A stretch of DNA of 32,295 nucleotides from an uncultured Candidatus Saccharibacteria bacterium (GTDB lineage Bacteria > Patescibacteriota > Minisyncoccia > Minisyncoccales > PWPS01). How positions within the stretch are numbered: position 1 is the first letter of the stretch; the number at the start of each line of letters is the position of its first letter. Below are positions 1 through 32,295 of this stretch, in pieces. The notes below the pieces were generated by a model. It searched no databases, was not told the origin of the DNA, and was given only the letters and a program-made list of their open reading frames with translations. The stretch spans positions 1-32,295 of the forward strand of contig CAZKZM010000068.1 in the NCBI GenBank assembly GCA_964557305.1, given 5' to 3'. The position numbers and the translations under genes were made by a program.

Positions 1-159
1 GCCCTAAGATTGAAAAACATAGAACGGTTAGGGCAAGTTGAGTGTGCAAAAAAAATGAAAACATCACAAAGCACTTTTCAAAGGATTCTTTCTTCTGCAC
101 ACAAAAAGACAACAGAAGCACTAATCCAAGGAAAGGCGATTAAAATAAATAAAAATTAA
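1..159 (+). CDS. C-terminal fragment of a DUF134/UPF0251-type small HTH protein (5' end outside window)
   Basis: Frame 1 is open from nt 1 to TAA at 157-159. It reads ALRLKNIERLGQVECAKKMKTSQSTFQRILSSAHKKTTEALIQGKAIKINKN. From memory this matches the DUF134 tail pattern (MGVSRxTFxRxLxxARxKVAxALxxGKAIxI). Confidence 0.55.
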   Translation, partial: ALRLKNIERLGQVECAKKMKTSQSTFQRILSSAHKKTTEALIQGKAIKINKN

Positions 160-215
160 AAACTTGCCTTTTGTTATTTTTTAAGATATTATGAATTTAG
201 TTTTAATTTTAAAAA

Positions 216-818
216 ATGATTTACGATATTACACAAGAAGAAGTAGATAGAATTTTAAATGAAAAGGGAGACGTTAGAGGAGTTGTTTTTAAAACGGACT
301 ACTTGTTTGTTTTGAATAGATTTGGAGAAGAAGGAGTTAAAAAAGTAGAAGAAGAGATGAAGAGGATGGGGTGTCCGTTTGATTATGAAAAACAAGCGAT
401 TAATATGAGTTTTTATCCTATCGGGATGAGAGTTATCTCGCTTATCGCGATAAGTAATGTTTTTAATTTTGGTAAAGAAGAGGTTGTTGAGATGGGGAGG
501 ACTGCTCCAAAATTTTCAATGATAGTAAAGTTTTTTATAGGATACTTTCTTTCCATTGAAAGTGTTTTTGAGAAAGCAGGGAGTATGTGGGAGAAACACT
601 ACACTGCGGGTTATCTTGAATCAGCAGAAATTAATGAAAAAGAACAGTATGTGATAATAAGGGTTCACGAAACCAATCTTCACCCTATTTTTTGTGATTA
701 TCTTTGCGGGTACTTCTCCTCAATTGTTAAAATGGCAACAGGAAAAGATATTCAAGCAGAAGAAAAAAAGTGCACTCACAAAGGAGATGATTATCATGAA
801 ATTATTTTAAAATGGTAG
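216..818 (+). CDS. V4R/DUF2378-like small-ligand-binding protein
   Basis: 200-aa ORF. The C-terminal pattern FCDYLCGYFSSIVKMATGKDIQAEEKKCTHKGDDYH fits the V4R signature C-x4-G...G...E-x2-C-x3-G. The stop overlaps the start of the next ORF (ATGGTAG). Confidence 0.5.
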   Translation: MIYDITQEEVDRILNEKGDVRGVVFKTDYLFVLNRFGEEGVKKVEEEMKRMGCPFDYEKQAINMSFYPIGMRVISLIAISNVFNFGKEEVVEMGRTAPKFSMIVKFFIGYFLSIESVFEKAGSMWEKHYTAGYLESAEINEKEQYVIIRVHETNLHPIFCDYLCGYFSSIVKMATGKDIQAEEKKCTHKGDDYHEIILKW

Positions 819-1372
819 ATGAAAAACAAAAAATAGAAACTCTTTTGCAGGATATGCAGTCACTTGAAGGATACATAAAGGATCTTTTTTCTTTTACACC
901 TACTCCTCTTTGTTTTGTAAGTCCGATAGGAGTTATTTTAGAAGTTAATCCTGCTTTTTCAAAGATTGTGAAATGCGAAGAAAACGAACCAATTGGTGAC
1001 AACCTATCTATTTTTGTTGATGAAAATTATCTGAAAGGTTTTTTAGAAAGAGCTATTAATGGAGAAGTAATTAACGGAGAAGAAACAGTCATTAAAAATA
1101 AAAAAGAAGAAGAGGTTCCGGTTCTTATCTTCGCAAAAGCAAGAAAAACTGAAGATCAAGAGATGGTAAACGGAGTTTTTATCTCTTTTTTTGACTTAAC
1201 AGAGATAAAAAAGAAAGAAGAAGAGGCCGAAAAAAGCAAAAAGAAACTTGAAGAAAAAGTAGAAGAGATGGAAAAATTTAACAAACTTGTTGTTGGAAGA
1301 GAGATAAAAATGACGGAACTCAAAGAAAGAATAAGAGAACTTGAAGAAAAAATTGGAAAGATGAGGCAGTAA
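812..1372 (+). CDS. PAS-domain protein with C-terminal coiled-coil GRE-motif tail and no output domain
   Basis: 186 aa. PAS-like core (PLCFVSPIGVILEVNPAFSKIVKCEENEPIG...GVFISFFDLTEIKKKEEE). The tail is EKFNKLVVGREIKMTELKERIRELEEKI. It is translationally coupled to 216-818. Confidence 0.75.
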   Translation: MVDEKQKIETLLQDMQSLEGYIKDLFSFTPTPLCFVSPIGVILEVNPAFSKIVKCEENEPIGDNLSIFVDENYLKGFLERAINGEVINGEETVIKNKKEEEVPVLIFAKARKTEDQEMVNGVFISFFDLTEIKKKEEEAEKSKKKLEEKVEEMEKFNKLVVGREIKMTELKERIRELEEKIGKMRQ

Positions 1373-1948
1373 AAATAAAAAGCAGAGGCCGGGTTCTCTG
1401 CTTTTTTTTGTTTGTTTTTGCCAATCTTTCCTGAAGATGCTCATAAAGATCTCATCAACATACTGTCCCTCCTTGAAGAAACTTTCTTTAAAGACACCTT
1501 CAACTTGAAATCCACACTTCTGATAGCACTTCTTTGCCCTTTCGTTGAAAGCGAGAACAGACAAAGTAATTTTTCTGAGATTAAGCGAAAGAAAAGCGTA
1601 CTCAGTAATTTTTTTTATCGCTTCCGTTCCGTACCCGTTTCCGCGATATTTTCTTTCGCCGATGAAGATTCCAAGGTTTGCTTTTCTTGCAACGAAGTTT
1701 ATCTGGTGAAGACCGATGTTTCCGATAAGAACTTTTTCCTCTGATGATTCTATCCCAAGAACAACATCAGAGGATTTTCTTTTTCCAAGATCTTCAACCC
1801 AACTCTCTTCGTCTAAAGTGTTCATCGGAAGATAAAGAGAGAGGTATCTTGTTGTTCTTTCGTCGTTTGTCCACTCAACGAGTTTCGGAACATCACTCTT
1901 CTCAAGAGGCCTCAGATTGATTTTATCGCCTTTCCTAAAGATTGTCAT
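1196..1948 (-). CDS. GNAT family N-acetyltransferase (RimJ/RimL-like) with an anomalous 73-codon read-through tail
   Basis: The first 177 aa or so look like a complete GNAT domain (IGNIGLHQINFVARKANLGIFIGERKYRGNGYGTEA...AFNERAKKCYQKCGF). No stop follows the domain, and the ORF runs through the terminator hairpin into the antisense of 812-1372. Confidence 0.75.
   Translation of the reverse strand: MTIFRKGDKINLRPLEKSDVPKLVEWTNDERTTRYLSLYLPMNTLDEESWVEDLGKRKSSDVVLGIESSEEKVLIGNIGLHQINFVARKANLGIFIGERKYRGNGYGTEAIKKITEYAFLSLNLRKITLSVLAFNERAKKCYQKCGFQVEGVFKESFFKEGQYVDEIFMSIFRKDWQKQTKKSREPGLCFLFLLPHLSNFFFKFSYSFFEFRHFYLSSNNKFVKFFHLFYFFFKFLFAFFGLFFFLFYLC
1381..1409. terminator. Bidirectional rho-independent terminator
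   Basis: Stem agcagag / ctctgct with loop gccgggtt, an A-run upstream and T8 downstream. It lies directly after the TAA at 1370-1372. Confidence 0.7.
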
Positions 1949-2338
1949 AGCAAATTCTCCTTGCTTTATGGTTTAAAGAGCTTTGCTAAACAAAAACCCG
2001 GCTTCTGTTTAGCCGGAGAATTACATTTTTTATTTTTAGATTTCGTTTTAATATAACACTTCGGCAAAACACAAATAATTAAAAGCTGATGCGTTGACAG
2101 GAATGTAAAAATTTCCTGATGTACTCATCAAGCACTTATCTGTGTTCATAAGTTGTGCTATATTAAAATTAAACATAACTTATTATAACAAGCAAAAAAA
2201 TAATGTCAATACCATCCCTGTTAGTTGTCATATTTTTGACATTGTTCGGGTTTTGTTGTATATTTAAGGTCATGGGATAAGTCACTGCTCGCAAGAGGAT
2301 GTATCTGGCGAGCTTTTTATTTGAATAACAATAATTAT

Positions 2339-3529
2339 ATGTATAAAAAACAAAAAAGATCTTTTGGGAAAAAAAGATCATTTCGTAAAAAAGAACAAGG
2401 AAGTAATGAGAGAAAACCAAAAAGTTTTTCAAAATATATAAAGTCGTCAAGATTTGTTAACAAATCAGAAAAAAATAAAAGTGTTTATGTTTCAAAAAAC
2501 AAATTCACTGACTTTGATATTGATAAAAAATTAAAAGAAAATATTATCAAAAAAGGATACAAGATTCCGACAGAGATTCAAGATAAAACAATTCCCCTTA
2601 TTTTACAAGGGAAAGATGTCATCGGGGTTGCGAACACTGGAACCGGAAAAACTGGTGCTTTTCTACTTCCTTTAATAGATAAAACATTTAAAGACAAAAA
2701 ACAGAAAGTTTTTATAGTCACTCCAACAAGAGAACTTGCTTTTCAGATAAACGAGGAACTTTTTTCTTTGACAAAAAATATGAATATCCGTTCAGTGGTT
2801 TGTATTGGTGGATCAAATATGTTTAACCAGATTAAGAAGATAAAAGAAAATCCAAACTTTGTTATCGGAACTCCGGGGCGCTTAAAAGATCTTGTGATAA
2901 GAAAAAAGTTATCTATTAAAACATTTTCAAATGTTGTTATTGATGAAGCAGACAGAATGCTTGATATGGGATTTTTAGATGATGTTCGTTTTTTGACCAA
3001 TGAGCTTTGTGATGTTCGTCAATCGCTGTTGTTTTCTGCAACCATCTCTCCTGAGATTGAAAAAGTAATAAACGGTTTTTCAAAAAATCCAACAAAGATT
3101 TCTGTGAAAACAAGAGAAACCGCAGAAAATGTAGATCAAGATGTTGTTCACACAAATAACAGTAAAGAAAAAATAGAAAAGCTTTGCGAATTTTTGAAAA
3201 ATAAAAAAGAGTTTAAAAAAGTTCTTATTTTTGGAAAAACAAGAAGAGGAGTTGAAAATCTTTCAAAAGATCTCAATAAAAAAGGATTTACAGCAGTTTC
3301 TATTCACGGAGATAAAACACAAGGGAAAAGGCAACAAGCACTTAGTTTGTTCAAGAAAGGAGAGGTTCAGTCCCTTGTTGCGACTGATGTTGCTGCTCGT
3401 GGGTTGGATATTGTTGATGTCACCCATGTTATTAACTTTGATGTTCCTGCCACATATGATGACTACATCCACAGAATTGGAAGAACAGGAAGGGCAGACA
3501 AGACAGGAATTGCTCTTACTTTTGTATAA
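2339..3529 (+). CDS. DEAD-box ATP-dependent RNA helicase with a Lys-rich N-terminal extension
   Basis: Motifs ANTGTGKTGAF, PTRELA, IDEADRMLDMGF, SAT and HRIGRTGRA. ATG at 2339 is preferred over the in-frame TTG at 2321 used by the ORF track. Confidence 0.95.
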   Translation: MYKKQKRSFGKKRSFRKKEQGSNERKPKSFSKYIKSSRFVNKSEKNKSVYVSKNKFTDFDIDKKLKENIIKKGYKIPTEIQDKTIPLILQGKDVIGVANTGTGKTGAFLLPLIDKTFKDKKQKVFIVTPTRELAFQINEELFSLTKNMNIRSVVCIGGSNMFNQIKKIKENPNFVIGTPGRLKDLVIRKKLSIKTFSNVVIDEADRMLDMGFLDDVRFLTNELCDVRQSLLFSATISPEIEKVINGFSKNPTKISVKTRETAENVDQDVVHTNNSKEKIEKLCEFLKNKKEFKKVLIFGKTRRGVENLSKDLNKKGFTAVSIHGDKTQGKRQQALSLFKKGEVQSLVATDVAARGLDIVDVTHVINFDVPATYDDYIHRIGRTGRADKTGIALTFV

Positions 3530-3595
3530 AAAACAAAATTGCTTTTTTGTGTTTTGTGATATAATAAGTTATTCTTAAAAGTAATAAATTAAAAA

Positions 3596-4126
3596 ATGAG
3601 AAAGAAAACTTTTTTATTAAAAACTTTACTTTTCTGTTTTTTGTTTGTTTCGTTTTTTTCTTTTGTTAATGCTGACTTTCAAACACTTCAAAATTTAAAG
3701 ATTGAAAGAGAAAGAATAAAAACAATAAAAGAATCAGTTGATTATCTTATAAGGTTTTCAGAAGAAGAAAGAAATGATCAAGATATAACTGAAACATTAA
3801 AAGATATAAAAATTGTCACTAAAAGCATTGAACAAGAAGTTGAAGAAAAAATAGAAGCTGAAACAAGAGAGATAGTAGAGTGTTTAAGCCGAGAAGAGCT
3901 TGTAATTTATGGTTTTAAAGGATGCGCTGGTTGTGATGAACTTATGGATCAGTTTGGTGATTATGACTTTTTAGACCTTATTTATGTAGAGTGCTCAGAT
4001 GAAGTAGGGCGGTGTTTAAGCGAAATGAAAGATCCCTATGTTCCAGAAATACAGATAAAACAAGAGGCCTATCAAGGAGTCAATACTATTTATTTTTTAG
4101 GAAAAGCAACGGGGTGCATTTTTTAA
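3596..4126 (+). CDS. Secreted thioredoxin-like oxidoreductase (VKOR-associated Trx-like type)
   Basis: Signal peptide (LLFCFLFVSFFSFVNA/D) and a coiled linker. The C-terminal domain is CAGC...YVEC...RC...YVPEIQI...GC, paralogous to 11302-11730. Confidence 0.6.
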   Translation: MRKKTFLLKTLLFCFLFVSFFSFVNADFQTLQNLKIERERIKTIKESVDYLIRFSEEERNDQDITETLKDIKIVTKSIEQEVEEKIEAETREIVECLSREELVIYGFKGCAGCDELMDQFGDYDFLDLIYVECSDEVGRCLSEMKDPYVPEIQIKQEAYQGVNTIYFLGKATGCIF

Positions 4127-4140
4127 GTTAATAATAAAAT

Positions 4141-5904
4141 ATGATTGATCAGATTATTATTAGTGTAGTTATTATTGCAACACTTGTTTTTTTCATAACA
4201 GGAAAGTGGAGATATGATATTGTTGCTTTGCTTTCTCTTTTTACAGTTGCTTTTTTGGGCTTAATCCCATTAGATGAAATTTTTTTGGGATTTGTTGATC
4301 CAGTAGTAATACTTGTTGTTGCAATGTTGATAATAAGTAGTGCTCTTATTTCTTCTGGCGCGATTGATTTTATTGCTAAAAATCTCAAATTTGCAGGGAC
4401 AAGCCCTATTCTTCAACTACTTGTTCTTACAACCTTTACTGCGATTCTTTCAGCTTTTATAAACAGTATGGGAGCGTTGGCTTTTGTTATTCCGATTGCG
4501 GTGAAGATGGCAAAACAAAGCAACACCTCTCTTTCTTTGTTTTTGATGCCACTCGCTTTTGCTTCTCACTTTGGAGGAGGAGTAACTCTTATCGGATCAG
4601 TTTCTAATATTATTATTTCTGAATTCAGAGCAGGGGAGATTGCCCCTTTTAATTTTTTTGATTTTGCATCAGTAGCACTTCCAATCGCTTTAATAAGTAT
4701 TATTTTTGTTGCTCTTATTGGTTGGCGGTTAATTCCAAAAAGAGAAGGAGCTCTTTCTCAAGAAGAAGCACTTGGAGGATATATAACTGAAGTAAAAGTT
4801 GCTGAAAACTCTCCCGTAATTGGGAAAACAATTGAAGAGTTTTACGCTTTTTGTAAAGAGTATTTTGGTGTTTTTGCGTTAATAAGAAGTGGTAGTTTTA
4901 TGCCAGACCCGTCTCCTTTTACTGTTCTTAAAGAGGGAGATGTTTTGGCATTAGAAATTGATTCGGGTGCTCTTGAATCAATATCTGTCACAGCAAATAT
5001 GGAGCTTCTTCACAAAAAGCCGATTAAAGACAGTGAAGATTATCTTAAAAATCTTGAAATAACAGAAGTTGTTGTTTCAAAAAACTCTCCACTTATTGGA
5101 GAAACAGCAAAAGATTATAACTTAAGAGATAGTTATCGGGTAAACTTGCTTGCTCTTCGTCGTTCGGATTTGAAAATAAGAGAGCGGATTGGTGATGTTC
5201 AGTTTCGTTCTGGAGATGTTCTTATAATTCAAGGACATCCTCAAAGGATAGGCAAATTTATAAAAAGATTTGAGCTTCTTTTGCTAAAAGAAAGAAACTT
5301 TAATTTTGAAGGAAAAAAAGAATCAGCAATCGCTGCTTCTTTAATATTTTTAGGGGCAATTTTGATTTCAGTTTTTAGTACCGTACCAATACATATTATT
5401 TTTGCGGGAGCAGCATTGGCGATGATCACTATCGGGCTTATATCTCCATTAAAAATGTATAAGTCGGTTGACTTTTCAATGATTGTTCTTATTGCAGTTA
5501 TGATTCAGTTAGGAAAGATTTTTTATGAGACAGGGGCGGCCTCGTCTTTAGCGTCTTTGTTCTTTTTGGGGGATTTAGCTTCTCCAGAAGTTGCACTGGC
5601 AATTATTCTTTTGGTGAGTATTCTTTTTTCTGATATTCTTAGTAATGTGACGGTTGCAATTCTTCTTGCTCCAGTTGCTCTTTCTGTTGCAAACAGCTTT
5701 GGAGTATCTCCTGATCCTTTTTTTATTGCAGTTGCAATCGGATCAGGGTCATCTTATCTTACTCCGATCGGACACCAGTCAAATATTTTTGTAATGGGAG
5801 TGGGAGGATATAAGTTTAAAGATTACTGGAGGTTAGGGCTTCCGTTAGAAATAATCACCTTTGTTGTTGGCTTTTTCCTTATTCTTCATTTTTGGCAGTT
5901 TTAA
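4141..5904 (+). CDS. SLC13/DASS-type permease with two central TrkA-C (RCK_C) domains
   Basis: 587 aa with multi-TM N- and C-terminal halves. There are two internal soluble repeats: ITEVKVAENSPVIGKTIEEF and ITEVVVSKNSPLIGETAKDYNLRDSYRVNLLALRR. Confidence 0.8.
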   Translation: MIDQIIISVVIIATLVFFITGKWRYDIVALLSLFTVAFLGLIPLDEIFLGFVDPVVILVVAMLIISSALISSGAIDFIAKNLKFAGTSPILQLLVLTTFTAILSAFINSMGALAFVIPIAVKMAKQSNTSLSLFLMPLAFASHFGGGVTLIGSVSNIIISEFRAGEIAPFNFFDFASVALPIALISIIFVALIGWRLIPKREGALSQEEALGGYITEVKVAENSPVIGKTIEEFYAFCKEYFGVFALIRSGSFMPDPSPFTVLKEGDVLALEIDSGALESISVTANMELLHKKPIKDSEDYLKNLEITEVVVSKNSPLIGETAKDYNLRDSYRVNLLALRRSDLKIRERIGDVQFRSGDVLIIQGHPQRIGKFIKRFELLLLKERNFNFEGKKESAIAASLIFLGAILISVFSTVPIHIIFAGAALAMITIGLISPLKMYKSVDFSMIVLIAVMIQLGKIFYETGAASSLASLFFLGDLASPEVALAIILLVSILFSDILSNVTVAILLAPVALSVANSFGVSPDPFFIAVAIGSGSSYLTPIGHQSNIFVMGVGGYKFKDYWRLGLPLEIITFVVGFFLILHFWQF

Positions 5905-5906
5905 TT

Positions 5907-6527
5907 ATGTTTTTCAAAAAAAGTATTATAAAAATAAGAGATGTTGAGTTCCAAGAACCAAATGCTATTGATAAAGCGTTAGACAGATTTTTTCTATTTG
6001 CACTTCCAAAGTTTGTCACTCCTAATCATCTTACAATTCTTAGATACATCACTGTTCCAATTGTTTTCTTTCTTCTACTTTATCAGTACTACTTCTGGGG
6101 CTTGCTTCTTTTTGTATTTTCAGCGTTTACTGACGCCCTTGATGGTGCATTAGCAAGAACAAGAAGAAAGATAACGAACTGGGGAAAGATTAATGATCCG
6201 TTAGCAGACAAACTTTTAATAGGATTTTCAGGATTAGTTATTGTCAGTAAGTATATAGGATTAGAAATTATTACAGTAATTATTGTTCTTGAGTTGTTAA
6301 CAATTGTTGCTGCTTTGATTTTTTATGAAAAGAAAGAAAACACAGGAGCAAAACTTCCAGGAAAGATAAAGATGGTTTTTCAGTCATTGGGAGTGGGATT
6401 TCTTCTTGTTTATGCTGTTCAGGGCGTTCCAGCTATCTTATTAACAGCTACCATTTTTTTATACATATCAATATTTTTTAGTATATTTAATCTCTTGTTT
6501 TGTTTGTTTATTTCAAAGTCAATATAA
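5907..6527 (+). CDS. CDP-alcohol phosphatidyltransferase family protein
   Basis: Perfect D-x2-DG-x2-AR-x8-G-x3-D-x3-D motif (DALDGALARTRRKITNWGKINDPLAD) in a polytopic membrane protein. ATG at 5907 is preferred over TTG at 5892. Confidence 0.9.
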   Translation: MFFKKSIIKIRDVEFQEPNAIDKALDRFFLFALPKFVTPNHLTILRYITVPIVFFLLLYQYYFWGLLLFVFSAFTDALDGALARTRRKITNWGKINDPLADKLLIGFSGLVIVSKYIGLEIITVIIVLELLTIVAALIFYEKKENTGAKLPGKIKMVFQSLGVGFLLVYAVQGVPAILLTATIFLYISIFFSIFNLLFCLFISKSI

Positions 6528-6566
6528 AAAATGCCACAAGTATTAACTTGTGGCATTTTGTTTTTC
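6525..6566. terminator. Bidirectional terminator between convergent genes
   Basis: 11-bp stem atgccacaagt / acttgtggcat (6531-6541 and 6546-6556), loop atta, flanked by A6 and a T-rich run. Confidence 0.8.
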
Positions 6567-6574
6567 TATCTTTA

Positions 6575-7567
6575 CTATTTTTCTTTGTATCTTTCTATCT
6601 CTTCTTTTAGATTTCTAATCTCTTCTTTTAACTCTATCATTCTGTTTTCTCTTCCCATCGTTAGGCGGTGGAACTTTTCAAGCTCAGTCACTCTGTTTTG
6701 CAACTCTTTTGTCCTTTCTTGAATCTTTCCCTCCAATCCTTTATTTAACTCTTCAAGTTCTTTTGTTCTTTCTTGGACTTTTATTTCAAGGGATTTTTTT
6801 GTTTCTTGAAGTTCAGATTCTGACTTTTTAAGAACTTTGTTCTGCTCTTTAACACGAGTATAGTTGCTTTTAAGATCTCCCGCCAACTTGTTTAAGGTTT
6901 TTGCTAAGGTTCCTATCTCATCTTTTGTTGGAACTTCAATCCGATGATCAAGATCTCCCTTTCCCATAATCTCAGCACCATCAGACACCTTCTTTAAAGG
7001 ATTAAGAACAATAATTTTTATAATCCAAAAAGAAGCGAAGATGTCCCCAAAAAGAAGTAGTGCTCCAAGAATCCATATTAGTTTAATCTGGACATCTAAA
7101 AACTCTTGATACTTTTTGTCAGAAAGATAAAACTTTACCTCTCCTAATCTTCTTGGTTCTTGGTCAATTGGTTTGTAGATAACAGTGGAAGTAAAAACAT
7201 CACCGCACTTAGTGCAATTGGAGATGTCTTCTCTTTTTTCTTCATCTACTGTGTCAGAAACATAATCAGCAACAATTTTATCTTTGTGATAAATTTCTAT
7301 TGCCAGTATCTGATCAGAATCTTGCCTTCCGACATAATTAACAGAAAGCTGAAGTGCTGGATAGTTGTATGAAAGAAGATCTTCAATGCAAAAATCAGAA
7401 AGCGCAGCTGCCATTGAGTTTCCGTATGTTTCTACTTGACTTTGGATTATGTCTCCAGTTTGACTGATCTGAAGATATAAAGCAATGACAAGAAAAAATA
7501 AAACTTCTATTCCAACCGCTCCAAGCAGTTTCACCTTCAATGAAAAAGGCTTTTTTAATGGTTTCAT
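6575..7567 (-). CDS. Membrane sensor: TM, extracytoplasmic domain, TM, HAMP, then coiled-coil GRE-motif tail with no output domain
   Basis: 330 aa. HAMP segment NPLKKVSDGAEIMGKGDLDHRIEVPTKDEIGTLAKTLNKLAGDL. Duplicated V/I-QERTKEL heptads are followed by LEKFHRLTMGRENRMIELKEEIRNLKEEI at the C-terminus. Confidence 0.8.
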   Translation of the reverse strand: MKPLKKPFSLKVKLLGAVGIEVLFFLVIALYLQISQTGDIIQSQVETYGNSMAAALSDFCIEDLLSYNYPALQLSVNYVGRQDSDQILAIEIYHKDKIVADYVSDTVDEEKREDISNCTKCGDVFTSTVIYKPIDQEPRRLGEVKFYLSDKKYQEFLDVQIKLIWILGALLLFGDIFASFWIIKIIVLNPLKKVSDGAEIMGKGDLDHRIEVPTKDEIGTLAKTLNKLAGDLKSNYTRVKEQNKVLKKSESELQETKKSLEIKVQERTKELEELNKGLEGKIQERTKELQNRVTELEKFHRLTMGRENRMIELKEEIRNLKEEIERYKEK

Positions 7568-7579
7568 TTTTCTTTTTTA

Positions 7580-8617
7580 TTACTTTCCCCAAGCGTCAAG
7601 ATCGTAAAAAACTTCTCCGTGAACACGATCAATTGCTTCTTTTACTGGGAGATAATCTTCAATGCTAACTGCAACGAATTTGTTATAGCCAGCATCAACT
7701 CTTTCGTGAATAAGAGGATCAACTTCGTAAGAAGCAAGAATAGCACTTCTTACCTCTTCTATCTGTTCATCAGAAAGTACGCTTCTGTTAGCTAAAATTG
7801 GAAACTCTGGAACAGGGGCATGACGCCAGATTGATCTTATCTCAGCTCCGTCTTCAACAAACTTTCCCATTGTTTGTTCGTTAACAAAAGCAGCGTCAAC
7901 ATTACCTCTTATGAGGTTTTCTAATGCTTTGTCATGAGATCCAAGATAATTTAATCCACCATCTGCAAAAAAGGTTGTAGCGTCTATTCCTTCTTCAAGA
8001 AGCATTCCTTCCGGCATCAAACCTCCTGATGTTGAAGAGATACTTGTTCCGGCAACTTTTTTTCCTTCAAGATCCCAAACACTTTGATATGGTGAATTTT
8101 CAAGAACAACAAGATCTCCTTGGTATGTTGGAGATCCGGTGTATCTTTCTCCACAAGCGATAACTTCCATATCATCTTCAATATTACCGTAGGCCTGTAT
8201 TGTAGTGACAGGAGCTAAAAAAACGAGCCCAACCTCTCCTTCTACAAAATCTTTTACTACTGCGGTGTATCCTCCAAGTTCACCTTCAGTAGGGTAGAAC
8301 TTCATCTCTATATTAAGATCAGTGGATTCGTTCAGGTAATTTTCAAGAGCCCCAAAGCGATTAAGCATTTCAGATGGGTTTTGAAGAGGGAGAACACCCA
8401 TATAGACTACTTCCTCTTCTTCGTCTTCTCCTTCTTCTTCAGCTGGGGTAATAGGTGCTATTGGCTTGACTGGCTCTTCTTTAACAACAAAAAAGACCAA
8501 AGCTGCGATCAAAATTATAATCGCTAAAACAACAACCCCTCCGAGAATAAACTTTTTGGGATCTTGCTTTGACTCTTCTTCATATTCGTAATTATTAATT
8601 GTGTTTTCTTCTTCCAT
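7580..8617 (-). CDS. Membrane-anchored PhnD-like (phosphonate-type) substrate-binding protein
   Basis: N-terminal TM anchor, acidic linker (EEEGEDEEEE), then a PhnD/PF12974-like fold (YMGVLPLQNPSEMLNRFGALENYL...GEVGLVFLAPV). It ends 12 nt upstream of the HAMP sensor gene. No ABC permease or ATPase genes are nearby. Confidence 0.7.
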   Translation of the reverse strand: MEEENTINNYEYEEESKQDPKKFILGGVVVLAIIILIAALVFFVVKEEPVKPIAPITPAEEEGEDEEEEVVYMGVLPLQNPSEMLNRFGALENYLNESTDLNIEMKFYPTEGELGGYTAVVKDFVEGEVGLVFLAPVTTIQAYGNIEDDMEVIACGERYTGSPTYQGDLVVLENSPYQSVWDLEGKKVAGTSISSTSGGLMPEGMLLEEGIDATTFFADGGLNYLGSHDKALENLIRGNVDAAFVNEQTMGKFVEDGAEIRSIWRHAPVPEFPILANRSVLSDEQIEEVRSAILASYEVDPLIHERVDAGYNKFVAVSIEDYLPVKEAIDRVHGEVFYDLDAWGK

Positions 8618-8760
8618 ATTTTTATTTAATTTAATTTAATTTTTTAATCTCGACCTTTTTAAAATAATCTCTAAAGATTTATATATTTTCATAATAGTTA
8701 ATTTTTATATTTTATGCAAATATTTTTATTTTTTTATTATTATGTGTTATATTTTAAGTT

Positions 8761-10050
8761 GTGGACAAGAGCAAGATAAAAAAAATAACAGTTGTTTTTC
8801 TGGTAGCAATTTTTTTAATTACTGCTATCTTTGCTTTTTTTATTTTTTATTTTGAAACTTTAACTCCGCCAGTTCATATTTCCGCAGAGCCATTATCTTA
8901 TAGTGAAATACTTGTTTCTTGGGAAGAAGACGAAAAAAGCAAACATTATAATGTTTACAGATCAACAGATCAAGATAGTTCTTATCTTAAAATAGGAAAC
9001 ACAAAAAAAGGAGAGTATATAGACAAAGATCTTAGTCCGAGTACGGCTTATTACTACAAGGTGACAAAAGTTATTGATTATGAAGAGAGTGAGTTTAGTT
9101 CAAGAGCAACTGCATTTACAAAACCGATGATGCCAACAGGATTAGAAGCATCTTCTGAAGATTTTCAAGAGACGATGCGCCTTCAGGTTAATTTGAGTTG
9201 GAACTACTCTTTTGTTGCTGACAGATATAATATTTACAGATCTCTTCAAAAAGAAGGGCCTTATGAAAAAATAGAAGAAGCAAGCATTGAAAGTTATTCT
9301 GACAATAATATTGAGCCAGAAACGACTTACTATTATACGATTACACAGGTTGCAAATAACACCGAAAGCGTTTATAGTGATGTTGTAGAAGTTTTAACAT
9401 CTGAAGAGTGGCTTTGTGGTGATGTTATTAGTTATGGAGGAAAAGATTATGAAACAGCAATAATCGGATCAAGGTGCTGGTTTAAAGAAAACTTAAATAT
9501 TAGTGAAAAGGATGTTGATTACAACTGCACGGTTGAAAAAAACTGCTACTGGAATAAAGAAGAAAATTGTGATACTTACGGAGGACTTTATGACTTTTCT
9601 TCTGCTTCGTGCAATGAAAAGAAAGAAGGAACAAGAGGAATCTGTCCCACTGGATGGCGAATTCCTACTGATGATGACTGGTCTGATCTTGAAGTTGCAG
9701 CAGGAATGAGTGAAGAAGAAACAGAAAAGTACGGATATCGTGGAGACAACGAGGCCAGTAAAATTTCTAATGGATATGACTTGTGGCTTCCGGGAGAACT
9801 GAGAGAAGATGAAGATTTCTCGTCTCTTTCTTTTAATATTTTTCCGGGAGGATATGCAACTTGGCGAGCGGATGGAGGAGGAGAAACAGTTTTTCTGTGG
9901 TCATCAACTTCGTCAAATGAAGATCCTGACTGTGGACTTAGAGAAGATGGGTATAGAATAAGAATAATAGATTATAATAATAAGAAGATAAAATTAAGTT
10001 GCTTTGCAGAGGACAATATGGCTTATGTTCGCTGTGTAAGACCTTTATAA
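8761..10050 (+). CDS. Membrane-anchored surface protein: 2x fibronectin type III plus a FISUMP (Fibrobacter succinogenes major paralogous, TIGR02145-like) domain
   Basis: GTG start and a TM anchor. FN3 signatures YNVYRS...YYYKVT and YNIYRS...YYYTIT. The Cys-rich C-terminus is CWFKENLN...YGGLYDF...CPTGWRIPTDDDWSDLE. Confidence 0.8.
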   Translation: MDKSKIKKITVVFLVAIFLITAIFAFFIFYFETLTPPVHISAEPLSYSEILVSWEEDEKSKHYNVYRSTDQDSSYLKIGNTKKGEYIDKDLSPSTAYYYKVTKVIDYEESEFSSRATAFTKPMMPTGLEASSEDFQETMRLQVNLSWNYSFVADRYNIYRSLQKEGPYEKIEEASIESYSDNNIEPETTYYYTITQVANNTESVYSDVVEVLTSEEWLCGDVISYGGKDYETAIIGSRCWFKENLNISEKDVDYNCTVEKNCYWNKEENCDTYGGLYDFSSASCNEKKEGTRGICPTGWRIPTDDDWSDLEVAAGMSEEETEKYGYRGDNEASKISNGYDLWLPGELREDEDFSSLSFNIFPGGYATWRADGGGETVFLWSSTSSNEDPDCGLREDGYRIRIIDYNNKKIKLSCFAEDNMAYVRCVRPL

Positions 10051-10051
10051 T

Positions 10052-11287
10052 ATGAATATTCAAAAAATAAAAGAATTAGCTTTAAATAATAAAAAGATAC
10101 TGCTTTTTATCTTGGGAGGATTTTTTGTTCTTTTACTTTTAGTTTTAATTCTTGTTTTTCGTTCTTCTGAGATAACCCCTCCCTTTGATATTCGTGCCCA
10201 AGCAAGAGATTATGATAAAGTAAATCTTACTTGGCTTGATGAGAATAGTGGAGAAGAGTACAATATATATCGTTCATTTTCTTTGAAAGATGGTTATGAA
10301 AAGATTGAAACAGTAGAAGACAGACATTATCTTGACTGGGGACTTGAACCAGAAACAAATTATTATTACAAAATAACAGCGGTTAAAAAAGGAAAAGAAA
10401 GTGATTTTAGTTCAGTTGCCCAAGTGCTCACTGAAAAAGTTGGAGAAGTAGAGAACTTAACCGTTGATGAAGTTGGTAGTAGTTATGTTAAAATATCGTG
10501 GGAAGGGTTTAGAGACAGCAAGGGGTATATAATATATCGAACAGAAGACGTCAACAAGCCGTATTCAAGAGTCGGATCAACAAACAACACTTACTATATT
10601 GACACTGAGCTTGAGAGTGATAAGGTCTATTATTATGCCGTTTCTCAGATTGTAAATGGAAAAGAAAGCGAGTATAGTAATCAACACTTAGAAGTAAAAA
10701 CAGAGTACTACTGGTTTTGTGGATATGCCGTTAGTTATCAAGGAGAGTTATATGACACTGTTAATATTGGAGAGCAGTGTTGGTTTAGTAAAAACTTAAA
10801 TTATCCAACAGCAACGGGAAGTTGGTGTTATGACGATGATGTTGAAAATTGTGCTCTTTACGGAAGGTTGTATGATTTTGAAACAGCGGTTGGTGAAGAA
10901 GATGATATTTGTCCTGAGGGATGGAGAGTTCCAACAGACGATGATTTTATAAAGTTAGAAAAAAAGATGGGCGTTGATGAAGTGGAAGTTAATAATCAAG
11001 AGTGGAGAGGAGGAGAAAGAAGCATCGGAGACAAGTTGAAAGCAAAAGAATACTGCTCACAAGCAGATAGCCGTTTTTGTGAAGCAGTTGATCTTCTCGT
11101 TGAGATGGGAGGATTTAAAGAAAAAGATGGAAAGTTTTCATATCTTGGAACACGCTCTTTTTTCTGGACCTCGGACTTGGTTGAGGATTTTGTGTTAATT
11201 CGTGGTTTTGGAAAAGAAAAAGCTGGTATTTACCGAGGGCTTGAAAGCAAAGAAGCGGGTCTTTTTGTAAGATGTATTAAAAATTAA
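10052..11287 (+). CDS. Paralog of 8761-10050: TM anchor, 2x FN3, FISUMP domain
   Basis: Same architecture: YNIYRS...YYYKIT, YIIYRT...YYYAVS, CWFSKNLN...YGRLYDF...CPEGWRVPTDDDFIKLE. It starts 2 nt after the previous stop. Confidence 0.8.
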   Translation: MNIQKIKELALNNKKILLFILGGFFVLLLLVLILVFRSSEITPPFDIRAQARDYDKVNLTWLDENSGEEYNIYRSFSLKDGYEKIETVEDRHYLDWGLEPETNYYYKITAVKKGKESDFSSVAQVLTEKVGEVENLTVDEVGSSYVKISWEGFRDSKGYIIYRTEDVNKPYSRVGSTNNTYYIDTELESDKVYYYAVSQIVNGKESEYSNQHLEVKTEYYWFCGYAVSYQGELYDTVNIGEQCWFSKNLNYPTATGSWCYDDDVENCALYGRLYDFETAVGEEDDICPEGWRVPTDDDFIKLEKKMGVDEVEVNNQEWRGGERSIGDKLKAKEYCSQADSRFCEAVDLLVEMGGFKEKDGKFSYLGTRSFFWTSDLVEDFVLIRGFGKEKAGIYRGLESKEAGLFVRCIKN

Positions 11288-11301
11288 TAAGTAATAAAAT
11301 T

Positions 11302-11730
11302 ATGATGAACAATATTTTAGCCGTTTTATTTGGGATAGCTTTAATTGGAGGAAGCGTTCTTTATGTTAATTTGGAAAAAGTTGAAGAAGAAGAACAACAA
11401 GAACAACAAGAACAAGAACAAGCAGAGAGTGAAGCTCCAGAAGAAAGCTTGGTAGATGAAGAAGCGCTTGCTTCTTTAGTTGATTGCTTGAAAGAGAAAA
11501 AAGTTGTTGCTTACGGATCAAGAACTTGTCCACACTGCCTTAATCTTGTAGAAAGTTTTGGTGGTTACGATATTATAGATCCTATTTATGTTGAGTGTAG
11601 TGGAGGGGATGAAAGATGCCAGACAGATAAACAAACAGGATATGTTCCAGAAATTCAGATAGACAGTGAGCTTTATCAAGGAGAAAGATCTCCTAAGGCG
11701 ATAGCAAAAGTTGCGGGTTGCGATTTTTAA
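11302..11730 (+). CDS. Membrane-anchored thioredoxin-like oxidoreductase (paralog of 3596-4126)
   Basis: TM anchor and an E/Q-rich linker. The C-terminal domain is CPHC...YVEC...RC...YVPEIQI...GC with all six Cys positions shared with 3596-4126. Confidence 0.65.
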   Translation: MMNNILAVLFGIALIGGSVLYVNLEKVEEEEQQEQQEQEQAESEAPEESLVDEEALASLVDCLKEKKVVAYGSRTCPHCLNLVESFGGYDIIDPIYVECSGGDERCQTDKQTGYVPEIQIDSELYQGERSPKAIAKVAGCDF

Positions 11731-11732
11731 AT

Positions 11733-12302
11733 ATGAATTTTTTAGAGTTTTCATTGCCAGTTGCTTTTCTGACTGTTATCTTTATGATTGTCGCTTCTTC
11801 GGTTAATATTCCTATTGGGAAAAGAAGTTTTGTTGAAGTAATAGAACCCCGTTTTTTTGGACTTTTTAACCGAACTGTCAAAAGAGTTCAGGGTGTTTCA
11901 GTTAACTTAGGAGGAGCTGTTATTCCACTTATTGTCGCAGGGGTTTTTATTTTCACAATAAGAGAAGCCGGTCTTCTGACGGAGTTTTTAATAGTGACAG
12001 GAGTAACGACGGCTGTCTCTTTTGCTGGTTCTCGTTTTGTGAAAAACAAAGGAGCGGTTGTTTCTTTTATTCTTCCCGTTCTTTTTACTGCTCTCTTTTC
12101 AGTTGTTCTCGCTCCCGAAGAAGTGGTAAGGGTCGCTTTTAGTAGTGGTGTTTTGGGAGTTGTTATCGGTTCTGATCTTCTTCACTTACCATACGCATTA
12201 AAATCTGGAAGAAGCGTAATCTCAATTGGAGGAGCAGGAGTGTTTGACGGAATATTTTTAGTTGGTGTTTTTTCTGCTTTAGTAGGAAGTATATCTGTTT
12301 AA
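11733..12302 (+). CDS. Polytopic membrane protein, possibly DUF1614 family
   Basis: Hydrophobic throughout, with NLGGAVIPL and GGAGVFDGIF motifs that I associate with DUF1614. No Cys residues. ATG at 11733 is preferred over TTG at 11718. Confidence 0.4.
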   Translation: MNFLEFSLPVAFLTVIFMIVASSVNIPIGKRSFVEVIEPRFFGLFNRTVKRVQGVSVNLGGAVIPLIVAGVFIFTIREAGLLTEFLIVTGVTTAVSFAGSRFVKNKGAVVSFILPVLFTALFSVVLAPEEVVRVAFSSGVLGVVIGSDLLHLPYALKSGRSVISIGGAGVFDGIFLVGVFSALVGSISV

Positions 12303-12411
12303 TTTTTGACAAAAGAATAAAAATAGTGTATCCTTATGGCGGGTTAGAAATATTTTAACCTGGAGAAATAGGTCGGATTTCTTAAAATTTAAAATTATTT
12401 TATCTATTTAA

Positions 12412-12606
12412 ATGGAAGGAACAATTAAAACCCTTACCGAAAGAGGATTTGGCTTTATAGAAAGAGAAGGAGAAGATGATATCTTCTTTCACTCCAACGA
12501 TTTAGTTGATGTACAATTTGATGATCTTAAGGTAGGAGATAAAGTGAGTTTTGAGGTCGCTCAATCTAACAAAGGACCAAAAGCGAGCAATGTAACTCGT
12601 ATCTAA
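12412..12606 (+). CDS. csp: Cold-shock domain protein (CspA family)
   Basis: 64 aa. Contains GTIKTLTERGFGFIEREGEDDIFFH (RNP1/RNP2-like motifs). Confidence 0.9.
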   Translation: MEGTIKTLTERGFGFIEREGEDDIFFHSNDLVDVQFDDLKVGDKVSFEVAQSNKGPKASNVTRI

Positions 12607-12626
12607 AAGAGATTTTAGAAAATTTC

Positions 12627-12660
12627 AAGAGAGGGTTGTTTACCCTCTCTTGTTGTTTTA
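12627..12660 (+). terminator. Rho-independent terminator after csp
   Basis: 10-bp stem aagagagggt / accctctctt, loop tgttt, followed by tgttgtttt. Confidence 0.8.
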
Positions 12661-12670
12661 TAATGTAATT

Positions 12671-14536
12671 ATGTCACAAAAAATAAAAGGAATAATAAAT
12701 ATAAATACTTCAGGGTGTGGTTATTTAAAAATAGAAGAACAAGAAGAGGATGTTAAAATTAATGCTTCTTTTTTGAATACTGCTCTTCACAACGATGAAG
12801 TAGAGATTGTTCTTCTTCCTAAAAAAGAAAAAGAACGACAACATGGAGAAGTGGTTAGGGTAATAAAAAGAGCAAAAACAAGGTTTGTAGGACGGATTGA
12901 AAGAAAAAACGGAAAAAATTTCGGATTTCTTATTCCTGACGATAACAGGATGTATGTTGATATTTTTATTCCTAATATAGATAAAAAAATAAAAGGAAAC
13001 AAGAAGGTCTTGGTTGAAGTTCAAAACTGGAGTGATCCTAAAAAGAACCCAGAAGGAAAGATTATAAAAGTTATTGGAAGCAAAGGAAAGAATGATGTAG
13101 AACTTGAGTCAATTGTTTTAGAAAAAGGGCTTGAGATTGATTTTCCCGCAAAAGTTGAAGAAGAGGCAAAAAAAATTGAAAAGAAAAAAATTGACTTAAA
13201 AAATAGGCGTGATTTTAGAAATGATCCTGTTTTTACAATAGATCCCGAAGATGCAAAAGATTTTGATGACGCTTTGTCCATTAAAGATATTGGCGGAGGT
13301 TTTTATGAAGTAGGAGTTCACATTGCTGATGTTTCTTATTATGTAGAGGAAGGATCAAAACTTGACAAAGAAGCACGGAAAAGATCTTTTTCTATATACT
13401 TAGTTGACAGAACAATTCCGATGCTTCCTGAAGTTTTATCTAACAATGTTTGTAGTTTGATGCCAGATAAAGAAAGAGCGACTTTTTCAGCAGTTTTCAA
13501 GATGAAAGAAAACGGAGAGATTATTGAAAGCTGGTTTGGAGAAGGAGTTATCTGTTCTAAAAAAAGATTTTCATATAAAGAGGCGCAGAACATTTTAGAC
13601 AACAGAAAAGGAGAGTTTTATAAAGAACTTTCATTTTTAGCAAAAATTGCAGAGCATTTAAGAAAAAAAAGATTAGACGCAGGAGCCCTTTGTATAGAAG
13701 ATGACGAGTTGTTTTTTGAACTTGATCATGAAGGAAGGCCAGTTTCTCTTTATCGAAAAGAACACCTTTTTACACACAATTTAATTGAGGAGTTTATGGT
13801 CGTTGCCAACAAGACAGTAGCAGAAAAATTTAACACCCTTCATCGTATTCACGATAATCCTGACCGAAAAACAATAAGTAGCTTAATTGCCTTTTTGACT
13901 GGGCTTGGATATAGGATAAATATAAAAGGAGATGAGATATCTTCAACAGAAATTAACAAGCTTTTTCAAGACATAAAAGGAAAAGATGAAGAATTTTTGG
14001 TTAAAAATATGGTTTTAAGAGCGATGTCCAAAGCAAAATACTCAACGCTAAGTAAAAAACACTTTGGGCTTGCTCTTGATAAGTATATGCACTTTACTTC
14101 TCCAATAAGAAGATATGCTGATCTTGTAATGCATCGGATTGTCAAGAAAAAATTAAAAAACGAAAAAGTTAAACCAGAAAACTATGAAGAAGTTGCAAGA
14201 GAAATATCACTAAGAGAACTTGATGTTCTTGATGCAGAAAGATCATCTGTTAGCTATAAACAAGTAGAGTATATGTCTGATAAAGTTGGACAAGTTTTTG
14301 ATGTTATTATTTCAGGAGTGACAAACTTTGGGATTTTTGTTCAAGAAGTTGAAACAAAAGCAGAAGGAATGATATCTGTTCGTGATATGGACGATGATTA
14401 CTATATCCTTGACGAAGAGTCATACTCTCTGATCGGAACAAGAAAAAGAAAAAAATACTCTCTCGGAAACAAAATAAAAGCAAAGTTAGTTGAAACAGAC
14501 CAAGAAGGAAGACGCCTAAACTTCGCAATAATATAG
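12671..14536 (+). CDS. rnr: Ribonuclease R
   Basis: RNB catalytic motif FTIDPEDAKDFDDALSI, N-terminal OB/CSD-like regions and a C-terminal S1 domain (GQVFDVIISGVTNFGIFVQ). ATG at 12671 is preferred because the TTG at 12650 lies inside the csp terminator. Confidence 0.95.
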   Translation: MSQKIKGIININTSGCGYLKIEEQEEDVKINASFLNTALHNDEVEIVLLPKKEKERQHGEVVRVIKRAKTRFVGRIERKNGKNFGFLIPDDNRMYVDIFIPNIDKKIKGNKKVLVEVQNWSDPKKNPEGKIIKVIGSKGKNDVELESIVLEKGLEIDFPAKVEEEAKKIEKKKIDLKNRRDFRNDPVFTIDPEDAKDFDDALSIKDIGGGFYEVGVHIADVSYYVEEGSKLDKEARKRSFSIYLVDRTIPMLPEVLSNNVCSLMPDKERATFSAVFKMKENGEIIESWFGEGVICSKKRFSYKEAQNILDNRKGEFYKELSFLAKIAEHLRKKRLDAGALCIEDDELFFELDHEGRPVSLYRKEHLFTHNLIEEFMVVANKTVAEKFNTLHRIHDNPDRKTISSLIAFLTGLGYRINIKGDEISSTEINKLFQDIKGKDEEFLVKNMVLRAMSKAKYSTLSKKHFGLALDKYMHFTSPIRRYADLVMHRIVKKKLKNEKVKPENYEEVAREISLRELDVLDAERSSVSYKQVEYMSDKVGQVFDVIISGVTNFGIFVQEVETKAEGMISVRDMDDDYYILDEESYSLIGTRKRKKYSLGNKIKAKLVETDQEGRRLNFAII

Positions 14537-14564
14537 ATAAAAAATCAAAAGTAAAAACTGATAA

Positions 14565-14632
14565 TTGACCTTTGACTTTTGACATTTAACTTTTGACCGT
14601 CATTCTCGCTTCACTCTTGTCATTCCCGCCCT
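14565..14632. repeat. TGAC-rich array followed by two GTCATTC(C/T)CGC half-units
   Basis: The sequence is ttgacctttgacttttgacatttaacttttgac, then gtcattctcgc, then gtcattcccgcc. The same families occur at 17094-17276, 18237-18476 and 19086-19120. Confidence 0.85.
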
Positions 14633-14884
14633 GACGATATTTTTGTTCGTTGGGGAGGAGATGAGTTTGTTCTCATTCTTCCAGAGACAACCCATCAGCA
14701 AGCCAAAAAGCTTGCCTTGAGAATTGAAGAAGAAGTCAGAAAAAAACAACTTCTTGTAAAGTTCTCATACGGGATTGTTGAAAAGAAAAAAGAGCAAAGC
14801 AAGGAAAAAGACCTCGCACTGCTCATTGAAAAAGTCAGCAGGAGAATGCAGGTCGAAAAAAATAAAAAAAAAGAAACAAAGTAA
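14627..14884 (+). pseudogene. 5'-truncated diguanylate cyclase (GGDEF domain) remnant with no start codon
   Basis: The frame reads RPDDIFVRWGGDEFVLILPETTHQQAKKLALRIEEEVRKKQLLVKFSYGIVEKKKEQSKEKDLALLIEKVSRRMQVEKNKKKETK*. This covers an I-site-like RxxD, GGDEF and the C-terminal half of the domain. The N-terminal half is absent, and the upstream sequence is the repeat element. Confidence 0.8.
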
Positions 14885-14886
14885 AA

Positions 14887-14911
14887 GGGGGCCGACACAA
14901 AATCGGCCCCC
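14887..14911 (+). terminator. GC-rich hairpin downstream of the GGDEF remnant
   Basis: Stem gggggccga / tcggccccc (9 bp) with loop cacaaaa. It lies 2 nt after the TAA. Confidence 0.6.
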
Positions 14912-14928
14912 TCATCCTTATTACTCAA

Positions 14929-14959
14929 CCATTTTTACACCCCTGGGGTGTAAAAATGG
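14929..14959. repeat. Palindromic repeat, copy 1 (CCATTTTTACACCCC-T-GGGGTGTAAAAATGG)
   Basis: Perfect palindrome centred on nt 14944. It ends 5 nt from the topA stop codon. Further copies are at 17327-17361 and 27818-27852. Confidence 0.9.
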
Positions 14960-14963
14960 GGGG

Positions 14964-17048
14964 TTATTTTTCTTGTTTTGGGTTTTTATTGGAGATGAAT
15001 TTGCAGTCGGGATAGCGAGAGCATCCGTAAAAAATATTTCCTTTTTTTGCTCTTCTTTTTACAACATCTCCTTCTCCGCACTCTGGACACTTCATATCAA
15101 TATCATCATCTTTGATTGACTTTATATTTTTACACTCGGGATAGTTTTCGCATCCGTAAAATTTTCCAAAACGGCTCTGCTTTATCTTCATCTTTCCTTG
15201 ACACTTGTCACAAATTACTTCTTCTTCAGATTCTTTCTCTTTTTCTTCTTCAGTAATAAGTGGTTTTGAGTTTTTACAATCAGGAAAGTTTTTACACGCC
15301 ATAAACTTTCCATACCTCCCCATTTTTATAACCATTTCCCCGCCACATTTTTCGCATTTTTCGTTTGTTTTTTCTTCTTGCATAATATCTTCTTTTTTAA
15401 GTTCTTTTTCTTTTACTTCTAATTGTTTTGCAAAATCTTTGTAAAAGTTAGCAATAATTTTTTTCCACTCTTTTTTTCCTTCAGCAACTTCGTCCAATCC
15501 TTTTTCCATCTCAGATGTGAACTTTCGATCAACAACAAAAGGAAAGTGTTTTGATAAAAGATCGTTAACAATCTTTCCAATCTCGGTTGGTTTCAGGTTT
15601 CTTTTTTCTATTTTCTCAAGATAATTTCTGTAAAAAAGAGTTGATAAAGTTGGAGCGTAAGTAGAAGGTCTTCCGATTCCGTTTTTTTCAAGCTCTTTAA
15701 TTAAAGTTGCTTCTGTGAACCTTGCTGGTGGCTTTGTAAAGTGTTGTTCAGTTAGTATCTCTTTTAAGGATAACTTTTCTTTTTCTTTTACTTCCGGAAG
15801 TTCGTTTTCTTGAAACTTAACAGGATAAACTTTTGTAAATCCACTGTGTTTTAAAACCGAACCAGAGCTTGAAAGAAGATATTTGTCTTTATTTTTTGCA
15901 TCTATGTCAACTGTAGTGCTGTAAAAAACAGCTTCACTCATAAGAGAAGCGGTAAATCTTCTCCAGATAAGGTCGTATAATTTTTTTTCTTCTTCTTTTA
16001 ATCCTTTAACGTTTTCAACTGTTTTTTCAGGATAGGCTGGTCTTACTGCTTCGTGAGCTTCTTGTGTTTTTCCCTTGCTTTTAAAAGAGGTTCCCCTATA
16101 GTAATCTTTTCCAAAAGTTTCAGTTATATATTTTTTCCCAGCAGTTACTGCTTGTGAAGAGAGGTGAACGGAGTCGGTACGGTGATAAGTAATAAGTCCT
16201 TTTTCATACAAAGATTGAGCAACACTCATTGTAAAGCGAGAAGGAAATCTTAATCTTTTAAACGCTTCTTGTTGCATTGTGCTGGTGGTAAAAGGAGGAG
16301 AAGGGTTTCTCTTCTTTTCTTTTTTACTTACTGAACTAACAATAAAAGAAGCATTTTTCAGATCTTCTTCTATCTCTCTTGCTTGTTTTTCGTTTTTTAT
16401 ATCAAGGCGAGCTATTTTTTTACCGCCAACTTCTTTTATTCCGGCGGTTAAGCTTCCTTTTTCAGCGTCAAGAACAGCATCAACGCTCCAGTACTCCTCA
16501 GCATTAAATTTTTCTATCTCTTCTTCTCTGTCACTTACTATTTTAAGAGCAACGGACTGAACCCTTCCCGCCGAAAGTCCGCGAGCCACTTTTTTCCAAA
16601 GAAATGGTGATAATTTATATCCAACAACTCGGTCAAGAACTCTCCGTGCTTGCTGGGCGTTGACTAAATCTACATCTATTTTTCTTGGATTTTTTATTGC
16701 TTCTTCAACAGCACTTTTTGTTATCTCATTAAAAGAAACTCTTTTATAATCTTTTAAATCTAAAATAAAAGCAAGATGAAAAGAGATCGCCTCTCCTTCG
16801 CGATCAGGATCAGTGCTGAGATAAACTATATCAGCTTTTTTTGCAGCTTCTTTCAGTAGTTTAATGTTTTTCCTTGCTCTTGTTGGGATTACATACTGTG
16901 GCTCAAAATCATTCTCAACATCAACTCCCAACTTGCTTTTTGGAAGATCACGAACATGCCCTCCAGAAGCAAGGACTTTGTAATCTTTCCCCAGAAACTT
17001 TTCCAAGGTTTTCGTTTTAGTTGGACTTTCTACTAATACTAAATACAT
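14964..17048 (-). CDS. topA: DNA topoisomerase I
   Basis: TOPRIM N-terminus (LVESPTKTKTLEKFLG), active-site Tyr region GLITYHRTDS, and three C-terminal C4 zinc ribbons. Confidence 0.97.
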   Translation of the reverse strand: MYLVLVESPTKTKTLEKFLGKDYKVLASGGHVRDLPKSKLGVDVENDFEPQYVIPTRARKNIKLLKEAAKKADIVYLSTDPDREGEAISFHLAFILDLKDYKRVSFNEITKSAVEEAIKNPRKIDVDLVNAQQARRVLDRVVGYKLSPFLWKKVARGLSAGRVQSVALKIVSDREEEIEKFNAEEYWSVDAVLDAEKGSLTAGIKEVGGKKIARLDIKNEKQAREIEEDLKNASFIVSSVSKKEKKRNPSPPFTTSTMQQEAFKRLRFPSRFTMSVAQSLYEKGLITYHRTDSVHLSSQAVTAGKKYITETFGKDYYRGTSFKSKGKTQEAHEAVRPAYPEKTVENVKGLKEEEKKLYDLIWRRFTASLMSEAVFYSTTVDIDAKNKDKYLLSSSGSVLKHSGFTKVYPVKFQENELPEVKEKEKLSLKEILTEQHFTKPPARFTEATLIKELEKNGIGRPSTYAPTLSTLFYRNYLEKIEKRNLKPTEIGKIVNDLLSKHFPFVVDRKFTSEMEKGLDEVAEGKKEWKKIIANFYKDFAKQLEVKEKELKKEDIMQEEKTNEKCEKCGGEMVIKMGRYGKFMACKNFPDCKNSKPLITEEEKEKESEEEVICDKCQGKMKIKQSRFGKFYGCENYPECKNIKSIKDDDIDMKCPECGEGDVVKRRAKKGNIFYGCSRYPDCKFISNKNPKQEK

Positions 17049-17093
17049 ATTCCCTATAATAGCACAACTATCTGATAATTAAAATCTATAACA

Positions 17094-17151
17094 CAAAATC
17101 AAAAGTCAAAAATCAAAATTGACAATTAACATGTGACATTTGACTTTTGAC
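17094..17151. repeat. TGAC-rich repeat array
   Basis: The sequence is caaaatcaaaagtcaaaaatcaaaattgacaattaacatgtgacatttgacttttgac. Confidence 0.8.
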
Positions 17152-17152
17152 T

Positions 17153-17276
17153 GTCATTCCCGCGCAGGCGGGAATCCAGTTTGTGATTTTAAACATTTGA
17201 ATTTGTAATTTATTTGTTATTTGTAATTTAGAATTTGTGATTTTATCCATGGGGTTCCCGCCTCCGCGGGAATGAC
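17153..17276. repeat. MITE-like element with perfect 12-bp terminal inverted repeats (GTCATTCCCGCG / CGCGGGAATGAC)
   Basis: Each end forms its own hairpin (attcccgc-gcag-gcgggaat and ttcccgc-ctcc-gcgggaa). They flank an AT-rich core of tttgt(g/a)attt units. A homologous copy is at 18310-18439. Confidence 0.8.
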
Positions 17277-17326
17277 AAGAAGGGTGCAGGAATAACAATG
17301 GAATGTGCAGGAATGACAGCACTGCT

Positions 17327-17361
17327 CCCCATTTTTACACCCCTGGGGTGTAAAAATGGGG
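17327..17361. repeat. Palindromic repeat, copy 2 (CCCCATTTTTACACCCC-T-GGGGTGTAAAAATGGGG)
   Basis: Perfect 17-bp arms around nt 17344. Confidence 0.9.
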
Positions 17362-17368
17362 GGTTTGG

Positions 17369-17396
17369 TTGACAAAAAATTAAAATGTAATATAAT
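17369..17396 (+). promoter_or_regulatory. Near-consensus sigma-70 promoter with no downstream ORF
   Basis: TTGACA (17369-17374), 16-nt spacer, TATAAT (17391-17396). It points toward the 3' end of the convergent pth gene. Confidence 0.55.
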
Positions 17397-17426
17397 ATAG
17401 GTACGCTCATTTAAAACATTTTGTAG

Positions 17427-17631
17427 ATTGAAATTTTTGAGATTATCTGCGAGTAACCTTGAGAGTGCAAGAAGTTGCACTCTTAATCTCTTGCAATTTC
17501 CTTTTGGTTTTGCAAGTGAATAAAATCCCTCCTTTTTATTTGGGTTGGTGTCCGTAATGGATACTTTTGTTTTTTGTTTTGTTTATCAGAACAAGAAACA
17601 AAGCTCGCAGATAACCTCAAGAAATTTCAAT
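17427..17631 (+). ncRNA. Candidate structured RNA, or alternatively a MITE: five hairpins closed by a 27-bp helix
   Basis: Segment 17427-17453 (attgaaatttttgagattatctgcgag) pairs with 17604-17631 with one mismatch and one bulge. Internal stems are at 17458-17486, 17490-17516, 17519-17540 (loop tccctcct), 17548-17564 and about 17570-17602. The strand is not certain. Confidence 0.3.
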
Positions 17632-18225
17632 TAAATTGATGCTCTTCTTAGTAAGTTCTGATGAGAGTATTTTTTTTAACTCTTCGGCGATCTTCTCTTC
17701 TATTTCAAGTCCTTTTTGAGAAGTTTTTTCAAGGACAATTTTTTTTGCTTTTTCGTTTTCTTTATGTGAAACACCCACTCTCAATCGCCAAAAATCTTTT
17801 GTTTTAAGAGCTTTCATAACAGACAAAACACCGTTGTGTCCGGCTGCTCCTCGTGAATATGAGAATCTTATTTTTCCTGTTGGAAGGTCGGTGTCATCAT
17901 GAACGATTATTATTTTTTCAGGATTAATTTTGAATTTTTTTACCGCTCTTTTAACTGGACCGCCGGAAAGATTCATAAAGGAAAGAGGTTTCATTAAAAC
18001 AACCTCTTTTTCTTCAATAAACCCCTTTGAAACAAGTCCATCTACTGTTTTGTCTTTTGAGAACAAAGGAAGTCCTTCTTTTTCTTGAAGAAGAGAAATA
18101 ATTCTGAAACCAGCATTATGAACAGTTTTTTCATACTTTTCTTTAGGATTTCCTAATCCAATAATCAGATACAAGTCACTTTTTTCTTTTTCACTAAATA
18201 TTTTATTTTTTATCTTGTTCCACAT
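17617..18225 (-). CDS. pth: Peptidyl-tRNA hydrolase
   Basis: LIIGLGNPKEKYEKTVHNAGF signature. ATG at 18225 is preferred over the upstream TTG at 18240. It ends in TGA. Confidence 0.93.
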   Translation of the reverse strand: MWNKIKNKIFSEKEKSDLYLIIGLGNPKEKYEKTVHNAGFRIISLLQEKEGLPLFSKDKTVDGLVSKGFIEEKEVVLMKPLSFMNLSGGPVKRAVKKFKINPEKIIIVHDDTDLPTGKIRFSYSRGAAGHNGVLSVMKALKTKDFWRLRVGVSHKENEKAKKIVLEKTSQKGLEIEEKIAEELKKILSSELTKKSINLIEIS

Positions 18226-18309
18226 AGTATATAAACTCAAAAGTCAAAATTCAAAAGTCAAAACTGCAACTAAAAACTATAAAACCTTGTCATTCCTGCC
18301 TTTCCCAAT

Positions 18310-18439
18310 GTCATTCCCGCGGAAGCGGGAATCCAGTTTGTGATTTTGGTATTGTGATTTGTGATTTATTTAGGATTTAGAATTTAGTGCTTAAGATTTA
18401 ATTCACGGGATTACTTCGGGCTACCGCTCTCGCAATGAC
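18310..18439. repeat. MITE-like element, second copy (degenerate right end)
   Basis: It begins gtcattcccgcggaagcgggaatccagtttgtgatttt, shared with 17153 onward, and ends ...ctcgcaatgac. It is preceded by the half-unit gtcattcctgcc (18289-18300) and flanked by TGAC arrays at 18237-18264 and 18447-18476. Confidence 0.75.
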
Positions 18440-18530
18440 GGAGTTGGTCAATTGTCAATAGTCAAATGTTAATTGTTCTTTCATTATACCTTGTCTTGAT
18501 AAATTTGTGAAATTTTGTTAGAATTACGCT

Positions 18531-19085
18531 ATGAAGGAAGTATTTAAAACTATATTGAAAGAAGCATTAAAGGTGCTTTTCGTTGTTGTGTTTGTTGTTC
18601 TTCCGATTCGTTACTTTGTTTTTCAGCCGTTTATTGTTCGCGGAGCGTCAATGGAACCGAATTTTCAAGATGCTGACTATCTGATTGTTGATCAGATGAC
18701 TTATCGTTTTTCTGAGCCACAAAGAGGAGATGTTATTGTTTTTGAAAATCCAGAGGTATCAAATAAAAAGTATATAAAGAGAGTGATCGGACTTCCTGAA
18801 GAAGAAGTGACAGTAAAAGGAGCAGAAATTGTGATAAAAAACAAAGAGGGAGAAGTTGTTTTAGAAGAAACTTATATCGCTGAAGAAAATCAACCAATAT
18901 TTTTTAAAGGAAGCAAGAATTTTGTTTTAGGTGAAGAAGAGTATTTTGTTTTGGGAGATAACCGAAAAGCATCCCTTGACTCAAGATCGTGGGGAGCGTT
19001 ATCAGATGACTATATAATAGGAAGAGTTTTATTCCATATATCTTTTTTTGATAAATTTTCAAAACCAAAAACACCAGAATATTGA
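18531..19085 (+). CDS. lepB: Signal peptidase I
   Basis: Motifs GASMEPNF (catalytic Ser), KRVIGLPEE and GDNRKASLDSR. It ends in TGA. Confidence 0.93.
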   Translation: MKEVFKTILKEALKVLFVVVFVVLPIRYFVFQPFIVRGASMEPNFQDADYLIVDQMTYRFSEPQRGDVIVFENPEVSNKKYIKRVIGLPEEEVTVKGAEIVIKNKEGEVVLEETYIAEENQPIFFKGSKNFVLGEEEYFVLGDNRKASLDSRSWGALSDDYIIGRVLFHISFFDKFSKPKTPEY

Positions 19086-19120
19086 TTTGACAATTGACCT
19101 TTGACATTTGACTTGTGACA
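19086..19120. repeat. TGAC-rich repeat array
   Basis: The sequence is tttgacaattgacctttgacatttgacttgtgaca, immediately after the lepB stop. Confidence 0.8.
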
Positions 19121-19282
19121 AGTATAGCCGTTATAAAAGTTATAATTGATATAATAAAATCATAAGCATAAAATTCTAAATACTAAATTTAAAACTCCTA
19201 CCTACTGGTGGGAGGGCAAAACAACAATTTTTATAATCGTTATAAATTATTATAACTTTTATAATTTTAAATTTTAAGTTGT

Positions 19283-19315
19283 AGTTTTGCGTTTTGAGTT
19301 TTGCGTTTTGAGTTT
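19283..19315. repeat. Tandem 14-mer (agttttgcgttttg x2.4)
   Basis: Two perfect copies plus a partial one, directly upstream of the hisS ATG. Confidence 0.85.
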
Positions 19316-19325
19316 ACATAATATT

Positions 19326-20606
19326 ATGCCTAAAAAATTCAAGAGTTTGGGTGGAATGCACGATGTTTTTGGAGAACAGTATGAGTACTTTAATAAAGTA
19401 AGGGAGGTTGTTTTGAAAAATGCAAAAATATATGGATTTAAAGGGATAGAAACGCCGGTAATAGAAGAAACAGGAGTTTTTACGCGTGGAGTTGGAGAGC
19501 AGACCGATATTGTTGAAAAAGAGATGTACTCTTTTAAAACCAAAGGAGGAGAGCAAGTTTCGTTGAGACCAGAAGGAACAGCACCGATAATGCGTTCTTT
19601 TATTGAACATAGTTTTTACACAAAGCCACAGCCAGTAAAATTTTACTACTTTCAACCGTTTTTTCGCTACGAACGACAACAAGCAGGAAGGTACCGCCAG
19701 TTTTGGCAGTTTGGATTTGAAACAATCGGAAAAGACAGTTCAGTTGTTGACGCTCAGATAATTATTTTGGCGTATAACATTCTTCAAGAGTTGGGTGTTA
19801 AGGATGTTATAGTAAAAATAAACAATTTGGGTTGTGGAAGATGCAGAGACAAGTTCAGAGTAGCGTTAAGGAAGTATCTAAAAGAAAAAACATCGCTACT
19901 TTGTTCTGATTGCAAAAAAAGAATGAGAAAAAATCCGTTAAGAGTGCTTGACTGTAAAGAGTGTTCAGTGAAACAAGGAGCACCGCAAATAATTGATTTT
20001 TTGTGTAAAAAATGTACTGAAGATTTTCGACAAGTTCTTGAGTTGTTAGATGAAGTAAAAGTTCCTTATGATCTTGATTCGTTTTTAGTGCGTGGATTGG
20101 ACTACTACAACGGAGTTGTTTATGAAATGATCTCTTCTTCTCAAGAAAAACCACTTGCACTTGGAGGCGGAGGAAGGTATAATAAGCTTAGTGTTCTTCT
20201 TGGAAGTGAGGATGAGATTCCTGCAACAGGAATGGCGTTAGGAGTAGAAAGAGTGGTCTCTTTAATGAAAGAGAATCAGGTAAAAATAGAAAAAGAAGAA
20301 CGGGATGTTTTTATCGCGCAACTTGGTGACTTAGCAAAAAAGAAAGCGTTAAAACTTTTTGAAGATTTCAAAAAATCAGGACTTCCTGTTCTTGAGTCGT
20401 TTGGAAGAGATTCGCTAAAAAGTCAGTTAAGTAGAGCAGACAGGTTGGGGGTTAGTATAACAATTATTATTGGAAAAGAAGAGGCGTTTGCAGAAAAAGC
20501 AATCATTAGAGATATGGATTCGGGAAAACAAGAAAAAGTTGACCTGAAAGAAGTAGTTAAAGAAGTGAAAAAGAAGTTAAAAGAAAAAAAGAAAAGTAAA
20601 AAGTAA
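19326..20606 (+). CDS. hisS: Histidine--tRNA ligase
   Basis: Motifs FRYERQQAGRYRQFWQFG and GGGGRYNKL, a CxxC-rich insertion domain and a Lys-rich tail. ATG at 19326 is preferred over the TTG at 19287, which lies in the tandem repeat. Confidence 0.95.
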   Translation: MPKKFKSLGGMHDVFGEQYEYFNKVREVVLKNAKIYGFKGIETPVIEETGVFTRGVGEQTDIVEKEMYSFKTKGGEQVSLRPEGTAPIMRSFIEHSFYTKPQPVKFYYFQPFFRYERQQAGRYRQFWQFGFETIGKDSSVVDAQIIILAYNILQELGVKDVIVKINNLGCGRCRDKFRVALRKYLKEKTSLLCSDCKKRMRKNPLRVLDCKECSVKQGAPQIIDFLCKKCTEDFRQVLELLDEVKVPYDLDSFLVRGLDYYNGVVYEMISSSQEKPLALGGGGRYNKLSVLLGSEDEIPATGMALGVERVVSLMKENQVKIEKEERDVFIAQLGDLAKKKALKLFEDFKKSGLPVLESFGRDSLKSQLSRADRLGVSITIIIGKEEAFAEKAIIRDMDSGKQEKVDLKEVVKEVKKKLKEKKKSKK

Positions 20607-20627
20607 AAAATTAATTATTATAAATTT

Positions 20628-20846
20628 ATGCCATTAGAAGTAACAAGAAAAGAAAAAGAAAACAACAACAGTATTGTTCACCGCTTTACTCGTTCTGTGA
20701 TTCAGAGTGGAATCATAAAAGAATCTCGTTCAAGAAGATTTTTTCAAAGAAATATTAGCAAAACTGCAAAAAAAAGATCTGCTTTGAGAAGAATAAGAGC
20801 AAAAGAAGAGTTTAACAGAAAGTGGAAGATGGGGGAAACAAAATAA
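20628..20846 (+). CDS. rpsU: 30S ribosomal protein S21
   Basis: 72 aa, basic. The pattern IVHRFTRSVIQSGIIKESRSRRFFQRNISKTAKKRSALRR resembles S21. Confidence 0.8.
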   Translation: MPLEVTRKEKENNNSIVHRFTRSVIQSGIIKESRSRRFFQRNISKTAKKRSALRRIRAKEEFNRKWKMGETK

Positions 20847-21239
20847 ATGAAGATATCATTAAAAAATCTTACAAGGTTTTGTATTGATGAGAAGTCGGTA
20901 ATAGCTGTTTTGCAAAAAATACTAGAACAAGAAAAACAAGAAAAAGAGATATCAGTTGTTTTTGTGGGAAGTAAAAAAATGAGAGATCTGAACCGAATAT
21001 ATCGCGGAAAAGATTACACAACAGATGTTTTGTCTTTCGTTTTTGATGAGAAAAACTTTCAAGGAGAAGTTTTTGTTTGTCCAGCAAAAATAAAAAATAG
21101 TTTCAAAGAGGAAGAGTTTACAAAAGAATTTTTTCGCGTTATTATTCATGGTGTTCTCCATCTTTGTGGATACCGTCATAATGACACAAGAAGCGAAGAA
21201 AAAATGAACGAAAGAACAGAGCACTACTTGGATTCTTAA
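20847..21239 (+). CDS. ybeY: rRNA maturation endoribonuclease YbeY
   Basis: HGVLHLCGYRHND zinc-binding motif. The start abuts the rpsU stop. Confidence 0.9.
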   Translation: MKISLKNLTRFCIDEKSVIAVLQKILEQEKQEKEISVVFVGSKKMRDLNRIYRGKDYTTDVLSFVFDEKNFQGEVFVCPAKIKNSFKEEEFTKEFFRVIIHGVLHLCGYRHNDTRSEEKMNERTEHYLDS

Positions 21240-21262
21240 AAAATTTAACTACTTTAGTATTT

Positions 21263-22480
21263 ATGAGTAAAGCGCCTACAATCGCCGCCGTTGATATCGG
21301 GACAGGAACTATTAAGGCAATTATAGTTCAAAAACAAGCCGATGAAGCAAGTTTCAGAGTTTTAGGAATGGCTGAAAATGTTTCTTCTGGGGTTAGAAAA
21401 GGAGTAGTTAGTGATCCCGAAAAAGTAGGAAAAATAATTCGGGTGACGATTGCAGAGGCGCAAAAAGAAGCTGGTCAAGAGATAGACGAAGTTTACACAA
21501 ACATAAACGGAGTCCATCTCTTTTGTTTACTTTCAAGGGGAATAATCTCTGTCTCAAGAGCTGATCAAGAGATATCAGAATCAGATGTGGAGAGAGTGAT
21601 TGAAGCAGCAAAAACATTTTCCTTGCCTCAAAATAAAAAAATAATAAAAATAATCCCAAGAGAGTTTATTATTGATAAACAGAAAGGAATTAAAAACCCA
21701 ATGGGTCTTCACGGAGTTAGATTAGAAGCAGAGATTATCGCAATGGGTGGTTTTGTTTCTTACTTGAAAAATATTAATCAAGCGTTTGAGAGAGTTGATA
21801 TAGAAGTTGAAGATCCTATCATTAATCCCCTTGCTTCCGCAAGAGCAGTTTTAACAAATCAAGAAAAAGAAGTAGGGGTGATGGTTGTTGATATCGGAGC
21901 AGGAACAACGGGGGTCTCGGTATATGAAGAAGGAGAGCTTCTTCACACCTTTGTTCTTCCGGTTGGAACAAACAACCTTCGGAACGATATTGCAGTTGGG
22001 CTTAAAGTTGATCCAGAAACTGCAGAGTTTATTAAAAACAAGTTTAGTGATTCAATCTTAGAAAACAAAAAAGGAGCAAAAGTAGAAAAGATAAAATTAA
22101 CAACAGGAGAAGAGATAAGTTTCAAAAGAAGTGAACTCAGAAAGATTGCAGAACCAAGGATAGAAGAAATATTTTGCGAAATAGAAAAAGAGTTGAAAAA
22201 AATATCTCGCGAAAAAGCACTCCCGGGAGGAGTGGTTATCACTGGAGGAGGAGCAAAAATCCCAAAGATAAAAATTTTTGCAAGAGAAAAACTGGGGCTT
22301 TACTGTCGTATCGGACATCCTCGCCGCTTCTTTCCGCTTGAAGAAGACCCTTCTTACTCTGCTTTGTGCGGGATTGTCCTTTGTGGAATGGATTTAGAAG
22401 AAAATGGGGGAAAAAGCAAGTTTGACTTTAATATTATTTTTTCTAAAATAAAGAAAGTGTTCCAAGTTTTTATACCATAA
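21263..22480 (+). CDS. ftsA: Cell division protein FtsA
   Basis: Actin-fold phosphate loops AAVDIGTGTIKAII and VVDIGAGTTGVSVY, and a C-terminal amphipathic helix FSKIKKVFQVF. Confidence 0.93.
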   Translation: MSKAPTIAAVDIGTGTIKAIIVQKQADEASFRVLGMAENVSSGVRKGVVSDPEKVGKIIRVTIAEAQKEAGQEIDEVYTNINGVHLFCLLSRGIISVSRADQEISESDVERVIEAAKTFSLPQNKKIIKIIPREFIIDKQKGIKNPMGLHGVRLEAEIIAMGGFVSYLKNINQAFERVDIEVEDPIINPLASARAVLTNQEKEVGVMVVDIGAGTTGVSVYEEGELLHTFVLPVGTNNLRNDIAVGLKVDPETAEFIKNKFSDSILENKKGAKVEKIKLTTGEEISFKRSELRKIAEPRIEEIFCEIEKELKKISREKALPGGVVITGGGAKIPKIKIFAREKLGLYCRIGHPRRFFPLEEDPSYSALCGIVLCGMDLEENGGKSKFDFNIIFSKIKKVFQVFIP

Positions 22481-22487
22481 TAAAATT

Positions 22488-23417
22488 ATGAATGACCTAC
22501 CTAAAATAAAAGTTGTTGGTGTTGGAGGATCGGGATGTAATGCTATCTCAAGGATGGCTGGTTGTGGAATTAAAGGAGTTGAACTGATTGCAATAAATAC
22601 TGATTTTCACGATCTTAGAGATACTGAGGCCGATGTGAAGATAAGAATAGGGAAGAAGTTAACTCAAGGGCTTGGAACAGGAATGAATATGGAGTTAGGA
22701 AGAAAAGCCGCTGAAGAGAACAGAGAAGAGATTGGAAAAGCACTCAAGGACTCAGATATGGTCTTTCTGACTTGTGGTGTTGGAGGAGGAACTGGAAGCG
22801 GAGCACTTCCAGTTGTTGCTGAAATTGCAAAAGAAAATGATGCTCTTGTTATTGCCGTCGTCACAACCCCGTTCTCTTTTGAAGGAAAAGAAAGAAGCAA
22901 GGTAGGAAAAAAAGGATTAAAAGCAGTTCAAGATAAAGTGGATACTTTAATTCCAATATCAAATGATCGTCTTTTGTCAACACTTGATCCGAACATCTCT
23001 CTTTCTGATGCTTTCTGGGTTTGTGATGAAATTCTTCGGCAAGCAGTTCAAGGAATATCTGACTTGATTACTCTTCCAGGAATAATAAATATTGATTTTG
23101 CTGATGTTAAGGCGATAATGAAAAATTCGGGGTCAGCTCTTTTTGGAAAAGGAGTTGCAAAAGGAAAACGCCGTGCAGAAGAAGCAGCATTAAAAGCACT
23201 TAATCTTCCGTTAGTTGATCTTTCTTGCGAGAACGCAAAAGGAGTTCTTTTTAATGTAAACGGAGGAAAAGATTTAAGCTTGTCAGAAGTATATGAAATC
23301 GCAGAAGTGATAAAGAAGAAAGTTTCCCCAGACGCCAGTATAATATTTGGAGCAGTAGAGGATAGTAGCTTAGAAGAAGGAGAAATAAAAGTAACCATAA
23401 TTGCTACCGGATTTTAA
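22488..23417 (+). CDS. ftsZ: Cell division protein FtsZ (core only, no C-terminal linker or tail)
   Basis: Motifs KVVGVGGSGCNAISRM and GGGTGSGALPVVAEIAK. The protein ends at ...KVTIIATGF, the usual end of the globular core. Confidence 0.95.
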   Translation: MNDLPKIKVVGVGGSGCNAISRMAGCGIKGVELIAINTDFHDLRDTEADVKIRIGKKLTQGLGTGMNMELGRKAAEENREEIGKALKDSDMVFLTCGVGGGTGSGALPVVAEIAKENDALVIAVVTTPFSFEGKERSKVGKKGLKAVQDKVDTLIPISNDRLLSTLDPNISLSDAFWVCDEILRQAVQGISDLITLPGIINIDFADVKAIMKNSGSALFGKGVAKGKRRAEEAALKALNLPLVDLSCENAKGVLFNVNGGKDLSLSEVYEIAEVIKKKVSPDASIIFGAVEDSSLEEGEIKVTIIATGF

Positions 23418-23536
23418 TGGATGTAAACTACTTCAAATAATATTTATCGTGATTTTAATTATATTTGGTTGCCCCAGACATATTTTATTTTGTAAATTTA
23501 ATCCTTTATCAGAGCTTCTAATAAATAAAACTTAAA

Positions 23537-26500
23537 ATGATTTCAAAAATTGAAAAAAGAAACGGAGAAGTTGTAGATTTTGATGTTCAAAAAATTGAAA
23601 GCGCAGCATATAAAGCGCTTACTTTTACGAAAAAGGGGGACAAAGATGAAGCGAGAGTTATTTCTGATAAAGTTTTAGAGGTTCTTCTTCAAAGATTTAG
23701 CAGGGAAGAAGTCCCTACCGTTGAAGATATTCAAAACATCGTTGAAGAGGTCTTAATAATGGAAGGATTTACAGACACTGCTCGTAGTTATATTCTTTAC
23801 CGGGAAAAAAGAAGAGAAGTGAGGGATGCGATGACACAGTTAGAAGATTCAAGTGAAATTATTGAAAAATACATAGATGAGATTGACTGGGAAGTGAAAG
23901 AAAACGCGAATATGACATACTCTCTTCAAGGACTAAATCAACACGCAACCTCTCATATTTCAAAAAAATACTGGCTTAACAAGATTTATCCTTACGAGAT
24001 AAGAGAAGCAGCAAAAAATCAGGATTTTCATATTCACGACCTAAATCTGCTCGCTACTTACTGTTGCGGGTGGGATCTGCAAGATCTTCTTCTCCGAGGA
24101 TTTGGAGGAGTTCCATCAAAAATAGAATCAAAACCACCAAAACATTTTCGTCCAGCGCTGGGACAGATTGTAAACTTTTTCTTTACTCTTCAAGGAGAAA
24201 GTGCAGGTGCACAGGCGATGAGCAACTTTGACACTTTCCTTGCTCCTTTCATCAGATACGATAATTTGGACTACAAACAAGTAAAACAGTCCTTACAAGA
24301 GTTTTTGTTCAACTGCATGGTCCCAACCCGCGTAGGATTTCAATGTCTCTCGGAAGATACTGAGATTTTAACTAAAGATGGGTGGAAAAAACACAACGAA
24401 GTGAAACAAGGAGATGTTATAAAAACATTTAATACTGAAGAAAAAATAATTCAAGAAAAACAAGTAAAAAAAGTATTTTCAAAAGAATATGAAGGAAAGA
24501 TGTACTCTGTTTCAAACAGAATTCAAGATCAGTTAATCTCTCCTCATCACAGAATGGTGAGAAAGAAGTTTAACAGTGAAAGATATGTACTTGAAGAAGT
24601 TGAAGAAGTGTTAAAACTTAAAACACCACAAACGATTCCGATAGCTGCTGACAATAAAAACAAAGCAATTGATATTACCAACGAAGAGATAAAGTTGGTT
24701 GCTTGGATTGTCTCTGAAGGAAGTATGGAGTCAAAAGTTAACTGGAGAAGAATAGTAATTTATCAATCAGAAAAGAAAAACAAAGAAAAGTACGAAGAAA
24801 TTCTTGCTCTTTTAGAAATTCTTGGAATTAAATACACAACACAAGAAGGATCAAAATCCCTTGGCGATGTTGTGATGCAGATAAGATTTAACTCTGAAGA
24901 AACACAAAAGATATTAGATCTTTTTGACACGAAAGATAGTGTGAAAAAAATCCCATCAAGGTTCTTAGAGATGAGTCAGAAACAAAGCAGGGTTTTCTTG
25001 GAAACATACATCAAAGGAGATGGTCACGAGGGATCAAAGATTACCGTTTCTGATAAAGAAACTTTGAGAGATCTTCAAAGAATAATAGTTAACTCTGGAT
25101 ATGGATTTACAACTTCTAAAAGAAAGTCATCGGGTGTAGGGAAGAAGATGCTTTATATTATTAGAGTTATTCGTCATCAAGAAACACACATCACTAAAAT
25201 AAAAGAAGTTGATTACAAAGGATTTATATGGTCTGTTAATACTGACAACGAAACAGTTATTGCAAAAAGAAAAGGAAAGGTTTTCATAACAGGGAACACG
25301 CCTTTTCTAAATGTTTCGTTGGATGTTAAGATTCCTGAGTTTTTGAGAAACCAACCGATTATTATTGGTGGTGAAGCGAAGAGAGAAACATATGGAGAGT
25401 TTCAGAAAGAAGTTGATATTTTCAACAAAGCTTTTTACGAGTGCTTAATGGAAGGAGATTCAAAAGGAAGAGTTTTCACTTTTCCAATTCCAACAATTTC
25501 TATTGCCAAAGATTTTGATTGGGACAACAAAGCTCTTGATCCGATGTGGGAAGCAACCGCAAAGTACGGAATAAATTATTTTTCAAACTTTATTCAGTCC
25601 GATATGAACCCCGAGGATTTTAGAAGTATGTGTCCACTTGACAGAAACGAAAAGGTCTTAATCAGATCAAAAAGAGGAAGAGGATTAGAGTATTCTAGTA
25701 TAGGATTTATCTGTGAAGGACGCGCTAAAGAAAACGAATATGAAGTTTATAGTGATGGAAAGTTTATAAAAGGAAGATTCAACAAGTTCCCTAATCAGAA
25801 GATGATGTTGGTGGTTTTGAAAAATGGACACAAGATTAAGATGAGTGAAAATCACCTGAACTATGTGATGAAAGATTCTAAAAGTGCCATTGAAACATTA
25901 AAAGGAAAGGATCTTAAAGAAGGATTTTATCTTCCCTACTCTTTAAATGTTTACGAAGGAGAAGGAGGAAACAAGGATTTAGGGTATTTTGTTGGTGCTT
26001 TTGCCGGTGATGGTTCCTTTGATGGAGATGGAAGCGTTGTATTTTCATTAGAGCAAGAAAGAAAAAAAGAGATAATATCAAAAATAATAAAAATATCAGA
26101 AAAATATTTTGGAGCTCATTACTCAACCAAAAAAGACCCTAAAACGAAATTATTTACATTAAAAATTCATTCACGAGCGGCTGTTGGCTTGTGTAAAGAT
26201 TTTATTGCCAATAAAAAAAGAGAAAAACATTACAAAGCAAGGATTTTTGGAACAAGTGTAGAGTTTAGAAAAGGAGTGCTGAAGGGTCACTATGAGACCG
26301 ATGGCGGAAATAAAAACAGAACATATACTTCATCTAAGAGAATGGTTGAAAGTATAAATATGCTTAATGCTACATTGGGAAAAACGACAAGCATATACAA
26401 AGACGACAGAGAGGGAAGATTGGGAAGTGAGCCAAATTATGCAGTTAGAGCGTATAGTTTTGCCAATAAAAAATATGGAGATATCTGGTTCAAGAAGAAA

Positions 26501-27493
26501 GAAAAAGTATGGGTTCAGATAAAGTTAATAAAAAAGATCAATAAAATTAGTGTGGCATACTGTTTTGAAGTAGAAAATGGAGAGCCCGTTTTTACAGTTG
26601 GAACAACAGGAATCCTTACGCACAACTGCCGACTTAGGTTGGATAACAAGGAGTTGATAAAGAGAGGGGGAGGGCTTTTTGGCTCACAACCACTTACTGG
26701 TTCAATTGGTGTTTGTACAATTAACTTGCCACGAATAGGATATTTGTCAAAAACAAAAGATGAGTTTTATAGTAGATTAGGAGCGGTGATGGATCTTGCA
26801 AAAGAAAGCTTAGAGATAAAAAGAAAGGCCGTAGATAACTTTATTGAAAAAGGACTATATCCTTATTCCAAACACTATCTTAATTCTGTGAAAAAGATGC
26901 GTGGCTCTTATTTTGGAAATCACTTTTCAACAATCGGTCTTATCGGAATGAACGAATCGCTTTTAAATTTTATGGGAGAAGGGACTGGTTCTGAAGAAGG
27001 AAGAAAGTTTGCAGTAGAAATTCTTGACTTTATGCGTGACCGACTTGTTGAGTATCAAGAAAAAACAGGAAATCTATACAACTTAGAAGCAACTCCGGGA
27101 GAAGGGTGTTCTTACCGCCAAGCGAGTATAGACCGAGGAAGATACCCAGATATTATAACAGCAGGAACAAAAGAAAATCCGTACTACACAAACTCTATTC
27201 ACCTTCCGGTTGGATACACTGATGATCCGTTTGAAGCACTTGATCTTCAAGATGAACTGCAACAAAAATTTACTGGAGGAACGGTGTTTCACTTGTTCTT
27301 GGGAGAGAGAATGGCTACTGCTGAAAGCGCAAAAGGTCTTGTAAAAAAGGTATTAAACAACTATCATTTACCATACATAACAATAACACCTACTTTTTCT
27401 GTTTGTCCTAACTGTGGATACTTAAAAGGAGAGCAGTTCTACTGCCCTAATTGCAAAATAAAAGGTCCAAAGAAGATTATAAAAAATATTTAA
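23537..27493 (+). CDS. nrdD: Anaerobic (class III) ribonucleoside-triphosphate reductase with an ATP-cone and two inteins, lacking the glycyl-radical loop
   Basis: ATP-cone at the N-terminus. Extein motifs are GFQ/TPFLNVSLD, RSM/CRLRLD, NLEATPGEG, GGTVFHLFLGE and LPYITITPTFSVCPNCGYLKGEQFYCPNC. The ORF stops 12 codons after the second CxxC, before any RxxGY loop. Confidence 0.93.
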   Translation: MISKIEKRNGEVVDFDVQKIESAAYKALTFTKKGDKDEARVISDKVLEVLLQRFSREEVPTVEDIQNIVEEVLIMEGFTDTARSYILYREKRREVRDAMTQLEDSSEIIEKYIDEIDWEVKENANMTYSLQGLNQHATSHISKKYWLNKIYPYEIREAAKNQDFHIHDLNLLATYCCGWDLQDLLLRGFGGVPSKIESKPPKHFRPALGQIVNFFFTLQGESAGAQAMSNFDTFLAPFIRYDNLDYKQVKQSLQEFLFNCMVPTRVGFQCLSEDTEILTKDGWKKHNEVKQGDVIKTFNTEEKIIQEKQVKKVFSKEYEGKMYSVSNRIQDQLISPHHRMVRKKFNSERYVLEEVEEVLKLKTPQTIPIAADNKNKAIDITNEEIKLVAWIVSEGSMESKVNWRRIVIYQSEKKNKEKYEEILALLEILGIKYTTQEGSKSLGDVVMQIRFNSEETQKILDLFDTKDSVKKIPSRFLEMSQKQSRVFLETYIKGDGHEGSKITVSDKETLRDLQRIIVNSGYGFTTSKRKSSGVGKKMLYIIRVIRHQETHITKIKEVDYKGFIWSVNTDNETVIAKRKGKVFITGNTPFLNVSLDVKIPEFLRNQPIIIGGEAKRETYGEFQKEVDIFNKAFYECLMEGDSKGRVFTFPIPTISIAKDFDWDNKALDPMWEATAKYGINYFSNFIQSDMNPEDFRSMCPLDRNEKVLIRSKRGRGLEYSSIGFICEGRAKENEYEVYSDGKFIKGRFNKFPNQKMMLVVLKNGHKIKMSENHLNYVMKDSKSAIETLKGKDLKEGFYLPYSLNVYEGEGGNKDLGYFVGAFAGDGSFDGDGSVVFSLEQERKKEIISKIIKISEKYFGAHYSTKKDPKTKLFTLKIHSRAAVGLCKDFIANKKREKHYKARIFGTSVEFRKGVLKGHYETDGGNKNRTYTSSKRMVESINMLNATLGKTTSIYKDDREGRLGSEPNYAVRAYSFANKKYGDIWFKKKEKVWVQIKLIKKINKISVAYCFEVENGEPVFTVGTTGILTHNCRLRLDNKELIKRGGGLFGSQPLTGSIGVCTINLPRIGYLSKTKDEFYSRLGAVMDLAKESLEIKRKAVDNFIEKGLYPYSKHYLNSVKKMRGSYFGNHFSTIGLIGMNESLLNFMGEGTGSEEGRKFAVEILDFMRDRLVEYQEKTGNLYNLEATPGEGCSYRQASIDRGRYPDIITAGTKENPYYTNSIHLPVGYTDDPFEALDLQDELQQKFTGGTVFHLFLGERMATAESAKGLVKKVLNNYHLPYITITPTFSVCPNCGYLKGEQFYCPNCKIKGPKKIIKNI
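24344..25297 (+). mobile_element. Intein 1 (318 aa) with a LAGLIDADG homing-endonuclease domain
   Basis: It starts CLSEDTEILTKDG. Block B is LISPHHRM. LAGLIDADG-like motifs are KLVAWIVSEGSM and FLETYIKGDGHEG. It ends VFITGN with Thr at +1, and splits the conserved GFQ-TPF extein motif. Confidence 0.85.
25631..26626 (+). mobile_element. Intein 2 (332 aa) with a LAGLIDADG homing-endonuclease domain
   Basis: It starts CPLDRNEKVLIRS. Block B is MSENHLN. LAGLIDADG motifs are LGYFVGAFAGDGSF and VLKGHYETDGG. It ends GILTHN with Cys at +1 (CRLRLD). Confidence 0.9.
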
Positions 27494-27503
27494 CAAAAAA
27501 AAT

Positions 27504-27812
27504 ATGAGTAAAAATATATTTTCTACAAAAAAACAAGCAGTTGAGGCAAGAAAGTGTTTTGATTGTGGGTGTGACATAAAGATTGAAGATAAAGACATTA
27601 AAAATGGAGTTCTCTTAGAGTATGAAGATAACGACGAGCAACTTTTTGCGATGAAGTGTGACGATTGTTACAAAAAAAACGAAGGAATCTCTAATTACAA
27701 AAAGTGCGAAGTTTACTCAAGAATAGTAGGATATCTCCGTCCAGTTCAAAACTATAATCCAGGCAAAAAACAAGAGTACGAAGAAAGAAAGGAATACACT
27801 GCAAAGGTGTAA
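27504..27812 (+). CDS. Stand-alone NrdD C-terminal module: Cys4 ribbon plus glycyl-radical loop
   Basis: 102 aa with CFDCG...CDDC, then EVYSRIVGYLRPVQNYNPGKKQEYEERKEY, the class III RNR glycyl-radical signature. It starts 10 nt after the nrdD stop, in a different frame. Confidence 0.85.
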   Translation: MSKNIFSTKKQAVEARKCFDCGCDIKIEDKDIKNGVLLEYEDNDEQLFAMKCDDCYKKNEGISNYKKCEVYSRIVGYLRPVQNYNPGKKQEYEERKEYTAKV

Positions 27813-27817
27813 ATACA

Positions 27818-27852
27818 CCCCATTTTTACACCCCAGGGGTGTAAAAATGGGG
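27818..27852. repeat. Palindromic repeat, copy 3 (CCCCATTTTTACACCCC-A-GGGGTGTAAAAATGGGG)
   Basis: Perfect 17-bp arms around nt 27835, starting 6 nt after the stop at 27810-27812. Confidence 0.9.
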
Positions 27853-27906
27853 TGTAAAAAACCATTCGGAGCAGGGTTATACTCCGGCGGGAATCTCCGT
27901 GAATTT

Positions 27907-28097
27907 AATTTCAAATTTCAAATTTCAATTGAATAACCAAATGAACAAATGACTAAATCCCTTAAAAAGAATCTTCGATTCTTTACGGGACAAGTCTTAA
28001 AACAACTCACGCATAGCTTTGTGATTATGTGTTTTAAAATTTAAACATTTAGAAATTTGAAATTGATTTGAAATTTGAAATTTGAAATTTGAAATTC
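27907..28097. repeat. Inverted heptamer arrays (aatttca x3 vs gaaattt x6) flanking a roughly 120-nt core
   Basis: The left array is at 27907-27928 and the right array at 28051-28097, reverse-complementary to each other. An inner 8-bp hairpin aaagaatc-ttc-gattcttt is at 27966-27984. Confidence 0.85.
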
Positions 28098-28192
28098 TTG
28101 CAAGATTTCCACTGGAATTTTACACTGTTTCGAATGGTGTGGGGTGGGAATGATAGAGTATTACTATCTATTAGTGTAAAAATATTTATTTT

Positions 28193-28891
28193 ATGAAAAT
28201 TGGTGGATTACAAAAACTAACGCTTATTGACTATCCGGGGCAAGTTGCTTGCACTGTTTTTCTTGCTGGTTGTAATTTTCGTTGTCCGTGGTGTTACTCG
28301 GCAGAGCTTGTTTTGCCCGAAAAAATTGAAAATCAAGCAGAAGTAGAAGAAAAAGAATTTTTCAGATTTTTAGAAAGAAGAAAAAACACTCTTGATGGCG
28401 TTGTTATTTGTGGAGGAGAAGCAACAACAAACGCTTCGCTTCCTGAGTTTATAAGAAAGATAAAAGAAAAAGGATTTAAAGTAAAACTTGATACCAACGG
28501 CTCTAATCCACAAATGTTAATTCATCTTCTTGAAGAAAAGTTACTGGATTATATTGCGATGGATGTTAAAAATAGCTTTGATAAGTATAGTCAGACGGTG
28601 GGAGTTGATTGTGATGTTGAAAAGATAAAAAAAAGCATTGATGTTATAAAAAACTCAGAAGTTGATTACGAGTTCAGAACAACAGTGGTTCCAGGAATTC
28701 ATGAAGAAGAAGACATTGAAAAGATAGGAGAAGCATTAAAAGGAGCAGAAAAGTATTTTTTACAAAATTTTCTTCCTGAAAAAACAATTAACGGAGGATT
28801 CATAGAAAAAACACCATTTTCCAAAGAGAAGCTTGAAAAGTTAAAAGAAAAAGCAGCTCCTTTTGTGAAAAAATGTGAGACAAGAGGATAA
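28193..28891 (+). CDS. nrdG: Anaerobic ribonucleotide reductase activating protein (radical SAM)
   Basis: CNFRCPWC cluster motif near the N-terminus, GGEAT, and a length and layout typical of the NrdG2 type. Confidence 0.9.
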   Translation: MKIGGLQKLTLIDYPGQVACTVFLAGCNFRCPWCYSAELVLPEKIENQAEVEEKEFFRFLERRKNTLDGVVICGGEATTNASLPEFIRKIKEKGFKVKLDTNGSNPQMLIHLLEEKLLDYIAMDVKNSFDKYSQTVGVDCDVEKIKKSIDVIKNSEVDYEFRTTVVPGIHEEEDIEKIGEALKGAEKYFLQNFLPEKTINGGFIEKTPFSKEKLEKLKEKAAPFVKKCETRG

Positions 28892-28909
28892 AGACACCTT
28901 TTCTTTTTT

Positions 28910-28940
28910 GTGCCGACTTTTCAGTCGGCACTTTTGTTTT
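28910..28940 (+). terminator. Rho-independent terminator after nrdG
   Basis: Stem gtgccgac / gtcggcac with loop ttttca, followed by ttttgtttt. Confidence 0.8.
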
Positions 28941-28995
28941 GACTTTTATTTTATTTGTTTTATTATTAAGTAATATCAATATAATTTTTTTATAT

Positions 28996-29664
28996 ATGAA
29001 GATTTTATTTGTTTCTTACTCAAGAACAGGAAATACTCAAAAAACAACGGAGAAAATAAAAAAAGAGTTAAAAGAACGAGGACACGAAGTAGTTACAGAA
29101 AAAATTAAATTAAAAAAAGAGCTTGAATCAAGGTGGTTAGTTCTTTTTGATATAAAAGTGACACTTAGTTACTTTTTGGGGCTTGCCTTGAGAAAAGACA
29201 TTTTACCCAGAAGAGAAATTGAGCCAGTTTCTTTTCCAAACATATCACAGTTTGACAGAGTTTGTATAACAACTCCCAAGTGGGGCAGTGTTCCTCCACA
29301 GATATGTAAATATATTGATATTGTTGAAGGATTGGAAGGAAAAAAAGTTGCTGTTTTTTCCTCTTACTACTGTCCTCCCTATAAATACATTGAGTTGAAG
29401 GCGATTTTTGGACCGTTAAAGAAAATGATAAGCAAAAAACAAGGAGAAGTGACTGTAATGATGGGTGCGACTACCGATTTTCTTGAAAGAGGAATTAAAT
29501 CGTTTAAAGCAGTAATATGGATTCTTAATCTGGTCAGGTTTGGAAAGCCATTTCCAAAAGATTGGCGAGACAGATCACCATACTTTATATCAGAAAAGTT
29601 TAAACCAGTAGCTCCTTACAAGGAAGAAGCGATCAAGTTGTTTTGTGATAAAATTGAAAATTAA
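28996..29664 (+). CDS. Flavodoxin-like fold protein
   Basis: MKILFVSYSRTGNTQKTTEKIKKEL is an FMN-loop-like N-terminus, and ITTPKWGSVPP is a second loop. ATG at 28996 is preferred over the upstream alternative start at 28939. Confidence 0.65.
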   Translation: MKILFVSYSRTGNTQKTTEKIKKELKERGHEVVTEKIKLKKELESRWLVLFDIKVTLSYFLGLALRKDILPRREIEPVSFPNISQFDRVCITTPKWGSVPPQICKYIDIVEGLEGKKVAVFSSYYCPPYKYIELKAIFGPLKKMISKKQGEVTVMMGATTDFLERGIKSFKAVIWILNLVRFGKPFPKDWRDRSPYFISEKFKPVAPYKEEAIKLFCDKIEN

Positions 29665-29676
29665 AAAAAATAAAAG

Positions 29677-31026
29677 ATGAAAATTTTAGTTGCTTACTAC
29701 TCCCGTACAAAAGGAACAGAAAAATTAGCAGATGTTTTGATTAAAAAAATTAGAGATTCAGGACATTCTGTTGATGTTGAAAAAATAAAACCACAAAAAG
29801 AACACAGTTGGTTTTTTTGGTTTTTTATTAGAATCTTTAAAGGAAGTTGCAAGATTAAACCCTTGAAAATTAAAACAGCAGAAGATTATGATCTGGTTTT
29901 AGTTGGAAGTCCTAACTGGACGCGAGTTTCCTTGCCAGTGGGAGGATATATCAAAGAAGTGAAAGGAATAAGATACAGAAATGTTGCGCTTTTTTCTACT
30001 ACTTTTGCTCCTCCTGCTCTTGAGTGGTATATTCTTTCAGCATACTTGCTTGATCTGAGTTTTGCGAAGATGGTTGAGAGAAAACACGGGAGAGTGGTTG
30101 ATTATCTTATTCTTTCAAGTTTTTTTAAAAAATGGAGTTTTGAATCTGATTATGGAGAGAATATGATCAGTGATTTTTGTAAAAAAATTACTTCTCCGAT
30201 AACTTCTTTTAAAAAATACTTTTTAAGACAAAAAGAAGTTGACAATCTTCGCTTTTTAGCGGTCTTAACCTCATTTTTCTTTTTTTCAAGTATTTTTGCA
30301 GTAGCTTTTTTGAAAGTTATTAATATTGACATTTCTTGGGAAGATTACCTTTGGATCGGGATTGTTCTTTTCTTAACTTTTATTCTTTTAACCCTTGTTC
30401 GGGACAACAAAAGATTTTTCTTTTTAGCAAAATATATTCCAAGCGTTTCGTTTGTTTTTCTTTGGACAATGCTTGTTTCTCACTTTGCATTAGATTTAGG
30501 GACGGGGCGTTTAATGATATTAGGATATATTTTTATTTTCGTTCTTTTTTCTTCTTTTCGTGACGAAAAAGTGGTTGCTTTTTCAGGAGCGTTTACTCTT
30601 TTGTCGTATGTTTTTTTGTTTTATTTTTCGCTAGAAAAACAAGTTTTTAATTTGTTTTTAGATATGTCTTTGATATTTGCCAGTTGTGTTCTCTTTATTA
30701 TCTTTACCAACACTTTTCGTGAGTATTACCTGACTTTATTAAACTCTCAAGATGAAGTTGAAAAATCACGAAAAGGATTAGAAGAAAAAGTTAAAATAAA
30801 AACAAAAGAGTTGAAAGAGCTGAACGAAAACCTAGAAAAAGAAGTTGAAAAAAGAACTGAAAAAATAAAAGAGCAGAGCACTGACTTAGAAAAGAAAGTA
30901 AACCACTTAGAAAAGTTCAACAAACTAACGATTGGAAGAGAGAACCGAATGAAAGAATTAAAAGAAGAGATAGAAACACTAAAAAAAGAAAAACAAGAGT
31001 TGGAAGAAAAGTTAAATGAAAAATAA
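29677..31026 (+). CDS. Fusion protein: flavodoxin-like domain, about 6 TM helices, then coiled-coil GRE-motif tail
   Basis: The N-terminus MKILVAYYSRTKGTEKLADVLIKKI...LVGSPNWTRVSLP is paralogous to 28996-29664. The middle 190 aa or so are hydrophobic. The tail is LEEKVKIKTKELKELNENLEKEVEKRTEKI...LEKFNKLTIGRENRMKELKEEIETLKKE. Confidence 0.75.
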   Translation: MKILVAYYSRTKGTEKLADVLIKKIRDSGHSVDVEKIKPQKEHSWFFWFFIRIFKGSCKIKPLKIKTAEDYDLVLVGSPNWTRVSLPVGGYIKEVKGIRYRNVALFSTTFAPPALEWYILSAYLLDLSFAKMVERKHGRVVDYLILSSFFKKWSFESDYGENMISDFCKKITSPITSFKKYFLRQKEVDNLRFLAVLTSFFFFSSIFAVAFLKVINIDISWEDYLWIGIVLFLTFILLTLVRDNKRFFFLAKYIPSVSFVFLWTMLVSHFALDLGTGRLMILGYIFIFVLFSSFRDEKVVAFSGAFTLLSYVFLFYFSLEKQVFNLFLDMSLIFASCVLFIIFTNTFREYYLTLLNSQDEVEKSRKGLEEKVKIKTKELKELNENLEKEVEKRTEKIKEQSTDLEKKVNHLEKFNKLTIGRENRMKELKEEIETLKKEKQELEEKLNEK

Positions 31027-32295
31027 AGAAAAAATAACCCCCTCAAAAACTCTTTTCTTTTTTTGTCTTTCTTTTATTCTTGGAGTATTTTTTGCGCCGA
31101 TTAGCTTCCTAATCGGCGTTGTTTTTTCTCTTTTAATTTTTTTCTTTCTTTCAAAAAAACATCTGATTACTGTTTTTTGTCTTCTTTTTTTTATTGTTGG
31201 ATTTTTTCTTTTTCACTTTGCAACATATAACTTAGAAGTAATAAAAAATAGTTCTTTTGTGGGAAAAGTTACAGAAACCTACTCCACAGGAAAAGAAACA
31301 CAAGTATTGACGATTAAAAACAGTCAGGGAAAAGCAGTTGTTTACACATATGATTATCCGAAGCACTGTTGTGGTGAAACAGTTTTGATAAAAGGAGAAG
31401 AGAGCGTTTTTAATGATAAAAAATATCTAAATTATCTAAACAAAGAAAAAATTATATCTGTTTTTCAATATCCCACCATAGAAAAAATAAAAGAAAAAGA
31501 AAGATCTTTTCAGTGTTTTCTTTTGTCTCAGAAAGAAAAACTTAAAAAAAACATAGAAAGATCACTTCCCGCTCCACACCGATTTTTATTAGAAGCAATG
31601 ATTCTTGGAGAAAGAAGGTCTTTTACTGACAGCTTTAATGAAAAGTTAAGTATCTCTGGAACTCGTCACATAACAGCAATTTCTGGAATGCACATTATTA
31701 TAATATCCAGTGTGCTGTTTTTTATTATTTTAATGTTAGGAGTTAAAAAAAGAATATCAGTTTTTTTAACACTTGCAGTAATTACGATTTTTATTATTTT
31801 TGTTGGAGCTCCAGCTTCTGCGATAAGAGCAGGGGTTATGGGAGGCGTTGTTCTGTTATCAACGATTGTTGGTCGTAAAGCAAGTCCAGTTCGGCTCGTT
31901 GCTTTTGCTGGAGCAGTGATGCTTGCTTTTAACCCTCTTCTTCTTCATTACGATTTAGGATTTCAGTTATCTTTTTTGGCAGTAGTAGGAATTACTTCTC
32001 TTTACGGTCCGATCAAGAAAAAAGAAGTTGCTTGTTCTTCTTTTCTTAGAAAACACGACAAAATAGCAGATATTTTAGCAGTAACGATCGGGGCGCAGAT
32101 ATTTGTTTTTCCTTTAATTCTTTACAACTTTGGACACATCTCTCTCTTCTCCTTTTTTGCAAATATTTTAATTGTTCCACTTCTTCCTTTTGTTATGATT
32201 CTCGGATTTTTAACAGCCCTGACAGGATGGATTATTTTTTCAATCCCTGCATTTATATTTCTTTCTTTTATAATCTTTATCATCAACCTAACTTA
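31016..32295 (+). CDS. comEC: ComEC/Rec2-family DNA internalisation channel protein (3' end outside window)
   Basis: An open frame runs from ATG 31016 to the window edge, so it is absent from the ORF track for lack of a stop. It is polytopic with the Competence-domain motif ISGTRHITAISGMHIIII. It overlaps the previous gene by 11 nt. Confidence 0.8.
   Translation, partial: MKNKEKITPSKTLFFFCLSFILGVFFAPISFLIGVVFSLLIFFFLSKKHLITVFCLLFFIVGFFLFHFATYNLEVIKNSSFVGKVTETYSTGKETQVLTIKNSQGKAVVYTYDYPKHCCGETVLIKGEESVFNDKKYLNYLNKEKIISVFQYPTIEKIKEKERSFQCFLLSQKEKLKKNIERSLPAPHRFLLEAMILGERRSFTDSFNEKLSISGTRHITAISGMHIIIISSVLFFIILMLGVKKRISVFLTLAVITIFIIFVGAPASAIRAGVMGGVVLLSTIVGRKASPVRLVAFAGAVMLAFNPLLLHYDLGFQLSFLAVVGITSLYGPIKKKEVACSSFLRKHDKIADILAVTIGAQIFVFPLILYNFGHISLFSFFANILIVPLLPFVMILGFLTALTGWIIFSIPAFIFLSFIIFIINLT

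What the first reader, a model, noticed from the sequence alone, without database searches (positions are those of the whole stretch)
812..31026. Three output-less sensor proteins share one C-terminal coiled-coil module (LEKF-x-x-L-x-x-GRE-x-x-M-x-ELK-x-x-I)
Three tails align column for column. 812-1372 reads MEKFNKLVVGREIKMTELKERIRELEEKI (nt about 1268-1354). 6575-7567 reads LEKFHRLTMGRENRMIELKEEIRNLKEEI (nt about 6575-6685, minus strand). 29677-31026 reads LEKFNKLTIGRENRMKELKEEIETLKKE (nt about 30904-30972). In the latter two the tail is preceded by two L-E-x-K-V-x-x-R/K-T-K/E-E-L heptad units. All three proteins stop within 8-20 residues of the motif. None has a DHp/HATPase, GGDEF, EAL, HD-GYP, MCP or HTH domain. 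The inputs differ: PAS, an extracytoplasmic domain plus HAMP, and a flavodoxin-like domain plus 6 TM. From memory, GRE-x-R-M-x-ELK segments occur as internal linkers in multi-PAS histidine kinases. Here the segment is the terminus, so it looks like a common docking or output interface for an unidentified partner. That would be a modular signalling system without a canonical transmitter in a reduced genome.
Basis: partly seen in the sequence, partly recalled or inferred. Interest (0 to 1): 0.85.

Follow-up and report, generated by a model that had tools for sequence, protein, structure and literature searches.

The report
Shared end-helix of kinase-less bacterial sensors
Three sensor proteins in this small-genome bacterium end in the same conserved 40-residue helix, a motif found at the very end of thousands of input-only sensors across bacteria and archaea whose next gene usually encodes the missing kinase or phosphodiesterase, so it probably marks the sensor half of split signalling systems.

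Summary
Three ORFs (812-1372 +, 6575-7567 -, 29677-31026 +) end in (L/M)EKFxxLxxGRExxMxELKExI. No output domain is detectable in any of them. The motif is far beyond generic K/E heptads: G-R-E and E-L-K are invariant, and E, F, M, I and L are 84-97% conserved at fixed positions.

The motif is not modelled in Pfam, NCBIfam or the PDB. It is nevertheless huge: 15,410 clusters at 50% identity, spanning Patescibacteria, DPANN, Nitrospirota, Methanosarcinales, Planctomycetota, Actinobacteria and Proteobacteria. In about 90 genome-encoded cases the stop codon lies 9-47 residues after ELK, even in proteins of 1,000-1,388 aa. These proteins carry only input domains.

The gene immediately downstream is usually co-oriented and tightly coupled, and it encodes a canonical transmitter: HATPase_c in 27 of 82, HD-GYP in 8, then REC, FIST and CheB/CheR. 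In Patescibacteria the tails sit in a cassette: membrane sensor-tail, V4R-like proteins, PAS-tail, PAS-histidine kinase, two receivers. The window keeps the sensors and the V4R-like gene but has no kinase within 32 kb.

Best reading: an S-helix-derived terminal coiled coil that marks sensor subunits of split two-component-type systems. Docking through the tail itself is inferred, not shown.

The parts
812..1372 (+). P1: PAS sensor with N-cap helix and a single long C-terminal helix that ends in the tail (186 aa)
   Evidence: Translation. PAS_9/PAS/TIGR00229. AF2 gives pLDDT 88.9 with helix 4-28, PAS core 33-128 and helix 130-185. The 43 homologues are all 149-225 aa with PAS only.
1268..1333 (+). 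Tail motif of P1: MEKFNKLVVGREIKMTELKERI
   Evidence: Regex hits and alignment A1/A2.
216..818 (+). V4R-like ~200-aa protein that overlaps P1 by 7 nt; a recurrent cassette partner of tail-bearing sensors in Patescibacteria
   Evidence: Weak V4R hit at 7e-4 and no NCBIfam model. Homologues at 27-46% identity lie next to tail genes in L007, L009, L010, L012, L027, L036, L040, L053 and L063. L090 has four tandem copies.
6575..7567 (-). P2: TM, extracytoplasmic domain, TM, HAMP, two S-helix ERT units, tail (330 aa)
   Evidence: Identical in 4 assemblies. 89% orthologue in the Ca. Paceibacterota MAG L005, which also ends after the tail.
6869..7009 (-). HAMP domain of P2 (residues 187-233)
   Evidence: Pfam HAMP at 47.8 bits against a cutoff of 25.
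6701..6772 (-). Two S-helix 'ERT' units (QERTKEL twice) preceding the tail of P2
   Evidence: ERT signature as defined in PMC1592074.
6617..6682 (-). Tail motif of P2: LEKFHRLTMGRENRMIELKEEI
7580..8617 (-). PhnD-like periplasmic binding protein, 13 nt upstream of P2 in the same operon; likely ligand-binding partner of P2's extracytoplasmic domain
   Evidence: Phosphonate-bd at 1e-44. The pair is conserved in L005, L073 and L087-L088.
29677..31026 (+). P3: flavodoxin-like N-domain, six TM segments, S-helix units, tail (449 aa)
   Evidence: Full-length orthologues in L007 (47%) and L036 (44%) end in the tail and are followed by V4R-like genes. Its TM and coil region is 35% identical to the N-terminus of a fused TM-LNILED-PAS-HK in L073.
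30907..30972 (+). Tail motif of P3: LEKFNKLTIGRENRMKELKEEI
28939..29664 (+). Flavodoxin-like paralogue of P3's N-domain, lacking TM segments and tail, immediately upstream of P3
   Evidence: BLASTP 29% identity over 155 aa, E 6e-15. Weak flavodoxin hits.

Best explanation
The shared tail is a conserved terminal coiled-coil module of about 40 residues. Its consensus is (ERTKEL)-x2-(K/R)-(V/I)-x-E-L-E-(K/R)-F-x-(R/K)-L-(T/A)-V-G-R-E-L-(K/R)-M-(I/V)-E-L-K-x-E-I-x-x-L. It continues the S-helix (signalling helix) that leaves a PAS, HAMP, GAF or transmembrane sensor. Instead of leading into a transmitter domain, it ends the polypeptide.

It defines a very large, so far unmodelled class of input-only sensor subunits. 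These subunits most likely work in trans with a separately encoded transmitter, usually the next gene. That gene is a soluble or membrane histidine kinase, an HD-GYP phosphodiesterase, a receiver or a FIST protein.

In Patescibacteria the arrangement is a cassette: membrane sensor-tail, then one to four V4R-like proteins, then PAS-tail and/or PAS-histidine kinase, then two receiver genes. The window holds three such sensor subunits plus the V4R-like gene, dispersed and without an adjacent kinase.

Shown:
- Conservation of the motif.
- Its strict terminal position.
- The input-only architecture of the proteins that carry it.
- The directional pairing with transmitter genes.
- The single long C-terminal helix of P1.

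Inferred:
- The tail forms a parallel dimeric coiled coil with a polar core, Arg at a core position flanked by Gly.
- This coil is what couples the sensor non-covalently to the partner, most plausibly to the partner's own signalling helix, which carries a conserved xSRxALxNxLED box.
For: Specificity:
- Among 239 unique tails, positions outside the search regex are strongly conserved: E(-8) 97%, F(-6) 92%, L(-9) 92%, E(-10) 90%, M(+5) 91%, L(+15) 93%, I(+12) 84%. ERTKEL sits at -21..-16 in about 60%.

Size and spread:
- 15,410 representative clusters at E<=1e-3 and 1,092 at E<=1e-10.
- At least 468 confirmed sites in species-representative genomes from many bacterial and archaeal phyla.

Terminal position:
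- 135 of 153 motif hits lie within 30 aa of the C-terminus among the best representatives.
- The stop lies 9-47 aa after ELK in all ~90 genome ORFs, including proteins of 980-1,388 aa.

Input-only architecture:
- Of 88 ORFs, PAS is in 50, HAMP 14, GAF 12, REC 8, dCache 6 and Amt 3, plus flavodoxin, MEDS and CHASE8.
- No HisKA, HATPase, GGDEF, EAL, HD or MCP is among the listed families.
- Multi-unit giants such as dCache-HAMP-PAS-motif-PocR-PAS-motif-END have no output either.

Pairing with transmitters:
- Most downstream ORFs are co-oriented, with -16 to +30 nt spacing.
- Pfam on the 82 downstream ORFs gives HATPase_c 27, HisKA 23, HD_5 8, REC 8, FIST 5 and CheB/CheR 2.
- The corresponding numbers for the 63 upstream ORFs are HATPase_c 6 and HisKA 5.
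- An LNxLED-type box occurs in 30 of 56 coupled downstream ORFs, 2 of 76 upstream ORFs and 0 of 88 tail proteins. Fisher p = 4e-12.

Relatives of the window organism:
- L090 has 4 V4R-like genes, PAS-tail, then a PAS-PAS-HisKA-HATPase gene at +3 nt, REC and REC.
- L007 and L010 have sensor-tail, V4R-like, PAS-tail, FIST and HK. L036, L040, L053 and L063 have sensor-tail, V4R-like, PAS-HK and two REC genes. L092 is similar.
- The same TM and S-helix module as in P3 is covalently fused to LNILED-PAS-HK in L073. This shows fused and split versions of one system.

Structure:
- AF2 on P1 gives pLDDT 88.9 with one uninterrupted helix at 130-185.
- The fold resembles dimeric FixL/LOV-HK PAS units and effector-less short LOV proteins.
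Against: - No direct evidence that the tail contacts anything. No complex prediction was possible with these tools, and a single-sequence model of a tandem-tail protein was uninformative.
- The partners are heterogeneous (HK, HD-GYP, FIST, REC, CheB/CheR). A single conserved docking site on them is therefore not obvious.
- The LNxLED box can occur in the same chain just before the tail (P0038 and P0120). It may be another element of the same helix type rather than a complementary partner.
- About half of the downstream genes are not signalling genes.
- In the window itself none of the three tail genes has a transmitter neighbour. No H-box, HD-GYP or LNxLED motif exists in any frame of the 32 kb.
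- The neighbourhood censuses use the 80 best loci only and are not corrected for phylogenetic relatedness.
Confidence: 0.55

Rival explanations
1. The tail is only a dimerisation or termination cap, a strong trigger-type coiled coil that holds the sensor dimer in register. Signal passes to partners through other surfaces, such as PAS-PAS heterodimerisation with the paralogous PAS1 of the kinase, or the V4R-like proteins acting as adaptors. On this view the tail is not a docking site.
For: - P1's PAS domain is homologous to PAS1 of the neighbouring PAS-kinases in relatives.
- V4R-like genes sit between sensor and kinase genes in nearly all Patescibacterial cassettes.
- Effector-less short LOV proteins with a C-terminal coiled coil are the closest solved analogues.
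- The partners are too heterogeneous for one docking site.
Against: - Invariant G-R-E and E-L-K, with a core Arg, across bacteria and archaea is more constraint than a generic zipper needs.
- Tandem tails and two-tail proteins exist, which suggests tail-tail or tail-helix bundling.
- The pairing with downstream LNxLED-box proteins is directional.
Confidence: 0.28
2. One reading: a transmitter-less modular signalling system in a reduced genome. The common tail docks onto an unidentified, non-canonical partner.
For: - No kinase, HD-GYP, GGDEF or receiver lies in the 32-kb window or in the 28-kb syntenic contig of a 61%-identical relative.
- The V4R-like and FIST neighbours are themselves of unknown output.
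Against: - Slightly more distant relatives have PAS-HK plus two REC genes directly after the PAS-tail gene.
- Across phyla the downstream gene is most often a canonical transmitter.
- 32 kb is a small part of a genome.
Confidence: 0.1
3. The conserved Glu-rich helix is a site of reversible modification, such as Glu methylation of the kind reported for the S-helix of RsbK by RsbM. It would then be an adaptation site rather than an interface.
For: - A methylatable S-helix is documented (PMC4574943, listed).
- CheB/CheR fusion kinases follow two of the large tail-bearing sensors, L061 and L065.
Against: - Only 2 of 82 neighbours are CheB/CheR.
- No methyltransferase is found in the Patescibacterial cassettes or in the window.
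- The motif does not match chemoreceptor methylation consensus (own knowledge).
Confidence: 0.04
4. Artefact: truncated or pseudogenised kinase genes, mis-assembly, or chance similarity of K/E-rich heptads.
For: - Some tail-only ORFs of 35-80 aa next to kinases look like remnants of decayed genes (L091, L092).
Against: - P2 is identical in four assemblies.
- 43 homologues of P1 keep the same length.
- The terminal position is kept in ~90 genome ORFs from many phyla.
- Shuffles give about 0 hits.
- Non-heptad positions are strongly conserved.
Confidence: 0.02

Closest known systems
S-helix / signalling helix (Anantharaman, Balaji & Aravind 2006, PMC1592074)
   Same: It is a heptad coiled coil leaving PAS, HAMP, GAF or TM sensors. 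The ERT signature, with Arg at a core position, sits directly upstream of the tail at fixed spacing: R of ERT is 21 residues before R of GRE. A polar residue in the core suggests a metastable switch-like coil.
   Different: [quoted passage not shown] This module ends the protein. It also has its own invariant signature (F-x2-L-x2-G-R-E-x2-M-x-E-L-K), which that paper does not describe and which no Pfam or NCBIfam model covers.
Short LOV proteins (PpSB1-LOV, PpSB2-LOV, PF5-LOV, W619_1): effector-less PAS proteins
   Same: The build is a PAS core plus an N-cap helix plus a C-terminal helix, with no effector domain. These proteins appear among the Foldseek matches of the P1 model.
   Different: P1 lacks the LOV flavin-Cys motif. 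Its C-terminal helix is much longer (56 residues) and carries the conserved tail. The tail also occurs on HAMP, GAF, TM, REC and Amt sensors, so it is not PAS-specific.
Canonical sensor histidine kinases with PAS/HAMP, S-helix and DHp
   Same: The sensor modules and helical exit are the same. In L073 the P3-type TM and S-helix module is fused to a PAS-HisKA-HATPase.
   Different: Here the polypeptide stops after the tail, and the HisKA-HATPase part, where present, is a separate gene. The tail shows no detectable similarity to HisKA (E<=1).
Sensor proteins that regulate a kinase in trans (own knowledge: stressosome RsbR/RsbS-RsbT, LuxP-LuxQ, accessory sensors of WalK)
   Same: The logic is the same: input-only proteins act on a separately encoded kinase, and the genes are clustered.
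   Different: There is no sequence relationship. Those systems use STAS, periplasmic-binding or TM contacts, not a conserved C-terminal coiled-coil box.

Membership tests
S-helix (signalling helix) | About 40-residue heptad coiled-coil segment with an ERT signature in the central heptad | tested here: met
   P2 has QERTKEL twice. P3 has the degenerate forms IKTKEL and KRTEKI. About 60% of 239 tails have RTKEL at -20..-16. P1 itself lacks ERT, but its homologues carry ERTK.
S-helix (signalling helix) | Located between two signalling domains | tested here: not met
   The tail ends the protein in all three window ORFs and in ~90 genome ORFs.
Sensor histidine kinase | HisKA/DHp with phospho-acceptor His, plus HATPase_c | tested here: not met
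   No hit even at E<=1 in Pfam or NCBIfam domain regions. No H-box in any frame of the window.
HAMP-containing transducer | HAMP domain after the second TM segment | tested here: met
   P2 only: PF00672 at 47.8 bits (cutoff 25), residues 187-233, after TM2 at about 160-185.
PAS sensor | PAS fold | tested here: met
   P1: PAS_9 at 30.1 bits (cutoff 27) and TIGR00229 at 34.4 (cutoff 22.9). The AF2 model shows a PAS core, and Foldseek gives probability 1.0 to many PAS structures.
Short LOV photoreceptors | Flavin-binding LOV core with the conserved adduct-forming Cys (GxNCRFLQ) | tested here: not met
   No NCRF-type motif in the P1 sequence. Sequence identity to LOV structures is 12-19%.
Flavodoxin | Full flavodoxin fold with an FMN-binding loop | tested here: inconclusive
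   P3 matches only the first ~40 residues of flavodoxin models, below the cut-offs (Flavodoxin_5 at 20 bits against 27).
Methyl-accepting chemotaxis protein / GGDEF / EAL / HD-GYP / HTH one-component regulators | The respective output domain | tested here: not met
   None detected in P1-P3 or among the listed families in 88 tail-bearing ORFs.
Proposed new class: tail-terminated input-only sensor subunits | The E-x-F-x2-L-x2-G-R-E-x2-M-x-E-L-K box within ~50 residues of the C-terminus, only input domains upstream, and a transmitter gene nearby | tested here: inconclusive
   The first two features are met for P1-P3. The third is met in relatives but not within this window.

The most novel reading that the evidence does not exclude
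The tail is a universal 'plug'. It would be a dedicated non-covalent coupling helix by which interchangeable input-only sensors dock onto the signalling helix of a shared transmitter, at its xSRxALxNxLED box. The sensors could be membrane, PAS, GAF or Amt types, and the transmitter a kinase or HD-GYP enzyme. Specificity would come from a buried Gly-Arg (tail) against Asn (partner) polar core. Several sensors could then converge on one kinase, and sensor and transmitter could be shuffled as separate genes. That would be a widespread, previously unrecognised way of wiring two-component-type signalling in bacteria and archaea, including the minimal genomes of CPR and DPANN.
Probability: 0.3. Interest if true: 0.8.

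Novelty: new variant of a known kind. Interest (0 to 1): 0.6.

Why it matters
If the reading is right, thousands of proteins now annotated as 'PAS domain S-box protein', 'HAMP domain-containing protein' or 'hypothetical' belong to one class. They would be sensor halves of split signalling systems, recognisable by one C-terminal box.

That would have four consequences:
- It would revise the rule that the signalling helix only links domains within one chain.
- It would give a handle for assigning orphan sensors to kinases or HD-GYP enzymes.
- It would offer a natural, compact docking module for engineering sensor-kinase pairs.
- It would show that CPR bacteria, thought to have little signalling, keep a conserved multi-sensor cassette (sensor-tail, V4R-like, PAS-tail, kinase, receivers).

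The module deserves a family model in Pfam or NCBIfam.

Tried and rejected
- **Named families.** Pfam and NCBIfam scans of the three proteins at E<=1 found no named family on the tail, only generic coiled-coil noise. There was also a weak match of the S-helix region to the linker of NosR-family REC-HD-GYP proteins.
- **Solved structures.** A profile search of PDB sequences gave only designed or generic coiled coils.
- **Word-index searches.** Searches with tail profiles return only fragments under 80 aa, so they are useless for an architecture census. Two of those short ORFs on long contigs look like remnants beside kinases or cassettes.
- **Literature.** Text searches for the motif strings GRELRM/GRELKM/GRENRM and LNILED found nothing relevant. 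Searches for split kinases or stand-alone sensors found no description of this module.
- **Degenerate HisKA helix.** GRELRM resembles SHELRTPL, but the spacing from the conserved Phe is off by one and there is no HMM similarity. I rejected this idea.
- **Tail and LNxLED as alternative endings.** I considered that they are alternative endings of the same position of the helix. I rejected the strict form because P0038 and P0120 carry both in series.
- **AF2 on a tandem-tail protein.** A single-sequence AF2 run on P0016, meant to see whether two tails pack together, gave pLDDT 63.6 and pTM 0.23. No contact information was returned, so it is inconclusive.
- **RNA genes.** tRNA and Rfam scans of the window were empty.

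Full report
**1.

- P1: 812-1372 +, 186 aa.
- P2: 6575-7567 -, 330 aa.
- P3: 29677-31026 +, 449 aa.

All three end in (L/M)EKFxxLxxGRExxMxELKExI followed by 12-18 further K/E-rich residues. A six-frame scan finds the motif in these three places and nowhere else in the window. Shuffled windows give 0.003 hits on average. Only 51 of 200,000 composition-matched shuffles of the tails recreate even the loose core.

Pfam and NCBIfam confirm the inputs:
- P1 has a PAS domain.
- P2 has two TM segments and a HAMP domain.
- P3 has a weak flavodoxin-like N-terminus and six TM segments.

They also confirm the absence of any transmitter or output domain. The 'L-E-x-K-V-x-x-R-T-K-E-L units' in P2 and P3 are S-helix units with the ERT signature (PMC1592074).

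The stops are real. P2 is identical in four independent metagenome assemblies. Its 89%-identical orthologue in a Candidatus Paceibacterota MAG (L005) ends the same way. The 43 homologues of P1 are all 149-225 aa and contain PAS only.

**2. The tail is a large, specific, unmodelled family with a strict position**

No Pfam, NCBIfam or PDB entry covers the tail. An exhaustive profile search against 1.84 billion cluster representatives found 15,410 clusters at E<=1e-3 and 1,092 at E<=1e-10. Of 153 motif hits in the best representatives, 135 lie within 30 residues of the C-terminus.

A scan of one genome per species found at least 468 confirmed sites. They come from:
- Patescibacteria.
- DPANN archaea.
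- Nitrospirota/Thermodesulfovibrionales.
- Planctomycetota.
- Methanosarcinales/Methanoperedens.
- Delta-, alpha-, beta- and gammaproteobacteria.
- Actinobacteria, Bacteroidota and others.

In the ~90 ORFs of the best 80 loci, the stop codon lies 9-47 residues after ELK without exception. This includes proteins of 980-1,388 aa.

Over 239 unique tails, positions not used to find them are strongly conserved: E(-8) 97%, F(-6) 92%, L(-9) 92%, E(-10) 90%, M(+5) 91%, L(+15) 93%, I(+12) 84%. ERTKEL precedes the box at fixed spacing in about 60%.

In the heptad register the Arg of G-R-E falls on a core position, 21 residues after the core Arg of ERT. One three-residue discontinuity lies in between. 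This is read from the sequence and is an inference.

**3. The carriers are input-only**

A Pfam census of 88 tail-bearing ORFs gave PAS (50), HAMP (14), GAF (12), REC (8), dCache (6) and ammonium transporter (3), plus flavodoxin, MEDS and CHASE8. There was no HisKA, HATPase_c, GGDEF, EAL, HD or MCP signal among the listed families.

Very large representatives have the form dCache-HAMP-PAS-[motif]-PocR-PAS-[motif]-END or REC-PAS-PAS-[motif]-CHASE-[motif]-END. Internal copies therefore separate sensor units, and the chain still ends in the tail. The first refutation criterion (orthologues continue into kinase or GGDEF domains) is also not met.

**4. The transmitter is usually the next gene**

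The ORF downstream of a tail gene is mostly co-oriented, with spacing of -16 to +30 nt and many ATGA-type overlaps.

| Pfam family | 82 downstream ORFs | 63 upstream ORFs |
|---|---|---|
| HATPase_c | 27 | 6 |
| HisKA | 23 | 5 |
| HD_5 / HD (HD-GYP) | 8 | not listed |
| REC | 8 | 5 |
| FIST | 5 | not listed |
| CheB/CheR | 2 | not listed |
| PilZ | 2 | not listed |

Individual partners fall into three types:
- Soluble coil-HisKA-HATPase kinases.
- PAS-HisKA-HATPase kinases.
- TM-PAS-PAS-HD-GYP enzymes.

These partners share a second conserved helix box, xSRxALxNxLED. It occurs as 21-residue repeats in the coil-kinases. It sits just before PAS2 in the Patescibacterial kinases and just before the HD-GYP domain in the Nitrospirota enzymes. 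The box is present in 30 of 56 tightly coupled downstream ORFs, 2 of 76 upstream ORFs and 0 of 88 tail proteins. Fisher p = 4e-12.

**5. The Patescibacterial cassette and where the window fits**

Relatives show a conserved gene order:
- a 5'-3' exonuclease gene;
- a membrane sensor-tail gene (HAMP type like P2, or flavodoxin-6TM type like P3);
- one to four V4R-like ~200-aa proteins (homologues of window ORF 216-818);
- then either a ~520-aa PAS-PAS-HisKA-HATPase gene, or PAS-tail (homologue of P1) followed by FIST and/or a kinase;
- then two receiver genes.

In L090, whose PAS-tail protein is 56% identical to P1, the kinase gene starts 3 nt after the PAS-tail stop.

The full-length PAS-kinases of L036, L040, L053 and L063 have no tail motif. 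After PAS1 they run ERTKxLE-x-SRxALxNILED into PAS2. The TM and S-helix part of P3 is 35% identical to the N-terminus of a fused TM-LNLLED-PAS-kinase in L073. That kinase gene in turn follows a P2-like SBP and sensor-tail pair. Fused and split versions of the same system therefore coexist, and the tail appears exactly where the chain is cut.

In the window, and in its closest syntenic relatives (L087-L089, 61% identity), the pieces are dispersed:
- DUF134, V4R-like and PAS-tail lie at one end.
- SBP and HAMP-tail lie 6 kb away on the other strand.
- The flavodoxin paralogue and the flavodoxin-6TM-tail gene lie at 29 kb, followed by a ComEC-like gene.

No kinase, receiver, HD-GYP or LNxLED box exists in any frame of the 32 kb.

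**6. Structure**

AlphaFold2 on P1, with 43 homologues, gives a confident model: pLDDT 88.9, N-cap helix 4-28, PAS core 33-128 and one uninterrupted helix 130-185. Foldseek places it with dimeric FixL PAS units, LOV-HK and the effector-less short LOV proteins. That is the geometry of a parallel PAS dimer whose C-terminal helices form a coiled coil. The dimer itself is inferred from those analogues and was not predicted here.

**7. Mechanism**

The best-supported account is that the tail is an S-helix-derived terminal coiled coil of input-only sensor subunits, and that these subunits signal in trans to a separately encoded transmitter.

I give about 0.9 to 'real, conserved, terminal module of input-only sensors'. 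I give about 0.6 to 'works with the adjacent transmitter', and about 0.3-0.35 to 'the tail itself is the docking surface'.

Three observations speak for docking:
- The constraint on G-R-E/E-L-K is far above what a zipper needs.
- Tandem-tail and two-tail proteins exist.
- The pairing with LNxLED-box partners is directional.

Three observations speak against it:
- The partners are heterogeneous.
- The LNxLED box can precede the tail in one chain (P0038, P0120).
- There is no interaction evidence at all.

The main rival is that the tail only clamps the dimer and the signal goes through PAS-PAS contacts or the V4R-like proteins.

**8. Comparison with what is known, and novelty**

The module works like, and is probably derived from, the S-helix. 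It fails one defining feature of that family, location between two signalling domains. It also has its own invariant signature. It is not a kinase, MCP, GGDEF, EAL or HD-GYP protein, and P1 is not a LOV protein.

I found no description of the box, of its terminal position or of its pairing with downstream transmitters. I looked in Pfam (2025), NCBIfam (2026), PDB sequences and the searchable literature. Absence from these sources is not proof that it is undescribed.

I rate it a new variant of a known kind.

**9. Limits**

- The neighbourhood statistics rest on the 80 best loci of one scan and are not phylogenetically corrected.
- The 15,410-cluster figure comes from a 46-position profile, and only the top 150 hits were inspected.
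- ORF starts in loci were taken as the first Met.
- No multimer modelling was possible.

Noticed in passing
window 216-818 (+); L090:5583-8007: A V4R-like ~200-aa family has no Pfam hit above cutoff and no NCBIfam model. It carries a conserved C-terminal C-x2-(K/R)-G-D-x-Y-H-E-(F/I)-x-I-x-W box. It occurs as 1-4 tandem copies between sensor-tail and kinase genes in Patescibacteria and a DPANN MAG. It may be a small-molecule-binding adaptor of the cassette.
   Followed up: partly
L046, L047, L055, L060, L062, L071, L077 (downstream ORFs); L018/L033/L066/L082 around residue 330: A conserved xSRxALxNxLED helix box marks the partner proteins. It forms perfect 21-residue repeats (2-6 copies) at the N-terminus of soluble histidine kinases, and occurs as a single copy just before HD-GYP or PAS2. 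Its first five positions (Q-R-A-T-L) resemble positions -5..-1 of the tail (Q/H/N-R/K-L-T/A-V), after which N-I-L-E-D replaces G-R-E-L-K. I found no literature on it.
   Followed up: partly
window 1196-1948 (-): The convergent GNAT acetyltransferase ORF lacks the stop codon present in an otherwise identical contig: L085 reads ...DWQK*, the window reads ...DWQKQTKK... It therefore runs on for 72 codons antisense through the tail-coding region of P1. This is probably a strain SNP, and the extension is F/L-rich shadow sequence.
   Followed up: partly
window 23537-27493 (+) and 27504-27812 (+): The anaerobic ribonucleotide reductase NrdD is 1,318 aa, with intein-type insertions (LAGLIDADG and intein splicing domains). 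A separate 102-aa ORF follows and matches the extreme C-terminus of NrdD (profile positions 510-562), overlapping the end of the main ORF's match. It could be a duplicated or spare glycyl-radical segment, or a split gene. The activase NrdG is at 28193-28891.
   Followed up: no
window 8761-10050 and 10052-11287 (+): Two tandem paralogous secreted proteins carry fn3 plus the Fibrobacter succinogenes major domain. They are also conserved next to the SBP/HAMP-tail pair in relatives (L087, L088).
   Followed up: no
window 31040-32295 (+) and 1-160 (+): Two ORFs run off the window ends, so the ORF listing does not list them. One is a ComEC/Rec2-like membrane protein directly downstream of P3. The other is the C-terminus of a DUF134-type putative DNA-binding protein upstream of the V4R-like gene. 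The DUF134, V4R-like, PAS-tail order is conserved in L087-L089.
   Followed up: partly
P0014, P0016 (representative proteins); P0013-P0020, P0054, P0151: Some proteins carry two tails, either in tandem and separated by a ~50-residue K-rich linker, or flanking a PocR-PAS or TM-CHASE-TM unit. Internal copies have the extension ELKxxVNxLxxxxGxxxxY. This suggests tail-tail bundling.
   Followed up: partly
L091:4001-4168; L092:3601-4153: Tail-only mini-ORFs of 35-80 aa sit on long contigs. One overlaps the start of a 1,541-aa hybrid kinase after a 1-kb gene-free gap. Others lie among fragments inside a Patescibacterial cassette. They are probably remnants of decayed sensor genes, but free tail peptides cannot be excluded.
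   Followed up: partly
window 30747-31046 (-): A 99-aa F/S/L-rich ORF lies antisense to the K/E-rich tail-coding region of P3. It is a shadow ORF, not a gene.
   Followed up: no

What the first reader, a model, noticed from the sequence alone, without database searches (positions are those of the whole stretch)
6575..8617. Membrane-tethered PhnD-like binding protein paired with a HAMP/coiled-coil sensor and no transporter
The two genes are 12 nt apart on the minus strand and end at a strong bidirectional terminator (6525-6566). The binding protein has the phosphonate-type SBP fold but no ABC permease or ATPase partner in the window. The downstream protein has a roughly 130-aa extracytoplasmic loop containing a C-x2-C, a HAMP domain and the GRE-motif tail. 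SBP-dependent sensing is established for several kinases and chemoreceptors. An SBP feeding a HAMP protein that has no transmitter domain is not a described architecture as far as I know.
Basis: partly seen in the sequence, partly recalled or inferred. Interest (0 to 1): 0.7.

Follow-up and report, generated by a model that had tools for sequence, protein, structure and literature searches.

The report
Binding-protein sensor missing its kinase half
A membrane-anchored phosphonate-type binding protein and a kinase-less membrane sensor form a conserved signalling pair in tiny uncultured bacteria. The sensor ends in a widespread, apparently undescribed 40-residue tail that in most relatives sits directly upstream of a separate histidine kinase gene.

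Summary
Two co-oriented genes lie 12 nt apart: a signal-anchored PF12974 (PhnD-fold) binding protein, then a TM–loop–TM–HAMP–coiled-coil protein with no transmitter. A 14-bp hairpin terminator follows, and the window has no ABC transporter genes.

The binding protein belongs to a CPR/DPANN clade. In all 17 other fetched loci with readable downstream DNA, its gene precedes a sensor with the same periplasmic loop and HAMP. That sensor is fused to a histidine kinase, fused to an MCP signalling domain, or ends in the "GRE" tail.

The tail (ELEKFhrLTVGRELKMIELK) is a portable C-terminal module. It marks 11,795 protein clusters, always on sensor-type domains and never on kinase or cyclase domains. 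In 48 of 68 species-level loci a kinase gene starts within 1.5 kb downstream, often overlapping, followed by receiver genes.

So the protein is most likely the input half of a split, binding-protein-dependent two-component sensor. In this lineage the kinase is not nearby. Two more tail proteins and a V4R-like accessory gene lie in the same window.

No Pfam, NCBIfam, PDB or literature match to the tail was found. It is a new variant of a known kind, and the tail–kinase contact is inferred, not shown.

The parts
7580..8617 (-). Gene for the signal-anchored PhnD-fold (PF12974) solute-binding protein, 345 aa
   Evidence: ORF. Pfam PF12974 E 1.1e-44. AF2 model pLDDT 86; Foldseek best hits are PtxB, PhnD, ArrX (TMt 0.87) and AioX.
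8483..8554 (-). N-terminal hydrophobic signal-anchor of the binding protein (residues ~22-45). There is no lipobox Cys.
   Evidence: Hydropathy window 19-51. AF2 helix 20-45. That it is an uncleaved anchor is inferred.
8411..8482 (-). Acidic, disordered tether (residues ~46-69) between the anchor and the binding domain
   Evidence: pLDDT <50 for residues 47-65. The sequence is EEPVKPIAPITPAEEEGEDEEEEV.
7583..8410 (-). Two-lobe binding domain (residues 70-345). The oxyanion half-site is Y117, Y165, S195-T196-S197 and H228. F272 and L78 stand where phosphite binders have the capping Tyr and Asp.
   Evidence: Alignment to PtxB 5o2j. Clade conservation. Residue roles taken from PMC5700983 and PMC5908839.
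6575..7567 (-). Gene for the transmitter-less sensor (TM-loop-TM-HAMP-coiled coil-tail), 330 aa
   Evidence: ORF. HAMP. AF2 model. 332 homologues, of which all 120 listed carry the C-terminal tail motif (109 by strict regex, 11 single-residue variants).
7082..7459 (-). Extracytoplasmic loop domain (residues ~37-162): two helices plus a four-stranded sheet, with the motif LLS[YW][ND]YPALQL. Proposed docking site for the binding protein.
   Evidence: AF2 secondary structure. Foldseek hits to LapD/CdgS9 periplasmic domain 4u64 (TMt 0.59) and HK sensor 4onx. The same loop occurs in all sensors paired with this SBP clade.
7205..7216 (-). C118-x2-C121 in the loop
   Evidence: Positions. Conserved only in close relatives and in L089; absent in L005, L090 and L091.
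6869..7009 (-). HAMP domain (residues 187-233)
   Evidence: Pfam PF00672 E 1.8e-12.
6704..6868 (-). Coiled-coil stalk with two ERTKEL (signalling-helix-like) repeats (residues 234-288)
   Evidence: Sequence. Conserved columns in A2. Continuous helix 217-329 in the model.
6602..6703 (-). Conserved C-terminal tail (residues 289-322): ELEKFHRLTMGRENRMIELKEEI...
   Evidence: Tail profile finds 11,795 representative proteins at E<=1e-3, almost all at the C-terminus.
6528..6559 (.). Bidirectional intrinsic-terminator hairpin shared with the convergent CDP-alcohol phosphatidyltransferase gene
   Evidence: 14-bp stem, 4-nt loop, T-runs on both sides.
8618..8760 (-). AT-rich divergent intergenic region upstream of the pair; candidate promoter TTTGCA-18-TATTAT at 8720-8691
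   Evidence: Consensus scan only. Sequence. Function not shown.
216..818 (+). V4R-like 200-aa accessory protein. It is the orthologue of the gene that lies between sensor-tail and kinase genes in many relatives.
   Evidence: 45% identity to L059 8363-8968. Found in 27 fetched loci, including SBP|HAMP-tail|V4R-like|HK operons L094-L098. Weak Pfam V4R hit, E 7e-4, below cut-off.
812..1372 (+). PAS-tail protein (186 aa). Its PAS is homologous to the N-terminal PAS of the kinases of related operons, but it ends in the tail instead of a kinase core.
   Evidence: 37% identity, E 6e-32, to L059 kinase residues 7-163. Tail.
29677..31026 (+). Flavodoxin-like + multi-TM + tail protein (449 aa). Its membrane part is homologous to the N-terminal membrane part of the kinase in the L005 operon.
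   Evidence: 35% identity, E 4e-26, to L005 kinase residues 24-173. Tail.

Best explanation
The two genes encode the extracytoplasmic front end of a binding-protein-dependent signalling pathway.

Proposed mechanism. The binding protein is tethered to the membrane by an uncleaved signal anchor and a flexible acidic linker. It captures a small oxyanion, a phosphonate/phosphite/arsenate-like species of unknown identity, in a PhnD-type cleft. The closed form docks on the small PAS/LapD-like periplasmic domain of the dimeric sensor. The signal crosses the membrane and passes through HAMP and a stalk of ERTKEL signalling-helix repeats to a conserved ~35-residue C-terminal tail.

The tail is not a dead end. 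It is a portable output module that replaces the PAS-DHp-CA transmitter of an ordinary sensor kinase and passes the signal in trans. The most likely recipient is a separately encoded HisKA/HATPase kinase, in many relatives together with a V4R-like accessory protein. That kinase then phosphorylates single-domain receiver proteins.

In this organism's lineage the operon has been broken up. The SBP-sensor pair stands alone. The V4R-like gene lies 5 kb away, next to a PAS protein that also carries the tail instead of a kinase core. No kinase lies within the contig.

Shown: gene structure, folds, conservation of the pairing, C-terminal position and distribution of the tail, and the polar tail-gene then kinase-gene order.

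Inferred: ligand class, SBP-loop docking, tail-kinase contact, and the identity of the partner in this genome.
For: 1. SBP-sensor coupling. In the window and all 17 other CPR/DPANN loci with readable downstream DNA, the SBP gene is directly followed by a sensor with the same loop and HAMP. These loci are L001, L003, L005, L008, L009, L088-L092 and L094-L102. No ABC genes appear in these flanks.

2. Same input, different outputs. Residues 10-233 of the window sensor are 38% identical (E 1e-45) to the N-terminal half of the fused HAMP-PAS-HisKA-HATPase kinase of L089. Other outputs are an MCP signalling domain in L091 and the tail plus a separate kinase in L005, L090 and L094-L098.

3. SBP fold and pocket. 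Foldseek places the model with PtxB, PhnD, ArrX and AioX. Y117, Y165, the STS motif and H228 are conserved across the clade (residue roles from PMC5700983 and PMC5908839).

4. Tail as a module. All 120 listed homologues end in it, as do 110 of the 116 tail-HMM hits in fetched loci. The profile finds 11,795 representative proteins. A Pfam census of 102 of them gives only input domains: HAMP 31, PAS ~30, dCache 9, PocR 8, HisKA_7TM 5, and single or few cases of 5TMR_LYT, 6TM_PilS, GAF, flavodoxin and REC. None has HisKA, HATPase, GGDEF or MCPsignal.

5. Link to a kinase. A kinase gene starts within 1.5 kb downstream on the same strand in 48 of 68 evaluable species-level loci, against 2 of 57 upstream. 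Nineteen pairs overlap by 1-26 nt. Receivers follow. Pfam confirmed the assignments for sampled genes.

6. All three tail proteins of the window are homologous to N-terminal halves of real kinases in relatives.
Against: - No kinase or receiver gene is present in the 32-kb contig. None is present in the related contigs L001, L003, L008, L009, L092 and L093. The partner in this organism is therefore unknown.
- About 29% of species-level loci lack an adjacent kinase.
- The kinases downstream of tail genes have heterogeneous N-termini. I found no universal docking motif: ALxNILED in 6 of 73 and the PAS-cap motif in 11 of 73.
- No physical or co-evolutionary evidence for tail-kinase contact was obtained, and multimer modelling was not available.
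- REC-tail proteins exist (L052, L081). The tail can therefore also sit downstream of phosphorylation, which fits a general protein-interaction output better than a strictly kinase-input role.
- The ligand is unknown. The phosphite-capping Tyr is replaced by an invariant Phe.
- Three distant SBP relatives (L103-L105, 41-42% identity, non-CPR-like or very short contigs) show no adjacent sensor.
Confidence: 0.6

Rival explanations
1. The tail signals to something other than a histidine kinase. Candidates are assembly of all tail-bearing sensors (HAMP-tail, PAS-tail, flavodoxin-TM-tail) into a hetero-oligomeric coiled-coil complex, or binding to the V4R-like protein or to another effector. Under this reading the frequent neighbouring kinase is one client among several.
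For: - The window has three tail proteins and a V4R-like gene but no kinase.
- The PAS that normally heads the kinase carries a tail here.
- REC-tail proteins exist.
- Several loci hold 2-3 tail genes in a row.
- Tail proteins and some kinases share the ERTKEL stalk repeats.
- The V4R-like gene sits between tail and kinase genes in 27 loci.
Against: - The strongly polar order, tail gene then kinase gene, holds in 48 of 68 loci, often with overlapping stop and start codons.
- The V4R-like gene is present in only about a quarter of loci.
- There is no direct evidence for tail-tail association.
Confidence: 0.25
2. The HAMP protein is a decayed or truncated sensor kinase, a pseudogene remnant, and the pair is no longer functional.
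For: - It equals the N-terminal half of fused kinases of relatives.
- No kinase is nearby.
Against: - Length and tail are conserved from 98% down to ~30% identity in hundreds of proteins.
- The tail occurs in 11,795 clusters across bacteria and archaea.
- The gene ends at a strong terminator with no kinase-like sequence downstream.
- The pair is kept intact in seven contigs of the lineage: the window, L001, L003, L004, L008, L009 and L092.
Confidence: 0.03
3. The binding protein is an ordinary ABC (or other) transporter component whose permease and ATPase are encoded elsewhere, and its adjacency to the sensor is incidental or secondary (dual use).
For: - NCBI and JGI annotate it as a phosphonate ABC transporter SBP.
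- It just passes the TIGR01098 subfamily cut-off (115 vs 112 bits).
- Many SBPs serve both transport and signalling (review PMC8050422).
- A CitMHS/TrkA_C anion permease gene lies 0.7 kb away, at 4141-5904.
Against: - It is far below the PhnD equivalog cut-off (108 vs 261 bits).
- The clade is separated from canonical PhnD/PtxB by a gap from E 1e-50 to 1e-9.
- All 17 other CPR/DPANN loci with readable downstream DNA pair it with a sensor bearing a co-conserved loop, and none has phnC/phnE-like genes in 6-10 kb flanks.
- The CitMHS gene is not conserved next to the pair in L001 and L003.
Confidence: 0.1

Closest known systems
AioX-AioS-AioR (and ArxX/ArrX) arsenic oxyanion sensing
   Same: A PF12974/PhnD-fold periplasmic binding protein with no transporter is encoded next to a membrane sensor that has a small sCache-like periplasmic domain. 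Ligand-bound SBP is thought to activate the sensor (PMC5908839, PMC8050422). The model of the window SBP superposes on ArrX (TMt 0.87) and AioX (0.77-0.78). The Tyr/Tyr/Ser-x-Ser/His half-site is shared.
   Different: AioS is a complete histidine kinase; the window sensor has no DHp or catalytic domain and ends in the tail. The window SBP is membrane-anchored, belongs to a separate CPR/DPANN clade, and has clade-specific pocket residues (F272, L78, C155, H266). Its ligand is unknown. No arsenic genes are nearby.
Chemoreceptor-CheW-CheA signalling, including SBP-dependent Tar/Trg-type sensing
   Same: It works like a minimal chemoreceptor: a TM receptor with a periplasmic domain, HAMP and a long coiled coil, with no enzymatic domain, controlling a kinase encoded as a separate protein. 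JGI even labels it 'methyl-accepting chemotaxis protein'. An orthologous SBP-loop-HAMP input is fused to a true MCP signalling domain in a Woesearchaeote (L091).
   Different: There is no MCPsignal domain and no CheA or CheW. The neighbouring kinases in relatives are classical PAS-HisKA-HATPase proteins. The tail is ~35 residues, not a 4-helix hairpin tip.
Af1503 of Archaeoglobus fulgidus (receptor ending in HAMP with no output domain)
   Same: A membrane receptor with a periplasmic domain and HAMP but no recognisable transmitter. This rests on my own knowledge of Hulko et al. 2006 and was not re-read here.
   Different: As I recall it, Af1503 stops right after HAMP. The window protein continues with ~95 residues of conserved stalk and tail, and that tail defines a very large family.
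Fused SBP-dependent sensor kinases of the same clade (L088, L089, L099) and classical TorT-TorS, LuxP-LuxQ, ChvE-VirA pairs
   Same: The same SBP, the same loop and the same HAMP (38% identity over 225 residues). The general logic of an SBP docking on a kinase's periplasmic domain is reviewed in PMC8050422.
   Different: In those systems sensor and transmitter are one polypeptide. Here the polypeptide ends in the tail.
LapD-LapG and YfiN-YfiR periplasmic partner-binding sensors
   Same: The predicted loop domain resembles the LapD-type periplasmic domain (4u64, TMt 0.59). It also gives weak NCBIfam hits to YfiN/DgcN and 'HK near YfiR-like'. Both are HAMP proteins whose periplasmic domain binds a periplasmic protein rather than a small ligand.
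   Different: The partner proteins (a protease and a repressor) are unrelated to SBPs. The outputs are GGDEF/EAL domains.

Membership tests
PhnD/PtxB-type phosphonate ABC transporter binding protein | PF12974 two-lobe fold | tested here: met
   Pfam E 1.1e-44. Foldseek PtxB/PhnD E ~1e-22, TMt 0.77-0.82.
PhnD/PtxB-type phosphonate ABC transporter binding protein | STS-H oxyanion motif and hinge Tyr | tested here: met
   S195-T196-S197, H228 and Y165 align with PtxB S124-T125-S126, H155 and Y94, and are (nearly) invariant in the clade.
PhnD/PtxB-type phosphonate ABC transporter binding protein | Capping Tyr and its Asp partner (phosphite/methylphosphonate specificity) | tested here: not met
   The aligned positions are invariant F272 and L78. 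This rests on sequence alignment only.
PhnD/PtxB-type phosphonate ABC transporter binding protein | Encoded with phnC/phnE-type ATPase and permease; reaches the curated equivalog score | tested here: not met
   No ABC genes in the window or in the flanks of the related CPR/DPANN loci. TIGR03431 scores 108 bits against a cut-off of 261.
AioX-type signalling-only SBP | PF12974 SBP encoded next to, and co-oriented with, a membrane sensor with a small periplasmic domain, without a transporter | tested here: met
   Definition from PMC5908839 and PMC8050422.
AioX-type signalling-only SBP | Arsenite-binding Cys106 and signalling loop 53-61 | not tested
   AioX did not reach the sequence-search threshold. 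No residue-level structural superposition could be made with the tools.
Sensor histidine kinase (two-component transmitter) | HisKA/DHp with phospho-accepting His plus HATPase_c | tested here: not met
   No such Pfam hit. The protein ends 8 residues after the tail. The tail profile versus the DHp profile of neighbouring kinases gives hhalign probability 0.2%.
Methyl-accepting chemotaxis protein | MCPsignal domain | tested here: not met
   Only the HAMP region matches MCP models.
HAMP-domain transmembrane receptors | TM2 followed by a HAMP four-helix unit | tested here: met
   PF00672 residues 187-233. Model helices 151-202 and 217-329. Foldseek top hit is the WalK full-length model.
Tail-bearing transmitter-less sensors (family as delimited here) | Input domain(s) plus ERTKEL stalk plus C-terminal ELEKFxxLxVGRELKMxELK motif within ~40 residues of the end | tested here: met
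Tail-bearing transmitter-less sensors (family as delimited here) | Kinase and receiver genes immediately downstream | tested here: not met
   Downstream is a terminator and a convergent gene. This holds for the whole lineage (L001, L003, L008, L009, L092). The feature is met in 48 of 68 other species.

The most novel reading that the evidence does not exclude
The conserved C-terminal tail is a previously undescribed, portable trans-signalling module. It lets many different stand-alone sensor proteins (HAMP, PAS, Cache, PocR, 7TM, flavodoxin, REC) plug into a shared soluble kinase or another common target. If so, it defines a distinct split multi-input form of two-component signalling that dominates in CPR bacteria and DPANN archaea. 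In this lineage it would operate with every known kinase-type input module carrying a tail and no kinase in sight.
Probability: 0.4. Interest if true: 0.8.

Novelty: new variant of a known kind. Interest (0 to 1): 0.62.

Why it matters
CPR bacteria and DPANN archaea have tiny genomes and very few regulators. How they sense their surroundings is largely unknown.

If the reading is right, much of their sensing runs through kinase-less sensors that share one short docking tail. One kinase could then serve many inputs, an economical design for reduced genomes.

The tail marks about 12,000 protein clusters that are currently annotated only as 'HAMP/PAS domain-containing protein' or, wrongly, as 'methyl-accepting chemotaxis protein'. 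The binding protein is wrongly annotated as an ABC transporter component.

The system also offers a natural set of matched fused and split versions of one receptor. That set could be used to study how a signal leaves a HAMP/signalling-helix stalk.

Tried and rejected
1. Tail as a degenerate H-box or DHp helix (VGRELK versus VSHELR). Profile-profile comparison with the DHp region of 73 neighbouring kinases gave probability 0.2%. A weak Pfam His_kinase hit (E 0.009, below cut-off) is not enough. Rejected.

2. Programmed frameshift or read-through fusing the tail gene to the kinase gene. The overlaps fall in both alternative frames (gaps -26, -23, -17, -11 and -8 versus -4 and -1), so there is no single recoding rule. 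Ordinary translational coupling is more likely.

3. A universal docking motif in the kinases. ALxNILED was found in 6 of 73 and the PAS-cap motif in 11 of 73. Not general.

4. Known family for the tail. Pfam, NCBIfam and PDB sequence searches with the tail alone gave nothing significant. The only recurring weak hit is the coiled-coil linker of NosR-family REC-HD-GYP regulators.

5. Fused sensor-tail-kinase proteins. The single candidate is L087 4519-6591, with the tail at residues 15-45 of a 690-aa kinase ORF. It is doubtful, because the closest database relative is called as an 80-aa protein.

6. A kinase just outside the window. A 50.9-kb contig of a >90%-identical relative was viewed only for 10 kb either side of the pair (L092). 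A 10.7-kb contig extends 2.2 kb past the third tail gene (L093). Neither shows a kinase. The part of the 50.9-kb contig lying beyond the window's right end could not be viewed.

7. Literature. Five full-text searches and the archaeal TCS census PMC5847659 gave no description of the tail or of the split arrangement. This covers the held open-access library only.

8. The CxxC as a defining feature. It is conserved only in the close clade and L089.
Full report
**1. What is there**

The window is AT-rich (about 33-36% G+C) and is an entire 32,295-nt NCBI contig (P0121 100% identical). Its closest relatives are labelled Candidatus Paceibacterota or Patescibacteria.

On the minus strand, ORF 7580-8617 (345 aa) is followed after 12 nt by ORF 6575-7567 (330 aa). 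A 14-bp-stem hairpin at 6528-6559, flanked by A and T runs, follows the second gene. It is shared with the convergent CDP-alcohol phosphatidyltransferase gene.

The first protein matches PF12974 Phosphonate-bd (E 1e-44). It barely passes the broad TIGR01098 subfamily cut-off and is far below the PhnD equivalog cut-off (108 vs 261 bits). It has a single N-terminal hydrophobic helix (residues ~20-45), an acidic disordered tether, and then the binding domain.

The second protein has two TM segments around a ~126-aa loop with C118-x2-C121. It has HAMP at 187-233 and one long helix to the end. None of the other 24 plausible genes of the window encodes an ABC ATPase or permease, a kinase or a receiver.

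**2. The binding protein is a signalling SBP**

Its homologues form a compact clade of 66 CPR/DPANN proteins (mostly 43-88% identical). There is then a gap from E 1e-50 to 1e-9 before any other PF12974 protein.

I looked at the gene neighbourhood in every locus I could fetch:
- close relatives L001, L003/L004, L008, L009 and L092;
- distant relatives L005, L088, L089, L090 and L091;
- metagenome loci L094-L102.

In all of them the next gene on the same strand is a membrane sensor with the same loop (motif LLS[YW][ND]YPALQL) and HAMP. No ABC gene lies in the 6-10-kb flanks.

The output of that sensor varies:
- fused PAS-HisKA-HATPase (L088, L089/L101, L099/L100);
- MCP signalling domain (L091, a Woesearchaeote);
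- the tail (the window, L001, L003, L005, L008, L009, L090, L092, L094-L098).

The window sensor is 38% identical (E 1e-45) over residues 10-233 to the N-terminal half of the fused kinase of L089.

Three more distant relatives (L103-L105, 41-42% identity) have no adjacent sensor. One is on a high-GC contig and two are on very short contigs. L104 has a MalK-type ABC ATPase 2.8 kb away, beyond a convergent gene. These lie outside the CPR/DPANN pattern and do not change it.

**3. Fold and pocket**

The AF2 model of the SBP (pLDDT 86) matches PtxB, PhnD, ArrX (TMt 0.87), AioX and HtxB. The residues that hold the oxyanion in PtxB, PhnD and AioX are conserved throughout the clade: lobe-1 Tyr, hinge Tyr, S-T-S and His, here Y117, Y165, S195-T196-S197 and H228.

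The phosphite-capping Tyr and its Asp partner are replaced by invariant F272 and L78. C155, H266 and E271 are clade-specific invariants. The ligand is therefore probably a tetrahedral or trigonal oxyanion, but not phosphite in the PtxB manner. Its identity is open.

The sensor model (pLDDT 81) shows a two-helix plus four-strand periplasmic domain. It resembles the LapD/CdgS9 periplasmic domain and a clostridial kinase sensor domain. The whole chain matches the full-length WalK model best. The CxxC is conserved only in the close clade.

**4. The tail**

The last ~35 residues (ELEKFHRLTMGRENRMIELKEEI...) recur at the C-terminus of two other proteins in the window. One is a 186-aa PAS protein (812-1372). 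The other is a 449-aa flavodoxin-like multi-TM protein (29677-31026).

All 120 listed homologues of the HAMP protein end in the tail (109 match the strict regex and 11 differ at one position). None has a kinase domain.

A scan of one genome per species found at least 427 relatives. Most are in Patescibacteria. Others are in DPANN and Altiarchaeota, Methanosarcinales, Omnitrophota, Geobacteraceae, Elusimicrobia and Thermodesulfovibrionia.

In the fetched loci my tail HMM hit 116 proteins of 95-1541 aa. In 110 of them the motif ends within 40 residues of the C-terminus. A 38-column profile found 11,795 representative proteins (E <= 1e-3) among 1.84 billion, and the top 150 are again nearly all C-terminal.

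A Pfam census of 102 of these gave only input domains:
- HAMP 31, PAS ~30, dCache_1 9, PocR 8, HisKA_7TM 5;
- single or few cases of GAF, flavodoxin, SBP_bac_3, 5TMR_LYT, 6TM_PilS and REC;
- no HisKA, HATPase_c, GGDEF, EAL or MCPsignal (spot checks).

Several of these input domains are otherwise known only as N-terminal parts of histidine kinases.

The tail alone has no significant match in Pfam, NCBIfam or PDB. I found no description of it in the held literature.

**5. Link to kinases**

I built HMMs from Pfam-annotated genes of L005-L007. With them, a HisKA/HATPase gene starts within 1.5 kb downstream of the last tail gene, on the same strand, in 48 of 68 evaluable species-level loci. The figure upstream is 2 of 57.

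Nineteen tail-kinase pairs overlap by 1-26 nt, and one to three single-domain receiver genes follow. SBP (PF12974 or SBP_bac_3) and FIST genes often precede the tail gene.

In 27 loci a ~200-aa V4R-like gene sits between the tail gene and the kinase gene. The full PhnD-type operon in relatives is SBP | HAMP-tail | V4R-like | PAS-kinase | REC (| REC) (L094-L098).

The most economical reading is a split sensor kinase. The tail protein is the input half, and the kinase, with or without the V4R-like protein, is the transmitter half.

**6. The peculiarity of this lineage**

In the window the operon is dismembered. The V4R-like gene (216-818) is 45% identical to that of L059. It overlaps a PAS gene whose PAS is 37% identical (E 6e-32) to the N-terminal PAS of the L059 kinase, but that gene ends in the tail rather than in PAS-DHp-CA.

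The third tail protein shares its membrane domain (35% identity, E 4e-26) with the kinase of the L005 operon. All three kinase-type input modules of this contig thus carry tails. No kinase or receiver is present here or in the related contigs viewed.

Two readings remain open. Either one kinase elsewhere in the genome serves them all, or the tail has a target other than a kinase. REC-tail proteins in other phyla show that the tail can also act downstream of phosphorylation.

**7. Ideas tested and dropped**

The following did not hold (details in the tried-and-rejected section):
- the tail as a degenerate H-box;
- recoding that fuses the tail gene and the kinase gene;
- a universal docking motif in the kinases;
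- an N-terminal tail on a kinase in L087.

**8. Comparison with known systems**

The front end works like AioX-AioS. That system also has a PF12974 SBP without a transporter next to a sensor with a small periplasmic domain (PMC5908839, PMC8050422).

As a whole the pair works like a minimal chemoreceptor. It is a catalytically inert TM-HAMP-coiled-coil receptor that controls a separate kinase. It is a member of neither family, because it lacks DHp/CA and lacks MCPsignal.

It is a member of the PF12974 fold family but fails the defining features of transport PhnD: the equivalog score, the phnCE context and the capping Tyr.

**9. Verdict**

The pair is real, conserved and not a transporter remnant. 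The 'missing transmitter' is explained, with moderate confidence, by a trans-acting kinase reached through a widespread and apparently uncharacterised C-terminal tail.

- Novelty: a new variant of a known kind (SBP-dependent two-component sensing in split form).
- Interest: 0.62.
- Confidence that the SBP-sensor pair is a dedicated sensing module: about 0.85.
- Confidence that the tail talks to a histidine kinase: about 0.55-0.6.

Noticed in passing
window 216-818 (+) and 812-1372 (+): A V4R-like 200-aa gene overlaps by 7 nt a 186-aa PAS-tail gene. In relatives the same V4R-like gene precedes a PAS-HisKA-HATPase kinase with a homologous PAS. Here the kinase core seems to have been replaced by the tail. 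The V4R-like family has no Pfam or NCBIfam model (only a sub-threshold V4R hit). It carries conserved Cys/His motifs (HPI.C..Y.GYF and C..KG..YHE).
   Followed up: partly
window 29677-31026 (+), with 28939-29664 (+) upstream: The third tail protein has an N-terminal flavodoxin-like part, a multi-TM domain homologous to the membrane part of the L005/L090 kinases, then stalk and tail. The gene just upstream (241 aa) also gives a weak flavodoxin-like hit. A ComEC-like gene follows.
   Followed up: partly
L090 6994-8034; P0019: Some SBP-paired HAMP-tail proteins carry a Cys-rich 'two-CW' domain (NCBIfam NF045718, sub-threshold) after the tail. This is one of the few cases where the tail is not terminal.
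   Followed up: no
L016, L053, L057, L062 (between the tail and kinase genes): The V4R-like gene occurs in two or three tandem copies in some Patescibacteria operons.
   Followed up: no
L043, L064, L082, L087: In archaeal and some other tails the motif continues as ...ELKKEINALLEELGKEPRY..., an extended variant with a conserved G-x-x-P-x-Y after the helix.
   Followed up: no
window 23537-27493 (+) and 27504-27812 (+): The anaerobic ribonucleotide reductase NrdD gene is interrupted by an intein with a LAGLIDADG endonuclease. A separate 102-aa ORF follows that matches the C-terminal end of NrdD. The same arrangement is seen in L093.
   Followed up: no
window 3596-4126 (+) and 11302-11730 (+): Two paralogous small secreted or anchored proteins share a thioredoxin-like C-terminal part (CxxC ... 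YVECS ... YVPEIQI ... GC.F). No Pfam hit.
   Followed up: no
window 8761-10050 (+) and 10052-11287 (+): Tandem paralogues with fn3 plus Fibrobacter succinogenes major domain, divergent from the SBP gene. They are conserved next to the pair in L001 and L092 but not in L003, so probably not functionally linked.
   Followed up: partly
window 4141-5904 (+): A CitMHS/Na-sulfate-symporter-type anion permease with two TrkA_C domains lies 0.7 kb from the pair on the convergent side. It is kept in L092 but absent in L001 and L003. It could be a coincidental neighbour or a lineage-specific target.
   Followed up: partly
L001 1640-2134 (-): An 82%-identical relative has a stand-alone 164-aa GGDEF gene between topA and the RNase R gene. 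The window lacks it at the syntenic place (14537-14963).
   Followed up: no

What the first reader, a model, noticed from the sequence alone, without database searches (positions are those of the whole stretch)
27404..27812. Split class III RNR: glycyl-radical loop encoded on a separate 102-aa ORF with its own zinc ribbon
The nrdD ORF runs through the usual ...TPTFSVCPNCGYLKGEQFYCPNC ribbon and then stops 12 codons later, without the R-x-x-G-Y radical loop that normally follows. The next ORF starts 10 nt downstream in a different frame. It encodes a second C-x2-C...C-x2-C ribbon followed by a textbook loop, EVYSRIVGYLRPVQNYNPGKKQEYEERKEY. The radical-bearing module, together with the ribbon that in characterised NrdD is needed for radical generation, is therefore a free-standing polypeptide. 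The closest analogy is GrcA/YfiD, the autonomous glycyl-radical spare part for pyruvate formate-lyase. An equivalent for ribonucleotide reductase would be notable.
Basis: partly seen in the sequence, partly recalled or inferred. Interest (0 to 1): 0.8.

Follow-up and report, generated by a model that had tools for sequence, protein, structure and literature searches.

The report
Split anaerobic RNR, detachable radical subunit
In this candidate-phyla-radiation bacterium, the oxygen-sensitive glycyl-radical tip of the anaerobic ribonucleotide reductase sits on its own conserved 102-residue protein, and that protein belongs to a large, undescribed family that looks like the ribonucleotide-reductase counterpart of the GrcA/YfiD "spare part" known so far only for pyruvate formate-lyase.

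Summary
nrdD (23537-27493, two inteins) ends after a complete CPNC-x9-CPNC ribbon plus 12 codons. Ten nt later, in frame +1, a 102-aa ORF (27504-27812) encodes a second four-Cys ribbon plus the RIVGY loop. nrdG follows.

It is not an artefact. Eleven species-representative genomes and one metagenome contig share the layout. The gap is 2-22 nt and all three relative frames occur. dN/dS is 0.04-0.07 in the two class A pairs measurable. Truncated NrdD and small proteins each form one clade nested among fused Patescibacteria NrdDs.

The same small protein occurs in three other settings:
- beside a full-length NrdD, with its loop segment kept near-identical to NrdD's at nucleotide level;
- in 15 genomes away from nrdD, mostly next to PerR, rubrerythrin, superoxide reductase or dismutase, or hemerythrin. 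Four of those MAGs hold a full-length NrdD+NrdG elsewhere;
- in phage and archaeal-virus contigs.

Chloroflexota and other lineages carry other split forms without the extra ribbon.

Pfam, NCBIfam and PHROGs have no family for it. Reviews from 2021 and 2026 state that spare-part proteins are known only for formate-lyases.

Best reading: an obligate two-piece class III RNR with a replaceable radical subunit. Biochemistry is untested.

The parts
23537..27493 (+). nrdD-N: class III RNR catalytic subunit precursor (1318 aa) with ATP-cone, barrel and Zn ribbon but no glycyl-radical loop
   Evidence: Pfam NRDD 534 bits and ATP-cone. NCBIfam NF006126 947 bits, matched only to profile position 648/684. 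The extein is collinear with fused relatives.
24344..25297 (+). intein 1 (aa 270-587, LAGLIDADG type), inserted after ...TRVGFQ; the C-extein starts TPFLNV
   Evidence: Alignment with intein-free NrdDs. Pfam LAGLIDADG_3 and NCBIfam intein_Nterm hits, the latter just below its cut-off.
25631..26626 (+). intein 2 (aa ~699/700-1030), inserted at the finger-loop Cys pair (RSM-C...THN-CRLRLD). The exact N-terminal junction is ambiguous by one residue.
   Evidence: The Pfam Intein_splicing hit is below its cut-off. The same allele occurs in L010 and L083.
27404..27454 (+). NrdD ribbon CPNC-x9-CPNC. It has four Cys, whereas fused relatives have C-x2-H...C-x2-C.
   Evidence: All 11 class A loci have CxxCGY and all fused relatives have CPxHGY.
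27455..27493 (+). basic tail KIKGPKKIIKNI plus TAA. PKKIIKNI occupies the positions of PCEVYSRI in fused NrdDs, so the ORF stops two residues before the radical Gly position.
   Evidence: MAFFT alignment. Conserved tails in class A loci.
27494..27503 (+). 10-nt A-rich intergenic spacer with no Shine-Dalgarno motif
27504..27812 (+). small subunit: a 102-aa autonomous glycyl-radical protein of NrdD type
   Evidence: Pfam NRDD 41 bits, profile 510-562/562. 88 homologues. dN/dS 0.068 against L010.
27555..27668 (+). N-terminal four-Cys ribbon module of the small protein (C18, C21, C52, C55)
   Evidence: The four Cys are invariant or nearly invariant in 61 sequences. AF2 predicts a beta-hairpin ribbon with pLDDT ~85. 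The metal is unknown.
27705..27743 (+). glycyl-radical loop CEVYSRIVGYLRP (Gly76 codon at 27729-27731)
   Evidence: YSRIVGYLRP is invariant in the family. It aligns with T. maritima NrdD residues 612-645.
27814..27856 (.). perfect 21-nt-arm hairpin directly after the small ORF; the motif is repeated elsewhere in the window
27861..28138 (.). ~280-nt element with terminal inverted repeats (MITE-like) separating the small ORF from nrdG. In relatives the two genes abut or overlap.
28193..28891 (+). nrdG: radical-SAM activase
   Evidence: TIGR02495 NrdG2, 218 bits against a cut-off of 131.

Best explanation
The locus encodes a two-piece class III (anaerobic) ribonucleotide reductase.

After two inteins splice out, the large ORF gives a ~669-aa catalytic core. 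It has an ATP-cone, the barrel with the finger-loop Cys, a self-sufficient four-Cys ribbon and a short basic tail. It has no radical glycine.

The 102-aa protein supplies the missing part in trans. NrdG, the radical-SAM activase encoded downstream, abstracts the H atom of Gly76 (inferred). The small protein's own ribbon probably serves as the recognition handle for NrdG. The loop and C-terminal helix then occupy the barrel where the cis loop of ordinary NrdDs sits, and the radical passes to the finger-loop Cys (inferred).

Oxygen destroys glycyl radicals by cleaving the chain at the glycine. A detachable radical subunit would therefore let the cell discard a 12-kDa piece and load a fresh one, rather than remake a 1318-aa two-intein precursor (inferred; the advantage is plausible but unproven).

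The small protein belongs to a wider family of NrdD-type autonomous glycyl-radical proteins. In relatives these coexist with full-length NrdD as likely spare parts under oxidative-stress control. Phages and an archaeal virus also carry them.

What is shown: the gene structure, its conservation under purifying selection, the genomic contexts and the homology. What is inferred: radical installation on the small protein, docking, and the repair or turnover role.
For: **Structure of the locus.**

**Conservation of the split.**
- 11 GTDB species-representative genomes plus L004 have truncated NrdD, a ribbon-type small ORF and NrdG in that order.
- The gap between the nrdD stop and the small-ORF start is 2-22 nt. 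The relative frame is 0, 1 or 2 in different lineages.
- Class A NrdD-N proteins and their small proteins each form one clade in NJ trees, nested among fused Patescibacteria NrdDs.
- dN/dS is 0.068 (window vs L010) and 0.040 (L016 vs L017) for class A, and 0.023 and 0.27 for two class B pairs. In the other pairs synonymous sites are saturated while pN stays 0.07-0.25.
- The exact protein is recorded on 7 contigs.

**Integrity of the catalytic core.** The extein aligns end to end with fused NrdDs. If intein 2 starts at Pro700 the finger-loop motif RSMCCRLRLD is restored, but this junction is ambiguous by one residue.

**Adaptation of the core.** Every class A NrdD has CxxC where every fused relative has CxxH. 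The tail PKK(I/V)(I/V)K(N/K) replaces PCEVYSRI and stops just before the Gly position.

**Family context.**
- L036 and L037 have a full NrdD, an adjacent small ORF and NrdG. The 93-nt loop segment is 88/93 and 86/93 identical between the paralogues within a genome, against 75/93 between orthologues across genomes. This indicates concerted evolution.
- 15 genomes have the small ORF away from nrdD. In 8 it follows, and mostly overlaps, a PerR-like gene. In most it is directly followed by rubrerythrin, SOR, SOD or hemerythrin.
- 4 of these MAGs hold a full-length NrdD+NrdG on another contig.
- Phage and archaeal-virus copies exist.

**Literature.**
- O2 cleaves glycyl-radical enzymes at the Gly, and GrcA/YfiD rescues PFL (PMC8683613, PMC12288474).
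- The NrdD Zn domain has been proposed to interact with NrdG (PMC4493059).
Against: - There is no biochemical evidence. Nobody has shown that a glycyl radical forms on the small protein or that the two pieces assemble.
- Structure prediction did not help. In the chimeric AF2 model the C-terminal part of the barrel and the loop have pLDDT <50. The isolated small-protein model has no significant PDB neighbour.
- I could not inspect whole class A genomes, so a second, full-length NrdD elsewhere in this organism is not excluded.
- Same-genome statements for class B rest on MAG binning.
- The junction of intein 2 leaves open whether the spliced finger loop has one or two Cys.
- No Shine-Dalgarno motif precedes the small ORF.
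- In this window a hairpin and a MITE-like insert separate the small ORF from nrdG.
Confidence: 0.72

Rival explanations
1. The small protein is only a spare part, or has some other accessory role such as radical storage or regulation of NrdG. It would serve a different, full-length NrdD encoded elsewhere in this genome, and the truncated nrdD here would be inactive or non-catalytic.
For: The same protein family does coexist with full-length NrdD in other genomes. Whole class A genomes could not be inspected.
Against: - The truncated NrdD keeps all conserved core motifs and is collinear with active-type NrdDs.
- It is conserved as a clade whose members are as little as about 70% identical over the last ~290 residues, always directly followed by the small ORF and nrdG.
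- It shows specific changes, CxxH to CxxC and a conserved basic tail, rather than decay.
- No second loop-bearing locus from any of the 11 class A genomes appeared in the scan, whereas 4 class B genomes yielded one.
- Patescibacteria genomes are small (established knowledge).
Confidence: 0.1
2. The two ORFs are joined during expression, by programmed +1 frameshifting or transcriptional slippage on the A-runs, by stop-codon read-through, or by protein trans-splicing. The cell would then make an ordinary single-chain NrdD with an inserted ribbon domain.
For: A-rich runs flank the stop (aaaaaatatttaacaaaaaaaaatATG). The small ORF's frame is open from 27483, giving an 8-nt overlap window.
Against: - Relatives have relative frames 0, 1 and 2, different gap lengths (2-22 nt) and different sequences around the stop. 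No single recoding mechanism fits them all.
- Stop codons lie in the small ORF's frame just upstream (27480-27482).
- No intein blocks sit at the junction. The residue before Cys68 is K, E, S, P, N or D in different members, never the conserved Asn an intein would need.
- The family also exists as truly free-standing genes far from any nrdD.
Confidence: 0.04
3. A sequencing or assembly indel, or a recent pseudogenisation of nrdD.
For: Homopolymer A-runs at the junction are error-prone.
Against: - The identical protein is recorded on 7 contigs.
- A 92%-identical NrdD fragment from another sample ends with the same tail (P0089).
- 12 diverged loci share the architecture.
- There is strong purifying selection on the small ORF, including its N-terminal module, which has no counterpart in fused NrdDs.
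Confidence: 0.02

Closest known systems
GrcA/YfiD of E. coli and Y06I of phage T4 (autonomous glycyl radical cofactors for pyruvate formate-lyase)
   Same: - A small free-standing protein carries a glycyl-radical loop and C-terminal helix that copy the C-terminus of a large glycyl-radical enzyme.
- It has an N-terminal part with no counterpart in the parent enzyme.
- It is presumably activated by the parent enzyme's radical-SAM activase.
- Relatives of the window protein coexist with the full-length parent enzyme, sit in oxidative-stress gene clusters, and occur in viruses, which parallels Y06I.
   Different: - The parent enzyme is class III RNR, not PFL, and there is no sequence homology to GrcA. 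Pfam finds only NRDD PF13597, not Gly_radical.
- The N-terminal part is a folded four-Cys ribbon rather than a disordered segment.
- In this window the parent enzyme lacks its own loop, so the small protein is obligatory rather than a spare.
Split ribonucleotide reductases of other classes: NrdJa/NrdJb (Pseudomonas and others) and phage Aeh1 NrdA-a/NrdA-b
   Same: An RNR catalytic chain is encoded by two consecutive ORFs that must assemble. In NrdJa/b the C-terminal piece also carries a Zn-finger module (PMC9669993).
   Different: - Those are class II and class I enzymes.
- Their split does not isolate the radical-bearing element.
- The Aeh1 split was caused by a homing endonuclease gene, and no such gene lies here (2-22 nt gaps).
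- The papers searched describe no split class III enzyme of this kind. Phage nrdD 'splits' in PMC3653736 are mostly attributed to introns, inteins or homing endonucleases.
Canonical single-chain NrdD/NrdG (T4, E. coli, T. maritima, P. copri)
   Same: It has the same barrel, finger loop, ATP-cone, Zn ribbon, RxxGY loop and NrdG partner. The closest fused relatives are up to 74% identical over the last 288 residues.
   Different: The loop is on a separate polypeptide that has an additional ribbon. The NrdD ribbon changed from 3Cys+His to 4Cys. NrdD ends within two residues of the Gly position, like the oxygen-cleaved form of a fused enzyme.

Membership tests
Class III RNR system (NrdD + NrdG) | Catalytic barrel homologous to NrdD, scoring above curated thresholds | tested here: met
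   Pfam PF13597 533.9 bits (cut-off 26.2). NCBIfam NF006126 946.7 bits (cut-off 548).
Class III RNR system (NrdD + NrdG) | Finger-loop catalytic Cys motif (SMCCRL in this clade) | tested here: inconclusive
   The motif is interrupted by intein 2. The spliced product is RSMCCRLRLD if the intein starts at Pro700, or RSMCRLRLD if it starts at Cys699. The same allele is conserved in L010 and L083.
Class III RNR system (NrdD + NrdG) | C-terminal glycyl-radical motif RxxGY on the same chain as the barrel | tested here: not met
   NrdD stops at 27493 before the motif. The motif is on the separate 102-aa ORF.
Class III RNR system (NrdD + NrdG) | Zn-ribbon (four ligands) preceding the loop | tested here: met
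   It is present twice: CPNC-x9-CPNC on NrdD, and C18/C21/C52/C55 on the small protein. Metal binding itself was not tested.
Class III RNR system (NrdD + NrdG) | Adjacent radical-SAM activase NrdG | tested here: met
   TIGR02495, 218 bits against a cut-off of 131, at 28193-28891.
GrcA/YfiD autonomous glycyl radical cofactors (IPR011140; Pfam Gly_radical) | Small free-standing protein consisting essentially of a glycyl-radical loop and C-terminal helix | tested here: met
   A 102-aa ORF with its own start and stop, conserved as a separate gene.
GrcA/YfiD autonomous glycyl radical cofactors (IPR011140; Pfam Gly_radical) | Sequence homology to the PFL C-terminus (Pfam PF01228) | tested here: not met
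   The Pfam and NCBIfam scans return only NrdD models. It is an analogue, not a member.
GrcA/YfiD autonomous glycyl radical cofactors (IPR011140; Pfam Gly_radical) | Coexists with an intact parent enzyme that has its own loop | tested here: not met
   This is not met in the window or in class A loci. It is met in relatives: L036 and L037 on one contig, and 4 MAGs with small-ORF locus + NrdD locus L026+L067, L024+L041, L025+L057 and L028+L072.
GrcA/YfiD autonomous glycyl radical cofactors (IPR011140; Pfam Gly_radical) | Restores activity to the oxygen-cleaved parent enzyme after activation by the cognate activase | not testable with these tools
   Requires anaerobic biochemistry and EPR.
Split RNR (genes in pieces: NrdJa/b, Aeh1 NrdA-a/b) | Two adjacent ORFs that together cover one RNR catalytic chain, conserved across relatives | tested here: met
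Split RNR (genes in pieces: NrdJa/b, Aeh1 NrdA-a/b) | The pieces assemble into an active enzyme | not testable with these tools
   The AF2 chimera was uninformative.

The most novel reading that the evidence does not exclude
A large, unrecognised family of NrdD-type autonomous glycyl-radical proteins, each a four-Cys ribbon plus the RIVGY loop, acts as an exchangeable radical cofactor for anaerobic ribonucleotide reductase. It would work in three ways. In many Patescibacteria it would be an oxidative-stress-regulated spare part for full-length NrdD. In phages and an archaeal virus it would be an auxiliary gene that keeps host dNTP synthesis running. In the window's lineage it would be the sole radical-bearing subunit of a genetically 'pre-cleaved' NrdD. 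This would be the first spare-part system outside the formate-lyases, and a class III RNR with a dissociable radical subunit, conceptually like the beta subunit of class I.
Probability: 0.55. Interest if true: 0.9.

Novelty: new variant of a known kind. Interest (0 to 1): 0.85.

Why it matters
- **It bears on an open question.** Glycyl-radical enzymes are irreversibly cut at the radical glycine by oxygen. The only known repair is GrcA/YfiD for pyruvate formate-lyase. Workers in the field have asked in print whether other glycyl-radical enzymes have spare parts (PMC8683613). A June 2026 review still says only formate-lyases do (PMC13450708). The family found here gives a concrete, testable candidate for the enzyme that makes all DNA precursors in strict anaerobes.
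- **The genomic signatures fit that role.** They include PerR, rubrerythrin, SOR, SOD and hemerythrin neighbours, gene conversion with the resident nrdD, and carriage by viruses.
- **The window offers a natural experiment.** In its lineage the radical domain of a class III RNR is physically separable. That could make it easier to study how NrdG recognises its substrate and how the radical domain moves in and out of the barrel.
- **It affects annotation.** These ~100-aa proteins are currently labelled 'hypothetical' or 'anaerobic ribonucleoside-triphosphate reductase'. In one case, ANMV-1, such a gene was read as evidence that a virus encodes an RNR.
- **It is relevant to ecology.** It bears on how ultra-small anaerobes with minimal genomes tolerate oxygen pulses.

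Tried and rejected
1. **Frameshift, read-through or sequencing error.** Rejected, because relatives use all three relative frames and varied gaps and the identical protein is recorded on 7 contigs.
2. **Split intein or trans-splicing.** Rejected. There are no intein blocks and no conserved Asn before Cys68.
3. **Pseudogene.** Rejected on dN/dS, on monophyly and on an intact collinear extein.
4. **AF2 of the small protein alone.** pLDDT 76, with a confident ribbon and an uncertain loop. Foldseek against the PDB gave nothing significant.
5. **PDB sequence search.** It matched only the loop, to T. maritima NrdD. The N-terminal module has no detectable solved relative. Whether it derives from an NrdD ribbon (Pfam aligns it to profile positions 510+) or is rubredoxin-like (similar Cys spacing) stays open.
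6. **Chimeric AF2 model.** I used spliced NrdD-N plus the small protein, with a fragment-based alignment. The allowed alignment gave pLDDT <50 for residues 530-670 and for the loop, so the model is uninformative.
7. **Rfam scan of the small-ORF/nrdG spacer.** Only a meaningless sub-threshold hit.
8. **The radical-SAM gene next to the class B small ORF in L007.** It is not NrdG.
9. **Link between class B small genes and NrdD on the 224-kb and 104-kb contigs.** I could not make it directly. It was made instead through 4 other MAGs and the 2 class A' contigs.
10. **PHROGs, Pfam and NCBIfam.** None holds a dedicated family for the small protein.
Full report
**1. The observation**

The window has 33.9% G+C. 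It carries ftsA-ftsZ, then nrdD at 23537-27493, a 102-aa ORF at 27504-27812, and nrdG at 28193-28891.

The nrdD product is 1318 aa. It matches NrdD models strongly, but only up to profile position 528/562 (Pfam) or 648/684 (NF006126). It ends ...TPTFSVCPNCGYLKGEQFYCPNCKIKGPKKIIKNI*.

The small ORF starts 10 nt after the TAA, in frame +1. Its frame is open upstream only to 27483. It encodes MSKNIFSTKKQAVEARKCFDCGCDIKIEDKDIKNGVLLEYEDNDEQLFAMKCDDCYKKNEGISNYKKCEVYSRIVGYLRPVQNYNPGKKQEYEERKEYTAKV. It matches the last 50 positions of the NrdD models.

It holds the only glycyl-radical loop in the window.

**2. Not an artefact, not a pseudogene, not recoding**

- The exact 102-aa sequence is recorded on 7 contigs. 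An NrdD fragment from another sample, 92% identical, ends with the identical tail (P0089).
- A search of 5.8 billion proteins returned 88 homologues, all 59-146 aa.
- A scan of one genome per GTDB species returned 11 loci with the same three-gene layout: truncated NrdD, ribbon-type small ORF, NrdG. These come from Paceibacterota, Nealsonbacteria and related MAGs. I call this layout class A. A metagenome locus, L004, adds one more.
- Across these loci the gap between the nrdD stop and the small-ORF start is 2-22 nt. The relative frame is 0, 1 or 2. The conserved feature is therefore termination followed by a new start, not a slippery site.
- dN/dS of the small ORF is 0.068 (window vs L010) and 0.040 (L016 vs L017) for class A, and 0.023 and 0.27 for two class B pairs. 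In the other pairs synonymous sites are saturated while pN stays at 0.07-0.25.
- C18, C21, C52, C55, C68 and YSRIVGYLRP are invariant or nearly so in 61 sequences.
- Once the two inteins are removed, the NrdD extein is collinear with fused, intein-free relatives over its whole length.
- In NJ trees the class A NrdDs form one clade nested among fused Patescibacteria NrdDs. Their small proteins also form one clade. This points to a single ancient truncation that has been maintained since.

**3. Anatomy relative to fused relatives**

The closest fused NrdDs are up to 74% identical over the last 288 residues. They read ...TFSICPxHGY-x7-CPKC-TIKQP-CEVYSRIVGYLRP.... Against that template, the window differs in three ways.

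- It keeps the whole ribbon, but with the His replaced by Cys. Every class A NrdD has CxxCGY and every fused relative has CPxHGY. Published Zn motifs are CxxxHx6CxxC in T. maritima and CxxCx14CxxC in T4 and E. coli (PMC4493059).
- It has PKKIIKNI where the fused proteins have PCEVYSRI, and then it stops, two residues short of the radical Gly. The genetically encoded core therefore resembles what oxygen cleavage at the Gly would leave behind.
- On the new polypeptide, the loop is preceded by a ~66-aa module with a short helix and a four-Cys beta-hairpin ribbon (AF2 pLDDT ~85). This module has no counterpart in the fused proteins and no detectable relative in the PDB.

**4. The same small protein in other settings**

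- **Class A' (L036, L037).** A full-length NrdD with its own loop is followed by the ribbon-type small ORF and then NrdG, all on one contig. The 93 nt that encode the loop and helix are 88/93 and 86/93 identical between nrdD and the small gene within each genome. The orthologues between the two genomes share only 75/93. The paralogous segments are therefore being homogenised, as would be expected if the small protein must fit the same socket as the cis loop.
- **Class B (15 species-representative genomes, plus L001-L003, L007-L008 and the P0063 contigs).** The small ORF lies away from nrdD.
  - In 8 loci it follows, and mostly overlaps, a Fur-family gene whose best matches are PerR models, though below their cut-offs.
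  - It is directly followed by rubrerythrin (L001, L025, L028, L029), superoxide reductase (L022), superoxide dismutase (L023, L024) or hemerythrin (L026, L031, L033, L034 and P0063).
  - Three loci lack such neighbours: L021, L027 and L032.
  - Four of these MAGs also contain, on another contig, a full-length NrdD with its own loop next to NrdG. The pairs, given as small-ORF locus + NrdD locus, are L026+L067, L024+L041, L025+L057 and L028+L072.
  - This is the literal GrcA-like arrangement. It is subject to the reliability of MAG binning.
- **Viruses.**
  - The IMG/VR scan gave dozens of contigs with stand-alone ribbon-plus-loop ORFs of 75-130 aa and no NrdD within 6 kb.
  - In L107 the gene sits between a PmgB-like head-morphogenesis gene and a tape-measure gene, within a module that also encodes tail sheath and tail tube. 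In L101 it is near primase and helicase genes.
  - In GenBank, the archaeal virus ANMV-1 encodes a 144-aa protein of this type, annotated 'anaerobic ribonucleoside triphosphate reductase'. The original paper took it to mean that the virus encodes an RNR (PMC4372165).
- **Other splits.**
  - Most Chloroflexota NrdDs in the scan are cut inside a long ribbon-to-loop linker. They are followed by a 50-70-aa loop-only ORF that has a Shine-Dalgarno motif, and then NrdG (L009; 20 loci).
  - Separate cases occur in Beckwithbacteria, Micrarchaeota and Iainarchaeum (L068, L075, L082).
- **Family size.** A profile search of 1.84 billion cluster representatives found 520 hits at E<=1e-10. The best 150 are all 42-159 aa.

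**5. Mechanism**

Established knowledge provides four premises:

- NrdG generates the glycyl radical on the C-terminal loop of NrdD.
- The loop has to leave the barrel to reach the activase.
- The Zn domain has been proposed to contact NrdG (PMC4493059).
- Oxygen cleaves glycyl-radical enzymes at the glycine, and GrcA/YfiD replaces the lost piece in PFL (PMC8683613, PMC12288474).

On that basis the most economical reading of the window is a two-subunit class III RNR. The 102-aa protein would be activated by NrdG, using its own ribbon as a handle. It would then insert Gly76 into the NrdD-N barrel next to the finger-loop Cys.

The arrangement makes the oxygen-labile part cheap to replace. That fits the oxidative-stress contexts of class B, the gene conversion in class A', and carriage by viruses.

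The NJ trees have uncertain roots. They are compatible with a history in which a free-standing radical-domain gene arose first as a spare part, and one lineage later lost the cis loop. The reverse order is not excluded.

Radical installation, docking and repair are all inferred. Nothing here tests them.

**6. What is known**

Pfam, NCBIfam and PHROGs contain no family for these proteins; the searches match only NrdD models (Pfam above its low gathering score, NCBIfam far below the curated cut-offs and PHROGs weakly, to the NrdD tail).

In the searchable literature I found:

- split class II (NrdJa/b) and class I RNRs (PMC9669993);
- phage nrdD genes interrupted mostly by introns, inteins or homing endonucleases (PMC3653736);
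- an earlier remark that spare parts for other glycyl-radical enzymes are possible but unknown (PMC8683613).

Searches that combined NrdD with 'autonomous glycyl radical', split, Patescibacteria or Chloroflexi found no description of this system. The library covers only open-access papers and bioRxiv, so an earlier mention elsewhere cannot be excluded.

**7. Limits**

- There is no biochemistry.
- The structural modelling of the complex failed.
- Whole class A genomes were not inspected.
- Same-genome claims for class B rest on MAG bins.
- The trees are NJ trees built on short alignments.
- The intein-2 junction leaves a one-residue ambiguity in the spliced finger loop.

**8. Verdict**

Following it led to a broader result: a likely NrdD-type counterpart of GrcA, for which this window represents the obligate, split extreme.

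- Novelty: new variant of a known kind (the autonomous glycyl-radical cofactor and the split RNR).
- Interest: 0.85.

Noticed in passing
window 24344-25297 and 25631-26626: nrdD carries two inteins. The second sits at the catalytic finger-loop Cys pair and has an odd junction: RSM-C-PLDRNE...THN-C-RLRLD, whereas intein-free relatives read RSMCCRLRLD. Either the intein begins with Pro or the spliced product loses one Cys. The same allele occurs in L010 and in a Chloroflexota NrdD (L083). A different intein allele (RSM|C...HN|CCRLRLD) occupies the neighbouring site in L004, L014, L054 and L065.
   Followed up: partly
window 27814-27856; also 14945-14964 and 17324-17364: A perfect 21-nt-arm palindrome (TACACCCCATTTTTACACCCC / GGGGTGTAAAAATGGGGTGTA) lies directly after the small ORF. 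The motif recurs at two other intergenic sites (5 matches against 0 expected), which suggests a REP-like or terminator-like repeated element.
   Followed up: partly
window 27861-28138: A ~280-nt element with terminal inverted repeats (27861-27896 / 28103-28138, plus AATTTCAAATTTCAA repeats) separates the small ORF from nrdG. In all relatives examined these two genes abut or overlap. It looks like a MITE-type insertion. Rfam finds nothing.
   Followed up: partly
L023, L024, L025, L031, L033 (class B small proteins): Several stand-alone small proteins end in a Cys pair (...KECC, ...KKDCC, ...KSCDC). This recalls the redox-active C-terminal Cys pairs of class I and class II RNRs.
   Followed up: no
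L009 and 20 loci (for example L050, L061, L070, L077): Most Chloroflexota NrdDs returned by the scan are split in a different way. NrdD ends inside a long linker after CPVHGY...CPYEH, and a 50-70-aa loop-only ORF (..VPCEVYSRIVGY..) with a Shine-Dalgarno motif follows, then NrdG. Fused versions with the same linker (L038-L040) are nested among them.
   Followed up: partly
L170 (KP703175.1, ANMV-1 virus) 5908-6342: The 144-aa 'anaerobic ribonucleoside triphosphate reductase' of this archaeal virus is only a ribbon plus a glycyl loop. The published inference that the virus encodes an RNR (PMC4372165) rests on this gene.
   Followed up: yes
L162 3226-6425 (IMG/VR contig): Permuted gene order: a 49-aa loop-only ORF lies immediately upstream of a loop-less NrdD that ends in the ribbon.
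   Followed up: no
window 28939-29664 and 29677-31026: Two ORFs downstream of nrdG give weak, sub-threshold flavodoxin-like N-terminal matches. They could be electron donors for NrdG.
   Followed up: partly
window 28193-28891: Public sources name this NrdG 'pyruvate formate lyase activating enzyme' and the small protein 'hypothetical protein'. Both names look like mis- or under-annotation.
   Followed up: yes

What the first reader, a model, noticed from the sequence alone, without database searches (positions are those of the whole stretch)
28996..31026. Tandem flavodoxin-like paralogs after nrdG, the second fused to a 6-TM domain and the GRE tail
In E. coli, reduced flavodoxin is the established electron donor for activation of NrdG. 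A flavodoxin-like gene immediately after nrdG is therefore a plausible dedicated reductant. Its paralog next door has the same N-terminal fold but continues into a polytopic membrane domain and the shared coiled-coil tail. That arrangement reads as a redox or flavin-state sensor. Its last 11 nt overlap the comEC start.
Basis: partly seen in the sequence, partly recalled or inferred. Interest (0 to 1): 0.65.

Follow-up and report, generated by a model that had tools for sequence, protein, structure and literature searches.

The report
Flavodoxin-like membrane sensor gene pair
Two flavodoxin-like genes sit next to the anaerobic ribonucleotide reductase genes of a Patescibacteria (CPR) bacterium, but relatives show that the larger one belongs to an undescribed family of kinase-less membrane sensors that normally sits beside a histidine kinase, so the link to ribonucleotide reductase looks like a local accident of gene order.

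Summary
ProtA (28996-29664, 222 aa) and ProtB (29677-31026, 449 aa) are paralogs: BLASTP gives 29% identity and E 7e-15, and profile-profile comparison gives E 9e-51. Both have a flavodoxin-like fold, with the FMN flavoprotein 3EDO as best PDB match. ProtB continues into six TM helices and a coiled-coil "GRE" tail that two other window proteins share. Its last 11 nt overlap comEC.

I surveyed 31 distinct loci carrying a ProtB-type gene. nrdD-nrdG lies upstream only in the window's population and two close relatives, and one of those relatives lacks ProtA. A strong terminator hairpin and a promoter-like site separate nrdG from ProtA. Both are also present in the relative that lacks ProtA, there directly upstream of ProtB.

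In 14 loci the conserved neighbours lie downstream instead: a V4R-like ~200-aa protein, then a PAS histidine kinase or a PAS+GRE-tail protein. In other genomes the flavodoxin-like+6TM module is fused directly to PAS-HisKA-HATPase. This fits ProtB being a kinase-less membrane sensor of a family seen almost only in Patescibacteria, probably flavin-binding. ProtA is a co-transcribed stand-alone relative of its input domain. A dedicated NrdG reductant is not excluded, but comparative evidence does not support it. FMN binding is untested.

The parts
28910..28940 (+). Intrinsic-terminator-like hairpin (GTGCCGACT-TTTC-AGTCGGCAC) plus T-run, 19 nt after the nrdG stop codon
   Evidence: Terminator scan. 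RNA fold -17.4 kcal/mol, z = -4.3, 0 of 200 shuffles fold as well. The same hairpin is present in L004 and partly in L009.
28939..28966 (+). Promoter-like site, TTGACT-16 nt-TATTAT (10 of 12 consensus positions), upstream of ProtA
   Evidence: TTGACT...TATTAT is conserved in L004, where it directly precedes the ProtB homolog, and in L009. This is a consensus match only; function was not shown.
28996..29664 (+). ProtA: 222-aa stand-alone flavodoxin-like protein. P-loop SYSRTGNTQ (aa 7-15), TTPKWGS loop (aa 92-98), aromatic 90s loop FSSYYCPPYKY (aa 121-131), hydrophobic insert aa 46-65, extra C-terminal elements
29677..30201 (+). ProtB residues 1-175: cytoplasmic flavodoxin-like input domain. 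P-loop variant YYSRTKGTE, invariant GSPNW, and a family-specific insertion (E-W-Y-I-L-S-A-Y-L-L-D) in the 90s loop
30208..30720 (+). ProtB residues 178-348: six predicted TM helices (N-in/C-in topology is my reading of the loop charges). No Pfam or NCBIfam family
   Evidence: AF2 helices, hydropathy, no family hit. TM+tail proteins without the flavodoxin-like domain exist (P0094, P0095).
30721..31026 (+). ProtB residues 349-449: coiled-coil tail continuous with TM6. It holds two S-helix-like units (KVKIKTKELKEL, aa 371-382; EVEKRTEKIKEQ, aa 389-400) and the terminal motif LEKFNKLTIGRENRMKELKEEI (aa 411-432, nt 30907-30972)
31016..32295 (+). comEC (runs off the window). Its start overlaps the ProtB stop by 11 nt; the same overlap is seen in L001, L004 and L009
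28193..28891 (+). nrdG (class III RNR activase), upstream neighbour separated from ProtA by the terminator-like hairpin
   Evidence: TIGR02495 E 7e-65.
216..818 (+). V4R-like 200-aa protein. Its homologs lie immediately downstream of ProtB-type genes in 14 other loci
812..1372 (+). PAS + GRE-tail protein. Its PAS domain is homologous to the N-terminal PAS of the PAS histidine kinases that follow ProtB/V4R-like genes elsewhere
6575..7567 (-). TM-HAMP + GRE-tail protein, the third carrier of the tail in this window

Best explanation
ProtB belongs to an uncharacterised family of kinase-less membrane sensors, found almost only in Patescibacteria. It has three parts: a cytoplasmic flavodoxin-like input domain that probably binds FMN (inferred), six TM helices, and a long dimeric coiled coil. 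The coiled coil consists of two S-helix-like ERT/ART units followed by a terminal 'ELEKFxxLxVGRExxMxELKxEI' helix.

The tail appears to act as a transmitter. It would pass the input state to separately encoded cytoplasmic partners, namely V4R-like ~200-aa proteins and PAS proteins, and finally to a PAS histidine kinase and response regulator (inferred from gene order and gene fusions).

ProtA is a stand-alone member of a rare sister family of the same flavodoxin-like domain. It is co-transcribed with ProtB and comEC from its own promoter (inferred from consensus elements). It most likely works with ProtB's input domain, as a flavin/redox partner or as a competing or heterodimerising subunit (inferred), rather than as the NrdG reductant.

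The position after nrdG reflects insertion of the pair into the conserved nrdG...comEC slot in one small clade.
For: 1. Family and architecture. About 93 full-length homologs of 430-460 aa; those named by a source are Patescibacteria, except one contig labelled Pacearchaeota (L024). All share the same three-part architecture. P0076, P0080, P0084-P0088, L029 and L030 carry (PAS-)HisKA-HATPase instead of the tail.

2. Fusion evidence. P0076 residues 345-715 are 55% identical (E 8e-128) to the PAS-HK encoded five genes downstream of the ProtB homolog in L006. The two loci share flanks: TsaE and 5'-3' exonuclease upstream; response regulator, Fpg and HolA downstream.

3. Gene order. In 14 of 31 loci the gene immediately downstream is V4R-like, followed by a PAS-HK or a PAS+GRE protein. 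nrdDG is adjacent in only 3 loci (the window's population and two close relatives), and L004 among them has no ProtA.

4. Transcription signals. A terminator hairpin and a promoter-like site lie between nrdG and ProtA. Both are present in L004, directly upstream of ProtB.

5. Older synteny. comEC lies downstream of nrdG in distant Patescibacteria (L075, L084) with unrelated genes between them.

6. Fold and cofactor loops. AF2 plus Foldseek point to FMN flavoproteins and flavodoxins. hhalign against Flavodoxin_4-type proteins gives E 6e-37. The invariant or near-invariant residues cluster in the P-loop, the GSPNW loop and the 90s loop.

7. Recurrent pairing. A different solo paralog (171 aa, much closer to the N-domain) sits directly upstream of the ProtB homolog in L006 with no nrdDG nearby. 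The solo+sensor pairing therefore arose at least twice.

8. The tail as a shared module. It occurs on dCache-HAMP, TM-HAMP, PAS, 7TM and 6TM-only proteins, with at least 420 hits; every source name that gives a taxon is CPR. Its ERT/ART units match the S-helix signature described in PMC1592074.
Against: - No cofactor, interaction or phosphotransfer was tested. FMN binding rests on sequence and fold only.
- In the window's clade the ProtB P-loop has G12 replaced by K (SRTKGT), a variant found in about 10% of the family.
- The window's own sequences fall below Pfam gathering scores.
- The partner of the tail is unknown, and the V4R-like protein matches no known family.
- In the window the V4R-like/PAS-GRE pair lies 28 kb away, and no histidine kinase is visible in the 32 kb.
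- Terminator and promoter are consensus predictions, and read-through from nrdG is possible.
- Three short Flavodoxin_4-type genes in other Patescibacteria lie 1-5 kb upstream of nrdR-nrdD-nrdG (L056, L075, L084). This is a weak hint that flavodoxin-like genes and nrdDG do associate in this phylum.
Confidence: 0.58

Rival explanations
1. ProtA is a dedicated flavodoxin that delivers the electron NrdG needs to cleave S-adenosylmethionine and generate the glycyl radical. ProtB senses the redox or flavin state of that system.
For: - ProtA lies 104 nt downstream of nrdG on the same strand, in the window's population and in L009.
- It has a canonical S-x-T-G-N-T phosphate loop, and its W96-G97 aligns with W60-G61 of D. 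vulgaris flavodoxin.
- It has a flavodoxin fold.
- Short Flavodoxin_4-type genes lie 1-5 kb upstream of nrdR-nrdD-nrdG in L056, L075 and L084.
- Established knowledge, not tested here: reduced flavodoxin activates E. coli NrdG.
Against: - A terminator hairpin and a promoter-like site lie between nrdG and ProtA.
- L004 keeps nrdDG, the spacer, ProtB and comEC but has no ProtA.
- ProtB-type genes in 28 of 31 loci are not near nrdDG.
- ProtA-type proteins in Desulfobacteraceae and other non-CPR bacteria have variable neighbourhoods with no nrdDG.
It also has a 20-residue hydrophobic insert.
- An exhaustive HMMER scan found only 85 relatives among 1.84 billion representatives. The nearest are stand-alone proteins of mostly about 140-250 aa and ProtB-type sensors, not canonical flavodoxins.
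- In L084 the short flavodoxin gene is separated from nrdD by ybeY-ftsA-ftsZ, so inherited synteny explains the proximity as well as function does.
Confidence: 0.15
2. The flavodoxin-like domains have lost flavin chemistry. They would serve as a structural, oligomerisation or other-ligand module, and sensing would be done by the 6TM domain, for example of membrane state. ProtA would then be a non-redox accessory subunit.
For: - The window's sequences are sub-threshold for every Pfam and NCBIfam flavodoxin model, and only the first ~40 residues match.
- G12K in the ProtB P-loop.
- A strongly conserved family-specific hydrophobic insertion (EWYILSAYLLD) lies in the 90s loop, and an aromatic insert carries the invariant W48.
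- TM+tail proteins without the N-domain exist (P0094, P0095).
- From general knowledge, not tested here: CPR genomes often lack riboflavin synthesis.
Against: - Conservation is concentrated in exactly the three loops that hold FMN in flavodoxins and in 3EDO. S9 and T14 are near-invariant, G77-P79-W81 are invariant, and T108/T109 are 92% conserved.
- About 90% of family members keep the canonical T/S-G-x-T, and ProtA's loop is canonical.
- The best structural matches are FMN-bound proteins.
Confidence: 0.2
3. In this clade the pair has been recruited to control DNA uptake. ProtB would be translationally coupled to ComEC and would gate or regulate the channel according to redox or nucleotide supply, with nrdDG next door as part of a deoxynucleotide-supply neighbourhood.
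For: - The 11-nt ProtB/comEC overlap is conserved in all three lineages.
- The genes share a strand and, by prediction, a promoter.
- nrdDG and comEC both bear on the supply of DNA precursors (inference).
Against: - ComEC follows ProtB only in these three related lineages.
- nrdG...comEC proximity pre-dates the insertion (L075, L084).
- A terminator-like hairpin lies at 31094-31119, just inside comEC.
- There is no evidence of a physical link.
Confidence: 0.07

Closest known systems
Flavodoxin_4/Flavodoxin_5-type small FMN flavoproteins (PDB 3EDO/2MWM from Lactobacillus acidophilus; 3KLB, 4J8P, 4ICI from Bacteroides)
   Same: Best structural and sequence matches for both proteins. They share the YYSxxGxT phosphate loop and the GSPxW loop. 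hhalign of the ProtB N-domain against Flavodoxin_4-type proteins gives E 6e-37.
   Different: Those are soluble ~150-160-aa proteins of unknown function. ProtB adds an 11-residue conserved insertion in the 90s loop, an aromatic insert after strand 2, six TM helices and a coiled-coil tail. ProtA adds a hydrophobic insert and a ~60-residue C-terminal elaboration.
Electron-carrier flavodoxins (D. vulgaris flavodoxin; E. coli FldA, the reductant of NrdG)
   Same: Same fold. ProtA has the S-x-T-G-N-T loop, and its W-G aligns with W60-G61.
   Different: Only about 20% identity. ProtA is basic rather than strongly acidic, has hydrophobic inserts, and shows no conserved linkage to nrdDG. Electron transfer was not tested.
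S-helix (signaling helix) of sensor kinases, cyclases and HD-GYP proteins (Anantharaman, Balaji and Aravind 2006, PMC1592074)
   Same: The tail is a predicted continuous helix after the last TM helix, with two heptad units carrying the ERT/ART signature. It gives a weak NCBIfam hit to the REC/HD-GYP linker of NF053512.
   Different: As I understand that work, an S-helix normally links two signalling domains (not checked in the paper). Here nothing follows except a conserved terminal helix with the G-R-E...M..ELK motif, which matches no Pfam or NCBIfam family.
Flavin-based signalling sensors (PAS-FAD NifL and Aer; LOV and BLUF proteins)
   Same: Conceptually the same job: a flavin cofactor state is converted into a signalling output. 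This is inference only.
   Different: Those use PAS or BLUF folds. I found no description of a flavodoxin-fold input domain on a membrane sensor in the literature searches I ran.
KefF/KefG (flavodoxin-like ancillary subunits of the KefC/KefB channels) and HemG (membrane-associated long-chain flavodoxin)
   Same: They set a precedent for flavodoxin-fold proteins that regulate or work at membrane proteins (from my own knowledge). Flavodoxin_5, the HemG family, is the top Pfam hit.
   Different: There is no specific sequence relationship, and the Pfam hit is sub-threshold. These have different inserts and no signalling tail.

Membership tests
Flavodoxin-like fold / Pfam flavodoxin families | Three-layer alpha/beta fold with a five-stranded parallel sheet | tested here: met
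   AF2 models (pLDDT 76 and 88) have alternating strand and helix elements. Foldseek to 3EDO gives E 3e-6 and 7e-7 with TMt 0.66 and 0.75, and also hits the D. vulgaris flavodoxins.
Flavodoxin-like fold / Pfam flavodoxin families | Score at or above the Pfam gathering threshold | tested here: not met
   ProtA: Flavodoxin_5 24.0 bits against a cut-off of 27. ProtB: 20.0 against 27. Family member P0076 passes (30.4 against 27; Flavodoxin_3 29.4 against 27.5), so membership holds at family level by profile-profile comparison.
FMN-binding flavodoxins | Phosphate-binding loop T/S-x-T/S-G-x-T after strand 1 | tested here: met
   ProtA has S9-R-T-G-N-T14, aligned to S10-T-T-G-N-T15 of D. vulgaris flavodoxin. 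The ProtB family consensus is SRTGxT. The window's ProtB has SRTKGT (G12K), a variant seen in about 10% of members.
FMN-binding flavodoxins | Aromatic residues flanking the isoalloxazine ring (60s-loop Trp, 90s-loop Tyr) | tested here: inconclusive
   W96-G97 of ProtA and the invariant W81 of ProtB align with W60. The 90s loops are aromatic-rich (YYCPPY; EWY) but remodelled by an insertion. No cofactor was modelled.
FMN-binding flavodoxins | Bound FMN and low-potential redox couples | not testable with these tools
   This needs purified protein, UV-visible spectra and potentiometry.
Dedicated NrdG-reducing flavodoxin | Conserved genomic linkage or co-transcription with nrdDG | tested here: not met
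   Adjacent in only 3 of 31 loci. ProtA is absent from one of those. A terminator and a promoter-like site lie between the genes.
NrdI / RNR-associated flavodoxin (TIGR01754) | Match to the family model above its cut-off | tested here: not met
   TIGR01754 scores 18-19 bits against a cut-off of 163.8, over the N-terminal ~40 residues only. No NrdI model was reported in the listed hits at E <= 1.
Sensor histidine kinase | HisKA (DHp) with phospho-acceptor His, plus HATPase_c | tested here: not met
   Both are absent from the window's ProtB. They are present in the fused family members P0076, P0085, P0088, L029 and L030. The tail is not a degenerate DHp: hhalign probability 0.2%.
S-helix (signaling helix) | ~40-residue parallel coiled coil with a central ERT signature, placed between two signalling domains | tested here: inconclusive
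   The family consensus has ARTxEL and ERTKEL units; the window's ProtB has IKTKEL and KRTEKI. There is no downstream domain. The S-helix profile itself was not available to score against.

The most novel reading that the evidence does not exclude
The GRE tail would be the docking or transmitter element of a modular, non-covalent sensor-to-kinase relay peculiar to Patescibacteria. Many kinase-less sensors carry the same tail: flavodoxin-like-6TM, TM-HAMP, dCache-HAMP, PAS and 7TM proteins. Through it they would converge on V4R-like adaptor proteins and PAS modules that control one or a few histidine kinases. The flavodoxin-like input would make ProtB the first flavodoxin-fold flavin/redox sensor in bacterial signal transduction, with ProtA as its soluble redox partner.
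Probability: 0.25. Interest if true: 0.75.

Novelty: new variant of a known kind. Interest (0 to 1): 0.5.

Why it matters
Signal transduction in CPR/Patescibacteria is barely described. These organisms have very small genomes and few recognisable kinases. This locus exposes three things:
- a widespread but unannotated input domain, a flavodoxin fold on a membrane sensor;
- an unannotated C-terminal transmitter tail shared by many sensor types;
- a recurrent V4R-like/PAS/HK neighbourhood, tied to the sensor by a gene fusion.

If the relay model is right, it would explain how a reduced genome connects many sensors to few kinases. It would also add a new cofactor-binding fold to the list of sensory input domains.

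The case is also a caution. Adjacency to nrdDG invited a neat biochemical story, a dedicated NrdG reductant, that comparative genomics does not support.

Tried and rejected
1. GRE tail as a degenerate DHp helix, with H-E-L-R replaced by G-R-E-L-K. hhalign of 140 tails against 37 DHp regions from the same loci gave probability 0.2%; a reversed-sequence control gave 1.4%. Rejected.

2. Assigning the V4R-like ~200-aa protein to a known family. Pfam V4R is sub-threshold (20 bits against a cut-off of 31, C-terminal 38 residues only). A second member gave no Pfam hit. NCBIfam gave one weak MsvR hit among 21 members. A PDB profile search found nothing. Left as 'V4R-like'.

3. Looking for the tail upstream of an enzymatic domain, or outside CPR. 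A profile search returned at least 420 hits, almost all short or C-terminal; every source name that gives a taxon is CPR. No following domain was seen.

4. Literature searches. I searched for flavodoxin-like sensor kinases, for CPR flavodoxin together with RNR, and for NrdG reductants. Nothing on this family was found. The two RNR reviews I opened did not contain the FldA-NrdG statement, so that point rests on my own knowledge.

5. Neighbourhoods of ProtA-type proteins in Desulfobacteraceae and other non-CPR bacteria. They are variable and uninformative.

6. RNA genes in the window. Rfam and tRNA scans found none.

7. The TTG start at 28939, which would add a hydrophobic 19-residue N-terminus to ProtA. 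Rejected because it overlaps the promoter-like site and no homolog has the extension.
Full report
**What is there**

The window is low-GC (about 33%) DNA of a Patescibacteria/CPR bacterium. The closest named relatives are Paceibacterota/Parcubacteria MAGs. The local gene order on the + strand is:
- ybeY, ftsA, ftsZ;
- nrdD (23537-27493, 1318 aa, with intein insertions);
- a 102-aa ORF carrying the NrdD C-terminal glycyl-radical motif (27504-27812);
- nrdG (28193-28891; TIGR02495 E 7e-65);
- ProtA (28996-29664, 222 aa);
- ProtB (29677-31026, 449 aa);
- comEC (31016 onward; PF03772 E 1.7e-47).

**Are they flavodoxin-like paralogs?**

Yes. BLASTP of ProtA against ProtB residues 1-140 gives 29% identity and E 7e-15. 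A profile of the ProtA family against a profile of the ProtB N-domain family gives probability 100% and E 9e-51 across the whole of ProtA.

Curated models only graze the window's own sequences. Flavodoxin_5 scores 24 and 20 bits against a cut-off of 27, over the first ~40 residues. Three further lines settle the fold:
- The family member P0076 passes the Pfam cut-offs.
- Both families align to Flavodoxin_4-type proteins with E 6e-37 and 4e-32.
- The AlphaFold2 models (mean pLDDT 76 for ProtA, 88 for ProtB) have the FMN-bound flavoprotein 3EDO as best PDB match, followed by D. vulgaris flavodoxins and WrbA.

ProtA carries S9-R-T-G-N-T14, which aligns residue for residue with the FMN phosphate loop of D. 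vulgaris flavodoxin. Its W96-G97 aligns with W60-G61. Across 92 aligned sequences (the window's ProtB plus 91 homologs), the invariant or near-invariant N-domain residues sit in three places:
- the P-loop (Y8, S9, T14; consensus YYSRTGxTE);
- the GSPNW loop (G77, P79 and W81 invariant);
- the 90s loop (F106, T108, T109, P113, E116, W117, Y118, S121).

The window's ProtB has the minority variant SRTKGT. Flavin binding is therefore plausible for both proteins but unproven. The 90s loop contains an 11-residue, strongly conserved, family-specific insertion (EWYILSAYLLD) that is absent from Flavodoxin_4 proteins.

**The rest of ProtB**

The model shows helices at 178-215, 221-243, 245-269, 276-292, 297-317 and 326-448. 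That makes six TM helices, the last continuing without a break into a ~100-residue helix; hydropathy agrees. From the distribution of charged residues in the loops I infer an N-in/C-in topology, so the flavodoxin-like domain and the tail would be on the same (cytoplasmic) side.

The tail has two units with the ERT/ART signature of the S-helix (family consensus ...VxARTxELKEL...VxERTKEL...; signature described in PMC1592074). It then has a terminal motif, ELEKFxxLxVGRExxMxELKxEI, in which G420, R421, E422, M425, L428 and K429 are near-invariant.

The same tail ends two other window proteins: a PAS protein (812-1372) and a TM-HAMP protein (6575-7567, minus strand). Elsewhere it ends dCache-HAMP, 7TM, 7TM-PAS and 6TM-only proteins. 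A profile search found at least 420 carriers, and every source name that gives a taxon is CPR. No domain ever follows the tail. No Pfam or NCBIfam family covers the TM domain or the tail.

**Linkage to nrdDG**

I collected 31 distinct loci with a full-length ProtB-type gene. Four came from exact-protein look-ups and 27 from a scan of one genome per species. I annotated them with HMMs built here.

nrdD, the small NrdD piece and nrdG lie directly upstream in only three of them: the window's own population (L001-L003), L004/L021 (63% identical ProtB) and L009 (64%). L004 has no ProtA; there ProtB follows nrdG directly.

Between nrdG and ProtA lies a 9-bp GC-rich hairpin followed by TTTTGTTTT. Its fold has z = -4.3, and 0 of 200 shuffles fold as well. 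A TTGACT-16-TATTAT promoter-like site follows. Both elements are present in L004, directly in front of ProtB, and partly in L009. The predicted transcription unit is therefore [ProtA]-ProtB-comEC, separate from nrdDG.

comEC also lies downstream of nrdG in distant Patescibacteria (L075, L084), with unrelated genes in between. This suggests the flavodoxin-like genes were inserted into an older nrdG...comEC block in one small clade.

**What ProtB is linked to instead**

In 14 of the 31 loci the gene immediately downstream encodes a ~200-aa protein homologous to window ORF 216-818. I call it V4R-like. The Pfam V4R match is sub-threshold, and the protein has conserved His156, Cys160 and Cys186. 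It is followed by either a ~530-aa PAS-PAS-HisKA-HATPase kinase or a ~195-aa PAS+GRE-tail protein homologous to window ORF 812-1372.

In L007, L029 and L030, and in several database proteins, the flavodoxin-like+6TM module is fused directly to (PAS-)HisKA-HATPase. P0076 residues 345-715 are 55% identical (E 8e-128) to the C-terminal two-thirds of the PAS-HK that lies five genes downstream of the unfused ProtB homolog in L006. The two loci share flanking genes: TsaE and 5'-3' exonuclease upstream; response regulator, Fpg and HolA downstream.

This is a gene-fusion (Rosetta-stone) argument that the ProtB module feeds a two-component kinase. In unfused systems the tail, the V4R-like protein and the first PAS domain would occupy the place of the covalent link. 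The physical mechanism is inference. I tested one specific idea, that the tail is a His-less DHp helix, and rejected it (hhalign probability 0.2%).

**What ProtA is**

An exhaustive HMMER scan of 1.84 billion representative proteins found only 85 relatives at E <= 1e-3 and 20 at E <= 1e-10. The nearest are stand-alone proteins of mostly about 140-250 aa, followed by ProtB-type sensors. Ordinary ~160-aa flavodoxin-like proteins appear only near the threshold.

ProtA-type proteins of 198-248 aa occur in Desulfobacteraceae and other non-CPR bacteria. Their neighbourhoods are variable and contain no nrdDG. It also has a 20-residue hydrophobic insert at residues 46-65, which is modelled with low confidence.

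In L006 a different solo paralog (171 aa, far closer to the N-domain: HMM E 7e-64 against 1e-21 for ProtA) sits directly upstream of the ProtB homolog, with no nrdDG nearby. A stand-alone flavodoxin-like gene immediately upstream of the sensor therefore arose at least twice. That points to a functional pairing of solo protein and sensor rather than of solo protein and NrdG.

- ProtA's cofactor loops look intact.
- Radical-SAM activases need a low-potential donor.
- In three other Patescibacteria loci (L056, L075, L084) a short Flavodoxin_4-type gene lies 1-5 kb upstream of nrdR-nrdD-nrdG.

Two of those loci are close relatives of each other. In L084 the intervening genes are ybeY-ftsA-ftsZ, the same syntenic block as in the window, so shared ancestry of gene order explains the proximity as well as function does. 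I put the dedicated-reductant reading at about 15%.

**Verdict**

The 'NrdG reductant' half is not supported by comparative genomics or by the predicted transcription signals, though only biochemistry can exclude it.

Nothing comparable turned up in the literature searches. Most database entries for the family carry no name; the named ones read 'hypothetical protein', and a few JGI entries read 'flavodoxin' or 'uncharacterized membrane protein'. I rate it a new variant of a known kind (sensor proteins) with moderate interest. Interest would be higher if the non-covalent relay through the shared tail proves real.

Noticed in passing
window 27504-27812 (+), with 23537-27493: NrdD appears to be split. 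The 1318-aa ORF ends just after its C-terminal CPNC...CPNC cysteine motif. The glycyl-radical motif (EVYSRIVGYLRPV) is in a separate 102-aa ORF that has cysteine pairs of its own (CFDCGC...CDDC). The 102-aa gene is conserved in L004 and L009 (E 4e-54 and 3e-55), whereas L084 has a single fused NrdD.
   Followed up: partly
window 23537-27493 (+): The window's NrdD is 1318 aa. The ortholog is 669 aa in L004 and 1000 aa in L009. The alignment breaks into three blocks, and Pfam reports weak or faint LAGLIDADG_3 and Intein_splicing hits. This suggests two intein insertions here, one in L009 and none in L004.
   Followed up: partly
window 14929-14964, 17327-17364, 27815-27852: A 36-38-nt perfect palindrome (CCCCATTTTTACACCCC(T/A)GGGGTGTAAAAATGGGG) recurs at three sites that fall outside the main genes I identified. 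One lies right after the small NrdD ORF. It looks like a REP-like element or a bidirectional terminator. There is no Rfam match.
   Followed up: partly
window 14541-14609, 17095-17190, 18233-18347, 19087-19119: Other repeated elements outside the main genes: tandem TTGAC(A/C)-type units (TTGACATTTGACTTTTGAC) and a hairpin-forming TGTCATTCCCGCG(C/G)A(G/A)GCGGGAATCC motif, upstream of or between several genes.
   Followed up: no
window 31094-31119 (+): An 11-bp GC-rich hairpin followed by a T-run (terminator-like) lies about 80 nt inside the comEC reading frame, shortly after the ProtB stop. It could be an attenuator, or chance within a TM-helix coding segment.
   Followed up: no
window 6575-8617 (-): The TM-HAMP+GRE-tail sensor (6575-7567) lies directly downstream of a phosphonate-binding-type ABC substrate-binding protein homolog (7580-8617; PF12974 E 1e-44). 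This suggests a binding-protein-dependent sensor that uses the same tail output.
   Followed up: no
window 216-1372 (+); L006, L010, L025, L027, L036: The V4R-like ~200-aa gene is nearly always followed directly (overlapping or within a few tens of nt) by a PAS gene whose product ends in either the GRE tail or HisKA-HATPase. Some loci hold two or three V4R-like paralogs in a row. The V4R-like family has conserved His156, Cys160 and Cys186 and no Pfam, NCBIfam or PDB family.
   Followed up: partly
window 3596-4126 and 11302-11730 (+): Two paralogous small secreted or anchored proteins share a C-terminal CxxC...YVPEIQI...YQG region (DNA repeat D14). They look thioredoxin- or glutaredoxin-like.
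   Followed up: no
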